Assembly (NCBI GenBank): GCA_009692615.1 | Contig: SHYW01000004.1 | Span: 8,273 to 72,272 of the forward strand | Length of the DNA: 64,000 nt | Direction: 5' to 3' | Origin: Deltaproteobacteria bacterium | GTDB taxonomy: Bacteria; Desulfobacterota; Binatia; UBA9968 | Shown here: positions 1 through 64,000 of the stretch, one piece after another | How positions within the stretch are numbered: the first letter of the stretch is position 1 | How the letters are laid out: every line of letters starts with the position of its first letter | The notes under the pieces: generated by a model | Databases searched by the model: none | Told to the model about the DNA's origin: nothing | What the model saw: the letters and a program-made list of their open reading frames with translations, nothing else | Made by a program: the position numbers and the translations under genes

Positions 1-555
1 CTTCTTCGGGTCAAGAAACGTCAGCCGCTCCGCCATCGGAGTTTCGGGAAAAACATAGCCGCAAGATTTACAGGTGCGAAGTTTCACATCGCCATTGAAC
101 TCGTTGTAGACCGCCGAGACCTGCGACGGAATATCGCCCTGGTTCACTAATCGCGAAAGCACCAAGTCGTCGCACTGCTCACAGAACCAGGCGAACTCTT
201 CTTTTTCTTCCTGGCGGCGCTTGCGCTCGATCACCAAGCCCCAAGTGTTTTCAAAGCGCCGCGGCGAATGCGGCGTGCCGCCGGGCAAAACGAAGATCTC
301 GCCTTCCTGGATGCGAAAGGATTGCCGCCGCTCGCCTTCCGGCTTGACCACCAACTCCATCTCGCCTTCGACCTGATAAAAAAACTCGTCACCCGGCTGA
401 ATATGAAAATCGAGCCGAGTATTCGGCCCGCGCAGTATCATCACGAGAAAGTCTTTGTAATGCACCAGCAGGTGATTGGTTCGGATCGGTGGATTGAACA
501 ACTGCGCGTTGTCTTTAACCCACTTCTTTAAATGGTATGTCGAAAGTAATTCCAT
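1..555 (-). CDS. 3-hydroxyanthranilate 3,4-dioxygenase (cupin); 3' end runs off window edge
   Basis: Minus frame from ATG at about 555 reads MELLSTYHLKKWVKDNAQLFNPPIRT..HIQPGDEFFYQVEGEMEL..GTPHSPRRFE..FCEQCDDLV..CKSCGYVF. This matches bacterial HAAO/NbaC, with a cupin metal site and a C-terminal CxxC..CxxC site. It is absent from the ORF track because it is open at the edge. Confidence 0.75.
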   Translation of the reverse strand, partial: MELLSTYHLKKWVKDNAQLFNPPIRTNHLLVHYKDFLVMILRGPNTRLDFHIQPGDEFFYQVEGEMELVVKPEGERRQSFRIQEGEIFVLPGGTPHSPRRFENTWGLVIERKRRQEEKEEFAWFCEQCDDLVLSRLVNQGDIPSQVSAVYNEFNGDVKLRTCKSCGYVFPETPMAERLTFLDPKK

Positions 556-568
556 AAGCTAGCTCGTT

Positions 569-606
569 GGAGTATTGGAGTACTGGAGTGATGGGTATCG
601 GATGGC
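569..606. repeat. left arm of imperfect inverted repeat built from ~8-nt periodic GGAGTA-like units
   Basis: The sequence ggagtattggagtactggagtgatgggtatcg has a reverse complement (acccatcactccagtactccaatactcc) that matches 1061-1099 at about 24 of 28 positions. Confidence 0.55.
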
Positions 607-613
607 GCCACGA

Positions 614-1063
614 CTACGTGTCAGTCTTCATTAACTTCCCGTAGTTTTCATTGCTTTCCTTTACGATAAGTGTGTCAACCCAATCTCCATTAAGTTTTTT
701 CCTCTCGAGTGTTTCAACAAGCTTCAGTAACCCGTTCTCGATCTTGAAGGCGAGTTTATTCAAAGTAACGAACTCCTCCTCGGTAATCTGTTCGGCCTCT
801 CGATACGCGTGAAATCCAGATACGTTCTCTCCAAGAGAGGCCAAAGCAATGGTTAGAAAGTTGAGGTATTCCCGAATCGACTTTCGACAATACCCCTCTG
901 CAATGTTGCGATGGACGGAATCGCTCGCCGCTATCGATTGTGAGCCGACTCGTTTCAATTCGTAAGGCAATTTACGAAACACTTGGCTAGTGAGCCGATA
1001 CAATTCGATTGAGTCTTGCCACACTCGCAGCTGTTGATAGCCGCGGTTTTTGTTCTTAAACAC
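614..1063 (-). CDS. four-helix-bundle protein (23S rRNA intervening-sequence protein family, PF05635/TIGR02436-like)
   Basis: 149-aa ORF with ..AEGYCRKSIREYLNFLTIALASLGENVSGFHAYREAEQI.. typical of the family. It sits exactly between the inverted repeats. Confidence 0.65.
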   Translation of the reverse strand: MFKNKNRGYQQLRVWQDSIELYRLTSQVFRKLPYELKRVGSQSIAASDSVHRNIAEGYCRKSIREYLNFLTIALASLGENVSGFHAYREAEQITEEEFVTLNKLAFKIENGLLKLVETLERKKLNGDWVDTLIVKESNENYGKLMKTDT

Positions 1064-1099
1064 CCATCACTCCAGTATTCCAGAACTCCATCACTCCAT
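1061..1099. repeat. right arm of inverted repeat flanking the four-helix-bundle gene
   Basis: cacccatcactccagtattccagaactccatcactccat carries periodic ..actcc units and is the inverted partner of 569-606. Confidence 0.55.
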
Positions 1100-1873
1100 T
1101 TTTTTCAGCTTCTCGCACTCGCGGGCGACGCCGTCGGTGAGCGCCCACCAGATCGCCAGCCCTTTGCGCAGCGCTTTTATCACTCGCACTTGCAGCTCGT
1201 TGGTGGTGGCGAACTGTTCGATTAATTCATAGCCGATATTGCTGTGTTCGGTGTCGGCCTCGCCGTGCTCGGCGAAGAATTCAATATCATTCGGTTTCAA
1301 ACCGTAATGATCTCGAAAGCTTTTAAAAAAGCGCCCGCCGGTCAATTGGTTCGAATATTCGTTGCAGCAATTGGTCGAGGCCACCTGTTCGAGAATGTGA
1401 TTACTGCGCAGCGCGATATCCAACCAACCGACCCGCGCCAGCACCGTGGTCGGGAGAAAGTCCTCTTCTATCTCGCAGCGTTCCAATTCCTTGGCCGGTA
1501 TGCCGATCGCCTCGCCGTAGCGCAAGAACAAGGCGCGATGGCCGAGCACCGCGCGCGGCGAACCTTCGAAATAACTGTAGCCCACCTCGGAATGAATAAC
1601 ATCGACAAATTTTTTGTGAATCTCGGGATCGTGAATACCCGACAGTTGGCAACGCACGAGCTTGGCCGTGTTAATGGCGACGTTGTAAGCGAAAATACCC
1701 CAGGCCTCTTTGGCCCACACCCGCACCGCTTCGATGGCCAGCTTGCCTTCATAGAGGTCGAGATAAAACGGATGATAGAGCCGCGCGTGGCGCTGCTTGA
1801 CCTCGTTCATGAGGGCCTGACAAAACTCTTTCGTGGGCAGCGTCTTTCCACTTAGGACTGCTTCAACTGACAT
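1091..1873 (-). CDS. TenA/PqqC-like (haem-oxygenase-fold) family protein
   Basis: 260 aa. The stretch ..FYLDLYEGKLAIEAVRVWAKEAWGIFAYNVAINTAKLVRC.. resembles the PqqC/TenA family. ATG verified at 1873. Confidence 0.45.
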   Translation of the reverse strand: MSVEAVLSGKTLPTKEFCQALMNEVKQRHARLYHPFYLDLYEGKLAIEAVRVWAKEAWGIFAYNVAINTAKLVRCQLSGIHDPEIHKKFVDVIHSEVGYSYFEGSPRAVLGHRALFLRYGEAIGIPAKELERCEIEEDFLPTTVLARVGWLDIALRSNHILEQVASTNCCNEYSNQLTGGRFFKSFRDHYGLKPNDIEFFAEHGEADTEHSNIGYELIEQFATTNELQVRVIKALRKGLAIWWALTDGVARECEKLKKME

Positions 1874-1896
1874 GTTTCACCTCTACATGAATCTTG

Positions 1897-1931
1897 GAAG
1901 GGCGGGTTTTAAACCCGCCCCTACGAATCTC
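1897..1931. repeat. repeat family A copy (perfect hairpin gggcgggttt-taa-aacccgccc)
   Basis: Identical core also at 43912-43942, with a related copy at 3279-3344. Confidence 0.5.
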
Positions 1932-1940
1932 ATTTCTTTT

Positions 1941-1990
1941 TTGCGTACTTTGCGTTCTTTGCGGTTAATTGTCCGAATTCCGCTTACGCC
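1941..1990. repeat. repeat family F copy (ttgcgtactttgcgttctttgcgg..tccgaattccg)
   Basis: Near-identical to 57418-57464, with a partial copy at 47538-47556. Confidence 0.5.
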
Positions 1991-2421
1991 ATCCGCTGCT
2001 TTCGATTGTCGAATTTAAATTTGTTGGCGTTGCAAGCGACCTCGACGCGGTTGCCGTCGGGATCGAGAAAACTCACCGAACGATTGCCCGCCACCACCAA
2101 AGTTTCCGGCCCGCTGACGACGGGAACCTTGCGCCGCTTTAGAAGCGGACACAGCTCATCGATAATTTCGTTGCGGTCGACGTAGATGCAGAAGTGATGC
2201 AGCTTCGCCATCCCCTTGCCGCCGACGTGCTTGGCGCCTTTGGGTAATGCTTGCAGCGCGATATCGTGATGCTCACGGCCGTAACTCAAAAACGTCATCT
2301 TGGTTTGCAAGTTGCGCGCCGAGACTTTCAAGCCGAGCACCGCGGTATAAAATCGCACCGACTTCTTGAGATCCGCGACATTGAGCACGATATGACCGAG
2401 GGCGCCATTTTTCACCAACAT
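1984..2421 (-). CDS. VOC family protein (glyoxalase/bleomycin-resistance/dioxygenase fold)
   Basis: MLVKNGALGHIVLNVADLKKSVRFYTAVLGLKV.. is a VOC N-terminal signature. The ORF-track start is TTG, so the internal ATG at 2421 was chosen. Confidence 0.55.
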   Translation of the reverse strand: MLVKNGALGHIVLNVADLKKSVRFYTAVLGLKVSARNLQTKMTFLSYGREHHDIALQALPKGAKHVGGKGMAKLHHFCIYVDRNEIIDELCPLLKRRKVPVVSGPETLVVAGNRSVSFLDPDGNRVEVACNANKFKFDNRKQRMA

Positions 2422-2528
2422 GCTAGCAGCATTAATGACCGGAGGCAGAACTGTCAAGCGCCGCTCGGCGACGACAACAACGATTTTCCATGTTACAACA
2501 TCAGCAGTAATCACCAAGGAATGATTAA

Positions 2529-3254
2529 ATGATCAAGACTCTGTTGTATCTTCTCGCCAGCGGCAAGTTGGGGACAGTGCTGCTCACGGGCGGTACAATG
2601 CTGTTGTCGGTGTTCGTCTACGCATGGATATTCGGCCTGCCCTACGCCGTCGGCTTTGTCCTGTTGATCTTCCTCCACGAGATGGGTCATTACGCCGCCG
2701 CTCGCCAGTGCGGCCTCAAGGTCGGCGCGCCGACGTTCATCCCATTCGTCGGCGCCTGGATCGCGCTCAAAGACTTGCCACACAATGCCGAAACCGAAGC
2801 CTACATCGGCATCGCCGGTCCCGTGGCCGGCAGCGTCGCCGCTGTCGCTTGTTATTTTCTCGCCTTGAGCTACGACAGCCGCTTGCTGCTGGCATTGTCC
2901 TACTCCGGTTTTTTTATCAATCTGTTTAACCTGATTCCGCTGTCACCCTTCGACGGCGGCCGCATCACCGCGATCATCAGCCCGCGCCTCTGGCTCCTCG
3001 GCGTGCCGATATTGATGGCGGTATTTTTCTACACGCCCAGCCCGCTGCTAATCTACATGGCGTTACTCGCCTGGCCGCAGATCAAGCGCGCCTGGCACTA
3101 CGACCCGGCGGCGCCGGAGAACGCCTTCTACTATTCGGTCAGCCCAAGAAAACGAATTCAGTACTCCGTCTGTTACCTTGGCTTGGCGGCATTTCTCGCC
3201 GTCATGAGTCACGACGTTCACGAGATGTTGGAATTGTCCCGCAGCGCTCGATGA
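2529..3254 (+). CDS. M50 family (site-2 protease-like) zinc metalloprotease
   Basis: HEMGH zinc motif, multiple transmembrane helices, and LSPFDGG near the C-terminus. Confidence 0.75.
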   Translation: MIKTLLYLLASGKLGTVLLTGGTMLLSVFVYAWIFGLPYAVGFVLLIFLHEMGHYAAARQCGLKVGAPTFIPFVGAWIALKDLPHNAETEAYIGIAGPVAGSVAAVACYFLALSYDSRLLLALSYSGFFINLFNLIPLSPFDGGRITAIISPRLWLLGVPILMAVFFYTPSPLLIYMALLAWPQIKRAWHYDPAAPENAFYYSVSPRKRIQYSVCYLGLAAFLAVMSHDVHEMLELSRSAR

Positions 3255-3278
3255 AAATGTCGCATCGAACTGTGTCCT

Positions 3279-3344
3279 GTACGGGCGGGGCGCGACCCGC
3301 CCTTCCCATCCACCCCTGGATACCGGCCTACGCCGGTATGACGG
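3279..3344. repeat. repeat family A-related palindromic element
   Basis: Hairpin gggcgggg-cgcga-cccgccc, followed by cctgga and ggtatgacgg arms resembling 43879-43975. Confidence 0.4.
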
Positions 3345-3449
3345 ATATAAAAAGTGCGTAAACCTGTCGAACCGAAACCAAGATCGCCATTGACAGCAGT
3401 TTAATCCATGGGCCATATATCGATTGCCATTCTTGTAACGAGGTAGAAG

Positions 3450-4157
3450 ATGAAAATCATGGTCGTCATGGGCGAGTATCCGTCCGAGGAAACCGAGCGG
3501 CGCCGCCAAGCGGTGCTGAAGTGCGCCACGCCGGGCACCGAGATCGGCTTCGGCGTCATCGGCGCGACCTTCTTTCGCCATTCCAATTCACAGGTCAATT
3601 CGCTTTCCGCCGGACCGCTGGTCGCCCAAGTAGCAATCAAAGCCGAAGCGGATGGCTATGACGCCGTCGTCCCCTTCGGCACGCTCGACGCCGGTGTCGA
3701 GCTGGCGCGCAATCTAGTGAAAATCCCCGTCGTCGGCGCCGGCCAATCCGTGCTTCACCTCGGCGCGCAACTGAGTAATCGTTTGGGCGTGATCGCCTAC
3801 GAAGACAAAAGCATTCCGTTCATGCGCAAACAGATGCACGCCTGGCGCGTCGCCGATTCGGTGGTCGGCATCCGCGGCATCGGCATTCCGCTGCCGGAGA
3901 GCACCAAGAATCGCGAAGCGATGCGTGGAAAGTTCCTCGAAGTCGCCCGCAGTCTGATCGCCGACTGCGACGCCGAAGTTATCGTGCCCATGGGCGTCAC
4001 CATGGTGCCGGTGCAATACTCGCCCGAGGAAATGGCCAAAGAGCTCGGCGTGCCGGTCATGGACGCCCTCAAGACCAGCATCCAAACCGCCGAGATGATG
4101 GTACGCATGGGGCTGACGCATAGCGTTAGAACTTATCCGCGGCCGCTGGAGAAATAG
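3450..4157 (+). CDS. Asp/Glu/hydantoin racemase family protein
   Basis: 235 aa with family-wide similarity (..DAVVPFGTLDAGVELARN..IPVVGAGQS..). GAGG ribosome-binding site before the ATG. Confidence 0.6.
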   Translation: MKIMVVMGEYPSEETERRRQAVLKCATPGTEIGFGVIGATFFRHSNSQVNSLSAGPLVAQVAIKAEADGYDAVVPFGTLDAGVELARNLVKIPVVGAGQSVLHLGAQLSNRLGVIAYEDKSIPFMRKQMHAWRVADSVVGIRGIGIPLPESTKNREAMRGKFLEVARSLIADCDAEVIVPMGVTMVPVQYSPEEMAKELGVPVMDALKTSIQTAEMMVRMGLTHSVRTYPRPLEK

Positions 4158-4200
4158 CGTTGAGCCTCGAGGTTTGAGGGCCGAGCAGCTGGGAATCGTA

Positions 4201-5070
4201 ATGAGAAACTTTGAATTAGTCGAACCGCGATCGCTAAACGAAGCCTGCGCGCTCCTCGCCAACGAGAGCGATGCCAAAGCAGTCGCCGGCGGCACGGCGC
4301 TCTTGACGATCATCAAGCAAGGCCTGCTTCTGCCGAAGTCATTGGTCAACTTGAAGAAGATCGGCGATGGATCGGCGATCGCGTTCGATCCAATCCACGG
4401 CATGCGCATCGGCGCTTTGGCGACGATCAACGAGATCGAAACCTGCGAAATTGTAAAGCAGCACTATCCTATTCTCGCCCAAGCCTGTCACGTCGTCGCC
4501 AACATTCGCATTCGTAACATGGCGACCATCGGCGGCAACCTCGCCCATGGCGATTATCAATCCGATCCGCCGACCGTGCTCGCTGCTTTGAATGCGCGCG
4601 TTGAAATCATGAGCGCGACAGGGATTCGTGAATTACCGCTCGGCGAATTCCAACGCGGCAGCTACGAAACGGCCCTCGAAGCCGGCGAGTTGATCTCCGC
4701 GGTGATCATGCCACCGCTGCCAAGCGGAATGCTGGGCCACTATGTAAAATTCACGACCGGCTCTTCGGAAGAGCGCCCCTGCGCCGGTGTCGCGGCGTTG
4801 GCGCGGTTTGAAAACGGGTTGTGCAAGGAACTGCGCCTCGCTGTCGGTGCCGTGTCGGCGAAGCCGTCGCGCATTGGCGCGGAAGCCCTCGCCAACGGCA
4901 AAGCGCTGACACCTGATTTGATCGCCACCATCGCCGCCGAGGCGGCGCGCGCCGTCGACCCGATCGACGATGTGCGCGGACCGGCCGATTACAAGCGCCA
5001 TCTGGTCGGCGTGTTAACCCGCCGCGCGATTCAAGCGCTCGCCAATGGCAAGACGGAGGCGACAACATGA
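4201..5070 (+). CDS. molybdopterin dehydrogenase FAD-binding (medium) subunit, xanthine dehydrogenase/CoxM family
   Basis: FELVEPRSLNEACALL..AVAGGTALL.. matches the FAD-binding molybdopterin dehydrogenase domain. Its stop overlaps the next start (ATGA). Confidence 0.8.
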   Translation: MRNFELVEPRSLNEACALLANESDAKAVAGGTALLTIIKQGLLLPKSLVNLKKIGDGSAIAFDPIHGMRIGALATINEIETCEIVKQHYPILAQACHVVANIRIRNMATIGGNLAHGDYQSDPPTVLAALNARVEIMSATGIRELPLGEFQRGSYETALEAGELISAVIMPPLPSGMLGHYVKFTTGSSEERPCAGVAALARFENGLCKELRLAVGAVSAKPSRIGAEALANGKALTPDLIATIAAEAARAVDPIDDVRGPADYKRHLVGVLTRRAIQALANGKTEATT

Positions 5071-7343
5071 CCCTAGTCGGGACCAATGTCGAAATGGTCG
5101 GCGGCCGCGCCAAGGTTAGCGGCGCGGTGAGCTATGTCGCCGATATGGAATTCCCAGGCCAGCTTTACGCCAAGGCGCTGCGCAGCCCCTATCCGCACGC
5201 GAAATTGCTGCGCGTCACCGCCAGTAAAGCGGCGGCGCTGCCAGGAGTCCGCGCAGTGGTGACACGCGACGATTTAGCGGGGCTTAATCCTTACTTCGGC
5301 ACCGGCGTCGAAGATCAGCCGGTGGTCGTCATCGACAAAGTTCGCTGCGTCGGCGACATCGTCGCCGCGGTGGCCGCGGACTCAAAAGAAATCGCCGAAG
5401 AAGCGATCACGCTGATCGAAGCCGACTATGAAGAGCTGCCCGCCGCCACCGACATTCTCGCAGCCGCCAAGCCGGGCGCGCCGCTGGTGCAGGAGCAGCA
5501 TGTCGACAAAAACGCCGGCGGCAACATTCACGGCGTCTATCGCGCCGCCAGCGGTGACATCGAGCAGGGTTTCAAAGAATCCGATGAGATCATCGAAAAC
5601 ATTTATCACATTCCGCCCGTGCAGCATGGCCATATCGAACCTCACGTCGTGACGGCGCTGTGGGAGCCCAGCGGCAAGCTGATCGTGCATACGCCGAGCC
5701 AGACGCCGTCGCCGCTGCAAGAGCAGATCGCCAAGGTTTTTAAAATGCCCTTGAACCGCGTGCGCGTCATCGTGCCCTTCATCGGCGGTGGCTACGGCGG
5801 CAAGAACCACGCGCGCATCGAGCCGGTGGTGGCGTTGCTGGCGCGCAAAGCGCGCCGCCCGGTGCAGTGGATTCTCAGTCGCGAGGAAGTTTTTCTCACC
5901 GGCCGGCGCTTCGGCGCGGTGGTGAAAATAAAAACCGGCTTCAAGCGCGACGGCCGGCTATGGGCGCGCAAGGTCGAAGCCTGGTACGACATGGGCGCCT
6001 ACGCGCTGTCGGGTCCGGCGAACACGAAGAACGCGGCCATCATCGCGGGCGGCCCCTACAACATTCCCCATCGCGACTACACCACTTACGCGGTTTACAC
6101 CAACCTGCCGCCCGCCGGTCCCTACCGCGGCGTCGGCGCGTCCCATGTTTGCTGGGCCTATGAATCGGACCTCGACGACATCGCCCGGCGCTGCAACCTC
6201 GATCCGTTGGCAGTACGGCTGAAAAATCTAATTCAAGAGAACGACCGCTTCATCACCGGTGAAGCGATGATTTCCGTCGGGGTTTCGCAATGCGTCAAGC
6301 AGGTCGCGGAATCCATCGGCTGGCAAACGGGAGCGGAGCAGTCCTCGCGAAGCGATACGATTGTCCGAGGCAAAGGCCTCGCCGTCGCGATCAAGAGCAC
6401 TTCGACACCGAGCACCTCTGCCGCCAGCGTGCGGCTTAACGCCGACGGCTCGGCGGTCTTGCTCACCAGCACCTCCGACATGGGCCAGGGCGCGCAGACC
6501 GCGTTGGCACAGATCGTCGCCGATGAATTGGCGCTACCCTTCGAGCGCGTCACCGTGACTTTCCCCGATAGCGATATTACGCCCTACGACAAATCCACCA
6601 GCTCCAGCCGAGCGACCTTTCACATGGGCAAAGCGGCGCAGCTCGCCGTCGGCCAGATTCGCGATCAATTGTTTCAAGCGGGAGCCAAAGCCCTCGAAGC
6701 CCGGGTCGAAGACTTGGAGTTGCGCGATAGCCGATTGCAAGTAAAAGGCGTACCGGAAAGAAGTCTCACCTACCCGCAGCTCTTCAAAGCGATCTACGGA
6801 GAGGCCAGCGGCAGCCTATTTGGCAGCCATACATTGCGCACCGAAGGCGGCATCGATGCCCAGGGGCATGGCAAAGGTTCGTCGTTTTGGTTTTACTCCG
6901 CCGCCAGCGCCGAAGTCGAAGTAGACACCGAGACCGGCAAAGTCCGCGTCCTCCAAGTCGCCAGCGCCGTCGATGTCGGCAAAGCGGTGCATCCGATTCA
7001 ATGCGGCCTGCAAAACGAAGGCTCGGCGCTGGCCGGATTGGGCTCGGCGTTATTTGAAGAGATGCGCTACGACAACGGCCAGCCGATCAACAGCAGTTTT
7101 CTCGATTATCTCTTGCCGTCGATGCTCGATCATCCCGGTGAATTTAACTCGCTGCTCGTGGAAACGCCCCATCCCGACGGTCCCTACGGCGCCAAGGGCA
7201 TGGGCGAAGCGGCGCTACCACCGATGGCGCCGGCAATCGGTAACGCCATCGCGAACGCATTGAACGGCGTACGCGTGCGCGATCTGCCGGTGAAGCCAGA
7301 CAAGATCGTCGCCGCTTTGAGCGCGAGTAAAAAGAGAAGCTGA
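5067..7343 (+). CDS. xanthine dehydrogenase family molybdopterin-binding large subunit
   Basis: 758 aa with aldehyde oxidase/XDH a/b hammerhead and MoCo-binding domains. The active-site loop reads PYRGVGA (form II/generic), not the AYxCSFR of true CO dehydrogenase. Confidence 0.85.
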   Translation: MTLVGTNVEMVGGRAKVSGAVSYVADMEFPGQLYAKALRSPYPHAKLLRVTASKAAALPGVRAVVTRDDLAGLNPYFGTGVEDQPVVVIDKVRCVGDIVAAVAADSKEIAEEAITLIEADYEELPAATDILAAAKPGAPLVQEQHVDKNAGGNIHGVYRAASGDIEQGFKESDEIIENIYHIPPVQHGHIEPHVVTALWEPSGKLIVHTPSQTPSPLQEQIAKVFKMPLNRVRVIVPFIGGGYGGKNHARIEPVVALLARKARRPVQWILSREEVFLTGRRFGAVVKIKTGFKRDGRLWARKVEAWYDMGAYALSGPANTKNAAIIAGGPYNIPHRDYTTYAVYTNLPPAGPYRGVGASHVCWAYESDLDDIARRCNLDPLAVRLKNLIQENDRFITGEAMISVGVSQCVKQVAESIGWQTGAEQSSRSDTIVRGKGLAVAIKSTSTPSTSAASVRLNADGSAVLLTSTSDMGQGAQTALAQIVADELALPFERVTVTFPDSDITPYDKSTSSSRATFHMGKAAQLAVGQIRDQLFQAGAKALEARVEDLELRDSRLQVKGVPERSLTYPQLFKAIYGEASGSLFGSHTLRTEGGIDAQGHGKGSSFWFYSAASAEVEVDTETGKVRVLQVASAVDVGKAVHPIQCGLQNEGSALAGLGSALFEEMRYDNGQPINSSFLDYLLPSMLDHPGEFNSLLVETPHPDGPYGAKGMGEAALPPMAPAIGNAIANALNGVRVRDLPVKPDKIVAALSASKKRS

Positions 7344-7344
7344 A

Positions 7345-7806
7345 ATGAAACTCTCTATCGCCACGACTATCAATGGCCACAGCCAAGAGTTTCAGGTCAA
7401 CGCAAACCAAACGCTCTTGGAGCTGCTGCGCGACAAACTGAAACTCAAAGGCGCCGTCGAAGGTTGCAGCGTCGGCGTCTGCGGTTCATGCACGGTGTTG
7501 ATCGACGGCAAACCGGTCAGCTCGTGTCTTACCCTGGCGAGCAATATCGAAGACAAACAGGTCATTACTATCGAAGGCCTGTCGCAAAACGGTGAACTCG
7601 ATCCCGTGCAGCAAGCGTTCCTGAAACACCAAGCCTTTCAATGCGGCTTCTGCACCACCGGCATGATCATGGCGGTGAAAGGTTTACTGAACTCCAATGC
7701 CCATCCGAATGAAGAACAAGCGCGAGATTATCTGTCGGGCAACCTTTGCCGCTGCGGCACTTACAAAGAAGTGTTGGCGGCGGTCAAAGAGTTGGCAAAT
7801 AGTTGA
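7345..7806 (+). CDS. (2Fe-2S)-binding small subunit of the molybdenum hydroxylase
   Basis: CSVGVCGSCTV and CGFCTTGMIM..CRCGTY cysteine motifs. Confidence 0.85.
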   Translation: MKLSIATTINGHSQEFQVNANQTLLELLRDKLKLKGAVEGCSVGVCGSCTVLIDGKPVSSCLTLASNIEDKQVITIEGLSQNGELDPVQQAFLKHQAFQCGFCTTGMIMAVKGLLNSNAHPNEEQARDYLSGNLCRCGTYKEVLAAVKELANS

Positions 7807-7890
7807 TAGAAACGGTCACTGGCAGGTTTGCATCTCGCTTGCCAACTTAACTCACCGAGTTTAAACTGCCAAAAGTTCGAGGAAGCTATT

Positions 7891-8142
7891 ATGAAAGCGC
7901 GCATCATTCAAATCGGCAAAGCAAAAGGCGTTCGACTTCCAAATAAATTGGTCAAAGTGGCCCATCTCAGGGAAGAGGTCGAACTCGCAGCGGCACCTGG
8001 GCATATCACTATTCACAGCGCCGCTCGGCCGCGCGCCGGATGGTCGGCCTCAGCCAAGCGCATGCGCGAGCGCGGCGAGGATCGGCTAGTCGCGCCGGTA
8101 CCAGCGACAAAATTCGACGAGGAAGAATGGCGGTGGCGCTAG
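7891..8142 (+). CDS. mazE: AbrB/MazE/SpoVT-type antitoxin
   Basis: MKARIIQIGKAKGVRLPNKLV swapped-hairpin N-terminus. Overlaps the downstream toxin by 16 nt. Confidence 0.6.
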   Translation: MKARIIQIGKAKGVRLPNKLVKVAHLREEVELAAAPGHITIHSAARPRAGWSASAKRMRERGEDRLVAPVPATKFDEEEWRWR

Positions 8143-8468
8143 CTCAAACACCCGCACGCGGCGAAGTCTATTTAGTTCAGCTCGATCCAACGCGTGGAGT
8201 AGAGATCCGGAAAACCAGACCCTGCATCGTCATCTCACCCAATGAACTAAATCAACACCTGCGCACAGTAATTGTCGCGCCTTTGACCACGCAGAGTCAC
8301 GCCTATCCGTGGCGCCCACGCTGCCGATTTCAGGGCAAAGCCGGTTATGTTGTCATCGATCAGCTTCGTACCGTCGACGTCCAACGCTTGACCAAACGAC
8401 TGGGACAAATTCCGCAAAACACGCTTACTACGATACTGAACGTACTCCACGAGATGTTTGCATTTTAA
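8127..8468 (+). CDS. mazF: MazF/PemK family mRNA interferase toxin
   Basis: GEVYLVQLDPTRGVEIRKTRPCIVISPNELN..VIVAPLTT.. is a canonical PemK/MazF core. Confidence 0.7.
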   Translation: MAVALAQTPARGEVYLVQLDPTRGVEIRKTRPCIVISPNELNQHLRTVIVAPLTTQSHAYPWRPRCRFQGKAGYVVIDQLRTVDVQRLTKRLGQIPQNTLTTILNVLHEMFAF

Positions 8469-8539
8469 GTCAGGCCCAAACCTGTCGTAACTTGGCCGTC
8501 GCAAAATTTTCTACAATTCAGTGAATCGCGAATAACTCC

Positions 8540-9343
8540 ATGCCCACCGACACCTGCTACTGGAAACACGAAATCCCCGCCGACCAAGCTTTTCCCTGCT
8601 ACGACGGCAAAAGCACAGTCTGTAGCCATTGCTGCGTCGAGCAGTGTCCCAAGGAAACGCCGCAATGGTTCGCCGCCTGCGCCCGCGCCGGCCATCCGAC
8701 CTGGCCTAGCGTCGATCAAGGCCAGCGCGTGTCGCGCAAACTGGTCGTGCTCGAATCTTACTGGGACAACCGTCTGTTTCAGACCATGTCGGTCAAAGGC
8801 TTCTTCGAATCCATGGGGCCGTTGCACGATCCGCCGTTGCAACTAGCGCACCGCTTCGTCGAATCCCAACGCGGCCTAGCACACTACACGCGATCGCCCG
8901 AAGGCCTTCTCTGGCGCGATCCCGCCGCCGCCGATGCGCCGATTTTCTACTTGGCATTTCACGGCGCGCCGAGCGAAGTCAAATCGGTCCTCGAATCCAT
9001 CGGCGCCCAAGAGCTGTGCGATGCCTTCCAAAACTTCGGCGTCAAACCCAACCTGGTTTACTTCGCCGCGTGCAGCGTGCTCAAAGGCCGCGCCGGCCGA
9101 CAGTTCGCCAAGAAATTTCTCGAAGCCTCCCGCTGCCGCGCGCTGCTCGGCTACACCACCAACGTCAACTGGATGCTCAGCCTGCTGACCGATATGCTTT
9201 TCCTACACCGCTTCTATCGCGACGACGATCCATGGAAAAACTTGCGCAAGATTTACCGCTCGGTGCTGAACGACTTCAAACCCGCCGAAGAAATTGGTTG
9301 GACATTAATCGAGAATCCGCGCAGCTTTAAGAAGCGCCGATAA
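8540..9343 (+). CDS. hypothetical protein: Cys-rich N-terminus plus candidate caspase/CHAT-like His-Cys dyad
   Basis: N-terminal CxxxxxxxxxxxCxxxxxxCxHCCxxxC cluster. Later IFYLAFHGAP and NLVYFAACSVLKG lie about 45 aa apart, in the pattern of C14/CHAT catalytic His and Cys. Confidence 0.35.
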   Translation: MPTDTCYWKHEIPADQAFPCYDGKSTVCSHCCVEQCPKETPQWFAACARAGHPTWPSVDQGQRVSRKLVVLESYWDNRLFQTMSVKGFFESMGPLHDPPLQLAHRFVESQRGLAHYTRSPEGLLWRDPAAADAPIFYLAFHGAPSEVKSVLESIGAQELCDAFQNFGVKPNLVYFAACSVLKGRAGRQFAKKFLEASRCRALLGYTTNVNWMLSLLTDMLFLHRFYRDDDPWKNLRKIYRSVLNDFKPAEEIGWTLIENPRSFKKRR

Positions 9344-9394
9344 CTTGCTAAAACTGACGACAGCTAGAAGCACACGAGGTCACGATATAATTTT

Positions 9395-9437
9395 CTGTAG
9401 GGGCAGACCTGCGTGTCTGCCCTTCTCCATTCGAAGG
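9395..9437. repeat. repeat family B copy (ctgtaggggcagacctgcgtgtctgccc..)
   Basis: Same element at 59855-59923, with related copies at 15525-15547 and 57465-57492. Confidence 0.5.
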
Positions 9438-9448
9438 ACTGAATCATC

Positions 9449-10552
9449 ATGCTGAGAGCTGGAATCGTCGGTCTGCCCAACGTCGGCAAGTCGACACTGT
9501 TTAACGCCATCACGCGCACGCGCAAAGCCGAGGCGGCCAATTATCCCTTTTGCACCATCGATCCCAACGTCGGCATGGTCACCGTGCCGGACGCGCGGCT
9601 CTATGTCTTGCAGCAGATGGTCAAAACCAACGTGGTCATCCCGGCGGTGATCGAGTTCGTTGACATCGCTGGCCTGGTCAAAGGCGCCAGCCAAGGCGAA
9701 GGGCTCGGCAATAAATTTCTCACCCATATCCGCGAAGTCGACGCCATCGTCCAAGTTGTGCGCTGCTTCGAAGACGCCGACGTGCACCATGTCTCCGGCA
9801 ACATCGATCCGGTGCGCGACATCGAAGTCATCAACACCGAACTCATGCTCGCCGATCTCGAAACCGTGAAGAAGCGGCGCGAGCGCATCGCCAAGGAGAT
9901 CAAGCGCGGCGACAAAGCCGCCGCCGCCGAGGACGCCCTGCTGGTGAAAATCGAAACCGCCCTCGACGCTGGCAAGCCAGCTCTCACTGTCGAACTGACG
10001 CCGGAAGAACACGCCATGTCCGCGCAGTTTTTCCTGCTCTCCGACAAGCGCACGATCTTCGCCTGCAACGTCAAAGAGTCCGACTTGGCCACCGCCGATC
10101 AGAACAGCTACGTGCAAAAAGTGCGCGACTACGTGAAAACCCATCTCGCTTGCGAAGCGGTGGTGATCAGCGCGCAGATCGAGAGCGACCTCGTCGATCT
10201 CGAACCCGCCGACGCTGAAGCCTTTCTCAAAGAACTCGGCGTACAAGAAAGCGGCATCGGCGCGCTCATCCGCGCAACTTATCATCTGCTCGGGTTGCGG
10301 ACTTATCTCACCGCCGGCGAAAAAGAAGTGCGTGCCTGGACCATTCACGCCGGCGACACCGCCCCCAAAGCCGCCGGCGTCATCCACTCCGACTTCGAAC
10401 GCGGCTTCATCAAAGCCGAAACCGTTTCTTACGAGGACTTAGTTCAATGCGGCTCCGTCGCCGCGGCCCGTACGAAGGGCTTATATCGCATGGAAGGGAA
10501 AGAATACGTCGTGCAGGATGGGGATGTGATGTTGTTTAAGTTCAATGTTTAG
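9449..10552 (+). CDS. ychF: redox-regulated ribosome-binding ATPase YchF (Obg family GTPase)
   Basis: GIVGLPNVGKSTLFNA P-loop, DIAGLV, a C-terminal TGS domain, and the conserved tail GKEYVVQDGDVMLFKFNV. Confidence 0.9.
   Translation: MLRAGIVGLPNVGKSTLFNAITRTRKAEAANYPFCTIDPNVGMVTVPDARLYVLQQMVKTNVVIPAVIEFVDIAGLVKGASQGEGLGNKFLTHIREVDAIVQVVRCFEDADVHHVSGNIDPVRDIEVINTELMLADLETVKKRRERIAKEIKRGDKAAAAEDALLVKIETALDAGKPALTVELTPEEHAMSAQFFLLSDKRTIFACNVKESDLATADQNSYVQKVRDYVKTHLACEAVVISAQIESDLVDLEPADAEAFLKELGVQESGIGALIRATYHLLGLRTYLTAGEKEVRAWTIHAGDTAPKAAGVIHSDFERGFIKAETVSYEDLVQCGSVAAARTKGLYRMEGKEYVVQDGDVMLFKFNV
10452..10552 (+). repeat. direct repeat R1 (3' 100 nt of ychF), copy 1
   Basis: About 88% identical to 11120-11219, and the last 60 nt are nearly identical. 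Confidence 0.65.
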
Positions 10553-10586
10553 TGAACAAGCTGAAAATGCGCAGCCGAAAGTAAAT

Positions 10587-10646
10587 CCTGTTACGTTAAC
10601 CAGGGAGACCCATTAAGAATAGTCGCGTAAAGAAAGCAACAGAGCC
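10587..10646 (+). repeat. direct repeat R2, copy 1; contains a 3' remnant of a DUF4926-type gene (..YVNQGDPLRIVA stop)
   Basis: About 80% identical to 11441-11497, which is the true 3' end of the DUF4926 gene (..HNQSPLRIVA stop). Confidence 0.55.
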
Positions 10647-10657
10647 AAATTCAATCC

Positions 10658-11074
10658 ATGAAGATTGCGCCTCAGAGTTTCTATGCAGCTATCGCTGCTG
10701 GCTGCGCCACGGTTTTGCCCTTGGTCGGGGTGCAATTAGTCGTTGATTATTTCGATTCACCCGCTAAAGGTCCGGATCGGGCAACAATGGCAGTGATCTT
10801 CCTAACGCCCATTATCATCTTGGGATTTGCAGCCTACTTTGTTGGAGTCAGGATATTACTTTCATTGCTTCGGCTCGATTCGCTTCGTACGGCATTGATC
10901 GTAAGCGCGCTCACTGTCGGCGTTCTAATAAGCTGGATGATTTTCAACGACCCGTCATCAAGCCCGAATACGTTCTGGGGATTTGTCGGACCTTCTTGCA
11001 TAGTTCTTACATCCCTCGTCGCGGGAACTTTTGTGTACGAGTGGGCGCGTCAACGTATTCATCCGAACTGGTGA
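10658..11074 (+). CDS. hypothetical integral membrane protein (3-4 TM helices)
   Basis: 138 aa and hydrophobic. Lies between R2 and the second ychF-tail copy. Confidence 0.4.
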   Translation: MKIAPQSFYAAIAAGCATVLPLVGVQLVVDYFDSPAKGPDRATMAVIFLTPIIILGFAAYFVGVRILLSLLRLDSLRTALIVSALTVGVLISWMIFNDPSSSPNTFWGFVGPSCIVLTSLVAGTFVYEWARQRIHPNW

Positions 11075-11119
11075 AATAGACCACAATACACATGACCGCT
11101 CACGTAGCGATGAATGCGA

Positions 11120-11219
11120 CTCCGTCACCGCCGCGCGCACCAAGGGCTTGTGCCGCATGGAAGGGAAAGAATATGTCGTGCAGGATGGGGATGTGATGTT
11201 GTTTAAGTTCAATGGGTAG
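11120..11219 (+). repeat. direct repeat R1 copy 2 (orphan duplicate of ychF 3' end)
   Basis: Encodes ..AARTKGLCRMEGKEYVVQDGDVMLFKFNG stop, versus the ychF tail ..AARTKGLYRMEGKEYVVQDGDVMLFKFNV. Confidence 0.65.
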
Positions 11220-11249
11220 TGCGCGCCTCGGTCGCGAACGGAAACGAAG

Positions 11250-11477
11250 ATGAAACAACGAAAACTCAAACTATTGGAAACCATCGCACTGCTTCAAGAC
11301 ATACCATCCCGCAAGCTGAAACGCGGCGAAGTTGGCACGGTAGAAGAAATCCTTGCGCCCAATTTTTACGAAGTTGAATTCTGTGATGACGAAGGGCAAA
11401 CCTACGCCGAACTGGCGTTACGCGGCATACAGATCATCCCGTTACATAACCAGAGCCCATTAAGAATTGTCGCGTGA
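11250..11477 (+). CDS. DUF4926-like small protein
   Basis: 75 aa. LLQDIPSRKLKRGEVGTVEEILAPNFYEVEFCDDEGQTYAELAL follows the DUF4926 pattern. Confidence 0.5.
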   Translation: MKQRKLKLLETIALLQDIPSRKLKRGEVGTVEEILAPNFYEVEFCDDEGQTYAELALRGIQIIPLHNQSPLRIVA

Positions 11478-11497
11478 GCAAAGAGGCCCACGACAGC
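11441..11497 (+). repeat. direct repeat R2 copy 2
   Basis: Pairs with 10587-10646. Confidence 0.55.
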
Positions 11498-11574
11498 TCC
11501 AATCTATAGAATTGGTATTATGCCCCCGGACCTTTGTCTCTTTCATTTTCCAAAACTGTGGCTACAATAGGTCC

Positions 11575-11907
11575 GTGGCTCGAGCACTCTCCCCGGATGA
11601 TGTTCTCTTTGAAGTTTTGAGTCCGCTTGGATTTCGTGTACGCGTCACACGCGGCTACTGGGAAGTCATCGTTTCGATCAAGCATCCGGTCATGGCGGGA
11701 CATGAACAGGATGTCAAAGAAACGCTTGAAACTCCCAGCGAGATTCGATTGAGCAAGAACGATTCGACAGTTCACCTGTTTTACCGGCAGAAAGAGATCG
11801 GACGATGGGTATGTGCTGTGGCCAAGCGTCTCGATGGTGAAGGCTTTCTGATTACAGCTTACCCAACCGACGCGATCAAAGAAGGAGAACAGATATGGCC
11901 CAAGTGA
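11575..11907 (+). CDS. DUF4258-like protein (putative toxin partner of DUF2283)
   Basis: C-terminal ..KEIGRWVCAVAKRLDGEGFLITAYPTD resembles the DUF4258 VVITAY motif. GTG start chosen; the ORF-track start is TTG at 11467. Confidence 0.35.
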   Translation: MARALSPDDVLFEVLSPLGFRVRVTRGYWEVIVSIKHPVMAGHEQDVKETLETPSEIRLSKNDSTVHLFYRQKEIGRWVCAVAKRLDGEGFLITAYPTDAIKEGEQIWPK

Positions 11908-12107
11908 AAGTTTTTTACGATGAAACCGGCAATACGCTCACCGTCTGGTTTGGCGATCCTGAGAGCGAGTACATCAGCGAGGAAACCGGTGAGGAAGTCA
12001 TCCTCATGAAGGACAAGGCTGGTCATGTCATCGGTTTTGAAAAGCTCAATTTCACGGTCGCCAAACCCAAGCATCTACAAGTGGCGTTCGAAACGGTAGG
12101 CGGCTAA
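11895..12107 (+). CDS. DUF2283 domain protein
   Basis: VKVFYDETGNTLTVWFGDPESEY..EEVILMKDKAGHVIGFEKL is a typical DUF2283 signature. Confidence 0.55.
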   Translation: MAQVKVFYDETGNTLTVWFGDPESEYISEETGEEVILMKDKAGHVIGFEKLNFTVAKPKHLQVAFETVGG

Positions 12108-12350
12108 CGGAATTTTCACCCCGATGTGGTTCGCTACTGTCTCGTCTGTCAAGCCTGACACGGAATCAGTGGATGGCCGTATATCACTGCATGATCTTGC
12201 TTTAAGAATCACTAGAAACTTGTAGGTGCAAAAAATATAGACACGTCCGAACAGATACTCCGACAACTTCGTTGGATCAAGTGGTTAAACGCATTCATCG
12301 CGATCAGTTTCGCAGTAACTGCCGGCTCGTTTGTGTGGGTAAGCCTTGAG

Positions 12351-12647
12351 ATGCCTCGCACCACATCCAACGCTGCTTATTCTGCCTCCTTTACGAACCA
12401 GGGCACAAACCTCTTAAACAAAGGCAAGGCAAAAGAAGTCATCCTGTTGGCAGAAGAACGCGAAAAGAAGTCTCCTATGGATCCGTACGTGTATTGGTTT
12501 CGGGGCAAAGCCTACTACCAATTAGGAGAGTATGATGCTGCGTTAAAAGATATACTTGTTGCGGACGAGATCTGCCCAGTGTGGCACGAAGAATATACCG
12601 GGCCTTTCATCAAGAGAATCAAAGAAAAACTTACTGAGAAGGGCTAG
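12351..12647 (+). CDS. hypothetical protein (possible single TPR-like motif) in a low-GC spacer
   Basis: ..AYYQLGEYDAALKDILVADEI.. The surrounding 12.1-12.75 kb is visibly AT-richer than its flanks. Confidence 0.25.
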   Translation: MPRTTSNAAYSASFTNQGTNLLNKGKAKEVILLAEEREKKSPMDPYVYWFRGKAYYQLGEYDAALKDILVADEICPVWHEEYTGPFIKRIKEKLTEKG

Positions 12648-12753
12648 GAACGACGTCGTTGCACGTAACATTTGCGTGGGGCGGATGCCACGCAAACTCG
12701 GGCTGTTTTTCGATACATCTGTAACGACTCCGCTCACGCTAACGTTAGTTTTG

Positions 12754-14325
12754 CTAACCTTTCAATTCAAACTTCCCATCCTTATCCTGACCGATTTTCT
12801 CTTCTTCATACAACCGCGCCAGCGCACTCGCGACGGTCTTGTAATCCGCCTTGGGAAACTTATCCAAGAGATCGGCGAAGAAACAGTGCGACTTGCCGAG
12901 AGCCGCGACGATCTTCTCAACCAGTAATTCCACTGTTTCTGCTGACGTTGCATTGGCTTTTGCCTTTACCGTGACATCGGAAACGCCGACGTAATCGCTC
13001 AACTTAACCTTGCCCTGATTGAAATAAATGATCCGCTGGTACCGCTCGGCCGGAATATTTTCCGGGATCGTCGCGTCGATGCCCATCTTCGCTGTCGTCG
13101 GAACTTTGCCGTACAATGGCAGCGGCAAAGATGGATCGAGCGGCTTAGAGCGCGCGTTGGAGACGATGACGACATCGCGGTCGGCTTGCACGCGGGTCGC
13201 GACGGCCCACTCCACGTCGATGGGATCAAACACGTCGATATCGTCGTCGACGATGGTCACGTGTTTGATATCGGCGATGGACAAGAGCGCCATGATCGCG
13301 TTCTTGCCGTCGCCGGGAACTTTTTTGATCGACGCAATGATATGCCAGTGGCAACAGCCGCCGGGCGTGACGTTGATCCCAACCGTCTGCACGCCCGCTT
13401 CAGCCAATACGCGGCGCGCCGCGGCTTCGTAGATCGGCGCCGACATCCAGATATTTTCCCAAGGCATCTGCAGCGCGTAGTACATAGCGTCCTTGCGGTG
13501 CATGATCGACTTGATGCGCACTCTTGGATTCATGTGCATGCCGCCCATCAGGCGATTGAATTCGCTGAACGGCCCTTCGCTGTGCACCCAGCCTTCGGGG
13601 AGAATTTCTCCCTCTAAAACAATTTCGGCGTCGGCGATGCACGGCACCGGCACGGTTTCGCCGTCGGCGAGACGCAGCGGTTCGTTACGCAAGCCACCGG
13701 CGAAGGTCAGTTCGTTGACGCCGAGGTTGGCTTTGAATGTCGACGCGACCAATTCATACGGATGAGTGCCGATGGAGATGGAGATCGGCAGCGGTTTCTT
13801 TTTTGCCAAGGCGCGTTCGGCGAACTTGCGCATGTTGTTGGGCGTGACGATGTCGATGCCGGTGATGTTGCGCTCCTTGAGCATCAAGCGGTAGATGCCG
13901 GCGTTGATGCCGAAATCCGGGTCCTCGGCGATCACCACGCCGGCGGTGATCATCGGCCCGCCATCCATGATCGAAAACACCGGCACCGGCAGGTCGTAGA
14001 GATTTACTTTCTTGCCGGTATGAATGACTTCCTTCACCGGCGCGTTGGCGACGCGCTTCGGTTGGATCGGTTTGTCCATCGCTTTGCCGAGCTTGGCGCC
14101 GATGTTTTCATAGTCGACGCCCATGCCGAGCGCGATGCGCTTGCGCGATTGCAGCAGACCGGAAACCACCGGCATCGAATAGCCGGGCAAATTCCTAAAC
14201 AGCAGCGCCTTCTCCGACTGCGCCACCAATGCCGCCACGTCGCGCAGATCAACAGGTTTGGAAATCTCCAACAGCTCGTCGTTTTTTCTTAGCGTGTCGA
14301 TGTAATCGCGAAAGCTCGCTTTCAT
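12754..14325 (-). CDS. UbiD family (prFMN-dependent) decarboxylase with a C-terminal extension of ~35 aa
   Basis: 523 aa with full-length UbiD similarity (..GGPMITAGVV..EGPFSEFNRLMGG..VTIVDDDIDVFDPIDVEWAVATRVQ..). Confidence 0.85.
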   Translation of the reverse strand: MKASFRDYIDTLRKNDELLEISKPVDLRDVAALVAQSEKALLFRNLPGYSMPVVSGLLQSRKRIALGMGVDYENIGAKLGKAMDKPIQPKRVANAPVKEVIHTGKKVNLYDLPVPVFSIMDGGPMITAGVVIAEDPDFGINAGIYRLMLKERNITGIDIVTPNNMRKFAERALAKKKPLPISISIGTHPYELVASTFKANLGVNELTFAGGLRNEPLRLADGETVPVPCIADAEIVLEGEILPEGWVHSEGPFSEFNRLMGGMHMNPRVRIKSIMHRKDAMYYALQMPWENIWMSAPIYEAAARRVLAEAGVQTVGINVTPGGCCHWHIIASIKKVPGDGKNAIMALLSIADIKHVTIVDDDIDVFDPIDVEWAVATRVQADRDVVIVSNARSKPLDPSLPLPLYGKVPTTAKMGIDATIPENIPAERYQRIIYFNQGKVKLSDYVGVSDVTVKAKANATSAETVELLVEKIVAALGKSHCFFADLLDKFPKADYKTVASALARLYEEEKIGQDKDGKFELKG

Positions 14326-14397
14326 TATTTTTCTCCAGCGATAATTTCGACGAAACTTAACATGGCGACTAGGCTAATGCCATCGGTGACAGTGGGT

Positions 14398-14477
14398 CGG
14401 CAGGGGCGAAAACTCTTTCGCCCCTGCCCATGAATATGCGCCGAGATGTTTCGCCGTAATTCCCCTTATGTTATAAT
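14398..14477 (+). promoter_or_regulatory. divergent intergenic region: perfect 13-bp-stem hairpin plus extended -10 (TGtTATAAT) upstream of the LLM gene
   Basis: ggcaggggcgaaa-actct-ttcgcccctgcc at 14398-14428, and tgttataat at 14469-14477, about 35 nt before the ATG at 14512. Confidence 0.3.
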
Positions 14478-14511
14478 CGCTACGATCTGGTCATTGTGAA
14501 AGGCTTTATCC

Positions 14512-15510
14512 ATGGCTTCATTCGGCCTCACACTAGCGAATCGCGGCGTCATCATCGGCGCCGTGACGATTCAGCAATTATTCGATATGGCCAAGCGTGG
14601 CGAAGACTCGGGCGCGTTCAACGCGGTTTGGGTCGGCGACAGTTTGCTGGCGAAACCGCGCTTGGAATCCATCGCGCTCTTGTCCGCATTGGCGGTGGTC
14701 ACTAAGAAAGTAAAACTCGCCGTCGGCTGCATGGCGACCTTTCCCCATCGCCATCCGGCGCTGCTCGCGCAGCAATGGGCGAGCTTGGATGTGATCTCCG
14801 GCGGCCGCTCGTGGTTGGCGGTCTGTCTCGGCGGACCCAACGAACAAAGCCCGGCGCAAGCGTTGGAACATAAAGTCATGGGCATCAAGGACACCGAACG
14901 GGTCGGCCGGCTTGAAGAGGGCATCACCATCCTGCGCAAATTTTTCCACGAGGAAAAGGCGTCATTCAAAGGACGCTTCTACGAATTCGAAGGCGTGACC
15001 ATCCAACCTCGCCCGATACAAAATCCCCTGCCAATTTGGATCGCCAGCAATCCCACCGGCCTCACTTGGAAAGACGGCGCCAGCGCGCCTTCGCCCGCAG
15101 TCGAAAAAGGCTTACGCCGTGTCGCTAAATACGCCGACGGCTGGATGACCAACAAAGTCACGCCGGAGGAATTCAAATCCCAATGGAAGCACATCCTCGA
15201 GATGGCCAAGGAAGAAGGCCGCGATCCAACGAAGATCGGCAGCTCGCTTTACCACAACATCAACATCAACGAGAACCGCCAAGCGGCGTTGGACGAGAGC
15301 AAAGCGTTTCTCGACAAGTATTACACGTCCAACTTCAGCATGAAGTTCGTCGAAGGCTTCACCACCGCGGGCAGTCCGGCGCAGTGCATCGAAGAACTGA
15401 AAGCCTACTTCGCCGCCGGTATCGAACATATCACGCTGCGCATGACTTCCTGGGATCAAACCGGCCAGCTCAAACGATTTCTCGATGAAGTTGCGCCGGC
15501 GTTTAATTAA
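14512..15510 (+). CDS. LLM class (luciferase-like) flavin-dependent oxidoreductase
   Basis: TIM-barrel LLM signature (..AVWVGDSLL..SGGRSWLAV..). Confidence 0.8.
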   Translation: MASFGLTLANRGVIIGAVTIQQLFDMAKRGEDSGAFNAVWVGDSLLAKPRLESIALLSALAVVTKKVKLAVGCMATFPHRHPALLAQQWASLDVISGGRSWLAVCLGGPNEQSPAQALEHKVMGIKDTERVGRLEEGITILRKFFHEEKASFKGRFYEFEGVTIQPRPIQNPLPIWIASNPTGLTWKDGASAPSPAVEKGLRRVAKYADGWMTNKVTPEEFKSQWKHILEMAKEEGRDPTKIGSSLYHNININENRQAALDESKAFLDKYYTSNFSMKFVEGFTTAGSPAQCIEELKAYFAAGIEHITLRMTSWDQTGQLKRFLDEVAPAFN

Positions 15511-15524
15511 AATTGATGAACACG

Positions 15525-15596
15525 TGTAGGGGCGACCGGCGGTCGCCCTTGCCCTTACCCTCACCCCTGCCCTCTCCCATCGGAATGGGCGAGGGT
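15525..15596. repeat. composite repeat: family B hairpin (gtaggggcgaccggcggtcgccc) plus family D element (ccctcaccc..ccctctcccatcggaatgggcgaggg)
   Basis: Family D copies also occur at 48647-48740 and 60950-61036. Here it overlaps the predicted ATG of the downstream solute-binding protein. Confidence 0.55.
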
Positions 15597-16607
15597 GAAG
15601 AAAAGAAGAACAGGCCGAGTAACTCCGTTGAGACCAACAAGAAGCGAAATTTATTTTTCTACCTTGTCGCCGCCACTTCGTTACTTTTCGGCACCGCGTC
15701 GCCGCAAGCGCAAACCGAGCGCGTCACGCTCGGTTACCCGGCGACCGCGATGAGCCACTTTCCCGCTTTCGTCGGCCGCGAGTTTGGGCAATTCAAAGAT
15801 GAAGGACTCGACGTCCAGCTCGTGCGGGTGTCGGGCAACGTCGTCGTCGCGGCGCTGCTCTCTGGCGAGCTCGGTTACACCACCTCCGGCGACGGCACCA
15901 TTCGCTCGGCGGTCTTGGGATTGCCGATCAAAATGCTCGCCGCCATCGGCGTCAAACCGTCCTTGTCATTGATCGTGCGACCGGAAATCAAAACCGTCGC
16001 CGACTTGAAAGGCAAAGCCATCGCGATTTCCACGCCGGGAACGACGACGGACTTCACCGCCCGCGAGATCGTCAAACATTACGGCTTGAATCCCGATCGC
16101 GACATCACGACCATTGGCATGGGCGATCAACCCCAACGCATGGCCGCCATGCAGAGCTGCACCGCCGCCGGCGCCATCGTCACGCCGCCCAACGATCTCA
16201 AGGCCGAAGCTCAAGGATTTCGATTATTAGTATTTTCCGGCGATATCATGGAGGACAGCATTCTCGGCGTGCTCGGCACCAGCGAGCGGCGCATCAAAGA
16301 ACGGCCCGACCAAGTCAAAAAAATGGTCCGCGCCATCGTCAGATCGCTGATCTTCATCCGCCAACAGCCCGAGAAGGTGATCAACTTCGCCCAACGCTTT
16401 TGGAAACTCGACCGCAAGCAGGCGGAAAAAAGCTACGAGCTGATCGTCAAAACCATGAGCCGCGACGGCAGCGCCACCGACGCGGCGATGCAGGCGGCGA
16501 TCTATCAAGCCAAGGTAACGAGCAAGATTCAGAAAGATATTTCGCCGGCCCAAGCGGTCGATTTCAGCTTCCTTCAGCAAGTTCAACAAGAACTCAAGCT
16601 TCGCTAA
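15585..16607 (+). CDS. ABC transporter substrate-binding protein, NMT1/THI5/SsuA-like (aliphatic sulfonate/nitrate/taurine family)
   Basis: Signal peptide KKRNLFFYLVAATSLLFGTASPQA, then an NMT1-like domain. The ORF-track N-terminus LPLPSPLPSPIGMGEG is repeat-derived, so the ATG inside the repeat was chosen. Confidence 0.65.
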   Translation: MGEGEEKKNRPSNSVETNKKRNLFFYLVAATSLLFGTASPQAQTERVTLGYPATAMSHFPAFVGREFGQFKDEGLDVQLVRVSGNVVVAALLSGELGYTTSGDGTIRSAVLGLPIKMLAAIGVKPSLSLIVRPEIKTVADLKGKAIAISTPGTTTDFTAREIVKHYGLNPDRDITTIGMGDQPQRMAAMQSCTAAGAIVTPPNDLKAEAQGFRLLVFSGDIMEDSILGVLGTSERRIKERPDQVKKMVRAIVRSLIFIRQQPEKVINFAQRFWKLDRKQAEKSYELIVKTMSRDGSATDAAMQAAIYQAKVTSKIQKDISPAQAVDFSFLQQVQQELKLR

Positions 16608-16651
16608 TCAGAAATTTACTTAACTACTATAAAGTCAGAAAGTTATTCCAA

Positions 16652-17422
16652 ATGATTCAAGGTATCGATCACCTGGTCATCGTGGTCAAAGATCTCGACC
16701 AAGCTGCGAGGGACTACCAGCAACTCGGCTTCACCGTGGTGCCCGGCGGGCAGCACCCGGTGGGCAGCCATAACGTCTTGATCTCCTTCGCCGATGGTTC
16801 CTATCTGGAAATCATCGCCTTCTATCGCGAGGCGATCGATCATCGTTGGTGGGATCCGCTGGCGAAGGGCGAACGGCTGGTCGACTTTTGTTTTCAAACC
16901 GACGACCTCGGCGGCGACACCAAGAAACTCCAAGACGCCGGCGCAGCGATCAACAACCCCGTGCCCTGGTCGCGCAAGCGGCCGGATGGTTTTGAATTGA
17001 AATGGCTCTTGTCGCTGGCCACTGGCAGCCATCGCGGTGTCGCGCCATTTTTGATCGAAGATGTCACCGCGCGCAGCGAACGGGTGCCCCAAGAGTTCCA
17101 ACATCAAAATGGCATCACCGGCATCGAAAAACTGATCGTCTCGGTGGGCGAACTCGGCCCGATCGAAAAGTGGTACGGCGCGCTGCTCGGCGCCAAGGGC
17201 CAAGCCGTGCGCAACGATGAGCTAAAAGCCGATGGCCTCGGCTTTCAAACCGGCGCGCAACGCATCGACTTTCTAACCCCAAATGACGTCTCCAGCCCGC
17301 TGGTAAATTGGCTGCGCGAGTTCGGTCCCTCGCCCTACGCTGCGCAATTGAAAACCAGCAACCCATCGGAGCAATCCTTCGACCTAGGTTTGACCCACGG
17401 CGCCAACTTGGTGGTTACCTAA
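16652..17422 (+). CDS. VOC family protein (two glyoxalase-like modules)
   Basis: MIQGIDHLVIVVKDLDQAARDYQQLGFTV.. Long ORF-track N-terminal extension discarded. Confidence 0.6.
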   Translation: MIQGIDHLVIVVKDLDQAARDYQQLGFTVVPGGQHPVGSHNVLISFADGSYLEIIAFYREAIDHRWWDPLAKGERLVDFCFQTDDLGGDTKKLQDAGAAINNPVPWSRKRPDGFELKWLLSLATGSHRGVAPFLIEDVTARSERVPQEFQHQNGITGIEKLIVSVGELGPIEKWYGALLGAKGQAVRNDELKADGLGFQTGAQRIDFLTPNDVSSPLVNWLREFGPSPYAAQLKTSNPSEQSFDLGLTHGANLVVT

Positions 17423-17495
17423 AGCCAGCCGATCGATTACAATCGTAGTTAAGATTCTTTACCGAACGGCGTCTAACTGGCAAGGAGGCAGGCAA

Positions 17496-17837
17496 ATGGC
17501 TAACAGAAATTACCGACAGTTCACCGGCAGTGCGCTGCTGATCGTTTCGCTCATGGTCGCGCTCGTCGGTTCCGTCGGTCCGGCATGGAGCAGTCACGAG
17601 CATATCCGCAATGAAATAAATCTATTTCACGACTTCTTGCTCAACCACCCAAAGGTTTCGGCCGAATTGCGCCACAACCCCAATCTCGCCAATAACAAGA
17701 AATATTTGGCCAAGCACGAAGATTTGGCGAAGTTCTTGAAACGTCACCCCGATGTCAAACGTGAGTTAATCAATCATCCGAGCCGGGTCTTCAGCCGCCA
17801 TCATAACGAAGAGTACGCCCGTTTGCGCCACCGTTAG
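17496..17837 (+). CDS. secreted His-rich repeat protein, hypothetical
   Basis: Signal peptide, then two or three repeats of L..HP.V..EL..NP. Confidence 0.4.
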   Translation: MANRNYRQFTGSALLIVSLMVALVGSVGPAWSSHEHIRNEINLFHDFLLNHPKVSAELRHNPNLANNKKYLAKHEDLAKFLKRHPDVKRELINHPSRVFSRHHNEEYARLRHR

Positions 17838-17984
17838 AAAGCGACAAGCTTAACTCGACTGCACGAATCGTCGCGGCGTTTTTTCTCGTTCATCTCGCCG
17901 CGATTTGACAGCCTGTCAGCCTACCGTTACTGTGCCCCAATGCTTCGCCTCGTTGCGGACTGAGACAATCACTGGAGGACACCT

Positions 17985-18677
17985 ATGACGCTACCGGAAA
18001 AACTCGCGCTCGCCTGCCGCATACTCGCCATGCAGGGGCACAACGATATGATCTACGGCCACGTCTCAGCACTCACCGACAAGCCCAACGAATATTGGAT
18101 CAAGGGCTCGGGCATCGGCTTGGAAGAAGCCGTCGGCGACGACATGGTGCTGATCGATTTCGACGGCAACACGCTGGCCGGCAAGCGCAAACGCCACAAT
18201 GAGTTTCCCATCCACAGCGAAGTCTATCGGACCAACCCGGCGATCAAATGCGTCATCCACACCCATCCGACCTATTCGACGATCATCGCGTCGTCGGAAC
18301 ATCGGCTGTTGCCGATCACCAATTTGAGCTGCGCCTTTTATCCGCCGGCGATCAATAAATTCGAAGAGTCTTCCGACTTGATTGTCACCGCCGAGCAAGG
18401 CGCTTCGGTGGCGAAACTCTTGGGCGAACATAAAATTGTTCTCCTACGTAACCACGGCATCGTCGTCGCCGGCACATCCATCGAAGAAGCCTGCATCCGC
18501 GGCGTCCTGCTCGAATACAGCGCCAAAACCCAAGTCACCGCCGCCTCCATGGGCGCCTTCTCCTGGGCCACCGACACCGACGCATTATTGAAGAGAAAAA
18601 GAATCTATCGGCCCGATGCGATGTTGAATCTGTGGGATTATTACGTGCGCATGCTCGAGAAACATGAAAGCAAGTAA
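17985..18677 (+). CDS. class II aldolase/adducin family protein
   Basis: ..VIHTHPTYS..NHGIVVAG.. GGAGG ribosome-binding site. Confidence 0.75.
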   Translation: MTLPEKLALACRILAMQGHNDMIYGHVSALTDKPNEYWIKGSGIGLEEAVGDDMVLIDFDGNTLAGKRKRHNEFPIHSEVYRTNPAIKCVIHTHPTYSTIIASSEHRLLPITNLSCAFYPPAINKFEESSDLIVTAEQGASVAKLLGEHKIVLLRNHGIVVAGTSIEEACIRGVLLEYSAKTQVTAASMGAFSWATDTDALLKRKRIYRPDAMLNLWDYYVRMLEKHESK

Positions 18678-18681
18678 GCCT

Positions 18682-19869
18682 TCAACGGTGAATCGCCAAG
18701 AACGCAAAAACCTTGGCCGCGTCGAGCACGCTATTCAGCGGAACCAGATCATGATCGGTGTGCTGAAACTTAATATGCCGTGAGCCGTAGTTGATCGCCT
18801 GAATGCCGCGGTGATTGAACAAACCGGTGTCGTTGGCGGCGGTGGAATATGAAAACTTCGGCTCATGGTTGAGCATCGTGCGAATCCCCTGCTCCAAGAC
18901 CTGCACCACTTCGGCATCGCGCTTCACTTCACTGGGATACATAAAATCGCGCGGCGACACTTCGATCTCGTAGGGTTCGATGGTGCCGATGGCGTCGCGC
19001 ATCTGCTGCACCGCTTTGGCCGGATCGTCGCCGGGCAGTAAGCGGCGGTCGAACATGATGCGGCATTCGCTCTGAATCGTGTGCGTCGCCTTGGGAAAAC
19101 TCTCGATCGCATTGGTGGTCAAACTGACGTCGCCGAGATCGGCGTGGGATCGTTCTTCGGGAAACGGCATCAAGGGTTTCAACCGCTCCAACACAAGCAT
19201 GGCGCCCTCGATGGCGTTGACGCCCTCCCACGGCCGGCTGCTGTGCGCCTGCTTGCCTTTGACGGTCACCAGCACGTCGACTCTACCTTTGTTGCCCAGT
19301 TGAATTTCCGGCGGCCCGTCGATGATGCACCAGTCGGCCTCGACGCTGCCATGATCGAGCACGTAAGCGAGAGAATCATGCTTGCCGGTCTCGCCCGCGG
19401 TGCTGACGACGAAATAAAGATCGCTCGGCAGCTCGACTTTGTTGACGCCGAGAAAACGCACCGCCGCCATCATCGCCGCCAAACTACCCTTCTGCTCGCA
19501 GGCGCCGCGGCCCCAGACGCATTGGCCGGAAAGTTTGTAGGGCGTGCCGTCGATGACTTCACCCGAATAGGGATTCTCCATCGTACTCGGCGCCGCGCAC
19601 ATGGCATAGCCCACCAGCATCAAGCGGTCCTGGGAAGAGCGGCCGCGCAGCCGTAGTATCAGATTGCCCATCTTGTCGATGGCGGGATGAAGACCGGCCT
19701 GCTCAAGCTCCGGTTTGACCACATCGGTGATCAGCGCCAACACCTGCGGCTCGGCTTCGAGCAGCCGGGTCTGCGGACTGGCATGCTGGACGAGTTTAAC
19801 CGTGAGCCGTTTGACCTCATCGTAACTCAGATGCTTTTCGATTAATTTTTTCGCCGTGCCGTCATCCAT
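18682..19869 (-). CDS. M20 family metallopeptidase (ArgE/DapE/acetylornithine deacetylase-like)
   Basis: 395 aa, with ..GRGACEQKG..NKGRVDVLVTVKGKQAHSS.. Confidence 0.75.
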   Translation of the reverse strand: MDDGTAKKLIEKHLSYDEVKRLTVKLVQHASPQTRLLEAEPQVLALITDVVKPELEQAGLHPAIDKMGNLILRLRGRSSQDRLMLVGYAMCAAPSTMENPYSGEVIDGTPYKLSGQCVWGRGACEQKGSLAAMMAAVRFLGVNKVELPSDLYFVVSTAGETGKHDSLAYVLDHGSVEADWCIIDGPPEIQLGNKGRVDVLVTVKGKQAHSSRPWEGVNAIEGAMLVLERLKPLMPFPEERSHADLGDVSLTTNAIESFPKATHTIQSECRIMFDRRLLPGDDPAKAVQQMRDAIGTIEPYEIEVSPRDFMYPSEVKRDAEVVQVLEQGIRTMLNHEPKFSYSTAANDTGLFNHRGIQAINYGSRHIKFQHTDHDLVPLNSVLDAAKVFAFLAIHR

Positions 19870-19900
19870 CCTACTCGTGCCTCACGCCTCAAGCCTAATT

Positions 19901-21619
19901 TTAATGCCCCTCGAAGGTGCCGGCGGCCTTGCCAACTTTTCGCGCGATCACCACCAGCACGATGCACACTACACTGACAATCAGCGCCAAGGAACACATG
20001 GGGCCGAGATTGCCATCGACGTAGAAATGGTAGAGCAGCGGTCCCAACGGTTCGGCGCCCGGCGAATAGAGAAAGACCGAGGTGCTGAACTCGCGCAAAA
20101 AAATCGTCGCCAGGATAATCCATCCGGCGATGAACCCCGGCCGTAGCAGCGGCAAGAGAATACGCCGAAAGGTCGTCAAAAAGCTCGCGCCGCAAGCCAT
20201 CGACGCCTGCTGCAAGTCGTCGTGCAATTGCACGATCGTACTGGTCATGGTGCGCAAACCGTAGGGCAAGAACCGGGTAATGTAACCGATCAGCAAGATC
20301 CACAAAGTGCCGTAAATCGGTAGCGGTATGTAAACGTAAGTCCAAAGCAGACCGATGCCCAATGCCGTGCCGGGAAACGCCCATGGAATAAACGTCATCG
20401 CTTCGATCAAACCGCGGCCTCTAGCTTTGCTCTTAGTCGTGACCCACGCCGTCAGAGCGGCGAGCAGCATGCACAAGGTCGCGCCACCGACCGAAAGCAT
20501 CAAGCTATTTTGCAAGGCCCGATAGGTGCGCGAGTCGGTGAAGTTGGCGCGATAGTTGTCGAGCGTCAAAAGCTCCCAGGTCTTGGCGCTCGGCACGTGG
20601 ATGTAAGAGATAAACGAAACATAGATCATCACCATGAACGGCAGCGCGACGATCAGCAGCAGGATCAAGCTCGCCACCAGCGATGCCGCCCAGCGCCACT
20701 TACCCAGATCGATGATCATCGGCCGATAGCCGCGGCCGGTCACCGTGACGTAGCGCTCAGAGCGCGCGGTCAAGCGGCGATAGAAATACACGAACAGCAT
20801 GGTGATGAACAGCAGCGACACGCCATAAGCGGCGGCGAGATTTTGATTGGGCGGAAAGGCGCCCACCGCTTCGCGATAAATTTTTGTCGTAAACACTTCG
20901 ATCCGCGCCGGTAACGCAATAATCGCCGGCGTGTCGAAGCTTTCGATAGCGCGGACGAAGTTGAGCATCGCCGAAGCCAACAACGCCGGCCGGACGATGG
21001 GAATCGTAATGCGCCAAGCGATCTGCAAATTGCTCGATCCAGCCACCCGCGCGGACTCTTCTAGCGAAGGGTCCATGGAGTATAGCGCCGCCGAAATCAT
21101 CAAAAACGCCAGCGGCACGGTGATCAAAGCTTCGACATACATCATGCCCCAAAGGGAATAGAGATTGAGCGGCGCTTGCGCGAGATCGAAGAGCTGCATT
21201 AGCAAACGGTTGATCAAGCCGGTGCGCGGGCTCAGCAACACGGTCCAGGAGACGGCCAACATCACCGGTGGAAAAATATTCGGTACGATGGCGGTCAACT
21301 CGAACAGTTTGCGAAACGGCGCATTGGTGCGGATCGAGATCCACGCCAGGATCGCCGCCAACGCTGTCGCCAATAGCGCCGAGCCGCCGGCGAAGATGAA
21401 GGAATTGAACAGCAACTGATAGGTTAACGGATCGGAATAAGCGCTAACGTAATGGGCCAGGGTAAAGCCGCCGGGCACACCCAACGGTTTATCGCGGAAG
21501 CTGCCATAGAATAGCATCAAGGTTGGCGACAGACTTAGATAAGCGATCACCAGACCGATGCCCCAAACCACGCCGAGCTGGGGATCGCGGCGAAACGCGC
21601 CAAGGAACCGGGAAATCAT
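19901..21619 (-). CDS. iron(III)-type ABC transporter permease with two fused BPD-transport domains (FbpB/SfuB-like)
   Basis: About 570 aa with 12 TM helices and two EAA-like loops. ATG with GAGG ribosome-binding site at 21619. Confidence 0.75.
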   Translation of the reverse strand: MISRFLGAFRRDPQLGVVWGIGLVIAYLSLSPTLMLFYGSFRDKPLGVPGGFTLAHYVSAYSDPLTYQLLFNSFIFAGGSALLATALAAILAWISIRTNAPFRKLFELTAIVPNIFPPVMLAVSWTVLLSPRTGLINRLLMQLFDLAQAPLNLYSLWGMMYVEALITVPLAFLMISAALYSMDPSLEESARVAGSSNLQIAWRITIPIVRPALLASAMLNFVRAIESFDTPAIIALPARIEVFTTKIYREAVGAFPPNQNLAAAYGVSLLFITMLFVYFYRRLTARSERYVTVTGRGYRPMIIDLGKWRWAASLVASLILLLIVALPFMVMIYVSFISYIHVPSAKTWELLTLDNYRANFTDSRTYRALQNSLMLSVGGATLCMLLAALTAWVTTKSKARGRGLIEAMTFIPWAFPGTALGIGLLWTYVYIPLPIYGTLWILLIGYITRFLPYGLRTMTSTIVQLHDDLQQASMACGASFLTTFRRILLPLLRPGFIAGWIILATIFLREFSTSVFLYSPGAEPLGPLLYHFYVDGNLGPMCSLALIVSVVCIVLVVIARKVGKAAGTFEGH

Positions 21620-21729
21620 CGCCTGCCCTCGAGTTGCGCATGAATGTAGAGTTGCATAACCAAAACTAAGAAGGGCCAGCGCTATGGCCGGCCCTTCTTT
21701 ATTCACTAATCAATGGCGCTTTTCAACGA

Positions 21730-22743
21730 TTACTTTGCTGCGGCGAAGATGTCGCGAAAGGTGCCGCTCATGAGCTTCTTGAACTCGTCCTCTGAGGGAT
21801 TGTCCATGAACACCATGCGCGGCGCGACCTTTTCGGCGTCTTTAATCGGCGGATAAACGCCCGGCGCCAAGACAAATTCGCCATCCTCGGCGATTTCCTT
21901 TTGCCCTTCGACGGAGCAGGCAAAATCGATGTAGAGCTTAGCGGCATTAGCTCGTGTCGACTTGGCGCTAAGACTCAAGTAATTGGGATCGGTCAGATAC
22001 CTATCCATCGGGATGAAGTCCACCGGCCCTTTGTATTGCTTGATGTACTTGATGTAAGTGATGCCCAACGCGGCTTCGCCTTTGATCACGGTGGTGGTCA
22101 CTGGAGCCAGAGATTCGACTAGGATGGGATTCTGCTTGGCCAGCGCTTTCACATAATCCAACCACTTGTCGCCCTTGAATTCTTTGCGCCGCAGGTTCCA
22201 GAGAAATTGCGCCGTGGTGGTGTGGCGCGTCGGATCGGGAATGGAAATTTTGCCGCTCCATTTAGGATTTAACAAATCGTCGAACGTCTTGGGCAAGTCC
22301 GCCGCTTTAACCAACTCGGTGTTGAAGAGAATGCTGATCGGCAGCACCCGCCAGGGCGTGATCAAACCGTCTTTCTCTTTGTACTGAGCGGGAAATTTCT
22401 CCGACGACGGCGGCACGAACTTCTGAAAGAGACCCTCGCCTTTCATGATCAACTGCACGCCGCGGTTGCCCTCGGCGATATCGAAACCGGGCCGGCCGGC
22501 GCGCCACTCGGTCAGCGCGCGCTCGGACACTTGAGTCGATGAACCGCGCCAGTATTCAACGTCGATGCCGTATTTCTTTTTGAACGCTTGATGCAGCCCC
22601 TCCATCGCTTGTGGCACGACGGAGCCATAGACCACCACCTTGCCTTCCTTCTTGGCGGCGTCGAGGTTGGCGGGCTGCGCCGAAGCAGTTGCGATGCGCA
22701 ACAGCAGGAAAACCGAAAGTAATAATAGTTTAGTAAATTTCAT
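21730..22743 (-). CDS. family-1 extracellular solute-binding protein, Fe3+-type
   Basis: Signal peptide MKFTKLLLLSVFLLLRIATASAQ. About 50% identical to the paralog at 22931-24016. GGAGGA ribosome-binding site. Confidence 0.7.
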   Translation of the reverse strand: MKFTKLLLLSVFLLLRIATASAQPANLDAAKKEGKVVVYGSVVPQAMEGLHQAFKKKYGIDVEYWRGSSTQVSERALTEWRAGRPGFDIAEGNRGVQLIMKGEGLFQKFVPPSSEKFPAQYKEKDGLITPWRVLPISILFNTELVKAADLPKTFDDLLNPKWSGKISIPDPTRHTTTAQFLWNLRRKEFKGDKWLDYVKALAKQNPILVESLAPVTTTVIKGEAALGITYIKYIKQYKGPVDFIPMDRYLTDPNYLSLSAKSTRANAAKLYIDFACSVEGQKEIAEDGEFVLAPGVYPPIKDAEKVAPRMVFMDNPSEDEFKKLMSGTFRDIFAAAK

Positions 22744-22878
22744 CGCATCCTCCGACTCAATCAACTCGGCATTTCGCGATCGGGGTATGAACCCCGCTCG
22801 CGACCAAAGGGGATGCTCGCCCCCTTTGGAAACCCCATTTAGTTGTGCCCGCCGCAAGCAGCGGGCAATATTAGATTT

Positions 22879-22922
22879 AAACAAAAAACTACCGACGCGC
22901 TCTGGCTAAGTCAAGCCGTCGG
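22879..22922 (-). terminator. candidate intrinsic terminator for upstream solute-binding protein gene
   Basis: Minus strand forms ccgacg..cgtcgg stem, followed by tagttttttgttt. Confidence 0.35.
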
Positions 22923-22930
22923 CTGAAAAG

Positions 22931-24016
22931 CTACTTGGCGATGAACAACTGGCGAAACTCGGCCTGGAGCTTTTGCAATTGTTCGGCGCTCGGATCTTCT
23001 AACAGTTGCAGATTAGCCATGATCCGCTCGGCGCCTTTGATCGCCGGAAAGACTCCCGGCGCTAAAACGAATTCGTAGGTCTCGGAAACTTTTTTCTGCC
23101 CCTCGGGCGAGCAGAGATAATCGATCAAGAAGCGCGCGGCATTAGGATTGACCGCCTTCGCGCTAATCGCCGCATCGCTCGGATCGGCGAACACTTGCTC
23201 GATGGGCGCGAAACCGATGGGCCCTTTGGTCTGCGGCACATATTGAATGTAAGAAATGCCGAGAGCGGCTTCGCCGCGGACGATGGCGTTGGGCACGGAC
23301 GAATAGGACTCAACCAGCAACGGCTTTTGTTTGGCGAGTGCGCGCACGAAGTCGAGCCACTTGTCGCCTTTGATTTTCTGCAGGTTCCATAAGAATGTCG
23401 CCGTGCTGGCGTGGCGCGAAGGATCGGGCAGAGAAATTTTTCCCAGCCACTTGGGATCTAGCAGGTCGTCCAAACTTTTCGGCACGTCGTTACCTTTCAC
23501 TAAATCGGTGTTGGTAAGAATGCCCACGGGTGTAACCCGCCAAGCGGTCAACTGACCGTCTTTATCCTTGAACTTGGCGGGAAAATTTGCCGCGCTCGCC
23601 GGCGTGAACTTCGCGTAAACGCCATCGGCCTTACCCAACGCCAACGGACCGCGGGCACCGATCACCATGTCGAAACCAGGTTTACCGGCGCGCCATTCGG
23701 TCAGCACGCGGTCGATGAGTTTGGTCGCGTCGCCGCGCCAGTACTCGATATTGACGCCGTACTTGGCTTCAAAGCCCTTCTCGATGAGCGACATCACCTG
23801 GGGAATGATGGTGCCGTAAACGTTGACCTTGCCTTCCTTCTTAGCCGCTTCATGGCTCACACCCTGAGCTGAAACCTGTGCCGTCGGACCAAGAAGAATG
23901 CAAAGCAAAAATAAAAATGCATAACGCCCAACTGGTTGTCGGAGCCAAGTTACCTTCCCCCTTTGAAAAAGGGGGATTGAGGAGAATTTTCCTTGCACGA
24001 TAACGAAATTTTTCAT
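22931..24016 (-). CDS. family-1 extracellular solute-binding protein, Fe3+-type (tandem paralog)
   Basis: AAKKEGKVNVYGTIIPQVM..EYWRGDATK.. A hairpin ccccctttgaaaaaggggg lies inside the N-terminal coding region, so the start is uncertain. Confidence 0.65.
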   Translation of the reverse strand: MKNFVIVQGKFSSIPLFQRGKVTWLRQPVGRYAFLFLLCILLGPTAQVSAQGVSHEAAKKEGKVNVYGTIIPQVMSLIEKGFEAKYGVNIEYWRGDATKLIDRVLTEWRAGKPGFDMVIGARGPLALGKADGVYAKFTPASAANFPAKFKDKDGQLTAWRVTPVGILTNTDLVKGNDVPKSLDDLLDPKWLGKISLPDPSRHASTATFLWNLQKIKGDKWLDFVRALAKQKPLLVESYSSVPNAIVRGEAALGISYIQYVPQTKGPIGFAPIEQVFADPSDAAISAKAVNPNAARFLIDYLCSPEGQKKVSETYEFVLAPGVFPAIKGAERIMANLQLLEDPSAEQLQKLQAEFRQLFIAK

Positions 24017-24059
24017 AAACACCTCTTGGACTATCCAGTTAAAATTGACAATCTAATTC

Positions 24060-25043
24060 TCAGCCGACAATCTCACGCACCATGCGAACAACTTTCTTGC
24101 GCGCCTCTTGCGTCCCCGTCGGCAACACGATCGGCAGGTCGAGCCCGCCCTTGGTGAACGCTTCGAGCTGTTTGGCGCATTCATTCGGCGTCCCAGCCAC
24201 CGAGTGGGCGAAGACCACTTCATCGCTGATAAATTTCTTCGCCGTGTCCCAATCGCGCTTGCCCACCGCGGCGGCCAAACCTTCTTGATCGACCTTGCCG
24301 CCGCCCAAGCGGATATTCTCGGCGTGGTGCACGTTGCGAAAAATATATGCAAGAAAATGTTTATTCGCTTCGATGGCTTCCTTGGCGCTGTCCGAAACTG
24401 CAGCAGTGACGAAGCCGGCGACATCGACATTAGTCGCCGCCTTACCGCCCTTGCCTGCGCCAACAGCGATATCATCGGCGCATTTACGAATATAGCCCGG
24501 CGCGCAGCCCGCCGACAACAACACGCCGTCGCCGATCTCGCCGCCCAGTCGCAACATCAGCGAACGCACTGCGGTGATATACATCTTGATCGGCGCCGAG
24601 GGCACGAAGCCCATCTTTGCGCCGTTGACCTGAAACATCTTGCCTTGAAAATTCACCGTCTCGCCTTTGAGATAGCGGCGCAGGATGTCGACATACTCGC
24701 GCATGGTCTGCAACGGATGGGGCGACTCCATGCCGGCTTCTTTCAAAGCTGCGGCGTTGCCAGTACCCGGACTCGCGATCACCCGGCCGGGAGCAAACTC
24801 GTCCATGGTGGCGATCGACATGGCGGTGATGATCGGATTGCGCGAATACGGACTCATCGGCGCCGCCGCGACTTTGATTTTACTGGTTCGCGCCAACAGC
24901 GCCATCGAAGTGGTGAAGGAATCGCGAAAACAGAGATGATCCGACATCCAGATCGAGTCCATGCCGATTTCATCCGCCAGCTGAGCGAGTTCGATCATCT
25001 CTTGAATCGAATAAAAACCATCAAAGCACAGACCCACGCGCAT
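24060..25043 (-). CDS. LLM class flavin-dependent oxidoreductase (F420/FMN luciferase-like)
   Basis: 327 aa, with ..GMDSIWMSDHL.. Confidence 0.8.
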   Translation of the reverse strand: MRVGLCFDGFYSIQEMIELAQLADEIGMDSIWMSDHLCFRDSFTTSMALLARTSKIKVAAAPMSPYSRNPIITAMSIATMDEFAPGRVIASPGTGNAAALKEAGMESPHPLQTMREYVDILRRYLKGETVNFQGKMFQVNGAKMGFVPSAPIKMYITAVRSLMLRLGGEIGDGVLLSAGCAPGYIRKCADDIAVGAGKGGKAATNVDVAGFVTAAVSDSAKEAIEANKHFLAYIFRNVHHAENIRLGGGKVDQEGLAAAVGKRDWDTAKKFISDEVVFAHSVAGTPNECAKQLEAFTKGGLDLPIVLPTGTQEARKKVVRMVREIVG

Positions 25044-25053
25044 AATCTTGCTC

Positions 25054-26160
25054 CTAAAATCCTTCCGCTAAAATCTTACCGAGATTTTCCGGTGCAACGT
25101 TGGCCAAGCCCATCTTTCCCAACGTCAAACCTTCCGTGCGAAAATCGATGCCCAGCGCCGTCGACGCCAGCGTGATCAGCGCATCCATCACCGGAGTCGC
25201 AACGCCGAGCAGTGTGCCGATCGCCGCCATCGGCACCAGACCATAACCTACATCCTCACGAATGTAGCGGTGATCGAGTGCCGGCGGTGACTTGATCGTG
25301 AAATTCGCTTCGCTGTTGTGAATCGCCTCATAAGCCGATCCCGAATCCCGCGCCGCGCTCGTGGTCAAGCCAGCCTGATGAAAAATATCGACGAAGCGTA
25401 ACGGCGGAAGGCCGAGCAACTTGGCAATCGTCAAACGCTCCCGGTCCACAGCGTCGATCCACGCACCGATCGCCGGCGTGAGACCTTCGCGGTAATAGAG
25501 AAAATCTCCGCCAGTCTTTTCGATCCAGCCAGCGTTACCGAGAGTCCCCGCCGGATGCATGAGCGCATTGATATTCGACAACCCGGTTTCCAGCACGTTG
25601 GCGGCGGCAACGACATTAGGAAACACTTGCTGGATCTCGCTGACAAGCTCAGCCGAATGCTTCCCAGGAAACGCCGCGCAGCGCAAATTCGTCGTGCGCC
25701 GATAAACTTCCACGCGGCCGAATTGCGGCATGCGGCAGATATAAGTGAGCGTCACGGTCTCGCACAGCCGCACCGACGCTTTGCAGCCAAGCATACGCAA
25801 GAGATTGGCAAAATGCAGCGCGCCGCCGGTGTGGCCGGGGTTGAGCAGAATCCGCTGGCCGTCGGTGAGGTAATTGGCCAGGCCTTTCGCCAAATACTCA
25901 TGCCCCACTGCCGGCGTCGCGATGACGATCAGATCGACACCCTGCACCACCGGCGGCAAATGCGGACTCATGAAAAACGGCGCGGCCTTTTTGCTGACGC
26001 CGTTTTCAATCAGCTCGATTTCGCCAAGCTTGGCGAGTTTCGCGATCGTACTTTCCGAGCGCGCGAACAGCCGCACTTCGAAACCACGCAGCGTCAGGTC
26101 GGCAGCCGCGGCACAACCGCCGTTGCCTGCGCCCAGAATCGCGATTTTCTTGATGGTCAT
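25054..26160 (-). CDS. NAD/NADP octopine/nopaline (opine) dehydrogenase family protein
   Basis: MTIKKIAILGAGNGGCAAAADLTLRGFEV.. Rossmann N-terminus. The ORF-track 5' extension of 157 codons is Arg-rich nonsense. Confidence 0.7.
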   Translation of the reverse strand: MTIKKIAILGAGNGGCAAAADLTLRGFEVRLFARSESTIAKLAKLGEIELIENGVSKKAAPFFMSPHLPPVVQGVDLIVIATPAVGHEYLAKGLANYLTDGQRILLNPGHTGGALHFANLLRMLGCKASVRLCETVTLTYICRMPQFGRVEVYRRTTNLRCAAFPGKHSAELVSEIQQVFPNVVAAANVLETGLSNINALMHPAGTLGNAGWIEKTGGDFLYYREGLTPAIGAWIDAVDRERLTIAKLLGLPPLRFVDIFHQAGLTTSAARDSGSAYEAIHNSEANFTIKSPPALDHRYIREDVGYGLVPMAAIGTLLGVATPVMDALITLASTALGIDFRTEGLTLGKMGLANVAPENLGKILAEGF

Positions 26161-26360
26161 GGCGATGTCTAAACCGGCGACAACTTGGAATTGTCCGCTG
26201 CGCTGGTTTTTCTTCGCGTCATAGCGGCGCAGGTCGGTATCCATCTTCCTTCGTTGCCAACGCACCACCACCCCTGGATGCCGGCCTGCGCCGGCATGAC
26301 CAATACGCGGATAACCACGCGACGTGTGCAATCCTTCATAATTTGAGACCGCGACAAGAA

Positions 26361-27515
26361 CTACGAAATCCGATAATGCTTGATCTTGTCTTCGTCCAAC
26401 TCGATGCCGAGCCCCGGCTTTGACGAAACGATCACCTCGCCGTCGGCGTATTCGAACGCTTCGGTGATGACATCGTCCGAATAATAAATCCCCGCGATGC
26501 CGCCATGGCCTTTGCCCTTGGGCGTCGACACCGGCACGACGCAGCCGTACGTTACGACGCCGGTCGACGCCGCGAGGTGAATATTCGCCGCGTTGCCGAC
26601 GCCGGTTTCCACAGAACCGTTGACATTGCACTTGAGCCCCGCCGCTTCCGCCACCGCGGCAACTTTTTTGCCTTTGAACATGCCGCCGGGTTTAGTCGTG
26701 TAGAGGGAAATCACATCGGCGGCTTTTTTCTGGATGATCTCGATCACGTCCTGCGCCGTCCAAGCGCTTTCATCCGCCATGATCGGCGTGTCGACTCGGC
26801 GCACTACTTCAGCCATCTGATCGATGCCCTCCACCGGCTGTTCCATGTAAAGCAGATTATATCTTTCCATCTCGCGAATGATTTTCACCGCGGCCTTCGC
26901 CGTCGGATAGCCTTGATTGGCGTCGACGCAAATACTTAGGTCGGGACCGATCGCCGTGCGAATCTGTCTGACTAACTCGACATCGCGTTTTTGCTCGACG
27001 CCGCCCTTGAGCTTGATCGTCTTCACGCCCTCAGCTTTAGCTTGCAACGCTTCCTCGACCGCCTTGTCAATTTCCATCAAGCCAAGACTATGAGCGATGG
27101 GAATCCGCTCGCGAAACAATCCGCCGAGCAATTGATACGCGGGGACGTTCAAGGCTTTGCCGACGACATCGTAAAGCGCCGCGTCGATGGCCGCTTTGCA
27201 ATAGGGATAGCCTTTCACCGCCTTATCCATCAGGCCGTGAATCGATTCGAATCGGCTCGGATCCTGGCCGCTCAGTGCCGGTGCGAGAATGTCGTTGATG
27301 ATATGCGCCGTGGTCTGCGGCGTCTCGCCGAAATATTTCCCATGATCGCCGCCCCAGTCTTTCAGCACCGGCGCTTCGCCGAGACCGATCAAGCCTTGGT
27401 CGGTGTAAAGTTTGATGATGACATAGACACCGATGGGCGTCGTCAAACTCGCCCACTGATGCACGCGTCGCGTCGGCAGGCGAATCGGAATAGTTTCAAT
27501 CTTGGTGATTTTCAT
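26361..27515 (-). CDS. enolase superfamily, mandelate racemase/muconate lactonizing enzyme family protein
   Basis: ..KLKGG..CVDANQGY..LYMEQP..IMADES.. metal ligand pattern. Confidence 0.8.
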   Translation of the reverse strand: MKITKIETIPIRLPTRRVHQWASLTTPIGVYVIIKLYTDQGLIGLGEAPVLKDWGGDHGKYFGETPQTTAHIINDILAPALSGQDPSRFESIHGLMDKAVKGYPYCKAAIDAALYDVVGKALNVPAYQLLGGLFRERIPIAHSLGLMEIDKAVEEALQAKAEGVKTIKLKGGVEQKRDVELVRQIRTAIGPDLSICVDANQGYPTAKAAVKIIREMERYNLLYMEQPVEGIDQMAEVVRRVDTPIMADESAWTAQDVIEIIQKKAADVISLYTTKPGGMFKGKKVAAVAEAAGLKCNVNGSVETGVGNAANIHLAASTGVVTYGCVVPVSTPKGKGHGGIAGIYYSDDVITEAFEYADGEVIVSSKPGLGIELDEDKIKHYRIS

Positions 27516-27596
27516 TTAAAGCGACAACCTCGGTAACGCATAGACATCTACTTCTGGATATCAGCACCAACAACCCACAGCGCTCTCCGAATCTTA

Positions 27597-27697
27597 CCTC
27601 CTCTCCCTTGACGGGAGAGGACAGAGGTGAGGGTGCCAGAATCTTTCAATACCCCTCACTCTAACTCTCTCCCGCAAGGGGAGAGAGAACCGGAATC
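27597..27697. repeat. repeat family E copy (ctctcccttgacgggagag / gaggtgaggg..cccctcactc / ctctctcccgcaaggggagagag)
   Basis: Related copy at 62708-62815. Shares gggtgaggg arms and the cggaatcg motif with family D. Confidence 0.5.
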
Positions 27698-27721
27698 GAT
27701 GCGCGAGCCACGGCCCGAAAA

Positions 27722-28834
27722 CTAACCCACTCTCAACAAACTATCCGTCGGCGTCACATCGGACAACAACTCGCAGCCCTTATCCGTCACGCAAAACATA
27801 TCCTTGTTCTGCATACCGAAGCGGCCGGGAATATAAACCAACGGCTCGAAGGCGCCGACCATGCCCGCTTCGACGATTTCATCGCCATATCGTCCCATGT
27901 ACGGCTCTTCATGCAAATGCAAGCCGATGCCGTGGGCGACGAAGCTGATCGGCTCAAATCCGAGCTCGCTGAACTTTGCCAAAAATTTACGGTAAACCTC
28001 CGGACAACAGGCGCCCGGCTTGATCAAATCCATGACTAAATATTTACACTCGATCAGGTTCGACCAAATCTTATACTGCTCCTCTGTCGCGTCGCCGACT
28101 ACCGCCGTACGGCACACGCCGGTCAAATAGCCGCTCTTCTGGCCGAAGATTTCCATGCGAATGATGTCGCCGTGCTTTAGCTTACGATCCGTCGGCCCGA
28201 CGTTGGGAAACTGGCTGCGCTCACCCGAGGCGATGATCATGAGTTTATAGCTCTCCGCGCCACCGCCAAACAAAGAAGTCAGCAAGGTCCCGGCCAGCTC
28301 CATCTCGCTCATGCCGACTTTCGCCGAGCGTAGCGCCGTACCCAACGCGTGATCGGTAAGTTTGCTCAGCGAGCGAAGCAGAGCCAGCTCCCCCGCCGTC
28401 TTGATCTGCCGCGCCTTATTGAAAATCCCATCGGCCGCTGACCAGTTGGTATGCGGCAAGCGTTTTTGCAGCGTCGTAAAATCCTTCGCCGGCAGAAACT
28501 CCAACTCGATGGCAACCTTGCCGCGATCTAATTTTAGATCAACCAACGCATCGGCCAGCTTATCCATCGGATCGTCGGAGAACTCCCGATAGATGCGCAA
28601 ATCGTCGATGCCGGCATGAGCCTTGACCGTGGTCGCCTCCATATCGATAGCAACCATAGAAATTTTTCCGTCCGCTGTCACAATACAAGCCGCATGGCGC
28701 CAGCGCATGAGCGACTGCGACGGCACCACGAAACCGGAAACGTAGGTTACGTTTTCTGGCGAAATCGCGACGATGGCGTCTAAACCTCCGGCGACGATTC
28801 GTTTCCTTAAGCGCGCGACAATTTCTTGATCCAT
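27722..28834 (-). CDS. M24 family metallopeptidase (creatinase/Xaa-Pro peptidase-like)
   Basis: 370 aa, with ..HGIGLHLHEEP.. Confidence 0.75.
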   Translation of the reverse strand: MDQEIVARLRKRIVAGGLDAIVAISPENVTYVSGFVVPSQSLMRWRHAACIVTADGKISMVAIDMEATTVKAHAGIDDLRIYREFSDDPMDKLADALVDLKLDRGKVAIELEFLPAKDFTTLQKRLPHTNWSAADGIFNKARQIKTAGELALLRSLSKLTDHALGTALRSAKVGMSEMELAGTLLTSLFGGGAESYKLMIIASGERSQFPNVGPTDRKLKHGDIIRMEIFGQKSGYLTGVCRTAVVGDATEEQYKIWSNLIECKYLVMDLIKPGACCPEVYRKFLAKFSELGFEPISFVAHGIGLHLHEEPYMGRYGDEIVEAGMVGAFEPLVYIPGRFGMQNKDMFCVTDKGCELLSDVTPTDSLLRVG

Positions 28835-28910
28835 ATTGAATGGAAGCGAGAATATCGGCTGCTGCTCGGGGGGTCAAGCGAAACCGACTTGATAGCAATT
28901 GGAGCTTCGA

Positions 28911-29417
28911 TTAATGCGACTGCTCGCCCGCGGTATTTTTCTTCAAACTAAACTCTATCGGCTGCGTGCCACGATCATCCTGCACACGCATGTGAACTTG
29001 GCTATCTGCCAACTTACCCCAGGGATAGGTTTTATGTTCGCGATTAACATTTTCCGCGACTTCGACGTAGCGGATAAAAAGAGAAACAGCTGCGCCATTT
29101 ATCCGCCCTTCCTCCATGCCGTGCTTCAGGCCTAAATAACTCGCCGTGCCGAGGAGTGTTTCCCCTTCGGGTTGAAACATAAACCGCTCGGCATGTTTGC
29201 CGCGACCAGGATAATTCACCTCGCCTTGCCAAGATCCCGTGAGTTTCTGAGTCATCTGTGCGCTTACGACTACCGATTTGGCTAGACTGTCATTCTTTAC
29301 TTCCTGCCGCGACTGCCACCATGCGGCGAACGTCACCAACGCGATGATCAACGGCGCTTTCCAGATCAACCGCCGCATCAGTTTTTTGCGTAATTCTATT
29401 TGCTCGTTGCTAAGCAT
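28911..29417 (-). CDS. hypothetical membrane-anchored protein
   Basis: An N-terminal TM segment follows a basic stretch. No family recognised. Confidence 0.3.
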   Translation of the reverse strand: MLSNEQIELRKKLMRRLIWKAPLIIALVTFAAWWQSRQEVKNDSLAKSVVVSAQMTQKLTGSWQGEVNYPGRGKHAERFMFQPEGETLLGTASYLGLKHGMEEGRINGAAVSLFIRYVEVAENVNREHKTYPWGKLADSQVHMRVQDDRGTQPIEFSLKKNTAGEQSH

Positions 29418-29433
29418 GATGGGTCAACAATGT

Positions 29434-30080
29434 TCACGCCCAATACGTCGTCCGGTCAACGGGAATATGCTGCAACACTTCGCCCGGCACGAAATCTTCC
29501 AAGCGAATGCGCGTCAGCGCTTCGTCGGGACATTTTGACACCGGCGATAACGGTCGATCTAATGGCTTCGTCGCATCGACGATCATCGCCGAAGTTTTGC
29601 GCGGGTCGACCATCGATGGATCGATCAAGCTACCGCGCATGATTTGCTTGATGATCGACACTTGCAGATGCGGTTGGACGCGAGTCGCCAGAGCCCAAAG
29701 AATTTCCGTCGGATTGTAAACGTCGATGTCTTCGTCGAAGACAAAAACACTCTTGCACCAATCCCAGGTCAGCACCGCGGCCGCGGCCCGGCCTGGATCG
29801 CCTTCGGAAAGTTTTTTCATCGAGATGAAAACGTTCAACAGCGCGTGGCGGCCGCTGGTGCAGACGGTTTCGACATTGGGCACAGCCTCCCGGGCGCGGC
29901 GCAAGTAGGCGCCTTCGGGCGCCAGGTCCATCCACGGTTTGTCACCTTCCGGTGTGAGTATCGAAGTGTGCTGCGCGTCGCACGCAGCCGCTTGGCGCAA
30001 ATGGATAGCGAAGGTCGCGGCGATGGGACACCGGACAAAGCGCTTGCACTTCAACGGGACCTTGCCGACCAAAGTGACGT
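29434..30080 (-). pseudogene. 5'-truncated UbiD-family decarboxylase paralog (C-terminal ~215 aa only)
   Basis: ..VFVFDEDIDVYNPTEILWALATRVQ.. aligns with the C-terminal half of the intact UbiD at 12754-14325. The upstream ORF-track N-terminus is not UbiD-like and collides with a Sel1 fragment. Confidence 0.5.
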
Positions 30081-30094
30081 AAGAGGCCGACAGC

Positions 30095-30357
30095 CACTGG
30101 CTAATCGTCTTTATGCAGGCACCGGAGTCGAAAAGAATCCTGCCGAAGCGGTTCGTTGGTATCGCGCCGCGGCTGAACAAGGAAATGCAAACGCGCACTT
30201 GACTGTAGGTCTAAGATTGGTCGACGGTATCGGCGCACCGAAAGACGAGAAGCAGGGAGTTGGCTGGTATCGCCGTGCAGCGGAACAGGAACATCCGCAA
30301 GCTCGATTCAGTATGGCGTGGCCCCTCGGAGCTGGGCAAGGCGCACTTAAAGTATAG
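30095..30357 (+). pseudogene. Sel1-repeat protein C-terminal fragment
   Basis: LANRLYAGTGVEKNPAEAVRWYRAAAEQGNANAHLTVGL..GVGWYRRAAEQEH.. gives two Sel1 repeats with no start codon and no signal peptide. Confidence 0.4.
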
Positions 30358-30492
30358 ACTTATACAAATAACCTAGAAGTCGAGATCTTTCGACTAAAGC
30401 CTGAGGATGACATCAACTACAGTCCCTACTGAGCGATGAGAAATTTTCCGCTATTCAATTCTCGCCAAGATTCGGTATCATTACCAGTCAAG

Positions 30493-31164
30493 ATGATCAG
30501 CACAGTTATTTTCGATCTCGATGGGCTCCTTGCCGACACCGAACCGCTCCATTGCCGAGCTTACCAGTTGGCGATGGTTGAGCACGGCGTCACGGTTAGC
30601 GACGATGACTACGCCGACCATTGGGTCAAGCATGGCTACGGTATCGTCGACTGGGTCAACTGGCACAAACTCGAACTCGATCCCCACGCTCTGCGTCAAC
30701 GCAAGTCGGAGCATTATCTAAAGCTGCTCGAAACCTCATTGCAGCCCATGGACGGCGCGCTTGAATTACTCGCCGGCTTAACCGGCAAAATCCGCATCGC
30801 CCTCGCTTCCTCATCCTATCGCGACGCCATCGACGGCGTCCTCGCCGGTCTGAAGATCGCGCACTACTTCGAGGCCGTCGTCAGCGGCCAAGATGTCGCC
30901 AAGGTCAAACCGGCGCCGGATATTTTTTTACAAACGGCCGAGCGCTTGGCCGTCACGCCGTCAGAATGCGTGGTGCTCGAAGACGCCGAGAAAGGCGTCG
31001 TCGCCGCGCGGCTCGCCGGCATGGCTTGCGTCGCGGTGCCAAATCCATGGACGCGCCACCACGACTTTTCCCAAGCTACACGAGTTTGCGGCTCCCTGAG
31101 AGAAATCGATTTGACTTTCTTGCGCGGCTTAGCGCCAGCGATAAACGAGAGACATTTGCCATGA
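30493..31164 (+). CDS. HAD family hydrolase (subfamily IA, beta-phosphoglucomutase-like)
   Basis: VIFDLDGLLADTE motif I, and ..VLEDAEKGVVAARLAGMACVAVPN.. motif III. Confidence 0.75.
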   Translation: MISTVIFDLDGLLADTEPLHCRAYQLAMVEHGVTVSDDDYADHWVKHGYGIVDWVNWHKLELDPHALRQRKSEHYLKLLETSLQPMDGALELLAGLTGKIRIALASSSYRDAIDGVLAGLKIAHYFEAVVSGQDVAKVKPAPDIFLQTAERLAVTPSECVVLEDAEKGVVAARLAGMACVAVPNPWTRHHDFSQATRVCGSLREIDLTFLRGLAPAINERHLP

Positions 31165-31856
31165 CCGCATGGCTCGATCGGTATTACGGCTTCATTCTAG
31201 TCTTGGCGGTGCCCGCGCCATTGTGGTTCAGCGTCGCCCAAAACCCCGCGGACCTGCGTCTCGCCGCGCTCCACGATGCACTCATCTGGTGCGCTATTTT
31301 ACTGATCGGTTGGTTGATCGTCAGAAAACTACCGCGCTACCAAGTCCGCGGCGCATGGCGCCAACCGACGACGCAGGAATCCCGCCGTTATCTAAGATGG
31401 CTACTCGCCGTCTTGGTGATCGACTTCAGCTCCAAAGCGCTATTTTTCCGCTGGGACAACGCGCAGCGAATCGAGATCTTCAAAGACTTCGGCATCTACT
31501 CGATGTTTCACGTCACGCCGTTTGAATCCTTTCACGTCTACCTACTGCTCTATTTCGCTTATCTGTTTTTACTCGGACCCTGGTATTTTCGTTTCACCAA
31601 ACCGGTCCATGACCGCATCTGGGTGGCATCCAGCGCCACCGCCATGGGCGGCGTCATCGCCCTCACCGGCGAGCGCTGGCTCTTCGGCGGCGTCCACGAC
31701 TCGTTTTATTTCGCCGGACGATCCTTACTTTATGTCTGGACGCCGGCGGATTTTTTCGTTCATGCCAGGGTCTTACCGTTCATCGTTTTGCTCGCCTCAT
31801 ACGCCGGCCGGCACAGCGCTGAAACCAACCGTCTCTTGCAGGACCCTGCGCCGTGA
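31161..31856 (+). CDS. hypothetical integral membrane protein (weak resemblance to lipoprotein signal peptidase C-terminal motifs)
   Basis: Five or six TM helices. ATGA overlap with the HAD gene. GGVHDSFYF..WTPADFFV is loosely like the LspA C-region. Confidence 0.35.
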   Translation: MTAWLDRYYGFILVLAVPAPLWFSVAQNPADLRLAALHDALIWCAILLIGWLIVRKLPRYQVRGAWRQPTTQESRRYLRWLLAVLVIDFSSKALFFRWDNAQRIEIFKDFGIYSMFHVTPFESFHVYLLLYFAYLFLLGPWYFRFTKPVHDRIWVASSATAMGGVIALTGERWLFGGVHDSFYFAGRSLLYVWTPADFFVHARVLPFIVLLASYAGRHSAETNRLLQDPAP

Positions 31857-31902
31857 CGTAACTTGGCAAGTGAAAATTCATTAGTCCAAGGAGCATTTCA
31901 TC

Positions 31903-32904
31903 ATGGCCTCAGCTGAATTGATCGTCGATGTGCACCACCACTACATGCCGGCGCAATTGTTCGATCGCCTGGCCGCCCAAGCCGGCGGTAAACGCATCGT
32001 CACCAAAGAAATTAGTCTAACCCTGCACCCGTCGCGCAAAGATCTCGACGCTCATATCAAAGCGATGGACGAAGCGGGCGTCACGGTCTCGATCCTCACG
32101 GACCAGGTCCAAGTCATGGGCGCGGATGTGGCTCGGGCGCTCAACGACGGTGTCGCCGAGGTGGAGAAGAAACATCCAAGCCGTTTTCGCAGCGCCATCC
32201 ACATGGCGATCCACGAGCCGGAAAGCGCCAAGCGCGAGCTCGAACGGGGTATCCACGAGCTCGGCTTGCGCTCCGTCGCCCTGCTCGCCTGCCACCTCGA
32301 CGTCCAGCTCGACAACCCGATCATGTTCCCGCTTTACGAGATCATTCAAAAAAACAATTTGCCGATCATCATCCATCCGCAGTCGAAACCCACGGGTTCG
32401 GAAACCACCTACAGTCTCGACCGCTGCGTGTTTCGCCCGCTGGAAACCACTCAAGCGATCGTGCGCATCATGAACGCCGTGCTGCCGCGCTTCCCCGAGC
32501 TGCGTTTCATCATTCCCCATCTCGGCGGCGCCGCGTCGTCGCTCAAAGGGCGCATGATGGCGTTTTTCGAAACCGACGACGCGCCGATTCCGGCGGAGAT
32601 GCGCGGCTATTTGAAAACTCAAAACGAACAGATAAAATTCGGCGTCACCGAACGGTTTGAAAATCTATTTCAACGGCTCTACTTCGACACCGCCGGCACC
32701 GGCGCCTGGGCGCCGTCCATGGCCGCGGCATTGAATATCACGACAGCCGACCGCATCATGTTCGGCAGCGACTATCCGTTGGAATGTAAAAGCGCCGCGA
32801 ACATCATCGAGTCCATCGACATGGTGCGCCAAGCGCCCTGCTCCACAGCCAACAAGTCGAACATCCTCGGCAACACCGCGGCGGGAGTTTTCAACTTACA
32901 ATAA
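31903..32904 (+). CDS. amidohydrolase-2 family metal-dependent hydrolase (ACMSD-like)
   Basis: VDVHHHY N-terminal metal site, and ..IIPHLGG.. AAGGAG ribosome-binding site. Confidence 0.75.
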   Translation: MASAELIVDVHHHYMPAQLFDRLAAQAGGKRIVTKEISLTLHPSRKDLDAHIKAMDEAGVTVSILTDQVQVMGADVARALNDGVAEVEKKHPSRFRSAIHMAIHEPESAKRELERGIHELGLRSVALLACHLDVQLDNPIMFPLYEIIQKNNLPIIIHPQSKPTGSETTYSLDRCVFRPLETTQAIVRIMNAVLPRFPELRFIIPHLGGAASSLKGRMMAFFETDDAPIPAEMRGYLKTQNEQIKFGVTERFENLFQRLYFDTAGTGAWAPSMAAALNITTADRIMFGSDYPLECKSAANIIESIDMVRQAPCSTANKSNILGNTAAGVFNLQ

Positions 32905-32908
32905 GCCA

Positions 32909-33484
32909 ATGAAGAAGCTGCCTTCACTGCCGACCGCAGTATTGCTGCTGTCCGTCCTATTCCCCGCGACGGCATTGGCGGCGGAAGCGCCGGTGACGAA
33001 GCGCGCCGAGTTGGAACGCATTGAGCGCGCCCTCGGCGCCGATGTGCCGAAAGTGCTTTGCTTGGACGACAGTTTCACCACCGGCGCTCAGCCCACCGCC
33101 GAAGCCTATGGCAAGGCCGCCGCCAACGGCTTTCGCGCCGTGCTGAGCCTGCGCACCAATAGTGAAGGCATCGATCTCGTGCTCGAACGCGCCAGAGTCG
33201 AGAGCCAGCGCCTGCGCTATTTCAATATTCCGGTAAACGGCTCAGCGCCGCGGCCCGAACAGGCCGACGAATTTCTACGCATCGCGCGGGACAAAAGCAA
33301 TCATCCGATGCTGGTCAATTGCGCCAGCGCCAATCGCGTCGGCGCCTTCATGATGATCCTGCGAGTGGTCGATCAAAAATGGAGCGAGGGGAAAGCTCTG
33401 GAGGAAGCGATCAAAATCGGTCTCGCTAGCGAGGTTTTGCAGAAATTCGCCAAGGACTACATCGCGCTCCACAAAGCTCAGTGA
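32909..33484 (+). CDS. secreted DUF442/TIGR01244-like (PTP-fold, CX4R loop) protein
   Basis: Signal peptide, then ..AANGFRAVLSLR..FNIPV..PMLVNCASANRVG. The CX4R loop matches DUF442 HCRSGTRS. Confidence 0.45.
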   Translation: MKKLPSLPTAVLLLSVLFPATALAAEAPVTKRAELERIERALGADVPKVLCLDDSFTTGAQPTAEAYGKAAANGFRAVLSLRTNSEGIDLVLERARVESQRLRYFNIPVNGSAPRPEQADEFLRIARDKSNHPMLVNCASANRVGAFMMILRVVDQKWSEGKALEEAIKIGLASEVLQKFAKDYIALHKAQ

Positions 33485-33501
33485 ATTGCGTGGTCTTTAG
33501 C

Positions 33502-34089
33502 ATGACGAAACGAAAAACACGGAACACGATCAAAGCTCTGCTCGCCTGGAGCGTGATTCTCTCGTGGCAAAGCGCAATCGCAGCCGAAACGCCGCGCCAA
33601 AGCCAGCGCCCCGCGACCGATGAATTTGACTCTCTGATCAAAGCCGCGGCGCCGATCGTGTTATGTATCGACGACAAGCCCTCAAGCGGCGGGCAGCCAT
33701 CCGGCGACGCCTATGCCAACGCTGCGGCCAACGGCTTTCGCGCGGTGCTGACGCTGCGCGCGCGCCAGGATGGTGTCGATACCTTGCGCGAGCGTTTCAT
33801 GGTCGAGCAAAATCAGCTGCGCTACTTCAATCTGCCGTTTCTGGATCATCTCCCAACCCACGAGCAAATCGATGAGTTCCTACGACTGGTGCGCGATAAA
33901 CGCAACCAACCGATGTTGGTCAACTGCGCGTTCGCCGAACGGGTCGCGCCCTACATGATGATCTTCCACGTCGTCGAGCAAGGCTGGAGCGAGACCAAAG
34001 CTGCCGATGAAGCGAGCCATGCCGGTCAGCGCCGGGCCGAACTGCAAAAATTCCTGCGCGCTTACCTCAAACCGCGCGGCACGAAATAG
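33502..34089 (+). CDS. secreted DUF442/TIGR01244-like protein, tandem paralog
   Basis: ..AANGFRAVLTLR..FNLPF..PMLVNCAFAERVA, about 45% identical to the upstream copy. Confidence 0.45.
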   Translation: MTKRKTRNTIKALLAWSVILSWQSAIAAETPRQSQRPATDEFDSLIKAAAPIVLCIDDKPSSGGQPSGDAYANAAANGFRAVLTLRARQDGVDTLRERFMVEQNQLRYFNLPFLDHLPTHEQIDEFLRLVRDKRNQPMLVNCAFAERVAPYMMIFHVVEQGWSETKAADEASHAGQRRAELQKFLRAYLKPRGTK

Positions 34090-34387
34090 AGGCGGGACCG
34101 GCTGTGGCAGCGCGTCGATCTGCCGCCACCGTCATCAAAACCGCTAAAGAACAGATTACAACCAGAGATCATCGGCGCTGCATCAAATTTCTTTAATCCA
34201 CCTAGCGCGGCACAAAACCCGCGCAACAATTCGCGCTACGGTGTGACAATTCCCGTTATTCACAGCCACGCCGCTGACATCGCCTTCTTACCTCAACTGT
34301 GCTCCGACGTAATCGATTTCCCGCGGCGGAAGTGGCATCTGCTTTGCTCAAAGCAGGAGTAGAATAACAAACCCCCAAGGAGGCAAA

Positions 34388-34717
34388 ATGATCAAAAACA
34401 ACCTCAAACCCTTAGCCTTGTCAGCCATGATGGCGCTGTCTGTGACGGTCGGCGCCGGCCACGCTAAAGCTAACGAAAGCGGCGTCATTTCCAAGCAGGC
34501 GAACGCCGATGGCACCTACTGCCACATCAAATATATGGCGTTCACCGCTGAATCCCTGCGCAACGGTTCGTTGGAATTCGAACCGTCCGACGTCATCGAC
34601 AGCTACGGCCCCTGCGATTTCGATCCCAAGAGCCAGCAGGAAGTGCGCAAACAATTGGCCGCCTCCAGTCGCGGTATTCACGGCGACGGCAGCAGCAGCG
34701 GCGACAGCGGCGACTAA
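34388..34717 (+). CDS. small secreted protein, hypothetical
   Basis: Signal peptide and Gly/Ser-rich tail. AAGGAGG ribosome-binding site, with an intrinsic terminator downstream. Confidence 0.4.
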   Translation: MIKNNLKPLALSAMMALSVTVGAGHAKANESGVISKQANADGTYCHIKYMAFTAESLRNGSLEFEPSDVIDSYGPCDFDPKSQQEVRKQLAASSRGIHGDGSSSGDSGD

Positions 34718-34750
34718 TCCCGATCGATCCTTATCCAATCGAACCGATCA

Positions 34751-34788
34751 GACTGGGAGAGTCACTCGCTCTCCCAGTCTTTTTTTTT
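34751..34788 (+). terminator. intrinsic terminator
   Basis: gactgggagag-tcactcg-ctctcccagtc followed by T9. Confidence 0.65.
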
Positions 34789-35353
34789 AGCCTCGGCGTA
34801 AAGCCGGGTCGTGCATTTCCACGCACTCTCGCACCAATACGTCGGGATCGTGGTTGAAGATGACAACCGCCGAAGTTATTTTATTGCAAAAGCTAATTAT
34901 CTCTCGAAGATGATCGGCGACTCCGCCGCTACCGTCGAGGACACCGATGATCTTTCCTTCGTCGTAGGCGATGGTAAATTCGTTAAGCGTGCCGGTGGCG
35001 CCGCCAAAGATAATGACGATATCGGCCGAGCGGATATTGATGACATTGCGTCCCTTGTATCCGAAGCCGGTGTAGACGATGAGATCGGCGCCATCATCCG
35101 GCAACCCGAAGCGACTTACGTGTTCACGACGATTCTCCGCCGGTGAGATCCCCAACGCAAAACCGCCCCGTTTGCGAAACGCCTGGGCAACTTGATTCGG
35201 CATTCCGGTGGTAGCGCCGGTTAATAGAAAACAATCCGCGGCAGCGATCGCCGAGCCTAATTTTTCCGCCAGCTGTTGCAGGCGATTTTCTTCTGTTGCC
35301 GTGAGCCCATCGTTGGCCGACGCGCCCATCACGCCAATGACCGGTTTCGCCAT
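34787..35353 (-). CDS. TIGR00725 / LOG-SLOG family Rossmann-fold nucleotide-binding protein
   Basis: VIGVMGAS..LLTGATTGM..GISP..VYTGFGYKGRN..IFGGATGTLNE follows the family consensus. Confidence 0.55.
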   Translation of the reverse strand: MAKPVIGVMGASANDGLTATEENRLQQLAEKLGSAIAAADCFLLTGATTGMPNQVAQAFRKRGGFALGISPAENRREHVSRFGLPDDGADLIVYTGFGYKGRNVINIRSADIVIIFGGATGTLNEFTIAYDEGKIIGVLDGSGGVADHLREIISFCNKITSAVVIFNHDPDVLVRECVEMHDPALRRG

Positions 35354-35408
35354 CCCCGCCTCCTATTATTGTAATTGACTGACCCCAGCCTTTTTTTACT
35401 TTGCCCAC

Positions 35409-36416
35409 ATGGGAAGACACCTTTTCCCAATCATCCTAACAGCCGTTCTGCCATTCTCAACGAGTTTTGGCGCCGAACGCTCGCAATTGGATCGTGCCAA
35501 GCGTGAAGGAAAGCTGGTTGCCTATTTGGCGATGAACGCCGCCGACGCGGTCACCGTGCAAACCAGCTTCGAGAAAAAATATCCCCAGATCAAAGTCGAA
35601 CTGGTGCGCATGGGCGCGCCGGCGATCTTGCAGCGCATTCTCACCGAGCATCGCGGCGGCAAAGTATTTACCGACGTCGTGCTCGGCTTTGGCTTTGTCC
35701 ACTACGAGCTGGCGCAGCAAAAGCTCTTGGCCAAATACGAATCGCCGGAGCGAAACAACTATGTCGCGCAGTTCAAAGACACTGAAGGTTATTGGACCAA
35801 CGTCATGCCGATCGTCCACACCGTCGCCTACAACAGCAAAATGTTGTCGCCGGCGGAACTGCCGGCGCGCTACATCGACCCGCTGCAAGCCAAATGGAAA
35901 GGCCGGCTCGGTTTGAACAGCAACAATCTAATGTTCCTGGCCGCCATGACGACCCATTTCGGCAAGGAAGCCGGCAGGGACTTTTTGCAGAAACTCGCCG
36001 CCCAGTCGCCACAAGTTCGCGGCGGCGGCAGTTTACTCTTAACCCTCGTCGCCGCCGGGGAGTTTCCCTTGGGATTTTCGATCAACGAAAACAACGTCGA
36101 AAATCTAAAACTCAAAGGCGCGCCGGTGGATTGGTTAAAGCCGATCGATCCGCTCTACGGCGAGTTGGTGTCCATCGGCGTCACGGCGGGCGCGGCCCAT
36201 CCAAATGCCGCGAGGTTATTTATCGATTACGTCTTATCGAAGGACGGCCAAGAGCTGTTTCGCAATCTGGGAAAAATTCCCGCGCGCAGCGATGTCACGC
36301 CCAAGATCAGCATTGATCGCGACAAGATCCGCATGATCCCGCCCGAAGAAGCGGCGCGCACCCAATACTACGCCAAACTGTTCGACTATCTATTCGTGAA
36401 ACGGGCGGCTAAATAA
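35409..36416 (+). CDS. family-1 extracellular solute-binding protein, Fe3+-type (third paralog)
   Basis: Signal peptide, and ..AKREGKLVAYLAMNAAD.. Confidence 0.65.
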   Translation: MGRHLFPIILTAVLPFSTSFGAERSQLDRAKREGKLVAYLAMNAADAVTVQTSFEKKYPQIKVELVRMGAPAILQRILTEHRGGKVFTDVVLGFGFVHYELAQQKLLAKYESPERNNYVAQFKDTEGYWTNVMPIVHTVAYNSKMLSPAELPARYIDPLQAKWKGRLGLNSNNLMFLAAMTTHFGKEAGRDFLQKLAAQSPQVRGGGSLLLTLVAAGEFPLGFSINENNVENLKLKGAPVDWLKPIDPLYGELVSIGVTAGAAHPNAARLFIDYVLSKDGQELFRNLGKIPARSDVTPKISIDRDKIRMIPPEEAARTQYYAKLFDYLFVKRAAK

Positions 36417-37614
36417 CTTTTTCGCGCTTGAGCGCTTCGATAGCGGCGCCGTCGTAGCCAAGCTCGGCGAGAATCGCCTCATTGTTTTCACCGAGCCCAG
36501 GAATCCGATCGTAGCGCGCCTCGCTTTTCGACATCTTGAGCGCGTTGGCGATCACTGGAACTTTGCCTACCGGCGATTCGGCTTCACGGATGAGTTTGCG
36601 CGCGATCACTTGGGGATGGGCTAACACTTGGGCAATGCCACGCACGATACCGTGCGGCAACTCGGCTTTCTTCAGTTGCTCAAGCCAAAATTTGTGGTCG
36701 CGGGCGGAAAAAATATCCTCGATCGTCTCTTCCAGCAGACCCCGGTTTGTCCGCCGATCTTGAACCGTGGCAAAACGCGCGTCGGTAAGCATCTCGGGTT
36801 TTTCAATGACGACTTTGCAGAAGACATTCCAATCCGCCGGACTTGCCACCGCCAGGTTGACGTATTCGCCGTCCCCCGCCAGATACGGCCCGTAGGGACA
36901 AACATAATGATGACGCATGCCGACGCGCCCAGGCTCTTCGCCGGCGTGCCAGTAGTGATGGGGAAAATATCCGAGCCACGAGACAATGGAATCGAGCATG
37001 GACACGTCGACCCATTGTCCCTCGCCGGTCTTCTCGCGCTGGTACAAAGCGAGCAGTAGACCGATCGCCGCATACATGCCGGAAGCGATGTCGGCGATGG
37101 CGATGCCCGCTTTCGCCGGCTTGTCGGGATAGCCGGTGGTGGCAATGATCCCGCCCTCGCCTTGAATCAAAAGATCGTAAGCCTTCACATCGCGATACGG
37201 CCCGTCTTGGCCATAACCGGACAGCGAACAATAGATCAGCCGCGGATTGAGTTCTGAAAGCTTTTCATAGCCGAGTCCAAGCCGGCCGGCGACGCCAGGC
37301 GCATAATTCTCGAAGAAAATATCCGAGCGCTTGGCTAACTCTTGCAGAATCTCGCGCCCCTTTTCTTTTTTAACATTGACCGTCAAACTGCGCTTGTTGC
37401 GATTCAACCAAACGTAACCGGAAGACAATCCTTTCACGACCGAATCCCAGGAACGAATCACATCGCCGACACCGGGCCGCTCGACTTTGATCACTTCCGC
37501 GCCCATATCGGCGAGCAAGCAAGTTGCAAACGGGCCGGAGAGCACCTGCTCGAATGCGAGTATCTTCACGCCATCTAATGCCCGCGTAGGTTTCGAATTA
37601 CTTGCCACAGCCAC
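36409..37614 (-). CDS. CaiB/BaiF family III CoA-transferase
   Basis: ..GVKILAFEQVLSGPFATCLLADMGAEVIKVE.. GTG start. Confidence 0.8.
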   Translation of the reverse strand: MAVASNSKPTRALDGVKILAFEQVLSGPFATCLLADMGAEVIKVERPGVGDVIRSWDSVVKGLSSGYVWLNRNKRSLTVNVKKEKGREILQELAKRSDIFFENYAPGVAGRLGLGYEKLSELNPRLIYCSLSGYGQDGPYRDVKAYDLLIQGEGGIIATTGYPDKPAKAGIAIADIASGMYAAIGLLLALYQREKTGEGQWVDVSMLDSIVSWLGYFPHHYWHAGEEPGRVGMRHHYVCPYGPYLAGDGEYVNLAVASPADWNVFCKVVIEKPEMLTDARFATVQDRRTNRGLLEETIEDIFSARDHKFWLEQLKKAELPHGIVRGIAQVLAHPQVIARKLIREAESPVGKVPVIANALKMSKSEARYDRIPGLGENNEAILAELGYDGAAIEALKREKVI

Positions 37615-37634
37615 CCCTTAAGTATTGAACAGAA

Positions 37635-38144
37635 TTACTTCTTGTCTTCTTTGATTTCCGGAAACAAATCGTTCTTCGGCGCGAACGCTTTCTTCCACAC
37701 CATCACGCTACGCGCGTAGTCGATGACGACTTTGCCTTCTTGCTGAATGCCGCGGGTGCGCACTTTGATAATGCCCCACTGCGGCTTGGAACTGGACTCG
37801 CGCTTTTCAAGCACTTCCGATTCGGAATAAAGGGTATCGCCGGCGAACAGCGGATTGGGTAGTTTGATGCCGTCCCAGCCCAGCGCGAAGCCATTCTCGC
37901 TCACATCCGCCACGCCCATGCCGGCGACGATGGCAAGAGTCAAAGCGCTGTTGATCAGACATTTACCGAACTCGGTGCGCTTGCCGTACTCGTTGTTGAA
38001 ATGAATCTGATTGGTGTTGTTGGTGAGCAATGTGAACCAAATGTTATCCGCTTCGGTGACCGTCCGTCCCAAGCGGCAGCGATAGACGTCGCCGATTTCA
38101 AAGTCCTCAAAAAAACGCCCTTCCCAACCCGGCTTAATCGCCAT
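37635..38144 (-). CDS. MaoC-like (hotdog-fold) enoyl-CoA hydratase/dehydratase
   Basis: 169 aa, matching the itaconyl/mesaconyl-CoA hydratase type of MaoC family. Confidence 0.75.
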   Translation of the reverse strand: MAIKPGWEGRFFEDFEIGDVYRCRLGRTVTEADNIWFTLLTNNTNQIHFNNEYGKRTEFGKCLINSALTLAIVAGMGVADVSENGFALGWDGIKLPNPLFAGDTLYSESEVLEKRESSSKPQWGIIKVRTRGIQQEGKVVIDYARSVMVWKKAFAPKNDLFPEIKEDKK

Positions 38145-38209
38145 GACGCGCCTCCTGTTTAAGCAAAAACAACATTACGCTATAGTCTAGGTAATTATAG
38201 GGGGAAGTA

Positions 38210-39370
38210 ATGGATTTCAACCTGACCACCGAGCAGCAGCAGATTCGCGACGAGATTAAAAAAGTCTGCAAAGAATTTCCCGACGCCTACTGGCGCAAGA
38301 TCGACAGCGAAAAAGCCTATCCTGATACATTCGTGAAAAAACTTAGCGATCTCGGCTGGCTGGCGGCGCTGATCCCCGAAGAATTTGGCGGCACCGGACT
38401 GGGCATCACCGAAGCGAGCATCATCTTGGAAGAGATCAACCACTCCGGCGGCGTCGCCACCGCATGTCATGCGCAGATGTATACGATGGGCACACTGCTG
38501 CGCCACGGCAACGACGAACAGAAGAAACGCTACCTACCGAAAATCGCCACCGGCGAGCTACGCCTGCAAGCCTTCGGCGTCACCGAGCCCAACGCCGGCT
38601 CGGAGTCGACGCGCATTCAAACCATGGCGGTGAAAAAAGGCGACCGCTACTTGATCAACGGCGAGAAAATTTTTATCTCACGCGTGCTGCAATCCGACTT
38701 GATGCTGCTGCTTGCCCGCACCACGCCGTATAACGAACTGAAGGACAAAACCCGCGGCCTGTCGGTCTTCATCGTCGATTTGAAAGCCAATCGAGAAAAA
38801 CTCGACGTAAAACCACTCGACCTGATGATCAACCATCACACCAACGCGCTGTTCTTCGATAATGTCGAAGTGCCGGTGGAGAATTTAATCGGCGAAGAAG
38901 GCATGGGTTTTCGCTACATCATCGACGGCTGGAACGCGGAAAGAATTCTCGTCGCCGCCGAAGCGGTTGGCGACGGCCGCTGGTTCGTTGAGCGCGCCGC
39001 CAAGTACGCTAGCGAGAGAAATGTCTTCGGCAAAGCCATCGGCTCGAATCAGGGCATCCAATTTCCCATCGCCAAAGCTTACGCCAATATCGAGGCAGCT
39101 GACTTAGTACGCTACCAAGCCGCGACCAAATTCGATCGCAAGGAAAAATGCGGCGCCGAAGCGAACCTGGCCAAGTATCTAGCGAGCGAAGCGGCTTGGG
39201 AAGCGGCGAATGCCTGTCTGACCACCCATGGCGGCTACGGCTTCGCGGCGGAATACGATGTCGAAAGAAAATTTCGCGAGACGCGTTTGCTAACCATCGC
39301 GCCGGTGAGCAACAATCTTGTGCTGGCTTATCTCGGACAACATGTGCTCGGCATGCCTAAGTCGTACTAA
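38210..39370 (+). CDS. acyl-CoA dehydrogenase family protein
   Basis: 386 aa, with ..FGVTEPNAGS.. and a C-terminal ..GGYGF..E.. catalytic region. Confidence 0.85.
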   Translation: MDFNLTTEQQQIRDEIKKVCKEFPDAYWRKIDSEKAYPDTFVKKLSDLGWLAALIPEEFGGTGLGITEASIILEEINHSGGVATACHAQMYTMGTLLRHGNDEQKKRYLPKIATGELRLQAFGVTEPNAGSESTRIQTMAVKKGDRYLINGEKIFISRVLQSDLMLLLARTTPYNELKDKTRGLSVFIVDLKANREKLDVKPLDLMINHHTNALFFDNVEVPVENLIGEEGMGFRYIIDGWNAERILVAAEAVGDGRWFVERAAKYASERNVFGKAIGSNQGIQFPIAKAYANIEAADLVRYQAATKFDRKEKCGAEANLAKYLASEAAWEAANACLTTHGGYGFAAEYDVERKFRETRLLTIAPVSNNLVLAYLGQHVLGMPKSY

Positions 39371-39454
39371 AAAAATGGAGCGCGGACATTGGAGCTCGGA
39401 CACTCCTGTCCGCGTATTTTCCTGAGCGGGTTAGAAAACCCGCGCTCCTTTAAC

Positions 39455-40657
39455 TCAAGATGCAAGACTCTTGGAATTTTCCCTCTTGCTCATCCTTCGC
39501 AACCACACCACACCGATAAGAAACAGCACTGTTGACCCCAACGAGCCAACCACGAACACGCTGGCGATGCCGGTGGCGTGAGCGATGAAGCCGCCGATGG
39601 ATGGACCGAGAATATTGCCCAGATCGCCGGCGGCGTTGTAAACACCCGAAGCCAAACCGCGGCGGACTTTCGATTCCGGTACGTCTTGGACTAAACCGAC
39701 CGCGTTCGCGACAAACACGATAGCGCGCATGAAACCCGACGCGACGTAGACGACGATGATCGTGCCGAAAGTAGAAAACAGCGGCACCAGCATCAAGATC
39801 AACGCTTGCAGCGGCAAACCGAGATAGGACAAGCCTTTGTGGCCGACTTTGTTGACCACATGGCCGCTGATTGGCCGGGTCACCGCATTGCAGCCGGCGT
39901 AGGCGGCGCGGATGATGCCGATTTGGGTCAGACTCATGCCGACCCCCAAGCCGTAGAGCGAAATGAACACGCCGCCCATTTGATGCAATAAATTTAAAAA
40001 CAACGCGACCAACACGACGAATGCCAACTCGGGTTCGAGCAAAGCTTTGAGTGAATCTTTAGAAGTCAGCTTCGCCGTTTCCTTAGCTTTCGCCACGCTC
40101 TCGCCGATCGCCTCAGGGCCATGGAGCAGCCACAAAAGCGCCACCGCCACCAACGACAAGAACGCCCCCAATTGAAACGTCCAGCCATAACCCCAATGAT
40201 CGGCGATCAAGCCGCCGAAAAAATTTCCCGTCGAGTAACCCAACGCCAGGGTGCCGACGTAGTAGCCCATGGCGTGGTTGCGGTTTTCATCGGGGGATAA
40301 AGAATCGACGTAGAACGCCATGTAAAGCGTAGTCACCGCACTGTAGGCAAAACCGTTGAGGCAATGGACGATGGCGAAGGTCCAGCTGCTGAGCGCGAAG
40401 CTATAGCAATAATTGGTCACGCCCATCGCCAGCACCGCCAGGGAAACCAGCAGCCGTGCTCTGTTCCGAACGTAGAGCATGCCCACCGGCAGGCGCGCCA
40501 TCAACGCGAAGATCGGCCCGAGGGAGATCAACGTGCCGATCAACGCCACTGGAATATGCATATGATCGAGATAAGGCGGGATCACCGTCGATGCCGAATT
40601 GCTTTGAATCGTCACCGCGACGATCGGCACCAGAAGTTTGACCGTGCTGAGCTTCAT
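39455..40657 (-). CDS. MFS transporter
   Basis: 400 aa with 12 predicted TM helices. Confidence 0.75.
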   Translation of the reverse strand: MKLSTVKLLVPIVAVTIQSNSASTVIPPYLDHMHIPVALIGTLISLGPIFALMARLPVGMLYVRNRARLLVSLAVLAMGVTNYCYSFALSSWTFAIVHCLNGFAYSAVTTLYMAFYVDSLSPDENRNHAMGYYVGTLALGYSTGNFFGGLIADHWGYGWTFQLGAFLSLVAVALLWLLHGPEAIGESVAKAKETAKLTSKDSLKALLEPELAFVVLVALFLNLLHQMGGVFISLYGLGVGMSLTQIGIIRAAYAGCNAVTRPISGHVVNKVGHKGLSYLGLPLQALILMLVPLFSTFGTIIVVYVASGFMRAIVFVANAVGLVQDVPESKVRRGLASGVYNAAGDLGNILGPSIGGFIAHATGIASVFVVGSLGSTVLFLIGVVWLRRMSKRENSKSLAS

Positions 40658-40877
40658 ATCCCAACAGTTATTCTCTAAAACTTTCCCGTCTTCAAGCGAA
40701 CGGCGGGAAAGATTTCTCCCAGGGGTCGAAATGACAGATGAGTCTTATTCAACTTCTGTCATCTCGAACGAAGTGAGAGATCTCGTCCTCAAAGGCAAAA
40801 CGGTCACTCAGCCAACCGACGACGTTAGACATTCGCCGCCCCTTCAGGTAAAAATTTCCGCCAAGGAGATTTTTCCC

Positions 40878-41762
40878 ATGGATTTGATCCGCTCGTGGAT
40901 GTTCGTGCCGGGACACCGGCAAAAGATGATCGACAAAGCGTTCGGCTTGAACGCCGACGCGATCATGCTCGATATCGAAGACGGCGTCGCGCCCAATGAA
41001 AAAGACGCCGCGCGCAAAAATATCGGCGAATCCTTGGGCCGCGCCAAAGTTCCCGTCTCCCCCGCCCGCTACGTGCGCATCAACTCCATCGGCCACCAGT
41101 GGATGGACGCCGACTTGGCCGCGGTTGTTCGTCCCGGTCTCGAAGGATTAGTCTGTCCGAAAGTCGACACCGTCGACGATGTGCGCAAAGTCGATGCGCT
41201 TTTGAACGAAATGGAACCGAAGAACCAAATCGCCAAGGGCAGCGTACGATTATTGATCGCCATCGAGAGCCCAAAGGGGCTATTCAATGCGCCGGCCATC
41301 GCCGCCGCGTCATCGCGCATCGTCGGGATCATTTTTGGCGCCGAGGACTTCGGCCGCGAGATCGGCCTACCCGCCGTACGGGAAGGCGAAGCACGAGATC
41401 TAATCTACGCCCGCTCAGCCATCGTCGTCGCCGCTGCAGCGGCTCACGTCCAAGCGGTGGACGGCGTCTGGGTCGATTTGAACGACACAGCAGGCCTGCA
41501 CGGCTTCGCCAAGCAGTCGCGCCAACTCGGCTTCTCAGCCATGTCGTGCATTCATCCCTCGCAAGTCGACGCGATCAATACGGTCTTCAGTCCGACCGCG
41601 ACGGAAATCGACTACTGTCAAAAAGTCCTGCAAGCGTTTGGAGAAGCGAACGCGCGCGGCGACGGCTCCATCGCTTTTGGCGGCCAACTCATCGACCGCC
41701 CCATCGTCGAGCGCGCCCGGCGCACCATCGACATGGCGAAGTCGTTGGGCATGATCCAATAA
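40878..41762 (+). CDS. HpcH/HpaI aldolase - citrate lyase beta (CitE)-like acyl-CoA lyase (citramalyl-/malyl-CoA lyase type)
   Basis: MDLIRSWMFVPG..IMLDIEDGV..LLIAIESPKG.. AAGGAG ribosome-binding site. The ORF-track 5' extension is discarded. Confidence 0.75.
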   Translation: MDLIRSWMFVPGHRQKMIDKAFGLNADAIMLDIEDGVAPNEKDAARKNIGESLGRAKVPVSPARYVRINSIGHQWMDADLAAVVRPGLEGLVCPKVDTVDDVRKVDALLNEMEPKNQIAKGSVRLLIAIESPKGLFNAPAIAAASSRIVGIIFGAEDFGREIGLPAVREGEARDLIYARSAIVVAAAAAHVQAVDGVWVDLNDTAGLHGFAKQSRQLGFSAMSCIHPSQVDAINTVFSPTATEIDYCQKVLQAFGEANARGDGSIAFGGQLIDRPIVERARRTIDMAKSLGMIQ

Positions 41763-41791
41763 ACTGATGCAACATCAAAGGAAGTAGGCCA

Positions 41792-42724
41792 ATGAAATTC
41801 AAATTGCCATTGTTGCTCGCCGCCGTCAGTCTCTTCACCATGGGCGCTGCCGCGCCGGTGCGCCTGACGCCGGTGAAAATCGCCGACAACGTTTATCTGA
41901 TGCAGCATTCCGGCGGGTCGGGCAATTCTACCGTAGTGTTCACCAACGACGGCGTGGTCGTGCTCGACTTCGCCATCGACAGCGCCGACCAAACCCTGGC
42001 GTTCATCCGGAAAACCACCGACAAAAAAATAAGATTTCTCATCACCTCTCACAGCGCCGGCGACCATGCGACTGGCTCCATGCACTTCCGTGAAGACAAA
42101 CCGATCTGGATCGGCAGCAAAAATCAGATCCACGATTTTCAAATGCAGGAGCTGAAAGATTTCAACGAGCGAAAAAATTCCGCCGACCCGCGCTTCGCGG
42201 CTTACAAAAAAGGCGACCTGGGCCAGCCCGATATCGGCATCGAAGCGCCGACGACGATTTACTTGGGGGGCCTGACGTTTCAGATCACTCCCGAGGGTCG
42301 CGGCCACAGCACCGGGGATTTGACCGTCTACATTCCGCAGAAACGCGTCATGCTCATGGGCGATCTGCTCGACACCGAGATTCATCCCGGCCAAGGCGAG
42401 TCGGGAGAAATTTTTTATTCCAACGTCAAAGGCTGGATTCAGATTCTCGACAACATCATGGCGCGCAATCTGCCGGTGGAGACGTTTGTTCCGGGCCACG
42501 GCCCCGCTCACTTGGGCAGAGGCGTAAAGGATTTAGAAGAGCAGAAACGCTATTTCGTCGTCATGCGCGACGAGGTGGCCAAGATGATCGCCGCGGGCAA
42601 GAGCCTGGAGCAAATCGAAAAAGAATTCAAAATTCCCCAAGAGTTCGCACACTATACTCGGCCCGAACGGCTGCGTTCGTTCTACAAACTTTTTTACAAT
42701 CAGTTGATGGAAACCGGTTATTAG
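41792..42724 (+). CDS. secreted MBL-fold metallo-hydrolase
   Basis: Signal peptide, HSAGDH variant of HxHxDH, and a later ..GHG.. site. Confidence 0.7.
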   Translation: MKFKLPLLLAAVSLFTMGAAAPVRLTPVKIADNVYLMQHSGGSGNSTVVFTNDGVVVLDFAIDSADQTLAFIRKTTDKKIRFLITSHSAGDHATGSMHFREDKPIWIGSKNQIHDFQMQELKDFNERKNSADPRFAAYKKGDLGQPDIGIEAPTTIYLGGLTFQITPEGRGHSTGDLTVYIPQKRVMLMGDLLDTEIHPGQGESGEIFYSNVKGWIQILDNIMARNLPVETFVPGHGPAHLGRGVKDLEEQKRYFVVMRDEVAKMIAAGKSLEQIEKEFKIPQEFAHYTRPERLRSFYKLFYNQLMETGY

Positions 42725-42737
42725 GGAGAGGGAATCA

Positions 42738-43784
42738 ATGAAACCCATCGTCGCAACAGTTCTCGTCACGTTAAGCATCGCCGGTTCGGCTTGGGCCCAG
42801 GGCAAGATGACCACCGAACAACTGGCCGCCTACGACAAACCCGACCGCGAGAAAGTGCTCTACGCCGGCGCTAAAGCCGAAGGCAAAGTCACTTGGTACA
42901 CCTCCCTGGCTGGCGATTCCTATAAAAAACTCGCCGCCGCGTACGAAGCGCGCTATCCCGGCGTGGCGGTGGAATCCTACCGCGCCACGCGCCAGGAGAT
43001 GAGCGCGCGCATCCTGGCCGAGTCCCAGGCCAAGCGCTACATCGCCGACACCATGGAGACGACGATTCCACTGTTAAAACTATTGAAGGACAACAACTGG
43101 CTGGTGCCTTATTATTTCTCGACCATCGCCAAGTATCCCGATAATGTCAAAGAAAAGGCGCCCAAGGGTTTGGTCTACTGGGCCATCGATCGCGAATCCC
43201 ACATCGGCCTCGCCTACAATAAAAATATCATCCCGCAGAAAATCGCGCCGCGAAACTACGAAGGACTGTTGCGCCCGGAATTCAAGGACAAGATCTCCTT
43301 CGCCGGTAGCGACACCGGCGTCACCGTCACCGGCGCCATGCTCAAGTTCAAAGGCGAGGAGTATGTCAGAAAGCTCAGAGCCTTAAATCCTTCGGTGCAC
43401 AACGTCTCCGGCCGCGCCTTGCTCGACATGGTGATCTCCGGCGAAGTTGGCGTCTCGCCGACGACGTTTCGCAATCACGTCGAAGTCTCGCTCAAAGCCG
43501 GCGCGCCCATCGAATGGATTCCCATGGACGTGGTGCCGTCCAACTCCGGCTCCACCGCGGTCCTCGCCAAGTCGCCTCATCCCAATGCCGCGTTGCTGTT
43601 GGCCGACTTCATCCTCGGACCGGGCGGGCAGAAAGTTCTCGAAGAGTACGAATACGGCAACCCGACCAAGGACTACGGCTTCAAGCGCTGGTATCCAGAA
43701 ACAGGCATGAGCGCCGAACAGATCGACAACCTCGAGAGCAAGTGGCGCACGATCATGCGCGACCTAACGCGACGGTCTTTCTAG
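42738..43784 (+). CDS. family-1 extracellular solute-binding protein, Fe3+-type (fourth paralog)
   Basis: Signal peptide, and ..AKAEGKVTWYTSLAGD.. Confidence 0.65.
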   Translation: MKPIVATVLVTLSIAGSAWAQGKMTTEQLAAYDKPDREKVLYAGAKAEGKVTWYTSLAGDSYKKLAAAYEARYPGVAVESYRATRQEMSARILAESQAKRYIADTMETTIPLLKLLKDNNWLVPYYFSTIAKYPDNVKEKAPKGLVYWAIDRESHIGLAYNKNIIPQKIAPRNYEGLLRPEFKDKISFAGSDTGVTVTGAMLKFKGEEYVRKLRALNPSVHNVSGRALLDMVISGEVGVSPTTFRNHVEVSLKAGAPIEWIPMDVVPSNSGSTAVLAKSPHPNAALLLADFILGPGGQKVLEEYEYGNPTKDYGFKRWYPETGMSAEQIDNLESKWRTIMRDLTRRSF

Positions 43785-43878
43785 TTTCTCCGGGAATTTG
43801 AATCCACGATAACGAAACTCCTTAGACTTCAAGCCGAAGGGTTTTGAGTGTGTCAACTGGAAGTCGCCTTGTTCCCAT

Positions 43879-43975
43879 CCGTCATTCCCGTGACAACGGG
43901 AATCCAGGGAGGGCGGGTTTTAAACCCGCCCCTACGGCGAATCACCTGGATTTCCGCGTGCGCGGGAATGACGGA
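43879..43975. repeat. repeat family A full copy: three-level nested palindrome
   Basis: The outer arms ccgtcattcccg..cgggaatgacgg enclose tccagg..cctgga, which enclose the core gggcgggttttaaacccgccc. Confidence 0.6.
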
Positions 43976-44107
43976 CTTTCGCCGCGATTGGCGCATGTCC
44001 TGTCAGCCGTGGAAAAGGCAAGTGACGCCTATCATCGCCGCTCTGGTTTTTATTTGCCCTGCCGGATATATCATTGAACCAAAATCACCAGCGAGAGCGA
44101 GGTCATC

Positions 44108-45577
44108 ATGAACACCGGTTCATTTGTCGACGGCAAATGGTTTCACCCGAAGTCGAATCGATTGGTGCGTAATATTAACCCGGCGGATACCGATGAAGTA
44201 ATCGCCGAGTTTCCCGCCGCAACCGCCGAGGATGTCGCGCGCGCGATCGACGCGGCGCAAGCGGCATTTCGCGGTTGGAAGAAAACTCCCGGCCCCGAGC
44301 GCGGTCGGGTGCTGTGGCGCGCCGCTGACATCGCGCGCCAACGCGCTGACGAAATCGCCCGCACGCTCACCCGCGAAGAAGGAAAAATTCTCAAAGAAGC
44401 CAAAGGCGAAGTGATGAAAGGCATCTCGCTGTTGGAATTCTACGCCGGCGAGGGTTTTCGCATGCACGGCATGACGCTGCCGTCCGAAGCGCGCGATACG
44501 TTTACTTACACGATTCGCCGTCCGCTCGGCGTCGTCGGCCTGATAGCACCGTGGAATTTTCCCTGGGCGATTCCGGTGTGGAAATCCGCTCCTGCGCTGG
44601 CCGCGGGCAACTGTGTGATTTTCAAACCCGCTGAACTGACGCCCGCCACCGCCGCTCTGCTTACCGAGATTTACACAGAAGCCGGATTGCCTCCCGGAGT
44701 ATTCAACATGCTGGTCGGCGCCGGCTCGGTGGTTGGCGAAGCGATGGTTCACTCGCCGGTGCTGCGCGCGATCTCATTCACCGGATCGAACGAAGTCGGT
44801 GGCGCGCTCTACGCCAAGGCGGCCCAGCGCGGCGCTAAAGTAACCTGTGAAATGGGCGGCAAGAACGCGGTCATCGTCATGGCCGACGCCGATCTCGACA
44901 AGGCGGCCATCGCCATCCACGGCGGCGCCTTCGGCTCCACCGGCCAACGCTGCACGGCGACTTCGCGCGTGATCGCGGCGCCCGCCGTCAAAGACGCGCT
45001 GGTCGAACGACTGGTGGCGGCGGCGAAAAACATCACAGTGGGTCCCGGTCTCGACGAGTCGGTCGATATGGGTCCGGCGGTCGACAACAAACAATGGAAA
45101 ACCGATCTCGATTACATCGCCATCGGCCAGCAAGAAGGCGCGCGTCTGCTGCTCGGCGGCAAAGCGCCGCAAGAGCTTGGCAAAGGTTATTTCGTCGAGC
45201 CGACGATATTCGACAACGTCACGCCGGCCATGCGCATCTTCAAAGAAGAAATCTTCGGCCCGGTGCTCGCAGTCACCACGGCGAACAATCTCGACGAAGC
45301 GCTCAGCTACGCCAACGGCGTCGAGTATGGCCTGACGACGTCGATCTTCACGGAAAATATCGACACGATCATGAACTTCGTCGAGGAAGTGGAAACCGGC
45401 ATGGTGCACGTCAACGAACCGACGATTGGCGGCGAAGCTCAACTACCCTTCGGCGGCACTAAGGCCACCGGCGTCGGCGAGCGCGAGATGGCGGTCGAGG
45501 GACTGAACTTTTTCACTGAGTTGAAAACCGTGTTTATCAACTACTCCGGCAAGGCGGAGAGGTTGATGATTCGGTGA
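44108..45577 (+). CDS. NAD(P)-dependent aldehyde dehydrogenase
   Basis: ..[18 protein letters not shown].. catalytic Glu and Cys motifs. Confidence 0.85.
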
Positions 45578-45676
45578 AGTAAACAAGCAGAGATATCACC
45601 GCCGAGACGCGGAGCATCCAGAGATAAGAGATTTGTATTAACTCTCTGCGAACTCAGCGCCTCTGCGATGAAAGTC

Positions 45677-45714
45677 CCGTAGGTCGGGTACGCTGCGCTA
45701 ACCCGACCTACGGG
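45677..45714. repeat. repeat family C copy 1 (ccgtaggtcgggtacgctgcgctaacccgacctacgg)
   Basis: Four copies occur within 1.8 kb: 45677, 46511 (inverted), 46866 and 47413. Confidence 0.55.
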
Positions 45715-45902
45715 CTTCTGCTGGTAGAAATTGTCAGTAGCGCTGCCGAAGTGGCTTTGATACAATACAACCACGATGAGCAAGGCTACAGAGACATCTT
45801 CGAAAATCATCGAATCGCTTCCGCAAGCCACACAAAACGAGTTGTCGAAGAACTACGGGCTTTAACTCTATCGAGTCTTTAGGACACCTACCCAAACTAA
45901 CG

Positions 45903-46094
45903 ATGGAAAAAATCGTCCGCAAGTTCCGATCTTTTGACGCGCAAGAAGAGGCCGAATACGAAGAATACCGGCATCTTTCGGGCGATGAAAAACTTCAACG
46001 CCTCCTCGACTTGATTATGCCGGAGAATCCCGATGCAGCAACTATCGACCGATCTGCGCGAGTTCATCCGCTTGCTGACCACGAAGAATGTTAG
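45903..46094 (+). CDS. small hypothetical protein upstream of, and overlapping, a nucleotidyltransferase-fold gene
   Basis: 63 aa. Its 3' 62 nt overlap the next ORF. A 29-codon ORF (MSKATETSSKIIESLPQATQNELSKNYGL) lies just upstream, at about 45776-45865. Confidence 0.3.
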   Translation: MEKIVRKFRSFDAQEEAEYEEYRHLSGDEKLQRLLDLIMPENPDAATIDRSARVHPLADHEEC

Positions 46095-46497
46095 GTACGT
46101 TATCGTCGGCGCCTGGGCCCTCGCCTTTCACGGTCGGCCGCGCTACACGGGCGATCTTGATGTCTTTGTCGCGCGGGATGAGCAAAATGCTGACAATTTA
46201 ATCCAGGTTATCGATGCATTTGGATTTGCCCAACTCGGCATCAAACGTGAAGATTTTTTACAAGTGGATTACGTCATTCAACTCGGGCGAGAACCTAACC
46301 GTATAGATATTTTAACTGGAATCAGTGGTGTGACCTTCGAAGAAGCGTGGGCGAACCGAAATCAAGGCAACCTATCCGGGCTCCCAGCATTTTTCCTGAG
46401 TCGAGATCTCTTAATCAAGAATAAACGCGCAGCCAACCGGGACAAAGACCTCGGTGATATTAAACTCCTAGAAAAAACCCGACCCACCCGATCCTAA
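46033..46497 (+). CDS. nucleotidyltransferase-fold protein (minimal NTase, TA-associated type)
   Basis: VIVGAWALAFHGRPRYTGDLDVFV is the G-x(n)-D-x-D NTase motif. C-terminal ..LLIKNKRAANRDKDLGDIKLL. Confidence 0.5.
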   Translation: MQQLSTDLREFIRLLTTKNVRYVIVGAWALAFHGRPRYTGDLDVFVARDEQNADNLIQVIDAFGFAQLGIKREDFLQVDYVIQLGREPNRIDILTGISGVTFEEAWANRNQGNLSGLPAFFLSRDLLIKNKRAANRDKDLGDIKLLEKTRPTRS

Positions 46498-46628
46498 GCA
46501 TTCAAAACATTAGGTCGGGTTAGCAAGCGTAACCCGACATCCGCTCTACTCACTGACCAACCGAGCCAGGTCACATCCTCAGTGGCGATGTCGAGCAAGA
46601 CGTTCGTATCGAAAAGGATTCCGCTCAT
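46494..46628 (-). pseudogene. PIN-domain (VapC-like) toxin N-terminal fragment, truncated by a family C repeat
   Basis: MSGILFDTNVLLDIATEDVTW.., then the frame runs into repeat 46511-46540 and stops after 44 codons. ATGA overlap with the upstream antitoxin remnant. Confidence 0.4.
46511..46540. repeat. repeat family C copy 2 (inverted orientation)
   Basis: taggtcgggttagcaagcgtaacccgacat. Confidence 0.5.
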
Positions 46629-46780
46629 TCCTCACCACGAGTGAGGGCCATCACGTCCGGCAGAGCGTCGCCCCGCGCCCGCTTGAGTCAGGCTTCGGCA
46701 GCCAGCGACGCGGCGAGTTCGTCCACTTGCGGTGTCGGTAAATGCTCAATAGCGGTTTCAATTTCAGCGATAGTGCTCAT
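46625..46780 (-). pseudogene. VapB-like antitoxin with an in-frame TGA
   Basis: MSTIAEIETAIEHLPTPQVDELAASLAAEA-TGA-LKRARGDALPDVMALTRGEE. The two halves together have normal antitoxin length. Confidence 0.4.
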
Positions 46781-46865
46781 AGGCAAAAGTCTAGCATCGC
46801 ATCGGAGAAACCGTCAACAAGCCCGGCCTCTGCGCCGCGATGTTGCATCGCGGTTAGCGCAGGCG

Positions 46866-46896
46866 TCGGCTTACGCTGCGCTAACCCGACCTACCG
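46866..46896. repeat. repeat family C copy 3
   Basis: gtcggcttacgctgcgctaacccgacctaccgg. Confidence 0.5.
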
Positions 46897-46899
46897 GCT

Positions 46900-47303
46900 T
46901 TACTCTTCTACCAGCGTGATATTTACCAACCACTGATGCGCATCGCTGGCTTCTCCACGAGAGGTGGTGACAGCTAAACCGACAGCGGTGGCCGGCCCTT
47001 GCTCAAATGTCTCGTTGCCGTGGTTCGATGCATGGACTTTCCATTGTTGGGTGTGTATGCCCGTGCAGTTGAACAGCGTGCGGCCCTCTGCCACGGCCCC
47101 AGTTGAACGCTGAGTTACCGCCACTCGTAGAGACGCCCTCTCCCCCTTAGTGCACTCAATTGGCCCGGTCACAATGATATGGCGACCGTTGTCAGTCATA
47201 ATGGCGACCGGGTCGATGGTGTTATATGTAACCCTTGCGAAGACTAGAGATGCGCCCCCCCCGCAAAGGTCAGGACGATGGCAGCCGACATGAGACGGTT
47301 CAT
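46900..47303 (-). pseudogene. secreted hypothetical protein gene split by a G8 homopolymer frameshift (signal peptide and mature part in different frames)
   Basis: ATG..MNRLMSAAIVLTFAGGAHL-stop in one frame. The ORF 46900-47199 (MTDNGRHIIVTG..) continues upstream, in the adjacent frame, straight through the C8/G8 run at 47255-47262. A +1 G fuses the two. Confidence 0.4.
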
Positions 47304-47412
47304 GCGCTTTTGGGTTGGTTGAGCAAACATGGTTAGTGTTCCATTCTGTCGATGTTGAAGTCGAACGTGTAGCGCCTTTATCGCCAACGGCTAGCGGTAG
47401 TCAAGAGCCGTA

Positions 47413-47450
47413 CCGTAGGTCGGTTATGCTGAACGCTAACCCGACCCACG
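47413..47450. repeat. repeat family C copy 4
   Basis: ccgtaggtcggttatgctgaacgctaacccgacccacg. Confidence 0.5.
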
Positions 47451-47589
47451 ACGGTGGGAGAGCAAGGCTGGTGTGCTCATCGACGAAAAAAAAGGGCGCA
47501 GCATGCTGCGCCCTTACAACCCTGATATTTGTTCCGACCCTTTGCGTACTTTGCGCCCCGATCGCCCTGAGCATCGTCGAAGGATGCGG

Positions 47590-47967
47590 CTAATTTTTCT
47601 TCTCTTCCACCGGCGCCGCGCCCTGCCAGTGGCCGACATCGACGATAATGCCCTCCGGCCCTTTATATTTATCTTCGTAGTAGGCTGTGCCGAGATTCAC
47701 CGCGCCAGCTTTTTCCGCGCCCGCCGCTTCTAACGCCTTAAACTACTCCTGATCGTTGTCCGTGGAGAAGCCGATGTGGTCGATGCCGGCTTGGCCGCCC
47801 GTACCGGCGGCGAGCGGAAGAACCGTGATGTTGACCGAACCGTCGCTCAGATCGATGGCGTTGTTCTTGCGCTTCTGGATCAACTTCATGCCCATGGCGT
47901 CGACAAAAAAATTAGCCATCGCGTCCACGTCCACCGCACGGTAAGCAATGTGTCTGATTTTAGCCAT
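47590..47967 (-). pseudogene. VOC/glyoxalase family gene interrupted by an in-frame TAG (amber) codon
   Basis: MAKIRHIAYRAVDVD..GIDHIGFSTDNDQE-TAG-FKALEAAGAEKAG..VDVGHWQGAAPVEEKKN. The two halves share one frame and together make a normal ~125-aa VOC protein. GGAGG ribosome-binding site. Confidence 0.5.
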
Positions 47968-48032
47968 GATCGGCCTCCAAAAAAATATTTGGCGTCTAAG
48001 GTTCAACTCTCGACGCTAGACTCGGAATAATT

Positions 48033-48536
48033 CTATCCGCCGTAGAAGACTTTGTCGCCCAAATCGCGCATCGCCAAGATCGCATCGTCAGGCCGCCCGG
48101 CTGGCGCCACAGCAACGCCGGCATCTTTCACTTCGCCGACAAAGATCGAGTGATCGCCCATCTCGACGGTGTTGACCAGCGTGCACTCAACGAACGCCGG
48201 CGCCTTCTCCAAGATCGGCGCGCCCAACGAACCTTTGCGGAACGCTTCGCCGCCAATCGTGTTGCCGTCCCGCTCAAGCGGTTTGAAAAAAGTAAAAGCC
48301 TGACCCTTCTGATCTTTGCCCAACATGTTGAGGGCAAAGACCTTCGACTCTTTGATCAGCGCGTGCGCACCCGAGTCGGTCTTCACAGCGACCACCACCA
48401 GCGGCGGCGCAAACGCCGTCTGGGTCACCCAGTTGACCGTCGAAGCGGCCACCTTGCCGTCTTTTCCTTCAGCGGTAAGAACGTAAATCCCGTAGGGGAT
48501 CATCCGCAACGCGGTTTTCTTCGCATCAGCATCCAT
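48033..48536 (-). CDS. flavin reductase family protein (FMN-binding split barrel)
   Basis: ..IPYGIYVLTAEGKDGKVAASTVNWVTQ.. is typical of HpaC-like flavin reductases. Confidence 0.75.
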   Translation of the reverse strand: MDADAKKTALRMIPYGIYVLTAEGKDGKVAASTVNWVTQTAFAPPLVVVAVKTDSGAHALIKESKVFALNMLGKDQKGQAFTFFKPLERDGNTIGGEAFRKGSLGAPILEKAPAFVECTLVNTVEMGDHSIFVGEVKDAGVAVAPAGRPDDAILAMRDLGDKVFYGG

Positions 48537-48646
48537 AATTTTATCCTTTCAATTTCGATCTGCCGAATCGGCGAAGCGATTCTATGGGAGAGTAACCGAT
48601 TGCGCAAGCGCAAGCCGCGTCATGTCGCATTTTGAACCTTCGAATT

Positions 48647-48740
48647 CCCTCGCCCTCTGGGAGAGGGCTAGGGTGAGGGCGTACGAAAAATTCAAACCCT
48701 CACCCCCCGCCCTCTCCCATCGGAATGGGCGAGGGAGCCG
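48647..48740. repeat. repeat family D full palindromic copy
   Basis: ccctcgccctctgggagagggctagggtgaggg ..spacer.. ccctcaccccccgccctctcccatcggaatgggcgaggg, with the arms mutually reverse-complementary. Confidence 0.55.
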
Positions 48741-48770
48741 GGAAAAGCATCGCTGGCTGGTTCTATTGGC

Positions 48771-49328
48771 CTACAAACGAAACGCCACGGTGGCGAAAAC
48801 ATTACCGTTGACCTCGAAGCTCCCGACATCGGTCATCCCCAAACCCGCGACGTGGGCATCCATCGAGTGTTGGTTGGCGCGTGCGATCAGCGCGACGCCG
48901 ACTTCGAACCGCCCTGCCAGGTCTCGTTTCTGCGCTTCGAACAAGCCGCGCAAAAGTCCTTGGCGCCGATGAACGCGGTCGATGCACACCGGACCGTAGG
49001 CATAGGATTTGTAAGTATTGAGCAGCTGGCCGTCAAAGCGCAGGCGATCGTAGGATTCGATCATCTTGGCGACCACGGGCGAACCATGGTTGAATTCGTT
49101 GCGAAAGGCGCAGAGAAATCCGGCGAGCTGGCCATCGACAATCGCCACCGTCGTGCCCAAATCTTCCGCCATGGCGGCGGTCTGATCCAACGTAAATACC
49201 GCCGAGAGAAATCCATCCGCGCGCTCATCGGCGGCAAGATTGGTGATGAAGTTGGCGGCGTTGAGCTGCACGATGGCCGGATAATCCGCCGGCAACGCGC
49301 GGCGATAATCAGTAGCACCCATAATCAT
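48771..49328 (-). CDS. GNAT family N-acetyltransferase
   Basis: ..CIDRVHRRQGLLRGLFE.. acetyl-CoA-binding motif A-like. Confidence 0.65.
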   Translation of the reverse strand: MIMGATDYRRALPADYPAIVQLNAANFITNLAADERADGFLSAVFTLDQTAAMAEDLGTTVAIVDGQLAGFLCAFRNEFNHGSPVVAKMIESYDRLRFDGQLLNTYKSYAYGPVCIDRVHRRQGLLRGLFEAQKRDLAGRFEVGVALIARANQHSMDAHVAGLGMTDVGSFEVNGNVFATVAFRL

Positions 49329-49768
49329 CTCGCTCGGAACAAAGCTATCAGCCAAAACACCGCACCGTAGGCGACTCCGGTAATCAGGGGTAATGCCCAC
49401 TGCATGACTTGAAAGACAACGCGGCCATTCGCCTCGACAGTATTTCTACTATTGAACACGATGTCCCAAATTGACTGGATACAGTAAGCTACAATACCCG
49501 AAACAATACATGAGAGCAGCGTCCATCCGAAAATAGATCGGCATAACAGAAATACCGGCACAGGGATAAATAGAACCCAGTAATCAAATGACAGCGCACC
49601 TATCCCGTCAGAAAAGCTGAAGCAAACAAGGGCTAACGAACTAGAAATAATCAAAGCCAGTAGCGGTGACATTACAAACGCTAGTATGATTCGAATCCAG
49701 GTCATTACCTTCTCCAGAAATACTCGCGTGAACTCAGGAGCAATCACTCCATGACTACGCCGCGTCAT
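49325..49768 (-). CDS. hypothetical integral membrane protein (AT-richer segment)
   Basis: Four TM helices. The ORF-track N-terminal 75 aa are Arg/Gly-rich and probably untranslated. Confidence 0.35.
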   Translation of the reverse strand: MTRRSHGVIAPEFTRVFLEKVMTWIRIILAFVMSPLLALIISSSLALVCFSFSDGIGALSFDYWVLFIPVPVFLLCRSIFGWTLLSCIVSGIVAYCIQSIWDIVFNSRNTVEANGRVVFQVMQWALPLITGVAYGAVFWLIALFRAR

Positions 49769-50096
49769 CAGGCGGTCCCTGCCGTGAACGCCTACCGACC
49801 GCCGCGGTAAAACTTGGCCGCTTCGGTATCGGCATCGCCAACGCGCCGCCATAGGGCCCGCCGTTCCACCAGCCGCTTTCGCGCAGATACCATTCCGCCT
49901 CGGCCTGAAACTTCCTCGCTTTCCCGCCGGCACCGCGCCGCCTGTAACAATCGGCCAAGCGCCAGCAACGATCGCCGAGATAATAGCAAACATCTGCGTT
50001 GGGTTCGCCGCTCCTGCCGGCTTTAGCGATGACTAAAAGCAAGTGAGCCACCATGATATCGATCCATAACCGTAGAGCCGTCGAAAGTTCTTTCAT
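49755..50096 (-). CDS. hypothetical protein
   Basis: MKELSTALRLWIDIMVAHLLLVIAKAG.. overlaps the downstream membrane protein start by 14 nt. Confidence 0.3.
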   Translation of the reverse strand: MKELSTALRLWIDIMVAHLLLVIAKAGRSGEPNADVCYYLGDRCWRLADCYRRRGAGGKARKFQAEAEWYLRESGWWNGGPYGGALAMPIPKRPSFTAAVGRRSRQGPPDDAA

Positions 50097-50129
50097 ACGC
50101 ACTCCTACGTCCCAGCTATCCCAACTAAA

Positions 50130-50639
50130 TTATTTCGGAACGGGCCGCTCCGGCGAACCCTCGCCAGTCCCACCGCTGAACCACTTAAATAGCTCCGCGC
50201 ATAAGCCACCGAGCAGGCCGGCGGGGATCAGTGCGGCAAGTGACAAACCGATGAACCATTCGGGCATATCGCTTTCCTTGGCGATGAGCTGCATGAATAG
50301 GCCGAACAGCACCGACCCGACGGCGACCAAGCCGCCATGTTTCATCTCAAGCACTCCCGCCTTATAAGCCGCGTAAAAACCGCCGATTGCCGTACCCAAG
50401 CAACCGAGCAGCAGACTCGCCAACAAACCTTCGCTGGTGAGTAAATAGGCGGCCATCGCTTGCTCATTGGTCGCTGCCCCCTTGCCGATAGCAAAGGCAA
50501 AGTAGAGTTCGAACAAGACATAGCTTGAGATGGTGTCGAGCATCACGCCGGTGACCACTGGGCGTAGTTGAATGCCGGTGAAAAAGCCAGTGGGTTCGAT
50601 GGCGGCGGGGGCTTCGGATTGGCGCGGATCGTATTGCAT
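50130..50639 (-). CDS. hypothetical integral membrane protein
   Basis: 169 aa with about five TM helices. Confidence 0.4.
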   Translation of the reverse strand: MQYDPRQSEAPAAIEPTGFFTGIQLRPVVTGVMLDTISSYVLFELYFAFAIGKGAATNEQAMAAYLLTSEGLLASLLLGCLGTAIGGFYAAYKAGVLEMKHGGLVAVGSVLFGLFMQLIAKESDMPEWFIGLSLAALIPAGLLGGLCAELFKWFSGGTGEGSPERPVPK

Positions 50640-50800
50640 GAGGTGCTAGTTCTTTCTGCGATCGAGGTTGCGATTAAATGATTGCGCGGTCCGACCGATA
50701 TTCTGAATTAGGAAGCAGCATGATGTCATCGGCAAAAATCCTCAAGCCCGATACGCCGCCCAAACGACGCGCGCCGCACTTCCCGGCGCTGCGTTCTCGA

Positions 50801-51214
50801 CTACGCCTTTGGCTGTTTCCAGCGCGGCACCTTCTTGCGATTTGGCATGCCGTCGCCAAGCAGCGTCCGGCCGCCGAGCGGAAACTTTTTCGGCGGCACC
50901 GCGCCTAGGATCATAAAGACCACGTCTTTTTTCGAATCGTTGCCGATGGCGCACCAGACAGTGGCCGCCACCCGCACCGCCGTTCCCTCCGGCATTTTGA
51001 TCCGTTTACCGTTGAGTATTATCGTGCCGTCGCCTTTGAGGGCGATGAAAACTTCTTCCTGAACCTTGTGGCGGTGCACGTAGGTCGCGCCCTGGCCGGG
51101 CTTGATGCGCACGTAACTAAAGCCCACGCCTTTGCAGCCCATGGGTCTGGAAAGAAATTCCTTCTCGACCACTTTGCCGATGGGCATGAAGATCTTGCTG
51201 TAACCGGTTGCCAT
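50801..51214 (-). CDS. cupin domain protein
   Basis: ..GATYVHRHKVQEEVFIALKGDGTIILNG.. conserved cupin motifs. Confidence 0.65.
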   Translation of the reverse strand: MATGYSKIFMPIGKVVEKEFLSRPMGCKGVGFSYVRIKPGQGATYVHRHKVQEEVFIALKGDGTIILNGKRIKMPEGTAVRVAATVWCAIGNDSKKDVVFMILGAVPPKKFPLGGRTLLGDGMPNRKKVPRWKQPKA

Positions 51215-51313
51215 ACTTCCTCCTCGCCCGCGATATTGTCGGCGCGGTTGACTTGCACCCGACTATCAGGAAAATAACTTTTCACAGGGGCGAAAGGCAA
51301 CCGATCCCGCGAA

Positions 51314-51751
51314 ATGTTTCATCGCTACGACTACGAAGCGGAGTTTTACCCGGACTTGAGCCGCTTGCCGCTCGATTTGCGCCGCAAGCTCGATGTCACC
51401 GGCGTCAAGCTTGGGCTCAAAGATTGGCTGGCGCTGAGCTTCGAAGAGCGCAGCGTGCTTTGCCATCTGCCCTGCGACAACGCGGAAGAATGTCAAGTCT
51501 TCGCCAACTATCTCGACTTTCTGTCGCACAAATATCGCAATGAACCAATCAGCCGCATCGCGCCCAGCGATCCTGCGCTGTGGAGTGAATTATCGGTGCC
51601 GCATGCGGTACGCGAACGGAGCGACGCCGTCACCGTCGATCGCTGGCGCGGCTGGCCGTCTCATGATCGCTATGCGCTCTACAAAACCGCAACATCCAAA
51701 AGCCAACCCGATGCCTTCGAGCTGGTCTTGAAGCAACTCTCTGGCAACTAA
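51314..51751 (+). CDS. nitrate reductase associated protein (TIGR02664-like)
   Basis: MFHRYDYEAEFYPDLSRLPLDLRRKLDVTGVKLGLKDWLALSFEER matches the family N-terminus as I recall it. Confidence 0.5.
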   Translation: MFHRYDYEAEFYPDLSRLPLDLRRKLDVTGVKLGLKDWLALSFEERSVLCHLPCDNAEECQVFANYLDFLSHKYRNEPISRIAPSDPALWSELSVPHAVRERSDAVTVDRWRGWPSHDRYALYKTATSKSQPDAFELVLKQLSGN

Positions 51752-51949
51752 CGCCTACCAACTAAAAACTGCCGTGAAATCCAACGACACGCTGCTCTGG
51801 CGCATCGTTCCCTGCGATCTCAAACGTGTTAATTTAGCGCCGCGACAATCCGGTCTTCAGCGAACCGGACTACAATGCCGAAGTGTGACTAAAAAGGCGT
51901 GAGAAAATTTCGAGAATTGTCGCTGGGGAATTGCTATAGTAAGCTCACT

Positions 51950-52093
51950 TGGTCGCAGCGAGTCGATTCAAAATTTGCCGATCAACCAGTCTGCGTGCTG
52001 TCTAGAGAACTCTTGATCAAAAACAAGCTGACAGCGGCAAGACCGCAGGACCTAGCCGATGTCGAAAGATTAAAAAGAAAAATCACCTCATAA
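51950..52093 (+). pseudogene. C-terminal fragment of a nucleotidyltransferase-fold paralog
   Basis: ..CVLSRELLIKNKLTAARPQDLADVERLKRKITS aligns with the C-terminus of 46033-46497 (..FFLSRDLLIKNKRAANRDKDLGDIKLLEK..). No NTase core lies upstream. Confidence 0.35.
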
Positions 52094-52107
52094 CGAAAGA
52101 CTGACCT

Positions 52108-52551
52108 TTGTCGCTAACGATTTTTTTCATAATGGTCGCCGCGGCCGCACTGAGCGGCGCACAATTTGGTCCAGGCCCATGGTACATGGCGTTGCACAAA
52201 CCCGCTTGGACTCCACCGAACTGGCTCTTCGCACCGGTTTGGACGGCGCTGTATATCGCCATTGCCGTTGCCGGTTGGTCTCTGTGGCGTTCCAAAGCTA
52301 TTAGCATCACCAAACCCATCCTGATTTGGTTACTGCAGTTGATTCTAAACGCTCTCTGGTCATGGCTCTTCTTTGGACTGCACCGCCCAGATCTCGCATT
52401 GATCGATATCATCGCGTTGCTGGCGGCGATCTGCTGCTTTATCGCGACGGCCCACAAAGCTAGCCAAACCGCCGCGTGGCTATTTCTTCCCTATGCCCTT
52501 TGGGTGGCAATTGCCGCGGCGCTAAATTTGGCGATCTGGCGGCTGAACTAA
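52108..52551 (+). CDS. tspO: TspO/MBR family tryptophan-rich sensory protein
   Basis: ..FGPGPWYMALHKPAWTPPNWLFAPVWTALY.. Trp-rich with five TM helices. TTG start, or ATG at 52132. Confidence 0.8.
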   Translation: MSLTIFFIMVAAAALSGAQFGPGPWYMALHKPAWTPPNWLFAPVWTALYIAIAVAGWSLWRSKAISITKPILIWLLQLILNALWSWLFFGLHRPDLALIDIIALLAAICCFIATAHKASQTAAWLFLPYALWVAIAAALNLAIWRLN

Positions 52552-52584
52552 CAAACATTCAGTGACACATGGCAGAGGTTTCAA

Positions 52585-53733
52585 ATGACTGAAATGCTTT
52601 TCCCGCGCTTCTCGGAAACTGAATACGGGCGCCGTTACGACGCCATCCGCGATGCCATGAAAAGAGAAAACCTCGACGCACTGTTGATCTCCGGTGCGCG
52701 CGGCTCGTCGGAGGTCGCCTATCTCTCGAACTACCAAGCGCAGTCGCCCTGCTGGATGATATTTCCGCGCGAAGGCGATGCCACGGTCTTGATCCATTAT
52801 TTCAATCATCAACCTTGCGCCAAAGCGCAGTCGATCGTCGACGATGTCCGATGGTACGGGCCGACGCCGATGCCGACGTTGGTCGAAGAGATTCGCAAGC
52901 GCGGACTGAGCAAAAGCAAAATCGGCCTGGTCAGCATGCGCGCCATGGCGTACGGCAGCGTGACCGAATTGCTGCGCCAGTTTCCAGAAGCGGATTTCGT
53001 CGAGTTCGGCCCGCAGTTCGGCAGAATACGCCGCGTGCGCAGCGAAGCAGAGCTGGTCTATCTTCGCAAAAGCGGCTATCTCACCGACCTCGCTTGCGAA
53101 GCGTTGGAAAACAACCTACGGCCCGGCCTGACGGAACAAGATGTTCTCTCGATCGTCTACAACGCCTACGTGAAAAACGGCGGCGATCCGGGCATCCACT
53201 TCATCGCGTCAACGAACATGGACAACCCCGACCGCTTCGTCCCCTGGCAGCGTCAGACATCACGCGTGCTCGAAAAAGGTAGCATCGTCATCACCGAACT
53301 CACCGTCAGTTACTGGGGCTACTCGACGCAAATCCATCGCCCCTTCGCGATCGGCAAAGAACCTGCGCCGATTTACCGCAAACTCTTCGACGCCGCCTAC
53401 GAATGCTACGAAAGCGTGCGCAAAGTTTGCAAACCCGGCACCACTAGCGAACAGATCGTCGCGGCAACATCAGCCATCGAAGATAACGGATTCACCAGCT
53501 ATGACAGCGTCTTTCACGGCGAAGCCGGTAAATCTCCCGAGCTTGGCACGAAATCAGCAACTCATCCGCTAGAAAAATGGACGCTCGAAGAAAACATGGT
53601 TCATGTCATTCAACCCAATCCGGTCACCAAAGATTTTACGGCGGGCTTGCAGCTCGGCGCCGCCGTCGTGGTAAAACCGAATGGCGGCGAGGCGCTGCAC
53701 GACTATCCGTTTAAATTTTCCGTATGCGGGTGA
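52585..53733 (+). CDS. M24 family metallopeptidase (creatinase/prolidase-like)
   Basis: 382 aa, creatinase N-domain plus pita-bread catalytic domain. Confidence 0.75.
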   Translation: MTEMLFPRFSETEYGRRYDAIRDAMKRENLDALLISGARGSSEVAYLSNYQAQSPCWMIFPREGDATVLIHYFNHQPCAKAQSIVDDVRWYGPTPMPTLVEEIRKRGLSKSKIGLVSMRAMAYGSVTELLRQFPEADFVEFGPQFGRIRRVRSEAELVYLRKSGYLTDLACEALENNLRPGLTEQDVLSIVYNAYVKNGGDPGIHFIASTNMDNPDRFVPWQRQTSRVLEKGSIVITELTVSYWGYSTQIHRPFAIGKEPAPIYRKLFDAAYECYESVRKVCKPGTTSEQIVAATSAIEDNGFTSYDSVFHGEAGKSPELGTKSATHPLEKWTLEENMVHVIQPNPVTKDFTAGLQLGAAVVVKPNGGEALHDYPFKFSVCG

Positions 53734-53755
53734 AATCGATTTATGAAAAAACGTA

Positions 53756-54400
53756 ATGACTGAACCAACCGTCGAAATTCTCGCCTTCGACGTTTTCGGC
53801 GCCGTCGTCGATTGGCGCTCAAGCGTAATCGCCGAAATCGAACAGCTCGCCAAAGCCAAAGGTCTCGACATCGACTGTGCCGCCTTCGCTGACGCTTGGC
53901 GGGCGATTTATCGGCCCTACATGGACAAAGTGCAGAACGGCGAACTGCCGTGGACGAAGTTGGACGATCTCCATCGCATGATGCTCGCCGAGACGCTGAA
54001 AAAGTTCGACATACTGAAACTCAGCGATGACGAGAAAGAAAATCTCAATCGCGTCTGGCATCGGCTCAACCCCTGGCCGGATTCCGTGCCGGGACTGCAA
54101 CGGCTGAAATCGAGATTCGTCATCACGACGCTGTCCAACGGTAATATTTCGCTATTAACAAACATGGCCAAACACGCCGGCCTGCCGTGGGATTGCATCC
54201 TATCGGCGGAAAACGTGCGCCGCTACAAACCGGCGCCGGAAGTCTATCTATTACCGCTCCGACTCTTCGATCTCAAACCCGAAGAGGTCATGATGGTCGC
54301 CGCGCATGAACATGATCTGCAATCCGCGAGTAAACATGGACTGCGCACGGCATATGTACATCGGCGGATGGACCGTGGACAGGGAAAAGAATCGGCCTAG
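53756..54400 (+). CDS. HAD family hydrolase (haloacid dehalogenase type II-like)
   Basis: ILAFDVFGAVVDW motif I, and ..SNGN.. motif II. Confidence 0.7.
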   Translation: MTEPTVEILAFDVFGAVVDWRSSVIAEIEQLAKAKGLDIDCAAFADAWRAIYRPYMDKVQNGELPWTKLDDLHRMMLAETLKKFDILKLSDDEKENLNRVWHRLNPWPDSVPGLQRLKSRFVITTLSNGNISLLTNMAKHAGLPWDCILSAENVRRYKPAPEVYLLPLRLFDLKPEEVMMVAAHEHDLQSASKHGLRTAYVHRRMDRGQGKESA

Positions 54401-54483
54401 CCCCCGGCAGGAAGATTCGACATCTTAACCGCTGACTTTTTAGATCTTGCCAAGCAACTTGGCGTTTAACCGAAGGAGCTATC

Positions 54484-55479
54484 TTGTTTGCACGAGCTTT
54501 GACAATCGTTTTAATTCTAGCTTTCTCCGTCCTCGGACTAGGCCGCGCAGAAGCCCAGCGCCTGCGCGCCGCCAGCGGCGGGCTTTCGGTGATCCATTCG
54601 CTGCTCTGGGTCACCTACGACCAGAAGCTTTTGAAAAAGTACGGATTCGATTTGGAATACATCGCCATCGAGAACGGCACGGTGGGCATGCAGGCATTGA
54701 TTGCCAACGAAGCGCAGTTTCTTTTTTCCACCTCGTCCCTCGCCGTGAGCGCCAACCTACGAGGCTCGGACATCGCCGTGGTCGGCGGCGGATTGAACTT
54801 CATTCCCGACAAACTGATCGTCCGACCGGAGATCAAGCAGCCGGAAGATCTCGCCGGCAAACGTTTGGCGATCAGCCGCTTCGGCTCGTCGTCCGAAGTC
54901 AGCGCCAAGCTCACGCTGGAAAAAGTCGGCGTCAAACCGGAAAGTGTTTCGTTGATTCAGCTAGGCGGCGTTTCCACGCGCCAAGCGGCATTGATGGCCG
55001 GCCAAGTCCAAGCGACGATTTTGAGCGATCCCCAGGCGACGGCGGCGGTCAATGCCGGCATGAAACTTTGGGTCGACTTATCCGAGAGCAAATGGGGCCT
55101 GCCGCGCTTTTGCTTCAACTGCTTCATGGCGAAGCGGAGCTTTCTCGAATCGAATCGCGCCGCCGCCATCGGCTTTCTCAAGGCGGTGATCGAAGGACTC
55201 TATCTGCTTAAAAAAGACAAACCTCTCGGCGTACGGCTGATCAAGAAATATTTGCGTCTGAACGACGAAGCGGCGTCCATCGGTTACGACTTCTATATCG
55301 CCAAACATGGCGAAGGTCTGCTCAGTCTGCCGGAGCGCAAGGGAATGGAATTTGTCATCGCCGAAACCGCCAAAACCAATCCCGCCGCGGCCAAGGCGAC
55401 GCCGGAAAGTCAGCGCCTGGTGGAAGGAAGCTTGCTAGATGAGATTAAAGCCAGCGGCTTTGTCGAGCGCTTCAAGTAA
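54484..55479 (+). CDS. NMT1/THI5/SsuA-like substrate-binding protein
   Basis: Signal peptide, and ..LAGKRLAISRFGSSSE.. Confidence 0.7.
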   Translation: MFARALTIVLILAFSVLGLGRAEAQRLRAASGGLSVIHSLLWVTYDQKLLKKYGFDLEYIAIENGTVGMQALIANEAQFLFSTSSLAVSANLRGSDIAVVGGGLNFIPDKLIVRPEIKQPEDLAGKRLAISRFGSSSEVSAKLTLEKVGVKPESVSLIQLGGVSTRQAALMAGQVQATILSDPQATAAVNAGMKLWVDLSESKWGLPRFCFNCFMAKRSFLESNRAAAIGFLKAVIEGLYLLKKDKPLGVRLIKKYLRLNDEAASIGYDFYIAKHGEGLLSLPERKGMEFVIAETAKTNPAAAKATPESQRLVEGSLLDEIKASGFVERFK

Positions 55480-55588
55480 TCGATCCAAGCGAAAAGCAGA
55501 TGGCAAATCACCGACTCTTTCACCCAGCGATCCCTACAAATAGAGAAGTCTGCGCGCCATTGTCGGTAGAACCAAGAAAGGTGGGCGC

Positions 55589-56902
55589 ATGCAGTTGAAT
55601 CGAGAATCGCTCAAAGATATCTTGATCACCGTCGTCCTGCCGCTGCTCGCGGTGACCGGCGCATTCTGGGTCGCCGCCAAATTCGTCAAGCCCGCGCCGC
55701 CCGATAGTTTTGTTATGACTACCGGTGCCGATGGCGGCGCTTATCATCTGTTCGCGCAACGCTACCGCGACATTCTCAAACGGGAAAAGATCACGGTTAC
55801 GCTGAAACCGTCGGCGGGCTCCATCGACAATTTGCAGCGCTTACAGAAGAGCGACAGCGGTTTTGACGTTGGCTTGATTCAGGCCGGCGTCGTTCTCGGT
55901 GAACCGCCCGCGGGCCTGCGTTCCCTCGGCGCGGTGGCTTACGAACCGTTGTGGATTTTTTATCGCGGCAAAGAAGACCTCGACAAACTGAGTCAGCTCG
56001 CCGGCAAGCGCGTCGCCGTCGGCGCCGAAGGCAGCGGCACCCGCGCCCTCGCGCTGCAATTATTAAAAATTAGCGGCATCGACGGCTCGACCAGCGAACT
56101 GTTACCGATTGGCGGCAATGAAGCGGTAAGCGCGCTCATCGAAGAATCGGTCGACGCCGCGCTGTTGGTCGCGTCAGCCGACGCGCCCACAGTGCAAACC
56201 TTGGCCAAAGCCAAAGACATCAAGCTGGCAAATTTAATCCAGGCCGAAGCGTTCACGCGCCGCTTCCCTTATCTGACCTCCATGCAGTTGCCGCGCGGAG
56301 CCGTCGACATCGCCGCCGACTTGCCGGCGCGCGACGTCACCTTGATCGCCACCACCGCCAACTTGATCGTCAAAGAAGATTTTCACCCGGCGTTGGGCTA
56401 CTTGCTGCTGCAAGCCGCCAGCGAAGTCCACGGCCGCTCCGGCATGCTGCAAAAGGCCGGCGACTTTCCCGCCGCCAAGGAAATTGAATTCGTTCTCGCC
56501 GACGAAGCCAAGCGCTTTTACAAAACCGGCACGCCGTTCTTGCAGCGCTACTTGCCCTTCTGGGTGGCGAATTTAATCGAACGCATGGCAGTGTTGTTGC
56601 TGCCGCTGGTCGCCGTGCTCTTGCCGCTGTTTAAAATTCTGCCGGCGCTGATCCAATGGCGCAACAAATCGCGCCTGTTCAAATGGTACGGCGAGTTGAA
56701 ATATTTGGAAGCCCAGGCCGCGGCCGACCCCGAGGTCGCGCAACTCGGCAACTATCTCCATCGTCTCGACGATATCGAAATCGGCATCAACAATACCCGG
56801 GTGAGCGCAAACTATTCCGACTACGTTTACAACCTGCGTCTCCATGTCAACCTCGTGCGTGATCGGCTGCACAGGATTACCCAACAAAGCCAAACCGGCT
56901 AG
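55589..56902 (+). CDS. TAXI-family TRAP-type solute-binding protein with N-terminal TM anchor and an extra C-terminal TM plus ~90-aa tail
   Basis: TTGADGGAYHLFAQ TAXI glycine motif. The N-terminus is a single TM rather than a cleavable signal. After the binding domain comes a TM (LPFWVANLIERMAVLLLPLVAVLLPLFKILPALIQW) and then a hydrophilic tail. Confidence 0.55.
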   Translation: MQLNRESLKDILITVVLPLLAVTGAFWVAAKFVKPAPPDSFVMTTGADGGAYHLFAQRYRDILKREKITVTLKPSAGSIDNLQRLQKSDSGFDVGLIQAGVVLGEPPAGLRSLGAVAYEPLWIFYRGKEDLDKLSQLAGKRVAVGAEGSGTRALALQLLKISGIDGSTSELLPIGGNEAVSALIEESVDAALLVASADAPTVQTLAKAKDIKLANLIQAEAFTRRFPYLTSMQLPRGAVDIAADLPARDVTLIATTANLIVKEDFHPALGYLLLQAASEVHGRSGMLQKAGDFPAAKEIEFVLADEAKRFYKTGTPFLQRYLPFWVANLIERMAVLLLPLVAVLLPLFKILPALIQWRNKSRLFKWYGELKYLEAQAAADPEVAQLGNYLHRLDDIEIGINNTRVSANYSDYVYNLRLHVNLVRDRLHRITQQSQTG

Positions 56903-56915
56903 GGAGAAATACGCC

Positions 56916-57395
56916 ATGATCAAAGGACTGCATCACAGCGCCTACCGTTGCCGCGACTCGGAACAGACGCGCAAGTTCTACGAAGATTTTCTCGGCTTGA
57001 AATTGGTCGGGTCCCTGGCGATCAAAGACCGGCCGAAACTTGCCAAGAGCAACGTGCTGCACACCTTCTTTCAGATGGACGACGGATCGTGCTTGGCATT
57101 TTTCGAAGCTCTGGACATGCCCTTCGAGTTCAAAGCGCAACAAGATTTCGACTTGCACATCGCCTTGGAAGTCGACGAACCGACGCTGCACGCGATGTTC
57201 GCCAAGGGAAAAGAACAGGGCATCGATACCCGCGGCATCGCCGACCACGGCATGGTGCACTCGATTTACTTCCGCGATCCCAACGGCTACGTCGTCGAGC
57301 TAACGACAAAAATGCCAAGCCACGACGAAGCGATGAATCCGGCAACGAACAAGGCCCGCGCGATCCTCGACGACTGGCAGCAAATGAAAGCGTAA
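56916..57395 (+). CDS. VOC family protein
   Basis: MIKGLHHSAYRCRDSEQTRKFYEDFLGLKLV.. Confidence 0.65.
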   Translation: MIKGLHHSAYRCRDSEQTRKFYEDFLGLKLVGSLAIKDRPKLAKSNVLHTFFQMDDGSCLAFFEALDMPFEFKAQQDFDLHIALEVDEPTLHAMFAKGKEQGIDTRGIADHGMVHSIYFRDPNGYVVELTTKMPSHDEAMNPATNKARAILDDWQQMKA

Positions 57396-57417
57396 AGCGG
57401 TATAGCATTCGAATTCT

Positions 57418-57492
57418 GCTTTTGCGTCCCTTTGCGTTCTTTGCGGCCAATCCTCCGATTCCGGTAGGGGACGGTCGCGACCGTCCCCTACA
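57418..57492. repeat. composite repeat: family F copy plus family B-like hairpin (gtaggggacggtcgcgaccgtcccctac)
   Basis: The family F part matches 1941-1990. The hairpin has a perfect 12-bp stem. Confidence 0.5.
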
Positions 57493-57502
57493 TCGAAGCA
57501 AC

Positions 57503-58719
57503 CTATTCCGCCAAACGCTTAAGGCGCGCGCCGAGGAAGATGTAACCGACCAGCGCCAAGACGATCGCACCCGCGGCGATGGCGATGGGCGCGCTGGTCC
57601 ATTCGGCGACGAATCCTGCTTGCATGCCGCCCAACTCGCGCAAGCCGCCGCCGGTGAGACCGTAAAATCCCGACACTCGCCCACGATACGATTCCTCGAC
57701 GCGTAACTGAATCGATGTATTGAGCAAGGTTTCGAACACCGTGCTGAGCGCGCCGACGACGACCAACGTGGCAAACGCAAGCCAAGCAACCGTGTTAAGC
57801 GCGAAGAAGCACAGGCAGATCGAAAACGCCAACAACAGCGCAACCAAGATCGGTCGGCGTGATCGCACGCGGCCGACTGACGCCAAGGTCAATGAACCGA
57901 TGATCGTGCCAAGGCCGGGACCGGCGGAGATGAAACCGAATCCCGACGCGCCGACGTGCAGAACTTCCTTGGCGACCACCGGCAGCAAAGTAATGTAGGA
58001 GCGGCCAAAAATATTGAACAGCGCCGATACCGAGAGAAAAGTCATGATGATGCGCTCGCCGCGCACGTAGGTAAACGCCGGCTCAAACTCTCCAACACGC
58101 TGGACTTCGGCGCCTCGACATTTTTCGGGACATGCATGCGCAGCAGCGCGCCGATGACCGCGAGATAGCTGATAACGTTGGCGTAGAAACAGCCGTCGAT
58201 GCCGATGTAAGCGACGGAAACGCCGACCAGACTCGGACCGATCAATCCCGCGCCGTTCCAAGTGAGTGCGTTTAAAGCGATGGCATTGACCAACACGTCG
58301 CGATCGACCAACTGCGGCAGCAGCGCTTGGCGCACCGGCTGTTCGAAGGCCCAGGTCGTCGAAGTGATCGCGCCAAGCACGAAGATATGCCAGACGCGGA
58401 TCGAATCGGTCGAGATCAGCAGCGCCAACACCAGCGCGGTCAGCGCGGCGATGATTTGAATCGCCAGCAACACCTTGCGCCGGTCGATACGATCGGACAT
58501 GACGCCGCCGAGAATAAAAAAGCTCAGCAGCAAGACCATGCGCAGCGAACTGAACAGACCAAGATAAAGCGGCGACGCGGTGAGATCGAAGAGCAGCCAG
58601 CCCATGGCGATGCTCTGCATCCATGAGCCGACGTTGGAGACGAAGTAGCTCGACCAAAACCAAAAATAGTTGGGATAACTGAGTGCGCGAAAGGCGCCGG
58701 AGCTGCGATCGAATTTCAA
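57503..58719 (-). pseudogene. MFS transporter with frameshift in the TM6-TM7 loop
   Basis: The N-terminal half (58042-58719, good MFS up to ..LRMHVPKNVEAPKS) and the C-terminal half (from ..EFEPAFTYVRGERIIMTFLS, 57503-~58100) lie in different frames. The shift is at about 58085-58110. Confidence 0.5.
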
Positions 58720-58782
58720 ATCATTGCCAGATCAAGTGGATTGTTTAAGTGAAAGCCCGGAACATCGAACTCGATACACGCG

Positions 58783-59757
58783 TCACGGAACCTTGTAGCC
58801 CAACTCCTTCGCCACTTCTCGGGCGATGCGGTCGTCGGCGATCTCGTCGAAGGCGACCTTGCGATCGGTGAATTGACCGGCGGCTTGGAGCGACTTCATA
58901 ATCAAGTCCATCCCCTCGTGCGTCGGCACGCCGCTACCGCTGACGGTCTTTTTAAGAGCGTCGTAAGTGTCCTCCGCCGCCTCTTTATCGACCTGCAAGT
59001 ATTTCAACATCAGCGCCGTGGCTTTTTCCTTGGAGCGCAGCACTTCTTGCTTGGCCAATTGCAGCGAGCGCAGCACGCGCTTTACTTCGTCGGGACGGTT
59101 GCGGAGCGTCGACACCATGGTGGTCAAGCCGCCCAGCGGCATTTTTACTTTCGAGCCGACATCGAGCACTTCGCGAAAACGTTTCTTCTTAGCGTAAAAA
59201 TCGAAGGGCGGGCTGAACATCGCCGCCTCGACAGTGCCGGTTTCCAACGCCGGCAGCATCTGCGCCGCACCGAGCACGACGTAAACGAAATTCTTCGGAT
59301 TCTCCCCGGCGGCTTCGAGGGCGATCTGCAGGGCGACATGTGACGTGCCGCCGAGCCCCGTGATACCGATTTTCTTGCCGCGCAGATCGCGCAGATTCGG
59401 TATCTCGGGGCGGGCCATCAGGGAATAAATCAACTGGTCCGAGGCAAACCACACGCCGCGCGACTGCATGCCGCGCAAAGTGGCGGTTACGGAAGCCGGC
59501 CCGACGCCGGTGAAATATTGAATCTCGTTGGCCATCATCGCCATATTGCCGATCTGCGAACGGATCTGCACGATCTCGACATGCAACCCGTTCTCCTCGA
59601 AAATCTTCCATTGAATTCCGCCGTACAAAGCCAAACAGCAAATACCGCCGCTCGGATAGGCGACACGGATTTTACGCAGCTCCTGCGCGCTCGCCGCCGC
59701 GGCGAACCCGCCAAGCAAGGCGATGACGATCGCCCGACGAAACAATTTTCTGTGCAT
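58783..59757 (-). CDS. NMT1/THI5/SsuA-like substrate-binding protein
   Basis: Signal peptide, and ..LRGKKIGITGLGGTSH.. Confidence 0.7.
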   Translation of the reverse strand: MHRKLFRRAIVIALLGGFAAAASAQELRKIRVAYPSGGICCLALYGGIQWKIFEENGLHVEIVQIRSQIGNMAMMANEIQYFTGVGPASVTATLRGMQSRGVWFASDQLIYSLMARPEIPNLRDLRGKKIGITGLGGTSHVALQIALEAAGENPKNFVYVVLGAAQMLPALETGTVEAAMFSPPFDFYAKKKRFREVLDVGSKVKMPLGGLTTMVSTLRNRPDEVKRVLRSLQLAKQEVLRSKEKATALMLKYLQVDKEAAEDTYDALKKTVSGSGVPTHEGMDLIMKSLQAAGQFTDRKVAFDEIADDRIAREVAKELGYKVP

Positions 59758-59854
59758 AGTGCGCTCCCTGCCTCCGGTTTATGCCATCGTTGTAAGTCCG
59801 TCAAATGATCCGCCTTTGGGGTGTGTTTCATTTTGTTTTTAACATCGCATCTCA

Positions 59855-59923
59855 CTGTAGGGGCCGACCTGCGTGTCGGCCCTCTGAACGGGCGGACACA
59901 TAGGTCCGCCTCTACAAATTCAG
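59855..59923. repeat. repeat family B full copy (two hairpins)
   Basis: ctgtaggggccgacctgcgtgtcggcccc followed by gggcggac-acatag-gtccgcc. Confidence 0.5.
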
Positions 59924-59993
59924 GCGAAACTGAATCACTACCCGCCTTTGGCATTAGTTGACAGTCTCCTCACGCCCATGTTTAGTGACCGTC

Positions 59994-60944
59994 ATGCGCA
60001 GCAAGATTTTCTTTCTGGCCCTGCTCCTGCTCTTTGACAGTTCCCCAGCGTTCGCCCAACTGAAAAAAGTTCGCTTCTCGGTGAGCGCCGCATCCATCGC
60101 CGAACTGCCCTTTCGCATCGCCCATGTCAAAGGCTTCTATCGCGAAGAAGGGCTCGACGTCGAAGTGATCTTCATTCGCGGCGCGGTGGGCATGCAGGCG
60201 TTGCTCGGCGGCTCGGTGGATTTCACCTCGGCGTCGGGCTCGACCATCGCGGCGGCTGTGCGCGGTATCCCAGTGAAATTAGTTTTCATCGCCTCGGCCA
60301 AACCGCAGTTCGACATGGTCGCGCAAAAAGAGATTCGCTCGATGAACGACCTCAAAGGCAAATTCGTCGGCATCTCGTCGCGCGGCGGCGCCATCGATTT
60401 GCTTACTCAACTGATGGTCCAGAAACATGGCTTAACGCCGAACAAAGACGTCACCAGCCTGGTCATCGGCGGGCAAGAAGACACGGTGCTGGCGCTGCGC
60501 GCCGGCCGCATCGCCGCGGCGTTATTGACTCCGCCCCGGCCGTTGATATTGCAGCGCGAAGGTTTTAACCGCATCGGCTATTCCGGCGACTACATGCCGA
60601 CCTACCCGAGCGGCGGCATCGGCGTCACCGATGAGACGATCAAGAGCAAAACGCCGGAACTGCAAGCCTTCGTCAAAGCCAGCGTGCGCGGCTTGCAATA
60701 CGCCCGGCAAAATCGCGCCGACGCGAAAAAGCTCGTCGCCGATTATTTCGCCATCAAAGACGCCGCCCTGGCCGAGCAATTTTTCGACTTGTACTTGAGC
60801 CGCCTGCCGGTGAACGGTTCCGCCGACGAAGCCTGGATGAAAGGCGCCATCGAGTTCACTCAAAAGAGTTTAGGCGACGCATCCAAGGAAGCGAGCATGA
60901 GTCAAGTTTTCGATTTCAGTTTCGTGAATCGTGCGGTGCGATAA
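59994..60944 (+). CDS. NMT1/THI5/SsuA-like substrate-binding protein
   Basis: Signal peptide MRSKIFFLALLLLFDSSPAFA, and ..LKGKFVGISSRGGAID.. Confidence 0.7.
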   Translation: MRSKIFFLALLLLFDSSPAFAQLKKVRFSVSAASIAELPFRIAHVKGFYREEGLDVEVIFIRGAVGMQALLGGSVDFTSASGSTIAAAVRGIPVKLVFIASAKPQFDMVAQKEIRSMNDLKGKFVGISSRGGAIDLLTQLMVQKHGLTPNKDVTSLVIGGQEDTVLALRAGRIAAALLTPPRPLILQREGFNRIGYSGDYMPTYPSGGIGVTDETIKSKTPELQAFVKASVRGLQYARQNRADAKKLVADYFAIKDAALAEQFFDLYLSRLPVNGSADEAWMKGAIEFTQKSLGDASKEASMSQVFDFSFVNRAVR

Positions 60945-60949
60945 AGATT

Positions 60950-61036
60950 GCCCTCTCCCATCGGAATGGGCGAGGGAGTCGGAATCGATTTTGTTCCCTC
61001 GACCGCAACGCGGGAGAGGGTTAGGGTGAGGGCAGC
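60950..61036. repeat. repeat family D copy
   Basis: gccctctcccatcggaatgggcgagggagtcggaatcg..cgggagagggttagggtgaggg. Confidence 0.55.
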
Positions 61037-61054
61037 AAAATAAAGATTCTGAGT

Positions 61055-62674
61055 ATGCCAACCAGCCCCACACACACTCCCGTTCTCATCGCCGGCGCCG
61101 GCCCAGTTGGTCTCGCCCTCGCCAGTGAACTCGCTTATCGAAATATTCGCTGCTTAGTCGTCGAACAAACCGACGGCAGCGTCGACTTTCCGACGACCAA
61201 CTTGGCCAACACCCGCACCGTCGAACACCTGCGCCGCTGGGGCCTCGCCGATCGTATGCGCTACCAATCCGGCTATCCCACCGACTATCCGCGCAATTAT
61301 TTATTCGTCACGCGCATGGATGGCCATCTGATCGCCCGCTTCGATCATCCGGCCAACGGCGCGCCCGACGCGCGTTCGCCCTACAGCCCCGAAGGCCGGT
61401 TGTGGATTTCCAAACCCTACTTCGATCCGGTTTTGCGCGCCCATGTCGCGACGCTGCCGCAGGTCGAAGTGCGCTACGAGACTTCGTTCGAATCGTTTCA
61501 GCAAAACGACAACGGCGTCAGTGCCAAAGTCCTCGACAAAAAAACCGGTAGGAGCGAAATCATCGAAGCCGATTATCTCGTCGGCTGCGACGGCGGCCGG
61601 AGCAACATTCGCCGCGCCATCGAGATAAAATACGCCGGAGTTTTTTCCCAAGGCATGAACGTCGCCGTGCTGTTTCGCTCGCCGTTGTTGAAATTAATTA
61701 CCCACGGCCCGGCGGTGCAGTATCAAATCATCAACGCCCAGTTGAACGGCGCCATCGCCGCCGTCGACGGCAAAGAACTTTGGCGTTTGAACATCCGCAA
61801 CGTCAAACAAGAGCAGATCGATGGCTTGAACGCGCCGGAAAAACTGAGCTTCGCCCTCGGGCCGGACATTCCGTTTGAGTTGCTCGCCGTGCGCCCCTGG
61901 ACCGGCCACTGCGTGGTCGCCGACAGTTACCAAAAAGGCCGAGTCTTTCTCGCCGGCGACGCGGCGCATTTGAACTGGCCCGCCGGCGGCTTCGGCATGA
62001 ACACCGGCGTCGGCGACGCCGTCGACATCGGCTGGAAGCTCGCCGCCGTGCTCCAAGGCTGGGGCGGCGCGAATTTGTTAAATAGCTACACCGCGGAAAG
62101 AAAACCCATCGCCATGATCAACGTCAACGAAGCCGCCGAAATGCGCGCCAGCTTCGACAACCAAACGCCCTTCGCGCCGCAAATCGGCGACGACAGCGAC
62201 GAAGGTCAAGCGCTGCGCGAAAAAGCCCGCGCCGCGATCATGCGCACCCGGGCGAAAGAATTTCAGCACGACTCGGTCGGCATCGAACTCGGCTACCGCT
62301 ACGAGAACTCACCGATCTGCGTCGCCGACGGCACGCCCGCGCCGGAACTCGACCACGGCCTCTACGTCGCATCAACTTGGCCCGGCGCCCGCGCGCCCCA
62401 CGTCCAACTAAAAGACGGCCGCTCGACGCTAGATCTTTATGGCAAAACTTTTGTTCTGTTGAATTTCTCCGCCACGAACACGACCACGATCACGAACAGC
62501 GCCAAGCAAGTCGGCTTGCCGCTGGAAGTAATAGCCATCGATGAACCGACGGTACGCGAAATCTACGAACACGATTTAGTCCTAGTCCGCCCCGACGGCC
62601 ACGTCGCCTGGCGAGGCAATTCAATTCTAGCGAACCTCACCAAAATCATCGACAAAGTCCGCGGCGTAATATGA
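61055..62674 (+). CDS. FAD-dependent aromatic-ring monooxygenase (PheA/TfdB-type)
   Basis: VLIAGAGPVGLALASEL dinucleotide fold, ..GCDGGRSNIRR.., ..FLAGDAAH.., and a thioredoxin-like C-domain. Confidence 0.8.
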   Translation: MPTSPTHTPVLIAGAGPVGLALASELAYRNIRCLVVEQTDGSVDFPTTNLANTRTVEHLRRWGLADRMRYQSGYPTDYPRNYLFVTRMDGHLIARFDHPANGAPDARSPYSPEGRLWISKPYFDPVLRAHVATLPQVEVRYETSFESFQQNDNGVSAKVLDKKTGRSEIIEADYLVGCDGGRSNIRRAIEIKYAGVFSQGMNVAVLFRSPLLKLITHGPAVQYQIINAQLNGAIAAVDGKELWRLNIRNVKQEQIDGLNAPEKLSFALGPDIPFELLAVRPWTGHCVVADSYQKGRVFLAGDAAHLNWPAGGFGMNTGVGDAVDIGWKLAAVLQGWGGANLLNSYTAERKPIAMINVNEAAEMRASFDNQTPFAPQIGDDSDEGQALREKARAAIMRTRAKEFQHDSVGIELGYRYENSPICVADGTPAPELDHGLYVASTWPGARAPHVQLKDGRSTLDLYGKTFVLLNFSATNTTTITNSAKQVGLPLEVIAIDEPTVREIYEHDLVLVRPDGHVAWRGNSILANLTKIIDKVRGVI

Positions 62675-62707
62675 GCGTCATAGTTTTCATCCTAATCCGA
62701 TCCGACG

Positions 62708-62815
62708 TCCTTCCCCTTGACGGGGAAGGAATGAGCAAGGGGTGCGCAAAATATTTTAATAGCTTGCGCAGCACCCCTATCCTAACCTTCCACCGTCGAG
62801 GGGGAAGGAATAAGA
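62708..62815. repeat. repeat family E copy (three hairpins)
   Basis: ccttccccttgacggggaagg, then aggggtgcgcaa..ttgcgcagcacccct, then ccttccaccgtcgagggggaagg. Confidence 0.5.
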
Positions 62816-62825
62816 TTCGAAATCA

Positions 62826-63824
62826 ATGAACAAACATATTCAAAACTTTTTACGGATCACGCTACTGCTCGGCGCCTTCGCATCTTCAACACACGCGGCG
62901 ACAAAAGTTTCTTTCCCCTTTACACCCATCAGCGCCGCCAGTTTGCCCTGGTGGATGGCCAAGGAATCGCACTTCTACGAAAAATACGGCCTCGACGTGG
63001 ACATGATCTACGTCGGCGCGTCGCCGGTGATCATCCAAGCGATGCTCGGCGGCCAAGCCTTCATCGGCGCCGGCGGCGGACCGCCGTTGGTCGGCAATGT
63101 TTTGCAAGGCGGCGACATCGTCCAGGTCGCCACCACCGTGCCCTACGCGATTCAATCGCTGATCGTCAAAGCGGAAATCAAAACGCCCACCGATTTGGCC
63201 GGTAAACGAATCGCCATCAGCCGCCTCGGCGCGATTCCCCATTTCACGCTCCAAGCGATCGTCAAAATGCACAACGTTCAAGGTATCAACATCGTACAAA
63301 CCGGCACGACCACGCAGGCGATCGCGAGTTTGTCCCAAGGCCTGGTCGACGGCATGATCACCTCGGCGCCGTTCACGTTTCGCATGATGAAAGATGGCTA
63401 TAGAGAACTGGTCGGACCAAAAGATTTCAAAAAAGCCGGCGTGGAATTTTTGATCCAAGGATTGGTCGCGCGCAAATCCATCGCCGCGAAAAACCGTGAA
63501 GCGACCGTCGCCATGATCAAAGCGACCATGGAAGGAATCAAACAAATCTTCGTCAACGAGAAGCTGACCAAGTCCGTGCTCGCCAAATACACCCGCCAAA
63601 CCGACCCAGAAATCCTCGATCAAACCTACAAATTCGCCCTCGATATTTTCGTCAAAGACCCAACCGTCACGCCCAGCTCGATCCAACCGATCGTGCAGCA
63701 GTCCGCGCAGTTCAACCTCGTCGACGCCAAAGCAGCCAACAGCACGCCGCTGAGCGCCTACTACGACAACGGCTATATCGAAGAGATAAAACGGAGCGGA
63801 TGGTTGGCGGAATTGTGGCGGTGA
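62826..63824 (+). CDS. NMT1/THI5/SsuA-like substrate-binding protein
   Basis: Signal peptide, and ..LAGKRIAISRLGAIPH.. Confidence 0.7.
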   Translation: MNKHIQNFLRITLLLGAFASSTHAATKVSFPFTPISAASLPWWMAKESHFYEKYGLDVDMIYVGASPVIIQAMLGGQAFIGAGGGPPLVGNVLQGGDIVQVATTVPYAIQSLIVKAEIKTPTDLAGKRIAISRLGAIPHFTLQAIVKMHNVQGINIVQTGTTTQAIASLSQGLVDGMITSAPFTFRMMKDGYRELVGPKDFKKAGVEFLIQGLVARKSIAAKNREATVAMIKATMEGIKQIFVNEKLTKSVLAKYTRQTDPEILDQTYKFALDIFVKDPTVTPSSIQPIVQQSAQFNLVDAKAANSTPLSAYYDNGYIEEIKRSGWLAELWR

Positions 63825-64000
63825 ACCAACCATTGCTGAACAGATCCCGCGTTGACCAAGTCGGCAGCCTGCTCCGCCCGCAAGCTCTGAAGGACGCATA
63901 CGTCCGCCACGGCAATGGCGAAATGGGCGACGACGAATTGACGCAAGTTCAAGACGAGTCGGTCAAAGAGTTAATCGCCAAGCAAGACGCTCAGGGCCTT
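63824..64000 (+). CDS. partial CDS (5' end only): cobalamin-independent methionine synthase (MetE C-terminal domain)-like family
   Basis: VNQPLLNRSRVDQVGSLLRPQALKDA.. resembles the ..TTxVGSLPRPxEL.. N-terminus of the MetE-like family. GTG start, running off the window. Confidence 0.3.

Follow-up and report, generated by a model that had tools for sequence, protein, structure and literature searches.

Intergenic hairpin repeats in a 64-kb stretch of an uncultured soil bacterium: a dense population of largely known classes

What are the short palindromes that recur in the spacers of an uncultured soil bacterium, and how did they come to lie beside and within one another? The window analysed here, a 64-kb stretch of a metagenome-assembled genome (MAG), had been annotated from its letters as carrying six families of nested palindromic repeats, A to F. 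All six are real; however, they regroup into four classes, three of which are already described. Most probably, the window holds a mixture of intergenic repeats of these four classes, all non-coding and structure-forming, which gather in spacers and in or beside each other's loops. Judged from sequence, this is a dense yet essentially ordinary case of known classes, and the link of family F to elements resembling 23S rRNA intervening sequences (IVS) is the only part that is possibly new.

Results

Abundance and structure of the repeats

We counted about 30 hairpin-forming short repeats in about 16 spacers separating Pfam-supported genes (about 12 GTAG, 7 CGTC and 9 BoxC units and 3–5 F arms; Table 1), so that the initial estimate of at least 17 copies in 64 kb is too low. 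All six motifs lie at or near the annotated positions, with none expected by chance: every pattern matching the window had 0 matches in 100 dinucleotide-preserving shuffles. Folded as DNA, 19 of 20 elements had z-scores of -1.5 to -8.6 relative to shuffles, 17 of them at or below -2.7, the weakest being the A-variant at 3279. A hairpin directly follows 8 of the 286 GTAG sites, compared with 0–3 sites for control tetramers that occur as often or more often. The word cggaat, noted as shared between families D and E, shows no enrichment; of the 10 TCGGAAT sites in the window, about half fall within genes. The same families recur beyond the window in related MAGs (loci L007, L015, L034 and others); L007 and MAGs related to it combine A, B, D and F with the CGTC type. 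Many unrelated genomes also contain the cores of A and D.

Table 1 Repeat elements of the window (strand "." for palindromes, pairs and composites)
Positions	Strand	Element	Basis and remarks
568..1095	-	23S-rRNA-IVS-protein (PF05635) element	Gene 614-1063; outside the range of the initial annotation
1900..1924	-	Family A GTAG REP, GTAG GGGCGGGTT taa AACCCGCCC	DNA fold z -4.5
1941..1982	+	Family F solo arm, TTTTGCGTA CTTTGCGTT CTTTGCGG + tail TTAAT..TCCGAATTCCG	Sequence; after REP A
3279..3302	+	A-variant REP, degenerate tag, GTAC GGGCGGG gcgcga CCCGCCC	Fold z -1.5
3315..3343	-	CGTC-tagged REP, CGTC ATACCGGC gtag GCCGGTAT CCAGG	Sequence, fold
9397..9422	+	Family B GTAG REP, GTAG GGGCAGAC ctgcgt GTCTGCCC	Pattern match, fold
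15526..15548	+	B-type GTAG REP, GTAG GGGCGACC ggc GGTCGCCC	Sequence; adjoins BoxC unit
15558..15595	-	Family D BoxC/PIT/TMECO unit, CCCTCGCCC attccgat GGGAGAGGG cag GGGTGAGGG	Sequence
26218..26300	.	Head-to-head dimer, degenerate CGTC-type REPs	Fold z -4.6; spacer before MR_MLE gene
27599..27687	.	Family E, diverged BoxC inverted pair	27599-27633 (+), 27653-27687 (-); fold
39375..39452	.	Composite palindrome, previously unlisted	Fold z -4.9; between convergent genes
40710..40783	.	TGTC/CGTC-like inverted pair, previously unlisted	81% identity to L051
43878..43975	.	Nested composite	CGTC REP (43880, +), A GTAG REP (43911-43935, -), CGTC REP (43973, -)
45598..45668	.	F-like octamer-arm palindrome, CTCTGCG type, both arms, short spacer	Sequence, fold
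45679..45711	.	Family C copy 1, GTAG tag at both ends	Sequence, fold
46510..46538	+	Family C copy 2, tag TTAG	Sequence, fold
46852..46894	-	Family C copy 3, GTAG GTCGGGTTA gcgcagcg TAAGCCGAC	Sequence, fold
47415..47449	.	Family C copy 4, diverged	Sequence, fold
47538..47560	+	Partial F arm (CCCTTTGCGTACTTTGCGCC)	Sequence
48647..48735	.	Family D, inverted BoxC pair	48647-48679 (+), 48697-48735 (-); fold z -7.3
57418..57463	+	Family F arm + tail CCAAT..CCGATTCCG	Sequence; adjoins GTAG REP
57464..57491	.	B-type GTAG REP, perfect 28-nt palindrome, tags at both ends	Sequence, fold
59857..59915	.	B-type GTAG REP head-to-head dimer	Units 59857 (+), 59915 (-); fold
60951..61032	.	Family D, truncated unit 60951-60976 + full unit 60996-61032 (+)	Upstream of FAD monooxygenase gene
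62708..62809	.	Family E, BoxC-variant inverted pair, CCTTCCCC / GGGGAAGG / GCAAGGGG	Fold z -6.4

Families D and E and the question of regulation

By their block structure, families D and E are classed as one family, the Escherichia coli BoxC/PIT/TMECO "intrastrand triplex" motif (Holder 2015, PMC4666352). An exact 26-mer of D is found at 15570, 48710 and 60951, but two positions formerly given for D mark other starts, 15548 that of the flanking blocks and 48647 that of the partner unit; for E, the inverted pairs 27599/27653 and 62708/62772 stand, but 23955 holds no more than a small hairpin. An exact fit to the published TMECO pattern is seen in the unit at 48647-48679 (+), and the G-rich 21 nt of 61012-61032 match E. 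coli type A units letter for letter (Table 1 of PMC4666352). Where the sequence varies asymmetrically, the third block remains a mirror image, as at 62708..62809, where block three mirrors block two. The exact 26-nt D core occurs at 71 loci in 37 MAGs carrying about 10 phylum-level group labels, with unrelated flanks and GC contents from 44% to 64%, and is found on megabase contigs and a 5.07-Mb chromosome from long-read MAGs. In L026, too, the orthologous FAD monooxygenase gene (coding sequence 76% identical) has a BoxC pair upstream, which could reflect conserved function or an insertion hotspot rather than neutral insertion.

This shared pair speaks for a reading in which the hairpins serve first of all as regulatory RNA of the host (as terminators, 5'-UTR structures or stabilisers of mRNA 3' ends) and owe their persistence to selection, not to selfish spread, as do the siting of most elements between same-strand or convergent genes, reported also for REPs, and the 39.4-kb hairpin between convergent genes, which is 82% identical to L007 6717-6783 and, with a T-run on its minus side, may be a terminator on that side. 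We nevertheless consider such an origin unlikely. A T-tract is absent after 20 of 22 elements, whereas a genuine terminator at 34755-34779 has nine T's; the terminator-like matches of a 1-20 kb scan include no repeat site; and Rfam returned no match even at E<=1. Some elements occupy divergent spacers (59758-59957), the same units stand beside unrelated genes across many phyla, orthologous junctions vary in whether they hold an element, and PIT/BoxC had neither promoter nor terminator activity in published tests. Because inserted repeats can be co-opted, regulatory roles are compatible with the preferred reading, a mixed population of inserted repeats.

Families A, B and C and the CGTC-tagged REPs

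The gtagg...cctac clamp noted earlier is the tag by which the GTAG REP superfamily is defined (Di Nocera 2013, PMC3733652). Families A, B and C are assigned to GTAG-tagged REPs because tag, stem length, loop and head-to-head dimers match published definitions. The exact 21-mer of A occurs at 1900 and 43911, but 3279 is a variant (GTAC-GGGCGGG-gcgcga-CCCGCCC). Family B is matched with one mismatch each at 9397 and 59857, but 15526 and 57464 share only the frame GTAGGGG(C/A)...(G/T)CCC, their stems differing in a compensated manner; an inverted partner at 59890-59915 had been missed, and the resulting dimer (59857..59915) is 95% identical to L034. The four copies of C are real, but the consensus typed for them matches none within 3 mismatches because they differ by indels. 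Their 9-bp stem and gcgcagcg loop are those of REPs that directly flank 80 metagenomic RAYT genes with tags pointing outward, copy 3 (46852..46894) having both the architecture and the loop.

The spacing of the four C palindromes at 45.6-47.5 kb (360-830 nt), with small low-GC3 ORFs between them that include such typical cassette cargo as a DUF6036 nucleotidyltransferase and a glyoxalase fragment, would also suit attC-like sites of an integron-type cassette array (CALIN). That is highly improbable, given that the C units measure 29-43 nt against about 55-140 nt for attC, lack the R''/R' core sites (RYYYAAC / GTTRRRY), have mixed orientations (-, +, -, -) and combine the GTAG tag with the stem and loop of RAYT-flanking REPs; an integrase is absent among the ORFs tested.

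The "outer arms" ascribed to family A exist, but as a separate known class, CGTC-tagged REPs of the Neisseria dRS3 type, to which tag, stem length, loop, CCA tail and head-to-head dimers assign them. Further units of this type lie near 3.3, 26.2 and 40.7 kb; Pfam supports the MR_MLE gene at 26361-27515(-) as real.

Family F and the nesting of repeats

Family F, confirmed at 1941 and 57418 and in part at 47538, is by its layout the solo arm of a palindrome whose arms consist of three tandem octamers. The solo arm is essentially unstructured (fold z -1.8). At 568..1095, 27-nt inverted arms bracket the gene, each made of three TGGAGTNN octamers in the same architecture as F. An F-armed copy carrying the IVS-protein gene was looked for and none was found; shared architecture and shared insertion sites suggest a possible link. 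At the TENA/3-HAO junction, different genomes have an IVP element, a solo arm, F-type palindromes or nothing, and octamer-arm elements (F or IVS-like) come and go between orthologous junctions of related genomes. The glyoxalase/TENA spacer is 110 nt long with A and F in the window versus 26-55 nt and repeat-free in five orthologous loci; in L249-L253 the orthologous spacer lacks the F arm of 1941..1982. Neither target-site duplications nor clean insertion boundaries were seen at the orthologous spacers, which are too diverged.

The description of the repeats as REP/BIME-like or MITE-like elements that assemble modularly was essentially right, GTAG REPs and BoxC/PIT/TMECO now being recognised among them; the claim that they recombine as mosaics was not borne out. 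The REP+F composite of 1900-1982 is also found in L007, L015, L008 and L032, and L007 has a unit identical to the REP at 15526..15548 with an identical REP+BoxC junction. Other palindromes also harbour REPs in their spacers, as in the composite at 43878..43975 (-39.6 kcal/mol, z -8.6). Since composites recur as units and REPs lie within palindrome spacers, nested insertion fits better than recombination shuffling: much as in BIMEs and NIMEs, the mosaics look as if elements had inserted into hairpin loops and spacers. That errors of assembly or binning, or chance in GC-rich DNA, produced these palindromes is already refuted, even though the window derives from a MAG whose close gene relatives are often on short contigs: beyond the shuffles and the long-read D cores described above, an independently assembled ENA metagenome contig has the same gene order, and a Logan contig that of the leftmost four genes.

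Discussion

In REP/RAYT systems, the RAYT (HUH/Y1) transposase binds single-stranded tagged hairpins and cuts them at their tag. The GTAG REPs, as short hairpins with an unpaired 5' GTAG, would be recognised by a RAYT encoded elsewhere in the genome. Neither the window nor about 2.2 Mb of related loci yielded a RAYT gene, and we therefore infer mobilisation of A and B by RAYT from class membership. CGTC REPs of the dRS3 type form a second class of the population; no enzyme is known to mobilise them. A BoxC strand, with its C-rich block, G-rich complement and mirror-image G-rich third block, can adopt a hairpin or an intrastrand-triplex fold, its units often forming inverted pairs, and F represents arms of octamer-arm palindromes resembling the inverted ends of 23S rRNA IVS. 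Preferential insertion in or beside the loops and spacers of other elements would then yield BIME/NIME-like mosaics. Sequence class, the potential to form hairpins, intergenic siting, recurrence in other genomes and variable presence at orthologous sites are directly shown, whereas the mobilising enzymes and host effects (mRNA 3'-end protection, genome instability) we infer.

As in the BIMEs of E. coli and the NIMEs of Neisseria, different repeat families adjoin or nest in one spacer in varying combinations, but the families combined here differ (GTAG REP, CGTC REP, BoxC, octamer arms). BIMEs are known to bind IHF or gyrase.

Like REPs of the REP/RAYT systems (REPtron, REPIN; E. coli, Pseudomonas) and GTAG REPs in general (PMC3733652), the GTAG units have an unpaired 5' GTAG, tag variants GTAC, TTAG and GTGG, 7-9 bp stems, 3-8 nt loops, compensated stem variants inside a family, head-to-head dimers, intergenic siting and insertion within other palindromes; the loop and stem design of family C is also that of REPs beside RayT-like genes. 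They differ in lacking a cognate RAYT in the sequence examined, in A and B stems (GTAGGGGC...GCCC) that are assigned to the superfamily rather than to a named GTAG-1..24 family, and in an A core that is also carried by many IMG/VR (putative viral) contigs (72 stretches, up to 7 copies in 14 kb).

With CGTC-1 (Neisseria dRS3, Rickettsia RPE-6) the window units share the CGTC tag, an 8-bp stem beginning AT, a 4-nt loop, the CCA(GG) tail, the ATTCCC-N8-GGGAAT core and head-to-head dimers able to enclose other repeats, as in Neisseria NIMEs. However, the host is a Binatia-like "deltaproteobacterial" MAG rather than an alpha- or betaproteobacterium, and several copies have degenerate tags (TGTC, GGTC).

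The BoxC units share with BoxC/PIT/TMECO (Bachellier 1990s; Hoyne 2000; PMC4666352) the 9-nt blocks CCCTC(G/T)CCC, GGGAGAGGG and GGGTGAGGG, the conserved central mismatch of "mm" type, a second loop of 3-4 nt (about 3 nt in E. coli), intergenic siting in both orientations, frequent inverted pairs and variable presence among relatives. The dominant D variant has a first loop of 8 nt (ATTCCGAT) rather than 3-6 nt, and diverged variants use other purine words while retaining mirror symmetry. TMECO itself was reported from proteobacteria only, PIT elements and related G/C-rich triplex motifs from cyanobacteria as well (PMC4666352), whereas the distribution found here extends to Planctomycetota, Acidobacteriota, Chloroflexota, Armatimonadota, Verrucomicrobiota, Patescibacteria and others.

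Finally, 23S rRNA IVS of Leptospira and Coxiella carry an S23p/four-helix-bundle ORF, with a 28-bp stem in Coxiella (PMC4990558). The 568-1095 element likewise encloses a PF05635 gene between terminal inverted repeats of about 27 nt, and F arms share its three-tandem-octamer architecture; in contrast to the IVS, this element sits between protein-coding genes rather than within 23S rRNA, and the F copies of the window are solo arms without a gene.

Four classes of hairpin repeats in the intergenic spacers

The window (GC 56%) is rich in genes for NMT1-type binding proteins, luciferase-like monooxygenases and glyoxalases, and its palindromic repeats are located in the spacers separating genes with clear Pfam domains. 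A pattern scan found the motifs of all six repeat families (A to F) proposed in the initial annotation at or near the positions assigned to them (see table), and dinucleotide-preserving shuffles gave an expectation of zero matches for each pattern with matches in the window. The division into six separate families does not hold: D and E are one family, the "outer arms" ascribed to A are CGTC-tagged REPs in their own right, and the total comes to four classes, namely GTAG-tagged REPs (A, B and C), CGTC-tagged REPs, BoxC/PIT/TMECO elements (D and E) and octamer arms (F). The high density noted initially is real, although the count of at least 17 copies was too low; our tally is about 30 units, distributed over some 16 spacers. 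The four diverged copies of family C exist, whereas the consensus typed for them has 0 matches within three mismatches. The E-like copy listed at 23955 is merely a small hairpin, and cggaat, put forward as a motif common to D and E, is not enriched in the window.

Folded as single-stranded DNA, 17 of 20 elements have z-scores between −2.7 and −8.6. GTAG REPs range from −2.7 to −4.9, with the exception of the GTAC variant of A at 3279, which folds more weakly (z −1.5), and a solo F arm has no significant structure by itself (z −1.8).

Positions of the repeats in the window and contents of the orthologous gene junctions (L-numbers are comparison loci from other MAGs, metagenomes or IMG/VR contigs)
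Feature	Position or locus	Description
Family A	1900, 43911	exact 21-mer
Family A	3279	variant, GGGCGGG/CCCGCCC stem retained
Family B	9397, 59857	match to pattern with one mismatch each
Family B	15526, 57464	only the GTAGGGG(C/A)...(G/T)CCC frame in common
Family B	59890-59915	inverted partner, absent from the initial annotation
Family C	45679, 46510, 46852, 47415	four diverged copies
CGTC-tagged REPs	43880 (+), 43973 (−), 3343 (−)	every feature of the CGTC-1/dRS3 type
CGTC-like pairs	26218/26275, 40710/40755	
Family D	15570, 48710, 60951	exact 26-mer
Family E	27599/27653, 62708/62772	two inverted pairs
Family F	1941, 57418	solo arms
Family F	47538	partial copy
Related F type	45598-45668	the one inverted pair in the window
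IVP element	568-1095	PF05635 gene 614-1063 (149 aa, minus strand); 27-nt inverted arms, three TGGAGTNN octamers each
TENA/3-HAO junction	window, L249, L336	IVP element
TENA/3-HAO junction	L344	solo TGGAGT arm
TENA/3-HAO junction	L340	F-type arm pair, 170-nt insert
TENA/3-HAO junction	L338	short F-type palindrome
TENA/3-HAO junction	L342	nothing (21 nt)
Glyoxalase/TENA junction	window	F arm and REP A (110 nt)
Glyoxalase/TENA junction	L344, 2297-2500	octamer-arm palindrome of a third type (CACGAAG), CACGAAGN x3 ... CTTCGTGN x3 (204 nt)
Glyoxalase/TENA junction	L249, L336, L337, L338, L342	26-55 nt without these repeats

Self-comparison of the window recovered the same families, the only other repeats being a paralogous gene pair and a direct repeat beside ychF. 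The two copies of the latter (10446-10554 and 11113-11221; about 102-109 nt, 89-90% identical), the first of which is the ychF 3′ end, enclose and precede low-GC3 ORFs without Pfam match (10658-11074 and 11467-11907), an arrangement suggestive of an insertion behind ychF that duplicated the 3′ end of the gene. Two further palindromic repeat families, overlooked initially, lie at 39375-39452 and 40710-40783 and are 81-82% identical to the MAG loci L007 and L051. Elsewhere, a MazF/PemK-type toxin gene (8040-8468) follows a small overlapping ORF without Pfam match, the two (7828-8468) probably forming a type II toxin-antitoxin pair.

GTAG-tagged REPs and their relationship to RAYT

Di Nocera et al. 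(2013, PMC3733652) assign the majority of REPs to one of two superfamilies, depending on whether the unpaired terminus is GTAG or CGTC. The GTAG class is characterised by this tag, or one close to it, immediately 5′ of a short stem-loop (stem of 5-13 bp), in multiple dispersed and extragenic copies that commonly form head-to-head or tail-to-tail dimers; about 12 such units occupy nine window spacers. A perfect or near-perfect hairpin of at least 7 bp comes directly after eight of the 286 GTAG sites, compared to 0-3 for control tetramers with as many or more sites. Five distinct stems, fully compensated, have the GGG(C/A)...(G/T)CCC base in common, and two of the window units (59857/59915) form a head-to-head dimer. 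These units also occur in L007, L015 and L034. Furthermore, 72 IMG/VR stretches contain the A core (GTAGGGGCGGGTTTNAAACCCGCCC), as many as seven times within ~14-14.5 kb, and in L207 it is located between likely phage tail genes; that A-type REPs are so abundant in putative viral contigs goes beyond the literature consulted.

In L186, L241 and L205 (IMG/VR, GC about 70%) as well as L230 and L191 (GC 61%), the A-type REP occupies many intergenic spacers, and in putative viral contigs it is at times accompanied by tandem partial copies. L230 and L191 also contain a GTAG REP and a CGTC REP enclosed by CACAGATG-type octamer arms. In the window, all four family C REPs are concentrated in a low-GC3 island of small ORFs (45578-48006) that includes a DUF6036 nucleotidyltransferase gene (46033-46497) and a truncated glyoxalase gene (47743-48006).

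GTAG REPs are presumably mobilised in trans, with RAYT, the REP-associated HUH/Y1 transposase, acting on single-stranded hairpins, as the class would suggest. Pfam searches of 40 ORFs from the window revealed no Y1_Tnp/RAYT, a tblastn search with E. coli RayT yielded no RAYT, and none of the six-frame ORFs in the window plus ~2.2 Mb of fetched loci matched an HMM of 109 diverse RAYTs, a scope that covers ~64 kb of the source genome and a small fraction of any one genome among the fetched loci. Several candidates were discarded: a weak tblastn match in L056 is not a RAYT; inverted A-type REP pairs in L184 and L207 enclose a long uncharacterised ORF and likely phage structural genes, none of them a RAYT; and the B-type dimer of L272 has a RAYT gene nearby, yet both flanks of this gene carry a REP of a different type. 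Among 80 metagenomic RAYT loci, many of the RAYT genes have GTAG hairpins on both sides with the tags pointing outward. Their stem is 9 bp long and their 8-9-nt loop follows the form (a)GCGNAGCG; one of them reads GTAG GGCGGATTA gcgcagcg TAATCCGCC. Family C, GTAG GTCGGGTTA gcgcagcg TAACCCGAC, equals these hairpins in both design and loop, which groups it with REPs whose association with RAYT is demonstrable. No comparable link was found for A and B in these 80 loci or in the other searched loci.

CGTC-tagged REPs

The second superfamily is represented by units composed of CGTC, ATNCCNGN (8 bp, starting with AT), a 4-nt loop, the complement and CCAGG, the same as the published format of CGTC-1, the family of the Neisseria dRS3 repeat, whose units are mostly arranged as head-to-head dimers (PMC3733652). 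The units at 43880 and 43973 form a head-to-head dimer with REP A nested within its spacer; the folding energy of this composite is −39.6 kcal/mol (z −8.6).

Families D and E are BoxC/PIT/TMECO elements

A literature search on two G-rich 9-mers linked D and E to the TMECO motif, CCCTCNCCC-N3-6-GGGNGAGGG-N3-GGGNGAGGG (Holder et al. 2015, PMC4666352), which had earlier been named BoxC and later PIT elements. With 3610 occurrences in 262 proteobacterial genomes, TMECO units are always intergenic, lie on either strand and are frequently found as inverted pairs; they have no known promoter or terminator activity and are associated with local genome instability, and cyanobacteria, too, have abundant G/C-rich triplex motifs (PMC4666352). 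The CD and NMR data on the triplex in that work concern the E. coli sequence only. The strict pattern has a single match in the window, at 48647, and a relaxed pattern (first loop of 3-8 nt, one mismatch per block) yields six units, compared to 0 in 30 shuffles; the first loop of the D variant is 8 nt, as opposed to the published 3-6 nt. The G-rich half of E. coli type A units recurs without any change at 61012-61032 (GGGAGAGGGTTAGGGTGAGGG), and window units also have the central G·A mismatch known from the "mm" type of E. coli. The pattern matches, the type A identity and this mismatch together place D and E in one family.

In asymmetric variants of the purine blocks, the third block mirrors the second, as in GGGGGAGGA/AGGTGGGGG and GGGGGAGAG/GAGTGGGGG, and never its direct repeat; seemingly "direct" third blocks are register shifts of a symmetric core. 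The variant at 62708, CCTTCCCC/GGGGAAGG/GCAAGGGG, also keeps the mirror (GGGGAAGG/GCAAGGGG). A design capable of forming triplexes would be expected to have such a mirrored third block, and judging by sequence, BoxC units have the potential to form intrastrand triplexes.

The exact 26-mer of D was scanned against one genome per species (GTDB representatives), which returned 71 loci in 37 MAGs. Their labels include Planctomycetes, "delta proteobacteria"/Syntrophobacter/Thermodesulfobacteriota, Binatia, Acidobacteria, Eisenbacteria, Armatimonadetes, Chloroflexi, Verrucomicrobia, Patescibacteria/Saccharibacteria and Pseudolabrys, so that, by MAG labels, the 26-nt core is unchanged across about ten phylum-level groups. 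The unit conserved among the loci is CCCTCACCC-N3-CCCTCTCCC-ATCGGAAT-GGGCGAGGG. Binning error cannot explain this distribution, since the flanks of the loci are unrelated, local GC spans 44% to 64% and several matches lie on contigs of 1 to 5 Mb. The 26-mer was not found in IMG/VR. The breadth of exact conservation of this 8-nt-loop BoxC variant goes beyond the literature consulted. In the window and in L026, orthologous FAD monooxygenase genes (76% identity between the coding sequences) each have a BoxC pair upstream, with the two units in opposite order in the two genomes.

Around the D core, a conserved element of ~170 nt (…CCACGAAGTGATTCATGAGCTTACGCTCGCC…BoxC unit…spacer…inverted BoxC unit) recurs in L004, L016, L025, L040, L051, L053, L054 and L060, with the MAG labels Pseudolabrys, Acidobacteria, Eisenbacteria, Verrucomicrobia and delta proteobacteria. 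Window segments 31922-38152 and 60053-62617 are 64-76% identical at the nucleotide level to L046 and L026 (labelled Eisenbacteria and Thermodesulfobacteriota), respectively, with gene order partly rearranged; at the place of the extra window gene 35409-36416, L046 has a BoxC unit.

Octamer arms and the IVP element

Family F consists of three tandem octamers (YTTTGCGN) followed by GG(C/T)(C/T)AAT...TCCGA(A/T)TCCG. In L007, L015, L008 and L032, a GTAG REP is followed by the F module at equal distance. Different families do abut one another, as initially claimed; however, given the same REP-to-F distance in other genomes, A+F and F+B are conserved composites and not random mosaics. Complete F in IMG/VR loci is an inverted arm pair with a 14-44-nt spacer. 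Text searches returned nothing relevant for literature containing A or F sequences.

The same architecture of three tandem octamers is found in the arms of the IVP element, which encloses a PF05635 (S23p, 23S-rRNA-IVS-protein) gene. The same gene and arms occur between two enoyl-CoA hydratase genes in L243, and at the orthologous site in L249-L254 and L336; L005 carries a 38%-identical homologue flanked by CTGGATGC-type arms, and in L018 TGGAGT arms are separated by merely 19 nt. The encoded protein has 3671 homologues at E<1e-5, of which the best 120 are all 77-100% identical and mostly on short contigs. An exact match to this protein is recorded from an NCBI MAG named "Deltaproteobacteria bacterium", and close homologues of a neighbouring gene bear the names Candidatus Binatia/Binatota, Eisenbacteria and Zixibacteria, on which grounds the organism is taken to be Binatia-like. 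Intervening sequences (IVS) of 23S rRNA, long suspected of mobility, form a ~28 bp stem from terminal inverted repeats and sometimes contain an S23p ORF (PMC4990558). The 568-1095 element and its relatives, which occur in two genomic contexts, fit this pattern of terminal inverted repeats that form a long stem, optionally around a PF05635 ORF. Among the fetched loci, no F-arm pair has a spacer above 44 nt besides L340 (170 nt) and no F-armed copy contains a PF05635 gene, two gapped IMG/VR scans had 0 matches, and a generic period-8 arm detector was too strict, missing known copies.

Gain and loss at orthologous junctions

Seven further assemblies yielded loci in which glyoxalase, TENA and 3-HAO genes follow one another in this order, and the spacers of these loci were compared (see table). 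The IVP cassette is missing from the orthologous junction in L338, L342 and L344, and such differences in content provide direct evidence that the elements come and go. Arms of the F and IVP types occupy the same TENA/3-HAO junction and in this respect appear to behave as one class; the link that we infer between F and IVS-like elements with S23p genes goes beyond the literature consulted. No target-site duplications or precise insertion boundaries could be recognised in these orthologous spacers, which are too diverged.

Alternative identities of the repeats

MITEs are recognised by terminal inverted repeats, a target-site duplication and a related autonomous IS with a transposase gene. A reading of the repeats as MITE-like elements would draw on their inverted arms and on presence/absence at orthologous sites; no transposase-bearing relative was found in the searched loci. 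Family C could be taken for the attC sites of an integron cassette array. attC sites are imperfect palindromes of 55-140 nt with R″ (RYYYAAC) and R′ (GTTRRRY) cores, in uniform orientation and with IntI nearby, whereas the C units measure 29-43 nt, lack both GTTRRRY and RYYYAAC cores and lie in mixed orientations, and no integrase was found among the window ORFs tested. Rfam gave no family match for the repeats, either at gathering thresholds or at E<=1. Finally, intrinsic terminators, which are GC-rich hairpins with a T-tract directly behind them, are dismissed, given that 20 of 22 elements have 0-5 T's in the 10 nt after the hairpin on both strands and no repeat site is among the terminator-like matches of a scan of 1-20 kb. 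A textbook intrinsic terminator does exist at 34755-34788 (GACTGGGAGAG...CTCTCCCAGTC, hairpin 34755-34779, then nine T's), in contrast to the repeat hairpins.

Discussion

The best-supported explanation is that several classes of selfish or near-neutral hairpin repeats accumulate in intergenic DNA. The REP/BIME-like interpretation made at the outset is supported, and three of the four classes are of already described kinds. Mosaics would arise as new units land in or beside existing palindromes, a process known for T. roseum, A. variabilis, H. neapolitanus and Neisseria (PMC3733652). The repeats may also have secondary effects on the host, for example mRNA end protection or local instability.

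With the window, the record gains one more lineage where three classical repeat classes occur together at high density. We know of no dedicated enzyme for BoxC/PIT and CGTC repeats, and a D core unchanged across about ten phylum-level groups sharpens the old question of how both spread. Recognition of the repeats should also improve annotation of uncultured Binatia-like genomes. Mechanically called ORFs span repeats at 43848-44111, 48622-48972 and 25054-26631, and a TTG start lies at 15513; ORFs running through repeats are probably spurious or start too early, misleading automatic gene callers, and the repeats probably break assemblies.

As to the fourth class, it is conceivable, if doubtful, that F and the IVP arms belong to a single undescribed class of mobile "octamer-arm" palindromes with an Avd-related protein as binder or mobiliser. 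The class would embrace several arm sequence types (CGCAAAGN, TGGAGTNN, CACGAAGN, CACAGATG and GTTCAAAC), in forms carrying the PF05635/S23p gene as well as empty, MITE-like ones. Such elements would insert just past stop codons, in intergenic spacers, with REPs later inserting into the loops of their palindromes, and binding or mobilisation of the arms would fall to the four-helix-bundle protein. Proteins of this S23p "four helix bundle" type, relatives of the DGR accessory protein Avd, are very common and uncharacterised, and the octamer-arm/IVS-like link offers a concrete functional hypothesis for them.

From sequence comparison, the closest described relatives of octamer-arm elements appear to be the intervening sequences of 23S rRNA. 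Rfam found no rRNA in the window. Whereas IVS reside within helix 9, 25 or 45 of 23S rRNA and are excised by RNase III, the IVP element lies between protein-coding genes; if the octamer-arm reading were true, the classical rRNA IVS would be one special case of a widespread element.

What the first reader, a model, noticed from the sequence alone, without database searches (positions are those of the whole stretch)
10452..11497. Insertion/duplication hotspot at the 3' end of ychF: interleaved direct repeats R1 and R2
The last 100 nt of ychF (R1) recur at 11120-11219 as an orphan copy that still encodes ..RMEGKEYVVQDGDVMLFKFN. A second repeat (R2, about 57 nt) recurs 0.85 kb apart. Copy 2 of R2 is the genuine 3' end of the DUF4926 gene (..HNQSPLRIVA stop). 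Copy 1 of R2 sits right after ychF and still reads ..YVNQGDPLRIVA stop. The order is R1, R2, membrane-protein gene, R1', DUF4926 gene, R2'. This indicates a tandem duplication of the ychF tail plus DUF4926 unit. A small membrane-protein gene then replaced most of the first DUF4926 copy. This is the footprint of serial cassette turnover at one site.
Basis: seen in the sequence. Interest (0 to 1): 0.6.

Follow-up and report, generated by a model that had tools for sequence, protein, structure and literature searches.

The report
Duplicated ychF tail, eroded antitoxin gene
The end of the housekeeping gene ychF and the small DUF4926 gene after it are present twice in a row, as one worn-down copy and one intact copy; this looks like an ordinary scar of an old local duplication at a variable spot that carries small toxin-antitoxin-like genes, not a new kind of mobile-cassette system.

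Summary
Both repeats are real. R1 (10446-10554) recurs at 11113-11221: 109 nt, 89% identical, E 8e-30. R2 is weaker than described: 28 nt ungapped at 86%, or about 65 nt at 75% with gaps, E 7e-5. It is still a genuine 3' remnant of a DUF4926 gene, because it reads NQGDPLRIVA-stop, the canonical family ending.

Syntenic relatives show the ancestral layout ychF - DUF6883 - DUF4926 (L172, then UbiD; L167). The window has lost DUF6883. It holds two collinear copies of [ychF tail -> DUF4926]: copy 1 is eroded to about 75 nt and copy 2 is intact.

The copies are only 75-80% alike, except for a 57-nt core that matches at 56 of 57 positions.

The 138-aa 'membrane gene' lies downstream of the remnant and does not replace it. 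It has no homologue in two protein searches, the larger holding 5.8 billion sequences.

No integrase was found among the ORFs tested across the 64 kb, and no tRNA or known RNA family. Among about 170 other ychF loci, one unrelated locus (L111) shows the same pattern.

Best reading: an old partial tandem duplication followed by decay, with gene conversion keeping the core identical. Rivals are a remnant of site-specific integration and the insertion of a diverged allele. Ordinary; low interest.

The parts
9449..10552 (+). ychF (367 aa), intact
   Evidence: Pfam MMR_HSR1 plus YchF-GTPase_C (1.7e-38). It is 92-95% identical to YchF proteins of relatives, one named Candidatus Binatia.
10446..10554 (+). 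R1: the last 35 codons of ychF plus the stop. The 5' part is 10446-10489 and the core is 10490-10546.
10557..10636 (+). Eroded DUF4926 pseudogene (R2 copy 1). It reads ..NQGDPLRIVA-stop (stop at 10628-10630), starts less than 10 nt after the ychF stop, and aligns to the intact gene in patches.
10658..11074 (+). 138-aa ORF with no homologues and about 4 hydrophobic segments. Coding status is uncertain. It belongs to a 455-nt segment (10658-11112) of unknown origin.
   Evidence: No Pfam or NCBIfam match above threshold. No homologue. Not called in the ENA twin contig. GC by codon position 0.52/0.47/0.52. Hydropathy.
11113..11221 (+). R1': orphan copy of the ychF tail. The 5' part is 11113-11156, the core is 11157-11213 and the in-frame stop is 11217-11219. 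Homology to ychF ends sharply at about 11111.
11250..11477 (+). Intact DUF4926 gene (75 aa), with no DUF6883 partner. It carries a 3-nt deletion relative to the canonical 76-aa form.
   Evidence: Pfam PF16277 1.5e-19. 693 homologues. C-terminal endings compared. No DUF6883 in the window by tblastn.
11421..11483 (+). R2': the 3' end of DUF4926 plus a few bases beyond it.
11575..12107 (+). A 110-aa ORF and a DUF2283 gene that overlap by 13 nt; a two-gene toxin-antitoxin-like module absent from the syntenic relative L172.
   Evidence: 67% nucleotide match to a mobilizable cyanobacterial plasmid.
12754..14325 (-). UbiD-family gene, the conserved right flank of the variable stretch.
   Evidence: Pfam. 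83.5% nucleotide identity to L172, where it directly follows DUF4926.

Best explanation
This is a non-functional genomic scar.

Ancestral state (shown by relatives): ychF was followed by a two-gene, toxin-antitoxin-like pair, DUF6883-DUF4926.

Inferred steps in the window's lineage:
1. DUF6883 was deleted.
2. A segment starting about 110 nt before the ychF stop and running through DUF4926 was duplicated in tandem. ychF stays intact, so the event is neutral and leaves an orphan ychF tail.
3. The copy of DUF4926 nearest to ychF eroded by deletions to about 75 nt.
4. About 455 nt of unrelated DNA, containing the ORF without homologues, came to lie at the duplication junction.
5. The orphan tail drifted to about 80% identity. 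The exception is a 57-nt core, kept identical to the functional ychF tail by repeated short-tract gene conversion. Converted tracts that damage ychF would be removed by selection.

Separately, another small two-gene module (110-aa ORF plus DUF2283) and a small TPR ORF were added between DUF4926 and UbiD.

No part of the repeat structure needs a present-day function.
For: Shown:
- Two markers, the ychF tail and the DUF4926 tail, recur in the same order and orientation.
- L172 has ychF - DUF6883 - DUF4926 - UbiD. Its ychF, DUF4926 and UbiD are each 83-84% identical in nucleotides to the window, so DUF4926 next to ychF is the ancestral chromosomal context.
- L167 has ychF - DUF6883 - DUF4926. L170 has a decayed DUF4926. 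L169 and L173 have none. Decay of this module is therefore common in the clade.
- The ychF homology of R1' extends 44 nt upstream of the core. A duplicated gene fragment would show this; an attP site has no need for it.
- R1 and R1' share a TTR Leu codon where all six relatives compared have CTC. This makes them sister sequences.
- The three amino-acid changes in the 5' part are all on the R1' side, which fits relaxed constraint.
- An independent locus, L111, has the ychF tail repeated 3.2 kb downstream (77-81% identity), and each copy is followed by a paralogous PEP-CTERM gene. Tandem duplication of [ychF tail + next gene] therefore happens elsewhere.
- No mobility gene was found in the window.

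Inferred: the order of events and the role of gene conversion.
Against: - The junction is not clean: 455 nt of unrelated DNA sits between copy 1 and R1'.
- Divergence is not uniform. The core is 98% identical against 75-80% elsewhere. A second process, gene conversion, has to be added, and it is not shown directly.
- No close relative (above 90% nucleotide identity) with or without the duplication was found, so the order of events is untested.
- The stretch 10553-12753 has lower GC3 (0.50-0.62) than the flanking genes (0.71-0.75). This would also fit imported DNA.
Confidence: 0.55

Rival explanations
1. Insertion of a diverged allele. DNA from a related strain or species carrying its own version of the ychF-DUF4926 locus was joined to the resident locus. 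The join was either a homologous or Campbell-type crossover in the shared 57-nt core, or one homologous end plus one illegitimate end. Both versions then lie side by side, and the orphan tail marks the joint.
For: - Outside the core the two copies are as diverged from each other (35/44) as from other species' ychF tails (34-38/44).
- Copy 1 keeps the canonical NQGDPLRIVA ending. The intact gene has a 3-nt deletion, so neither copy derives from the present form of the other.
- The sequence downstream of the intact DUF4926 resembles that of L174, a contig from another sample (83.7% over 294 nt).
- The whole stretch 10553-12753 has low GC3.
- A near-identical block is where a homologous crossover would occur.
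Against: - A single crossover between diverged sequences does not make the two resulting repeats identical. The identity of the core must have existed beforehand or come from mismatch repair.
- R1 and R1' share a derived Leu codon absent from all sampled relatives.
- No donor-like locus (ychF - remnant - 138-aa ORF) was found, and that ORF has no homologue anywhere.
Confidence: 0.2
2. Remnant of site-specific integration at the 3' end of ychF. The 57-nt core is the att identity block. The 667 bp between the cores is a decayed element that has lost its integrase, like a cis-mobilizable element, possibly accreted onto an older island that begins with DUF4926.
For: - Direct repeats with a near-perfect core flank a lower-GC insert and rebuild the 3' end of a conserved gene.
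- ychF is a reported integration site for pipolins that encode large serine recombinases (PMC11551731).
- Elements that lost their integrase but keep attL and attR, and their tandem accretion, are described (PMC5704250). So are tandem islands separated by repeats of the 3' end of ssrA (PMC3146451).
Against: - No integrase, transposase or other mobility gene among the 58 ORFs tested across 64 kb; no tRNA.
- The core pattern is absent from the viral contig collection.
- Only 1 of about 170 other ychF loci has an orphan tail, and that locus also lacks an integrase.
- The DNA to the right of both repeats is homologous (DUF4926 tails). Duplication predicts this; insertion of an unrelated element does not.
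- DUF4926 next to ychF is ancestral, and the relatives that carry it have no tail repeat.
- The ychF homology in R1' extends 44 nt upstream of the core.
Confidence: 0.15
3. Assembly artefact. Two co-occurring strains with different ychF downstream regions were joined through the shared 57-nt core.
For: - The window comes from a metagenome-assembled genome.
- Two Logan contigs, L001 and L002, break exactly inside the core. The core is therefore a branching point in assembly graphs.
Against: - R1' has a real left junction with non-ychF DNA at about 11111. An orphan tail therefore exists on some molecule whatever the assembly did.
- A second assembly, the ENA ERZ1305449 contig of 24,380 nt, has the same ychF-to-DUF4926 spacing of 698 nt as the window, whose contig is 90,715 nt long.
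Confidence: 0.05

Closest known systems
Partial-gene tandem (segmental) duplication that leaves a 3' gene fragment, with concerted evolution of a sub-tract by gene conversion
   Same: - Two collinear copies of two markers.
- An intact upstream gene plus an orphan 3' fragment.
- One copy of the passenger gene decays.
   Different: - 455 nt of unrelated DNA lies at the junction.
- A 57-nt block at 98% identity sits within copies that are otherwise 75-80% identical.
Integrative elements that target gene 3' ends, decayed integrase-less derivatives of them (cis-mobilizable elements), and tandem accretion (PMC5704250; Dehalococcoides ssrA islands, PMC3146451; pipolins at ychF, PMC11551731)
   Same: - Direct repeats of the target gene's 3' end bracket lower-GC DNA.
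- The gene is restored.
- The downstream region varies among relatives.
   Different: - No recombinase found in the 64 kb.
- The insert is only 0.67 kb.
- Homology to the target extends upstream of the identity block.
- The flank beyond the second repeat is homologous to the inside of the insert.
- No recurrence across ychF loci.
DUF6883-DUF4926 two-gene modules, toxin-antitoxin-like by gene arrangement
   Same: The intact gene is a clear DUF4926 member. Relatives carry the DUF6883-DUF4926 pair at the same site (L163-168, L172, L174).
   Different: In the window DUF6883 is absent, so DUF4926 is a solitary gene, and a second DUF4926 copy is a 75-nt remnant. The function of the pair was not tested. 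A 2026 bioRxiv preprint on BECR ribonucleases mentions both families, but it could not be opened.
Integron gene cassettes
   Different: No IntI-type integrase. The repeats are pieces of coding genes, not attC sites. No array structure.

Membership tests
Tandem segmental duplication | Two or more markers repeated in the same order and orientation | tested here: met
   R1->R2 and R1'->R2' are collinear.
Tandem segmental duplication | A single novel junction joins the end of copy 1 directly to the start of copy 2 | tested here: not met
   455 nt of unrelated DNA (10658-11112) lies between the last similarity after R2 and R1'. A further insertion event is needed.
Tandem segmental duplication | Comparable divergence along the duplicated unit | tested here: not met
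   Core 56/57, 5' part 35/44, R2 about 75%. Gene conversion or selection must be added.
Site-specific integrative element (genomic island or cis-mobilizable element) | Direct repeats (attL and attR) flank the insert at the 3' end of a target gene | tested here: met
   The 57-nt core occurs twice, 667 nt apart, and ychF is intact.
Site-specific integrative element (genomic island or cis-mobilizable element) | A recombinase gene in or next to the element, or for a cis-mobilizable element a cognate element or integrase in the genome | tested here: not met
   No Phage_integrase, Recombinase, Resolvase or transposase family among the 58 ORFs scanned across 64 kb. The rest of the genome is not available.
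Site-specific integrative element (genomic island or cis-mobilizable element) | A precise empty site in relatives, or the same element at the same att site in other genomes | tested here: inconclusive
   No relative above 87% nucleotide identity was found. None of about 170 ychF loci carries this insert. One unrelated locus (L111) has an orphan tail without an integrase.
Site-specific integrative element (genomic island or cis-mobilizable element) | Excision to a circle and restoration of the empty site | not testable with these tools
   Needs raw reads or PCR.
DUF4926 (PF16277) | Match to the family profile above the curated threshold | tested here: met
   11250-11477 scores 69.6 bits against a cut-off of 29.1. 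The remnant at 10557-10636 was recognised only by alignment and by its C-terminal NQGDPLRIVA.
DUF6883-DUF4926 two-gene module | A DUF6883 gene immediately upstream of DUF4926 | tested here: not met
   tblastn with two DUF6883 proteins finds nothing significant in the window (best E 0.22, elsewhere in the window). The gene is present in L163-168, L172 and L174.
Integron cassette array | An IntI integrase plus attC sites bounding each cassette | tested here: not met
   No integrase. The repeats are fragments of ychF and DUF4926 coding sequence. No RNA or structure family was hit in 9000-13000. No attC-specific search was run.

The most novel reading that the evidence does not exclude
The 57-nt near-identical core is the attachment site of an undescribed system that targets ychF in Binatia. 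The 0.67-kb unit would be a miniature cassette without an integrase, moved in trans by a recombinase encoded elsewhere. The ychF 3' flank would then be a dedicated landing pad for small toxin-antitoxin and membrane genes.
Probability: 0.08. Interest if true: 0.55.

Novelty: already known. Interest (0 to 1): 0.18.

Why it matters
It matters little beyond annotation. The orphan ychF tail (11113-11221) and the DUF4926 remnant (about 10557-10636) should be annotated as pseudogene fragments. The 138-aa ORF should be treated as doubtful.

The locus is a tidy example of two processes: a small toxin-antitoxin-like module next to a housekeeping gene decaying differently in related lineages, and a short tract of a duplicated gene end staying identical while its flanks diverge.

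If the minority reading were true, with the core acting as an att site, ychF would become a recognised integration target in a little-studied phylum.

Tried and rejected
- Exact-protein look-ups for YchF and the 138-aa ORF found nothing on record.
- The 80 genome loci and 80 metagenome loci retrieved with YchF share no synteny with the window. Useful relatives came only through DUF4926 and YchF homologues and their contigs.
- A low GC3 of the ychF tail as a sign of foreign origin was rejected. Its GC3 of 0.60 is matched or undercut by 12% of 20-codon windows within ychF.
- Weak self-matches of ychF tails in L006, L090 and other loci are noise; their translations show no YchF-like peptide.
- The long ychF 'matches' in L015, L016, L021 and L106 are the neighbouring obg gene, not insertions.
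- Rfam found only two sub-threshold chance hits.
- Promoter and terminator scans gave no more sites than shuffled sequence.
- The core pattern is absent from viral contigs.
- The island has no phage match, and only the 110-aa/DUF2283 pair matches a plasmid.
- The 138-aa ORF has no match above threshold in Pfam or NCBIfam, and no hit in the 5.8-billion word-indexed search or the 1.84-billion full phmmer search.
- The preprint that mentions DUF6883 and DUF4926 could not be opened.
Full report
OBSERVATION

ychF occupies 9449-10552 (Pfam MMR_HSR1 plus YchF-GTPase_C). Its last 109 nt (10446-10554) recur at 11113-11221 with 89% ungapped identity and blastn E 8e-30. The orphan copy keeps the reading frame and reads DSVTAARTKGLCRMEGKEYVVQDGDVMLFKFNG-stop.

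A second, weaker repeat links 10570-10636 to 11421-11483. It is 28 nt ungapped at 86%, or 67 columns at 74.6% with three gaps, E 7e-5. A 20-nt pattern taken from it occurs only at these two places in the window.

Copy 2 of this repeat is the 3' end of a clear DUF4926 gene (11250-11477; PF16277, 1.5e-19). Copy 1 begins a few bases after the ychF stop and reads ..NQGDPLRIVA-stop. That is the canonical ending of the 76-aa members of this family. The intact gene here has NQSPLRIVA, one codon shorter. Copy 1 also shares a 23-nt exact run with the DUF4926 tail of the syntenic relative L172.

The observation therefore stands.

STRUCTURE OF THE REPEATS

Identity within R1 is strongly uneven:
- The 44 nt on the left match at 35/44. 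Either copy matches the ychF tails of six other species equally well (34-38/44).
- The next 57 nt (10490-10546 and 11157-11213) match at 56/57, while both differ from all relatives at 8-12 positions.
- The final codon differs at two of three bases (GTT vs GGG). After a shared TAGTG the sequences diverge.
- The contrast is significant: Fisher p = 0.002, and the probability of at most 1 mismatch in 57 at the flank rate is 3e-5.

In the 5' part the three amino-acid changes are all on the orphan side, and most other differences are synonymous. Both copies share a TTR Leu codon where all relatives have CTC.

A global alignment of the two units shows that copy 1 aligns to the intact DUF4926 only in patches. 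One patch is a 10-nt exact match in the RKLKRGEV region. About 180 nt are missing. Copy 1 is therefore an eroded pseudogene.

The 138-aa ORF lies after the remnant's stop codon. It does not sit in place of the missing part.

THE 138-AA ORF

The ORF 10658-11074 has about four hydrophobic segments. Evidence that it is a gene is lacking:
- no Pfam or NCBIfam match above threshold;
- no homologue in the 5.8-billion-protein search or in a full phmmer scan of 1.84 billion representatives;
- GC content flat over codon positions, 0.52/0.47/0.52;
- no gene called between ychF and DUF4926 in a twin contig from ENA.

Its coding status is open.

CONTEXT AND RELATIVES

The window belongs to a metagenome-assembled genome labelled Deltaproteobacteria, on a contig of 90,715 nt. 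The closest YchF proteins, at 92-95% identity, include one named Candidatus Binatia.

The 80 genome loci and 80 metagenome loci retrieved with YchF share no synteny with the window. Informative relatives came from contigs that encode close DUF4926 or YchF homologues:
- L172: ychF - DUF6883 (frameshifted near its end) - DUF4926 - UbiD on the opposite strand. ychF, DUF4926 and UbiD are each 83-84% identical in nucleotides to the window. This is the best model of the ancestral state.
- L167: DUF6642 - ychF - DUF6883 - DUF4926 - an HMGL-like gene.
- L170: the same flanks, with a decayed DUF4926.
- L169 and L173: no trace of the pair.
- L171: a different gene 66 nt after ychF.
- L163-166: the DUF6883-DUF4926 pair directly after the Fer2 gene and before UbiD, with no ychF at that place.

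The window contains no DUF6883.

The interval between Fer2 and UbiD is therefore variable in this clade. The DUF6883-DUF4926 pair next to ychF is ancestral and decays repeatedly. None of these relatives has an orphan ychF tail.

RECURRENCE

A tblastn search with the YchF tail, and a self-blast of each locus's own tail, covered 162 loci. They found one further case, L111. In L111 an 82-nt copy of the ychF tail (77% identical) lies 3.2 kb downstream. Each copy is followed by a PEP-CTERM/autotransporter-repeat gene, and the 3' ends of the two genes are 69% identical over 374 nt. There is no integrase.

This is an independent tandem duplication of [ychF tail + next gene]. Such an event is neutral because ychF remains whole.

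MOBILITY SIGNALS

- No tRNA or tmRNA in the window.
- No Rfam family above threshold in 9000-13000.
- No excess of promoter-like or terminator-like sites.
- Pfam scans of 58 ORFs across the 64 kb found metabolic and transport genes and a PemK/MazF-like ORF, but no integrase, recombinase or transposase.
- The core pattern is absent from the viral contig collection.
- The stretch 10553-12753 has lower GC3 (0.50-0.62) than the flanking genes (0.71-0.75).
- Within that stretch, the 110-aa/DUF2283 pair matches a mobilizable cyanobacterial plasmid at 67%. There is no phage match.

INTERPRETATION

The simplest account that uses the comparative data is as follows.
1. The ancestor had ychF-DUF6883-DUF4926.
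2. DUF6883 was lost.
3. A tandem duplication started about 110 nt before the ychF stop and covered DUF4926.
4. The copy of DUF4926 nearest to ychF eroded.
5. About 455 nt of unrelated DNA was acquired at the junction.
6. The orphan tail drifted.

The near-identity of the core is best explained by continued short-tract gene conversion between the two copies. Selection on ychF would filter out harmful conversions. This step is inferred, not shown. I give this account 0.55.

Three rivals remain:
- Insertion of a diverged allele of the same locus, by homologous or illegitimate recombination (0.20). The 80% identity outside the core, the canonical ending of the remnant and the low GC3 favour it. 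The shared derived Leu codon, the lack of any donor-like locus, and the fact that a crossover does not by itself make the repeats identical all weaken it.
- A decayed site-specific integration with the core as the att site (0.15). ychF is a known target of pipolins with large serine recombinases (PMC11551731). Integrase-less remnants and tandem accretion are well described (PMC5704250; PMC3146451). Against it: no recombinase was found here, the homology extends upstream of the core, the flank beyond the second repeat is homologous to the inside of the insert, and the site does not recur.
- An assembly artefact (0.05). The orphan tail has a real left junction, and a second assembly shows the same spacing. 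However, two Logan contigs break inside the core.

VERDICT

The repeats are real. The 'replacement by a membrane gene' and the 'serial cassette turnover' readings are not supported. This is an ordinary duplication-and-decay scar at a variable spot that carries small toxin-antitoxin-like genes.

The one feature still without a direct explanation is the 57-nt identical core.

Noticed in passing
window 8040-8468 (+): A PemK/MazF-like toxin ORF (PF02452, 3e-28) lies between the Fer2 gene and the DUF6642 gene. It overlaps an 83-aa ORF that was the one called in the ENA twin contig. This is another toxin-antitoxin-type gene in the same variable interval.
   Followed up: partly
window 11575-12107 (+): A 110-aa ORF with no Pfam family overlaps a DUF2283 gene by 13 nt, forming a two-gene module. 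The pair matches a mobilizable plasmid of Chondrocystis sp. NIES-4102 (AP018285.1, 16302-16698) at 67% and is absent from the syntenic relative L172.
   Followed up: partly
L111 2396-2477 and 5567-5648: In an unrelated contig (CXWL01004096.1) the ychF tail is repeated 3.2 kb downstream. Each copy is followed by a paralogous PEP-CTERM/autotransporter-repeat gene. This is an independent tandem duplication starting inside the ychF 3' end.
   Followed up: yes
L165 and L166 1557-2072, compared with L163 and L164: An IS200-like (Y1_Tnp, weak hit) gene lies about 0.8 kb downstream of the DUF6883-DUF4926 pair in two contigs. It is absent from two otherwise matching contigs, so this is an insertion polymorphism.
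   Followed up: no
L172 1149-1492; L167 2491-3595; L170 6327-6799: Relatives show other decay states. DUF6883 is frameshifted near its end in L172. ychF is split by a frameshift in L167, a contig whose name suggests a long-read assembly, so this may be a sequencing error. L170 has a DUF4926 pseudogene.
   Followed up: partly
L001 and L002, position 1: Two Logan contigs from SRR8561391 and SRR8561390 start exactly inside the 57-nt core of R1'. Short-read assemblies break at this repeat.
   Followed up: partly
window 11490-11535 and L174 1340-1389: About 60 nt downstream of DUF4926 are conserved between the window and L174. The stretch includes a small palindrome, CCAATCTATAGAATTGG. Its role is unknown.
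   Followed up: no
window 29434-30198 (-): An ORF matches only the UbiD C-terminal domain (2.7e-18). It may be a fragment or a small paralogue of the UbiD gene at 12754-14325.
   Followed up: no

Follow-up and report, generated by a model that had tools for sequence, protein, structure and literature searches.

A conserved two-gene cassette resembling a toxin-antitoxin pair and a probable orphan DUF4926 gene downstream of ychF in a Deltaproteobacteria bacterium

Among described systems, the closest to the locus analyzed here are the BrnT/BrnA, HigB/HigA and RelE-type systems, the toxins CdiA-CT, colicin D and colicin E5, the PBECR2/PBECR3 nucleases, the DUF4258 proteins and, for the first of the three genes, the DUF6883-DUF4926 gene pairs. 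In 2025, a survey covering the RelE/ParE superfamily placed DUF4258 among the toxin families of the BECR (Barnase-EndoU-ColicinE5/D-RelE) fold, with an unknown target and with the family itself undescribed (PMC11980606). The label DUF2283 has been applied to FseA/QseM (PMC4755241), no pertinent literature was found for YuzE/COG5428, and no published experimental toxicity, RNase activity or neutralization was found for any DUF4258-like or DUF2283 protein.

The window, a 64-kb stretch of DNA from the metagenome-assembled genome (MAG) of a Deltaproteobacteria bacterium, contains three small co-directional open reading frames on the forward strand, all of them genuine, which are annotated consecutively by NCBI: gene A (11250..11477, 75 aa; MSP37140.1, DUF4926), gene B (11575..11907, 110 aa; MSP37141.1, 'DUF4258 domain-containing protein') and gene C (11895..12107, 70 aa; MSP37142.1, DUF2283, YuzE-like). 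The original prediction described them as three overlapping genes, with the DUF4926 gene ending inside the next one. That arrangement holds only in a mechanical listing of open reading frames, in which A has 75 aa, C has 70 aa, and the middle frame runs from TTG 11467 to 11907 and encodes 146 aa. A protein search returned 2,266 clusters of B homologs, nearly all 106-113 aa in length and 65-90% identical, and their alignment places the first residue of the family at residue 37 of the mechanical frame, which corresponds to GTG 11575. On two contigs whose sequence is identical to that of the window, B was likewise called as 110 aa, in agreement with MSP37141.1, and in a relative with 90% nucleotide identity (L085) homology to the window starts at 11537, 38 nt upstream of this GTG. 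The homolog lengths, the alignment, the gene calls and the homology boundary together indicate that the unconserved 36-codon extension to TTG 11467 (11467..11574, + strand) is non-coding and that the start of B is GTG 11575; the TTG start and the overlap of A with B were rejected on these grounds. GTG is common to the closest relatives, and the usual start in the family is ATG. With B starting at this position, a non-coding spacer of 97 nt (11478-11574) separates A from B, and the two genes lack translational coupling. The spacer had no match in Rfam, and RNA folding showed nothing unusual in it. Of the two predicted overlaps, therefore, only that of 13 nt between B and C was borne out.

The three genes lie between ychF (9449-10552) and a UbiD-family decarboxylase gene on the reverse strand (12754-14325), which bracket a 2.2-kb stretch of lower GC content. 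The GC content is 0.46-0.52 across 10.4-12.8 kb compared with 0.58-0.60 in the flanks, in keeping with the AT-rich surroundings that had been noted. Directly upstream of A is a displaced duplicate of the 3' end of ychF (11113..11221, + strand), 109 nt long and 89% identical to 10446-10554. In addition, a 28-nt segment across the 3' end of A has a second copy at 10609-10636, and between these repeats lies an open reading frame for a hydrophobic protein of 138 aa, which had no family match in Pfam or NCBIfam. No tRNA genes were found in the 64-kb window, and within the low-GC island there was no Rfam match and RNA folding gave a null result. In a related genome (L090), which encodes a YchF protein 80-90% identical to that of the window and has the same DUF6642 gene upstream, ychF is followed by an intact DUF6883-DUF4926 gene pair, with the DUF6883 gene at 2157-2498 of L090. 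The duplicated ychF end, the low GC content and the different cargo in L090 support a variable, rearrangement-prone spot downstream of ychF, as the prediction of an insertion hotspot had anticipated.

The assignment of gene A to DUF4926 was confirmed by a Pfam match (PF16277) of 69.6 bits (E = 1.5e-19) over model positions 1-56 of 57, well above the cut-off of 29.1. The DUF4926 relatives of A formed 693 clusters, mostly of 76 aa and highly conserved, and hundreds of homologs shared 70-88% identity with A; the window protein departs from the family by the substitution V32E and by the absence of a glycine that is otherwise nearly invariant. A DUF6883 gene was found immediately upstream, usually overlapping, in 64 of 80 metagenomic DUF4926-family loci, and in several of the loci this upstream gene was split by frameshifts. 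The DUF6883 proteins are strongly basic (median pI 10.2) and A is mildly acidic (pI 5.8), which by analogy would fit a pair in which the toxin is encoded first. A tblastn search found no DUF6883 anywhere in the 64-kb window. Thus, while A is a clear DUF4926 member, the DUF6883 gene that stands directly upstream in DUF6883-DUF4926 pairs is replaced here by the abutting 3' fragment of ychF. Given the usual partner, its absence from the window and the intact pair in L090, A is best read as an orphan that remained after loss of its partner. A role for A as a neutralizer of B, by way of kinship between DUF6883 and B, was considered and rejected, as two profile-profile comparisons of B with DUF6883 gave probabilities below 1%. 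The DUF6883 profile had no relative in the PDB.

For neighborhood comparison, 80 genomic loci encoding relatives of B were fetched, from Chloroflexota, Planctomycetota, Acidobacteriota, Verrucomicrobiota, Desulfobacterota, Binatia, Omnitrophota and others. The original prediction had joined A, B and C in one translationally coupled module; in such a three-component system the DUF4926 protein would be a second antitoxin, a chaperone or a regulator. The genes are indeed adjacent, co-directional and consecutive in the NCBI annotation (MSP37140-42), a close relative carries all three on one 1.25-kb contig, and other three-gene variants, in which a UPF0175 gene is followed by a B-like gene and then a DUF2283 gene, are present on Leptospira plasmids. 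However, a DUF4926 gene was found within 4 kb of B and C in none of the 80 B-C loci, and B and C were found near a DUF4926 gene in one of the 80 DUF4926-family loci (L085/L092). Even in that 90%-identical relative the gene order is permuted to B-C-A. Furthermore, the 97-nt gap between A and B contains a -10-like box of its own, and the regular partner of DUF4926 is DUF6883, a family unrelated to B. A is separable from B and C, the neighborhood counts led us to reject the three-gene module, and a three-component system is extremely improbable.

The description of B as DUF4258-like fared less simply, and the absence of DUF4258 similarity in an HMM search had been named beforehand as evidence that would count against it. 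Such an absence was formally what current Pfam returned for the protein in the window, with no match to DUF4258 (PF14076) at E ≤ 10; the middle frame gave only a sub-threshold match to DUF7778 in Pfam and nothing in NCBIfam. Members of the B family scored 13-22 bits against DUF4258, below its gathering cut-off of 25 bits, and such sub-threshold matches were given by 16 of 22 members among the close ones and by 22 of 45 among the divergent ones. PBECR2 (PF18810) was also matched below threshold, by 8 of 45 family members, as was PBECR3 (PF18812), by 3 of 45, with a best E-value of about 2e-4, and a Leptospira relative of B that was compared with PBECR2/PBECR3 reached 18 bits against a cut-off of 30. 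Judged by these searches, B belongs to an unclassified family with sub-threshold likeness to DUF4258 and PBECR2/3. The family is large: an exhaustive HMM search recovered 1,140 representatives (clustered at 50% identity) at E ≤ 1e-3, 446 of them at E ≤ 1e-10. B had no match in a phage genome collection, neither B nor C had a match in PADLOC, and PHROGs contained no match for B and only weak matches (E ≥ 0.04) for A and C. In the PDB, searches by sequence with B and with C returned noise only.

An AlphaFold2 model of B, built with 22 homologs (pLDDT 88, pTM 0.81), consisted of two strands, two helices and a five-stranded sheet. The best structural matches of this model were BrnT (6.6), colicin D (5.8), colicin E5 (5.3) and RelE (5.0), with YoeB, YafQ, HigB and ParE ranking lower; Foldseek matches were weak, with BrnT first at E = 0.2. 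The model therefore resembles several established BECR toxins in three dimensions, and the predicted fold of B is that of the BECR RNase toxins (RelE, colicin D/E5, CdiA-CT and BrnT). This predicted fold, together with the sub-threshold matches of its relatives, keeps alive the reading of B as a DUF4258-like or BECR toxin, even though the window protein itself has no Pfam match to that family. Residues conserved among 45 divergent members were W29, K36, H37, L51, P54, S60, L68, Y70, V82, T94, Y96, K102, G104 and W108, of which K36, H37, S60, Y70, T94, Y96 and K102 are plausible candidates for the active site of a metal-independent RNase. The pI of B is 6.3.

C was identified as a DUF2283 protein, as predicted, by a match to PF10049 of 39.7 bits (E = 5.5e-10), above the gathering cut-off of 23. 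PF10049 was also present in 120 of the 120 listed homologs of C, for which the JGI name is 'YuzE'. The protein is small (70 aa) and acidic (pI 4.7), with 87% mean column identity among 24 homologs and a conserved [VI]AFE[TA] tail. Its AlphaFold model was poor (pLDDT 61) and contained five beta strands, with residues 58-70 as a disordered tail. No helix-turn-helix (HTH), ribbon-helix-helix (RHH) or AbrB-type match was found for C in Pfam, with the low-confidence model being all-beta, and C had no sequence relative in the PDB. The model of C bore a resemblance to CdiI, which may be meaningless because of that low confidence.

Resemblances to CdiA-CT in B and to CdiI in C could be taken to mean that the two genes are a displaced polymorphic toxin-immunity cassette, that is, an orphan tip of the CdiA-CT/CdiI or Rhs type. 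There is only a slim chance that this is correct. The same fold is found in RelE and BrnT, and B is a stand-alone protein of 110 aa with its own start in about 2,266 clusters. Neither the sampled neighborhoods nor the window contained upstream CdiA-, Rhs- or VENN-type sequence or secretion genes. In addition, members of the B family are frequent in Chloroflexota, and annotations of the family extend to Nitrososphaera MAGs.

B and C are tightly linked. A homolog of C was found directly downstream of B in 80 of 80 loci, and the overlap of the two genes has the same geometry in 79 of them. In the window the ATG of C is at 11895 and the TGA of B at 11905-11907, giving the predicted 13-nt overlap (ATGGCCCAAGTGA; 11895..11907, + strand), and conservation of this kind is far beyond chance. 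A Shine-Dalgarno sequence for C, AAGGAG (11882..11887, + strand), lies within codons K102-E103-G104 of B, 7 nt before the ATG of C, and in 75 of 79 loci an AAGGA(G)-type core was present 7-12 nt before this ATG. At G104 the codon is GGA in 69% of the loci, compared with 21% for other glycine codons of B, and at E103 it is GAA in 91%, compared with 64%. This codon bias reflects selection at the nucleotide level for a ribosome-binding site inside B. With C following B in every locus and a predicted fold of the BECR/RelE type in B, the part of the original prediction that treated the last two genes as a toxin-antitoxin-like pair was upheld.

The cassette is portable. Its approximate extent is 11537..12167 (+ strand), comprising the two genes with 38 nt before and 60 nt after them, and this segment is 90% identical at the nucleotide level to positions 233-863 of L085, where it lies upstream of the DUF4926 gene, while in the window it lies downstream. 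In the sampled neighborhoods the pair stands alone among unrelated housekeeping genes, such as those for transketolase, glycine cleavage and luciferase-like proteins, and sometimes has toxin-antitoxin-like genes nearby (AbiEii, PemK, Phd/YefM, DUF433). It is patchily distributed across many bacterial phyla, with additional copies in MAGs labelled Nitrososphaera, and plasmids of Chondrocystis, Synechocystis and Leptospira noguchii carry it as well, the last with ParB and VapC adjoining. Small, adjacent and co-directional genes that form a conserved, translationally coupled pair are what is expected of a type II toxin-antitoxin system, as is a patchy and mobile distribution, which for B and C is seen in the plasmids of three genera, the varied neighbors and the location in a low-GC island.

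Both genes are also under strong purifying selection, with a median pN of about 0.2 and a saturated pS of about 0.8 for each, and a dN/dS of about 0.1 where it could be measured. This indicates that the high identity across phyla reflects long-term constraint and not recent transfer alone. The same values (dN/dS of about 0.1, saturated pS, about 70% amino acid identity across phyla) are part of the case for a different kind of function, in which B and C would be the two subunits of an accessory factor that is not a toxin, such as an enzyme that processes RNA or associates with the ribosome, together with its regulatory subunit. Their conservation is unusually high for a toxin-antitoxin pair and would suit a housekeeping-like function, there is one copy of the pair per locus, no DNA-binding domain was detected in C, and the defence library contained no match. 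Nevertheless, an accessory factor of this kind is rather unlikely, as the occurrence of the pair is patchy, its contexts are unrelated and include plasmids where it lies next to ParB/VapC, and the copy in the window is in a low-GC variable island. The fold family of B consists overwhelmingly of toxins, and the small, overlapping, toxin-first layout is like that of higBA and brnTA.

It is very unlikely that the pair is a decaying remnant that no longer functions in this genome. The rearranged surroundings, with the duplicated ychF end and an orphan gene, could suggest decay, and so could the GTG with which B starts in place of the usual ATG. However, the same GTG is common to the closest relatives, both frames are open, all of the family-conserved residues of B and C are intact in the window copies, and the identical sequence was recovered from independent samples.

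The start of B is preceded by a -10-like hexamer, TACAAT (11563..11568, + strand), 6 nt before the start codon, and GTG 11575 is the usable start that had been asked of this gene. A TAnAAT hexamer ended 0-14 nt before the start of B (mode 5-7) in 41 of 78 loci, the window included, compared with only 0-7 per 15-nt bin further upstream, and an SD-like tetramer preceded B in only 17 of 78 loci. The enrichment of the -10 element at this position and the scarcity of Shine-Dalgarno sequences suggest a leaderless or near-leaderless cistron. A transcription start seven bases past TACAAT would be the G of GTG 11575, so that the mRNA of B probably begins at or next to this base. The TACAAT site was not among the calls of a generic promoter scan, and a generic promoter and terminator scan of the region yielded nothing useful on the + strand. 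Some organisms use GTG poorly as a leaderless start, and the GTG of B in the window may be a weak start of this kind.

On balance it is probable, though by no means certain, that the locus contains two independent units, a type II-like toxin-antitoxin module made up of B and C and an orphan A. In such a module, the predicted role of B is that of a metal-independent RNase toxin, and the predicted role of C, a small acidic DUF2283 protein, is to bind and neutralize B. The -10 box 6 nt before the GTG would give a leaderless and poorly translated toxin cistron, while C would be translated efficiently from the strong AAGGAG in the last codons of B, by way of the fixed 13-nt overlap. Weak translation of B and strong translation of C would then provide an excess of antitoxin despite the toxin-first gene order. 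A, for its part, would be the downstream, acidic member of a DUF6883-DUF4926 pair whose basic DUF6883 member was lost in rearrangements downstream of ychF.

A more specific proposal, which is possible but doubtful, is that B and C constitute a distinct, unclassified family of BECR-type toxins with DUF2283 antitoxins, comprising about 1,100 clusters at 50% identity, in which control is purely translational. The components of such control would be the leaderless toxin, the antitoxin ribosome-binding site within the K-E-G codons of the toxin, and an antitoxin that lacks a DNA-binding domain. If this were true, the strong conservation would suggest that the target is a single RNA or translation factor that is conserved universally.

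The pair is of a very widespread and already annotated kind, and is a fairly ordinary accessory module; what is mildly new is limited to the conservation of the overlap, the ribosome-binding site inside B and the likely leaderless start. Together these three features would offer a compact model for how an excess of antitoxin is achieved. If B is an active RNase toxin that C neutralizes, the pair would provide a first functional handle on the DUF4258-like BECR proteins and on DUF2283/YuzE. For annotation, the locus should be described as one two-gene cassette and one orphan gene, with a middle gene of 110 aa and not 146.

Comparison with the known systems shows both likeness and difference. DUF4258 (PF14076) has the same predicted fold class as B and a similar size, and positions 16-70 of its 71-position model align to residues 44-96 of B-family members; an additional N-terminal beta-hairpin and a helix with a K-H-P motif in the B family lie outside that model. 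Both families are alike in being without experimental characterization (PMC11980606). The partners reported in the literature for DUF4258 are HicB or a fused MqsA, whereas the partner of B is a DUF2283 protein, with the toxin gene first. All of the matches of the B family to the HMMs of the phage-type BECR nucleases PBECR2 and PBECR3 were below threshold. In contrast to the toxins of the CdiA-CT/CdiI systems and to colicins D and E5, B does not form the C-terminal tip of a large delivered protein and lacks a secretion context, and the match of C to CdiI rests on a low-confidence model. At the sequence level B is not a member of the BrnT/BrnA (Brucella abortus), HigB/HigA or RelE-type systems. 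Unlike the antitoxins of those systems, the candidate antitoxin C is predicted to be all-beta, with neither RHH nor HTH detected, and the conservation of B and C is much above what is usual for these families.

The region immediately downstream of ychF contained two repeats, each of which matched the end of a neighboring gene. The final 109 nt of ychF (10446-10554) had a second copy 667 nt downstream (11113-11221) with 89% identity, and 28 nt that run across the 3' terminus of the DUF4926 gene (11456-11483) recurred immediately past the intact ychF (10609-10636). Between these repeats was a 138-aa hydrophobic ORF (10658-11074), for which no family match was found. This arrangement resembles a scar left by tandem duplication or by recombination, and it appears that the same event also deleted DUF6883, the gene that usually lies upstream of DUF4926.

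Pairing of DUF6883 with DUF4926 was also examined in the other loci. Intact DUF6883 frames were present in two of them, L087 and L090 (a related ychF locus), in both cases at 2157-2498, and were not called in the source annotations. The L090 frame scored 95 bits against Pfam, and the L087 frame was identical to a gene in L088 that scored 93 bits. Because such intact frames are left uncalled, the pairing is under-counted in neighborhood tables based on gene calls. In several metagenomic loci (L097, L102, L112, and L126) the DUF6883 gene upstream of DUF4926 was broken into two frames. This points to frameshifts or to decay of the putative toxin, with DUF4926 remaining intact, and is consistent with repeated origin of orphan DUF4926 genes. 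Elsewhere in the window, tblastn gave a weak match to this DUF4926 protein (39599-39700, minus strand; E = 0.017, 32% over 34 aa), which is probably noise.

At 11500-11521, in the spacer between the DUF4926 gene and the predicted toxin gene, a near-palindrome, CCAATCTATAGAATTGG, was followed by an extended -10-like sequence, TGGTATTAT, both upstream of the point at which homology to the 90%-identical relative (L085) begins. These could be a second promoter or operator, or could have arisen by chance.

The GC minimum of the low-GC island (GC 0.46-0.48) was occupied by a small plus-strand ORF (12333-12647) of approximately 98-104 aa with sub-threshold matches to TPR repeats, the counterpart of which was also called as a gene in identical Logan contigs (L083, 1167-1463).

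DUF2283 genes and toxin-like genes were found with other partners as well. In L081 (5813-6316 and 4751-7492), a second DUF2283 gene, downstream of an unrelated 83-aa ORF, was clustered with AbiEii and PemK genes just downstream of a toxin-DUF2283 pair. DUF2283 may pair with more than one type of upstream gene. On a Leptospira noguchii plasmid (NZ_CP092114.1; L173, 2115-2939), a UPF0175 gene overlapped a gene resembling the predicted toxin (102 aa, sub-threshold PBECR3/DUF4258 matches), which in turn overlapped a DUF2283 gene by 8 nt, and this trio adjoined ParB and a VapC module. Three-gene variants of the toxin-DUF2283 cassette therefore exist in which the first gene differs from that in the window.
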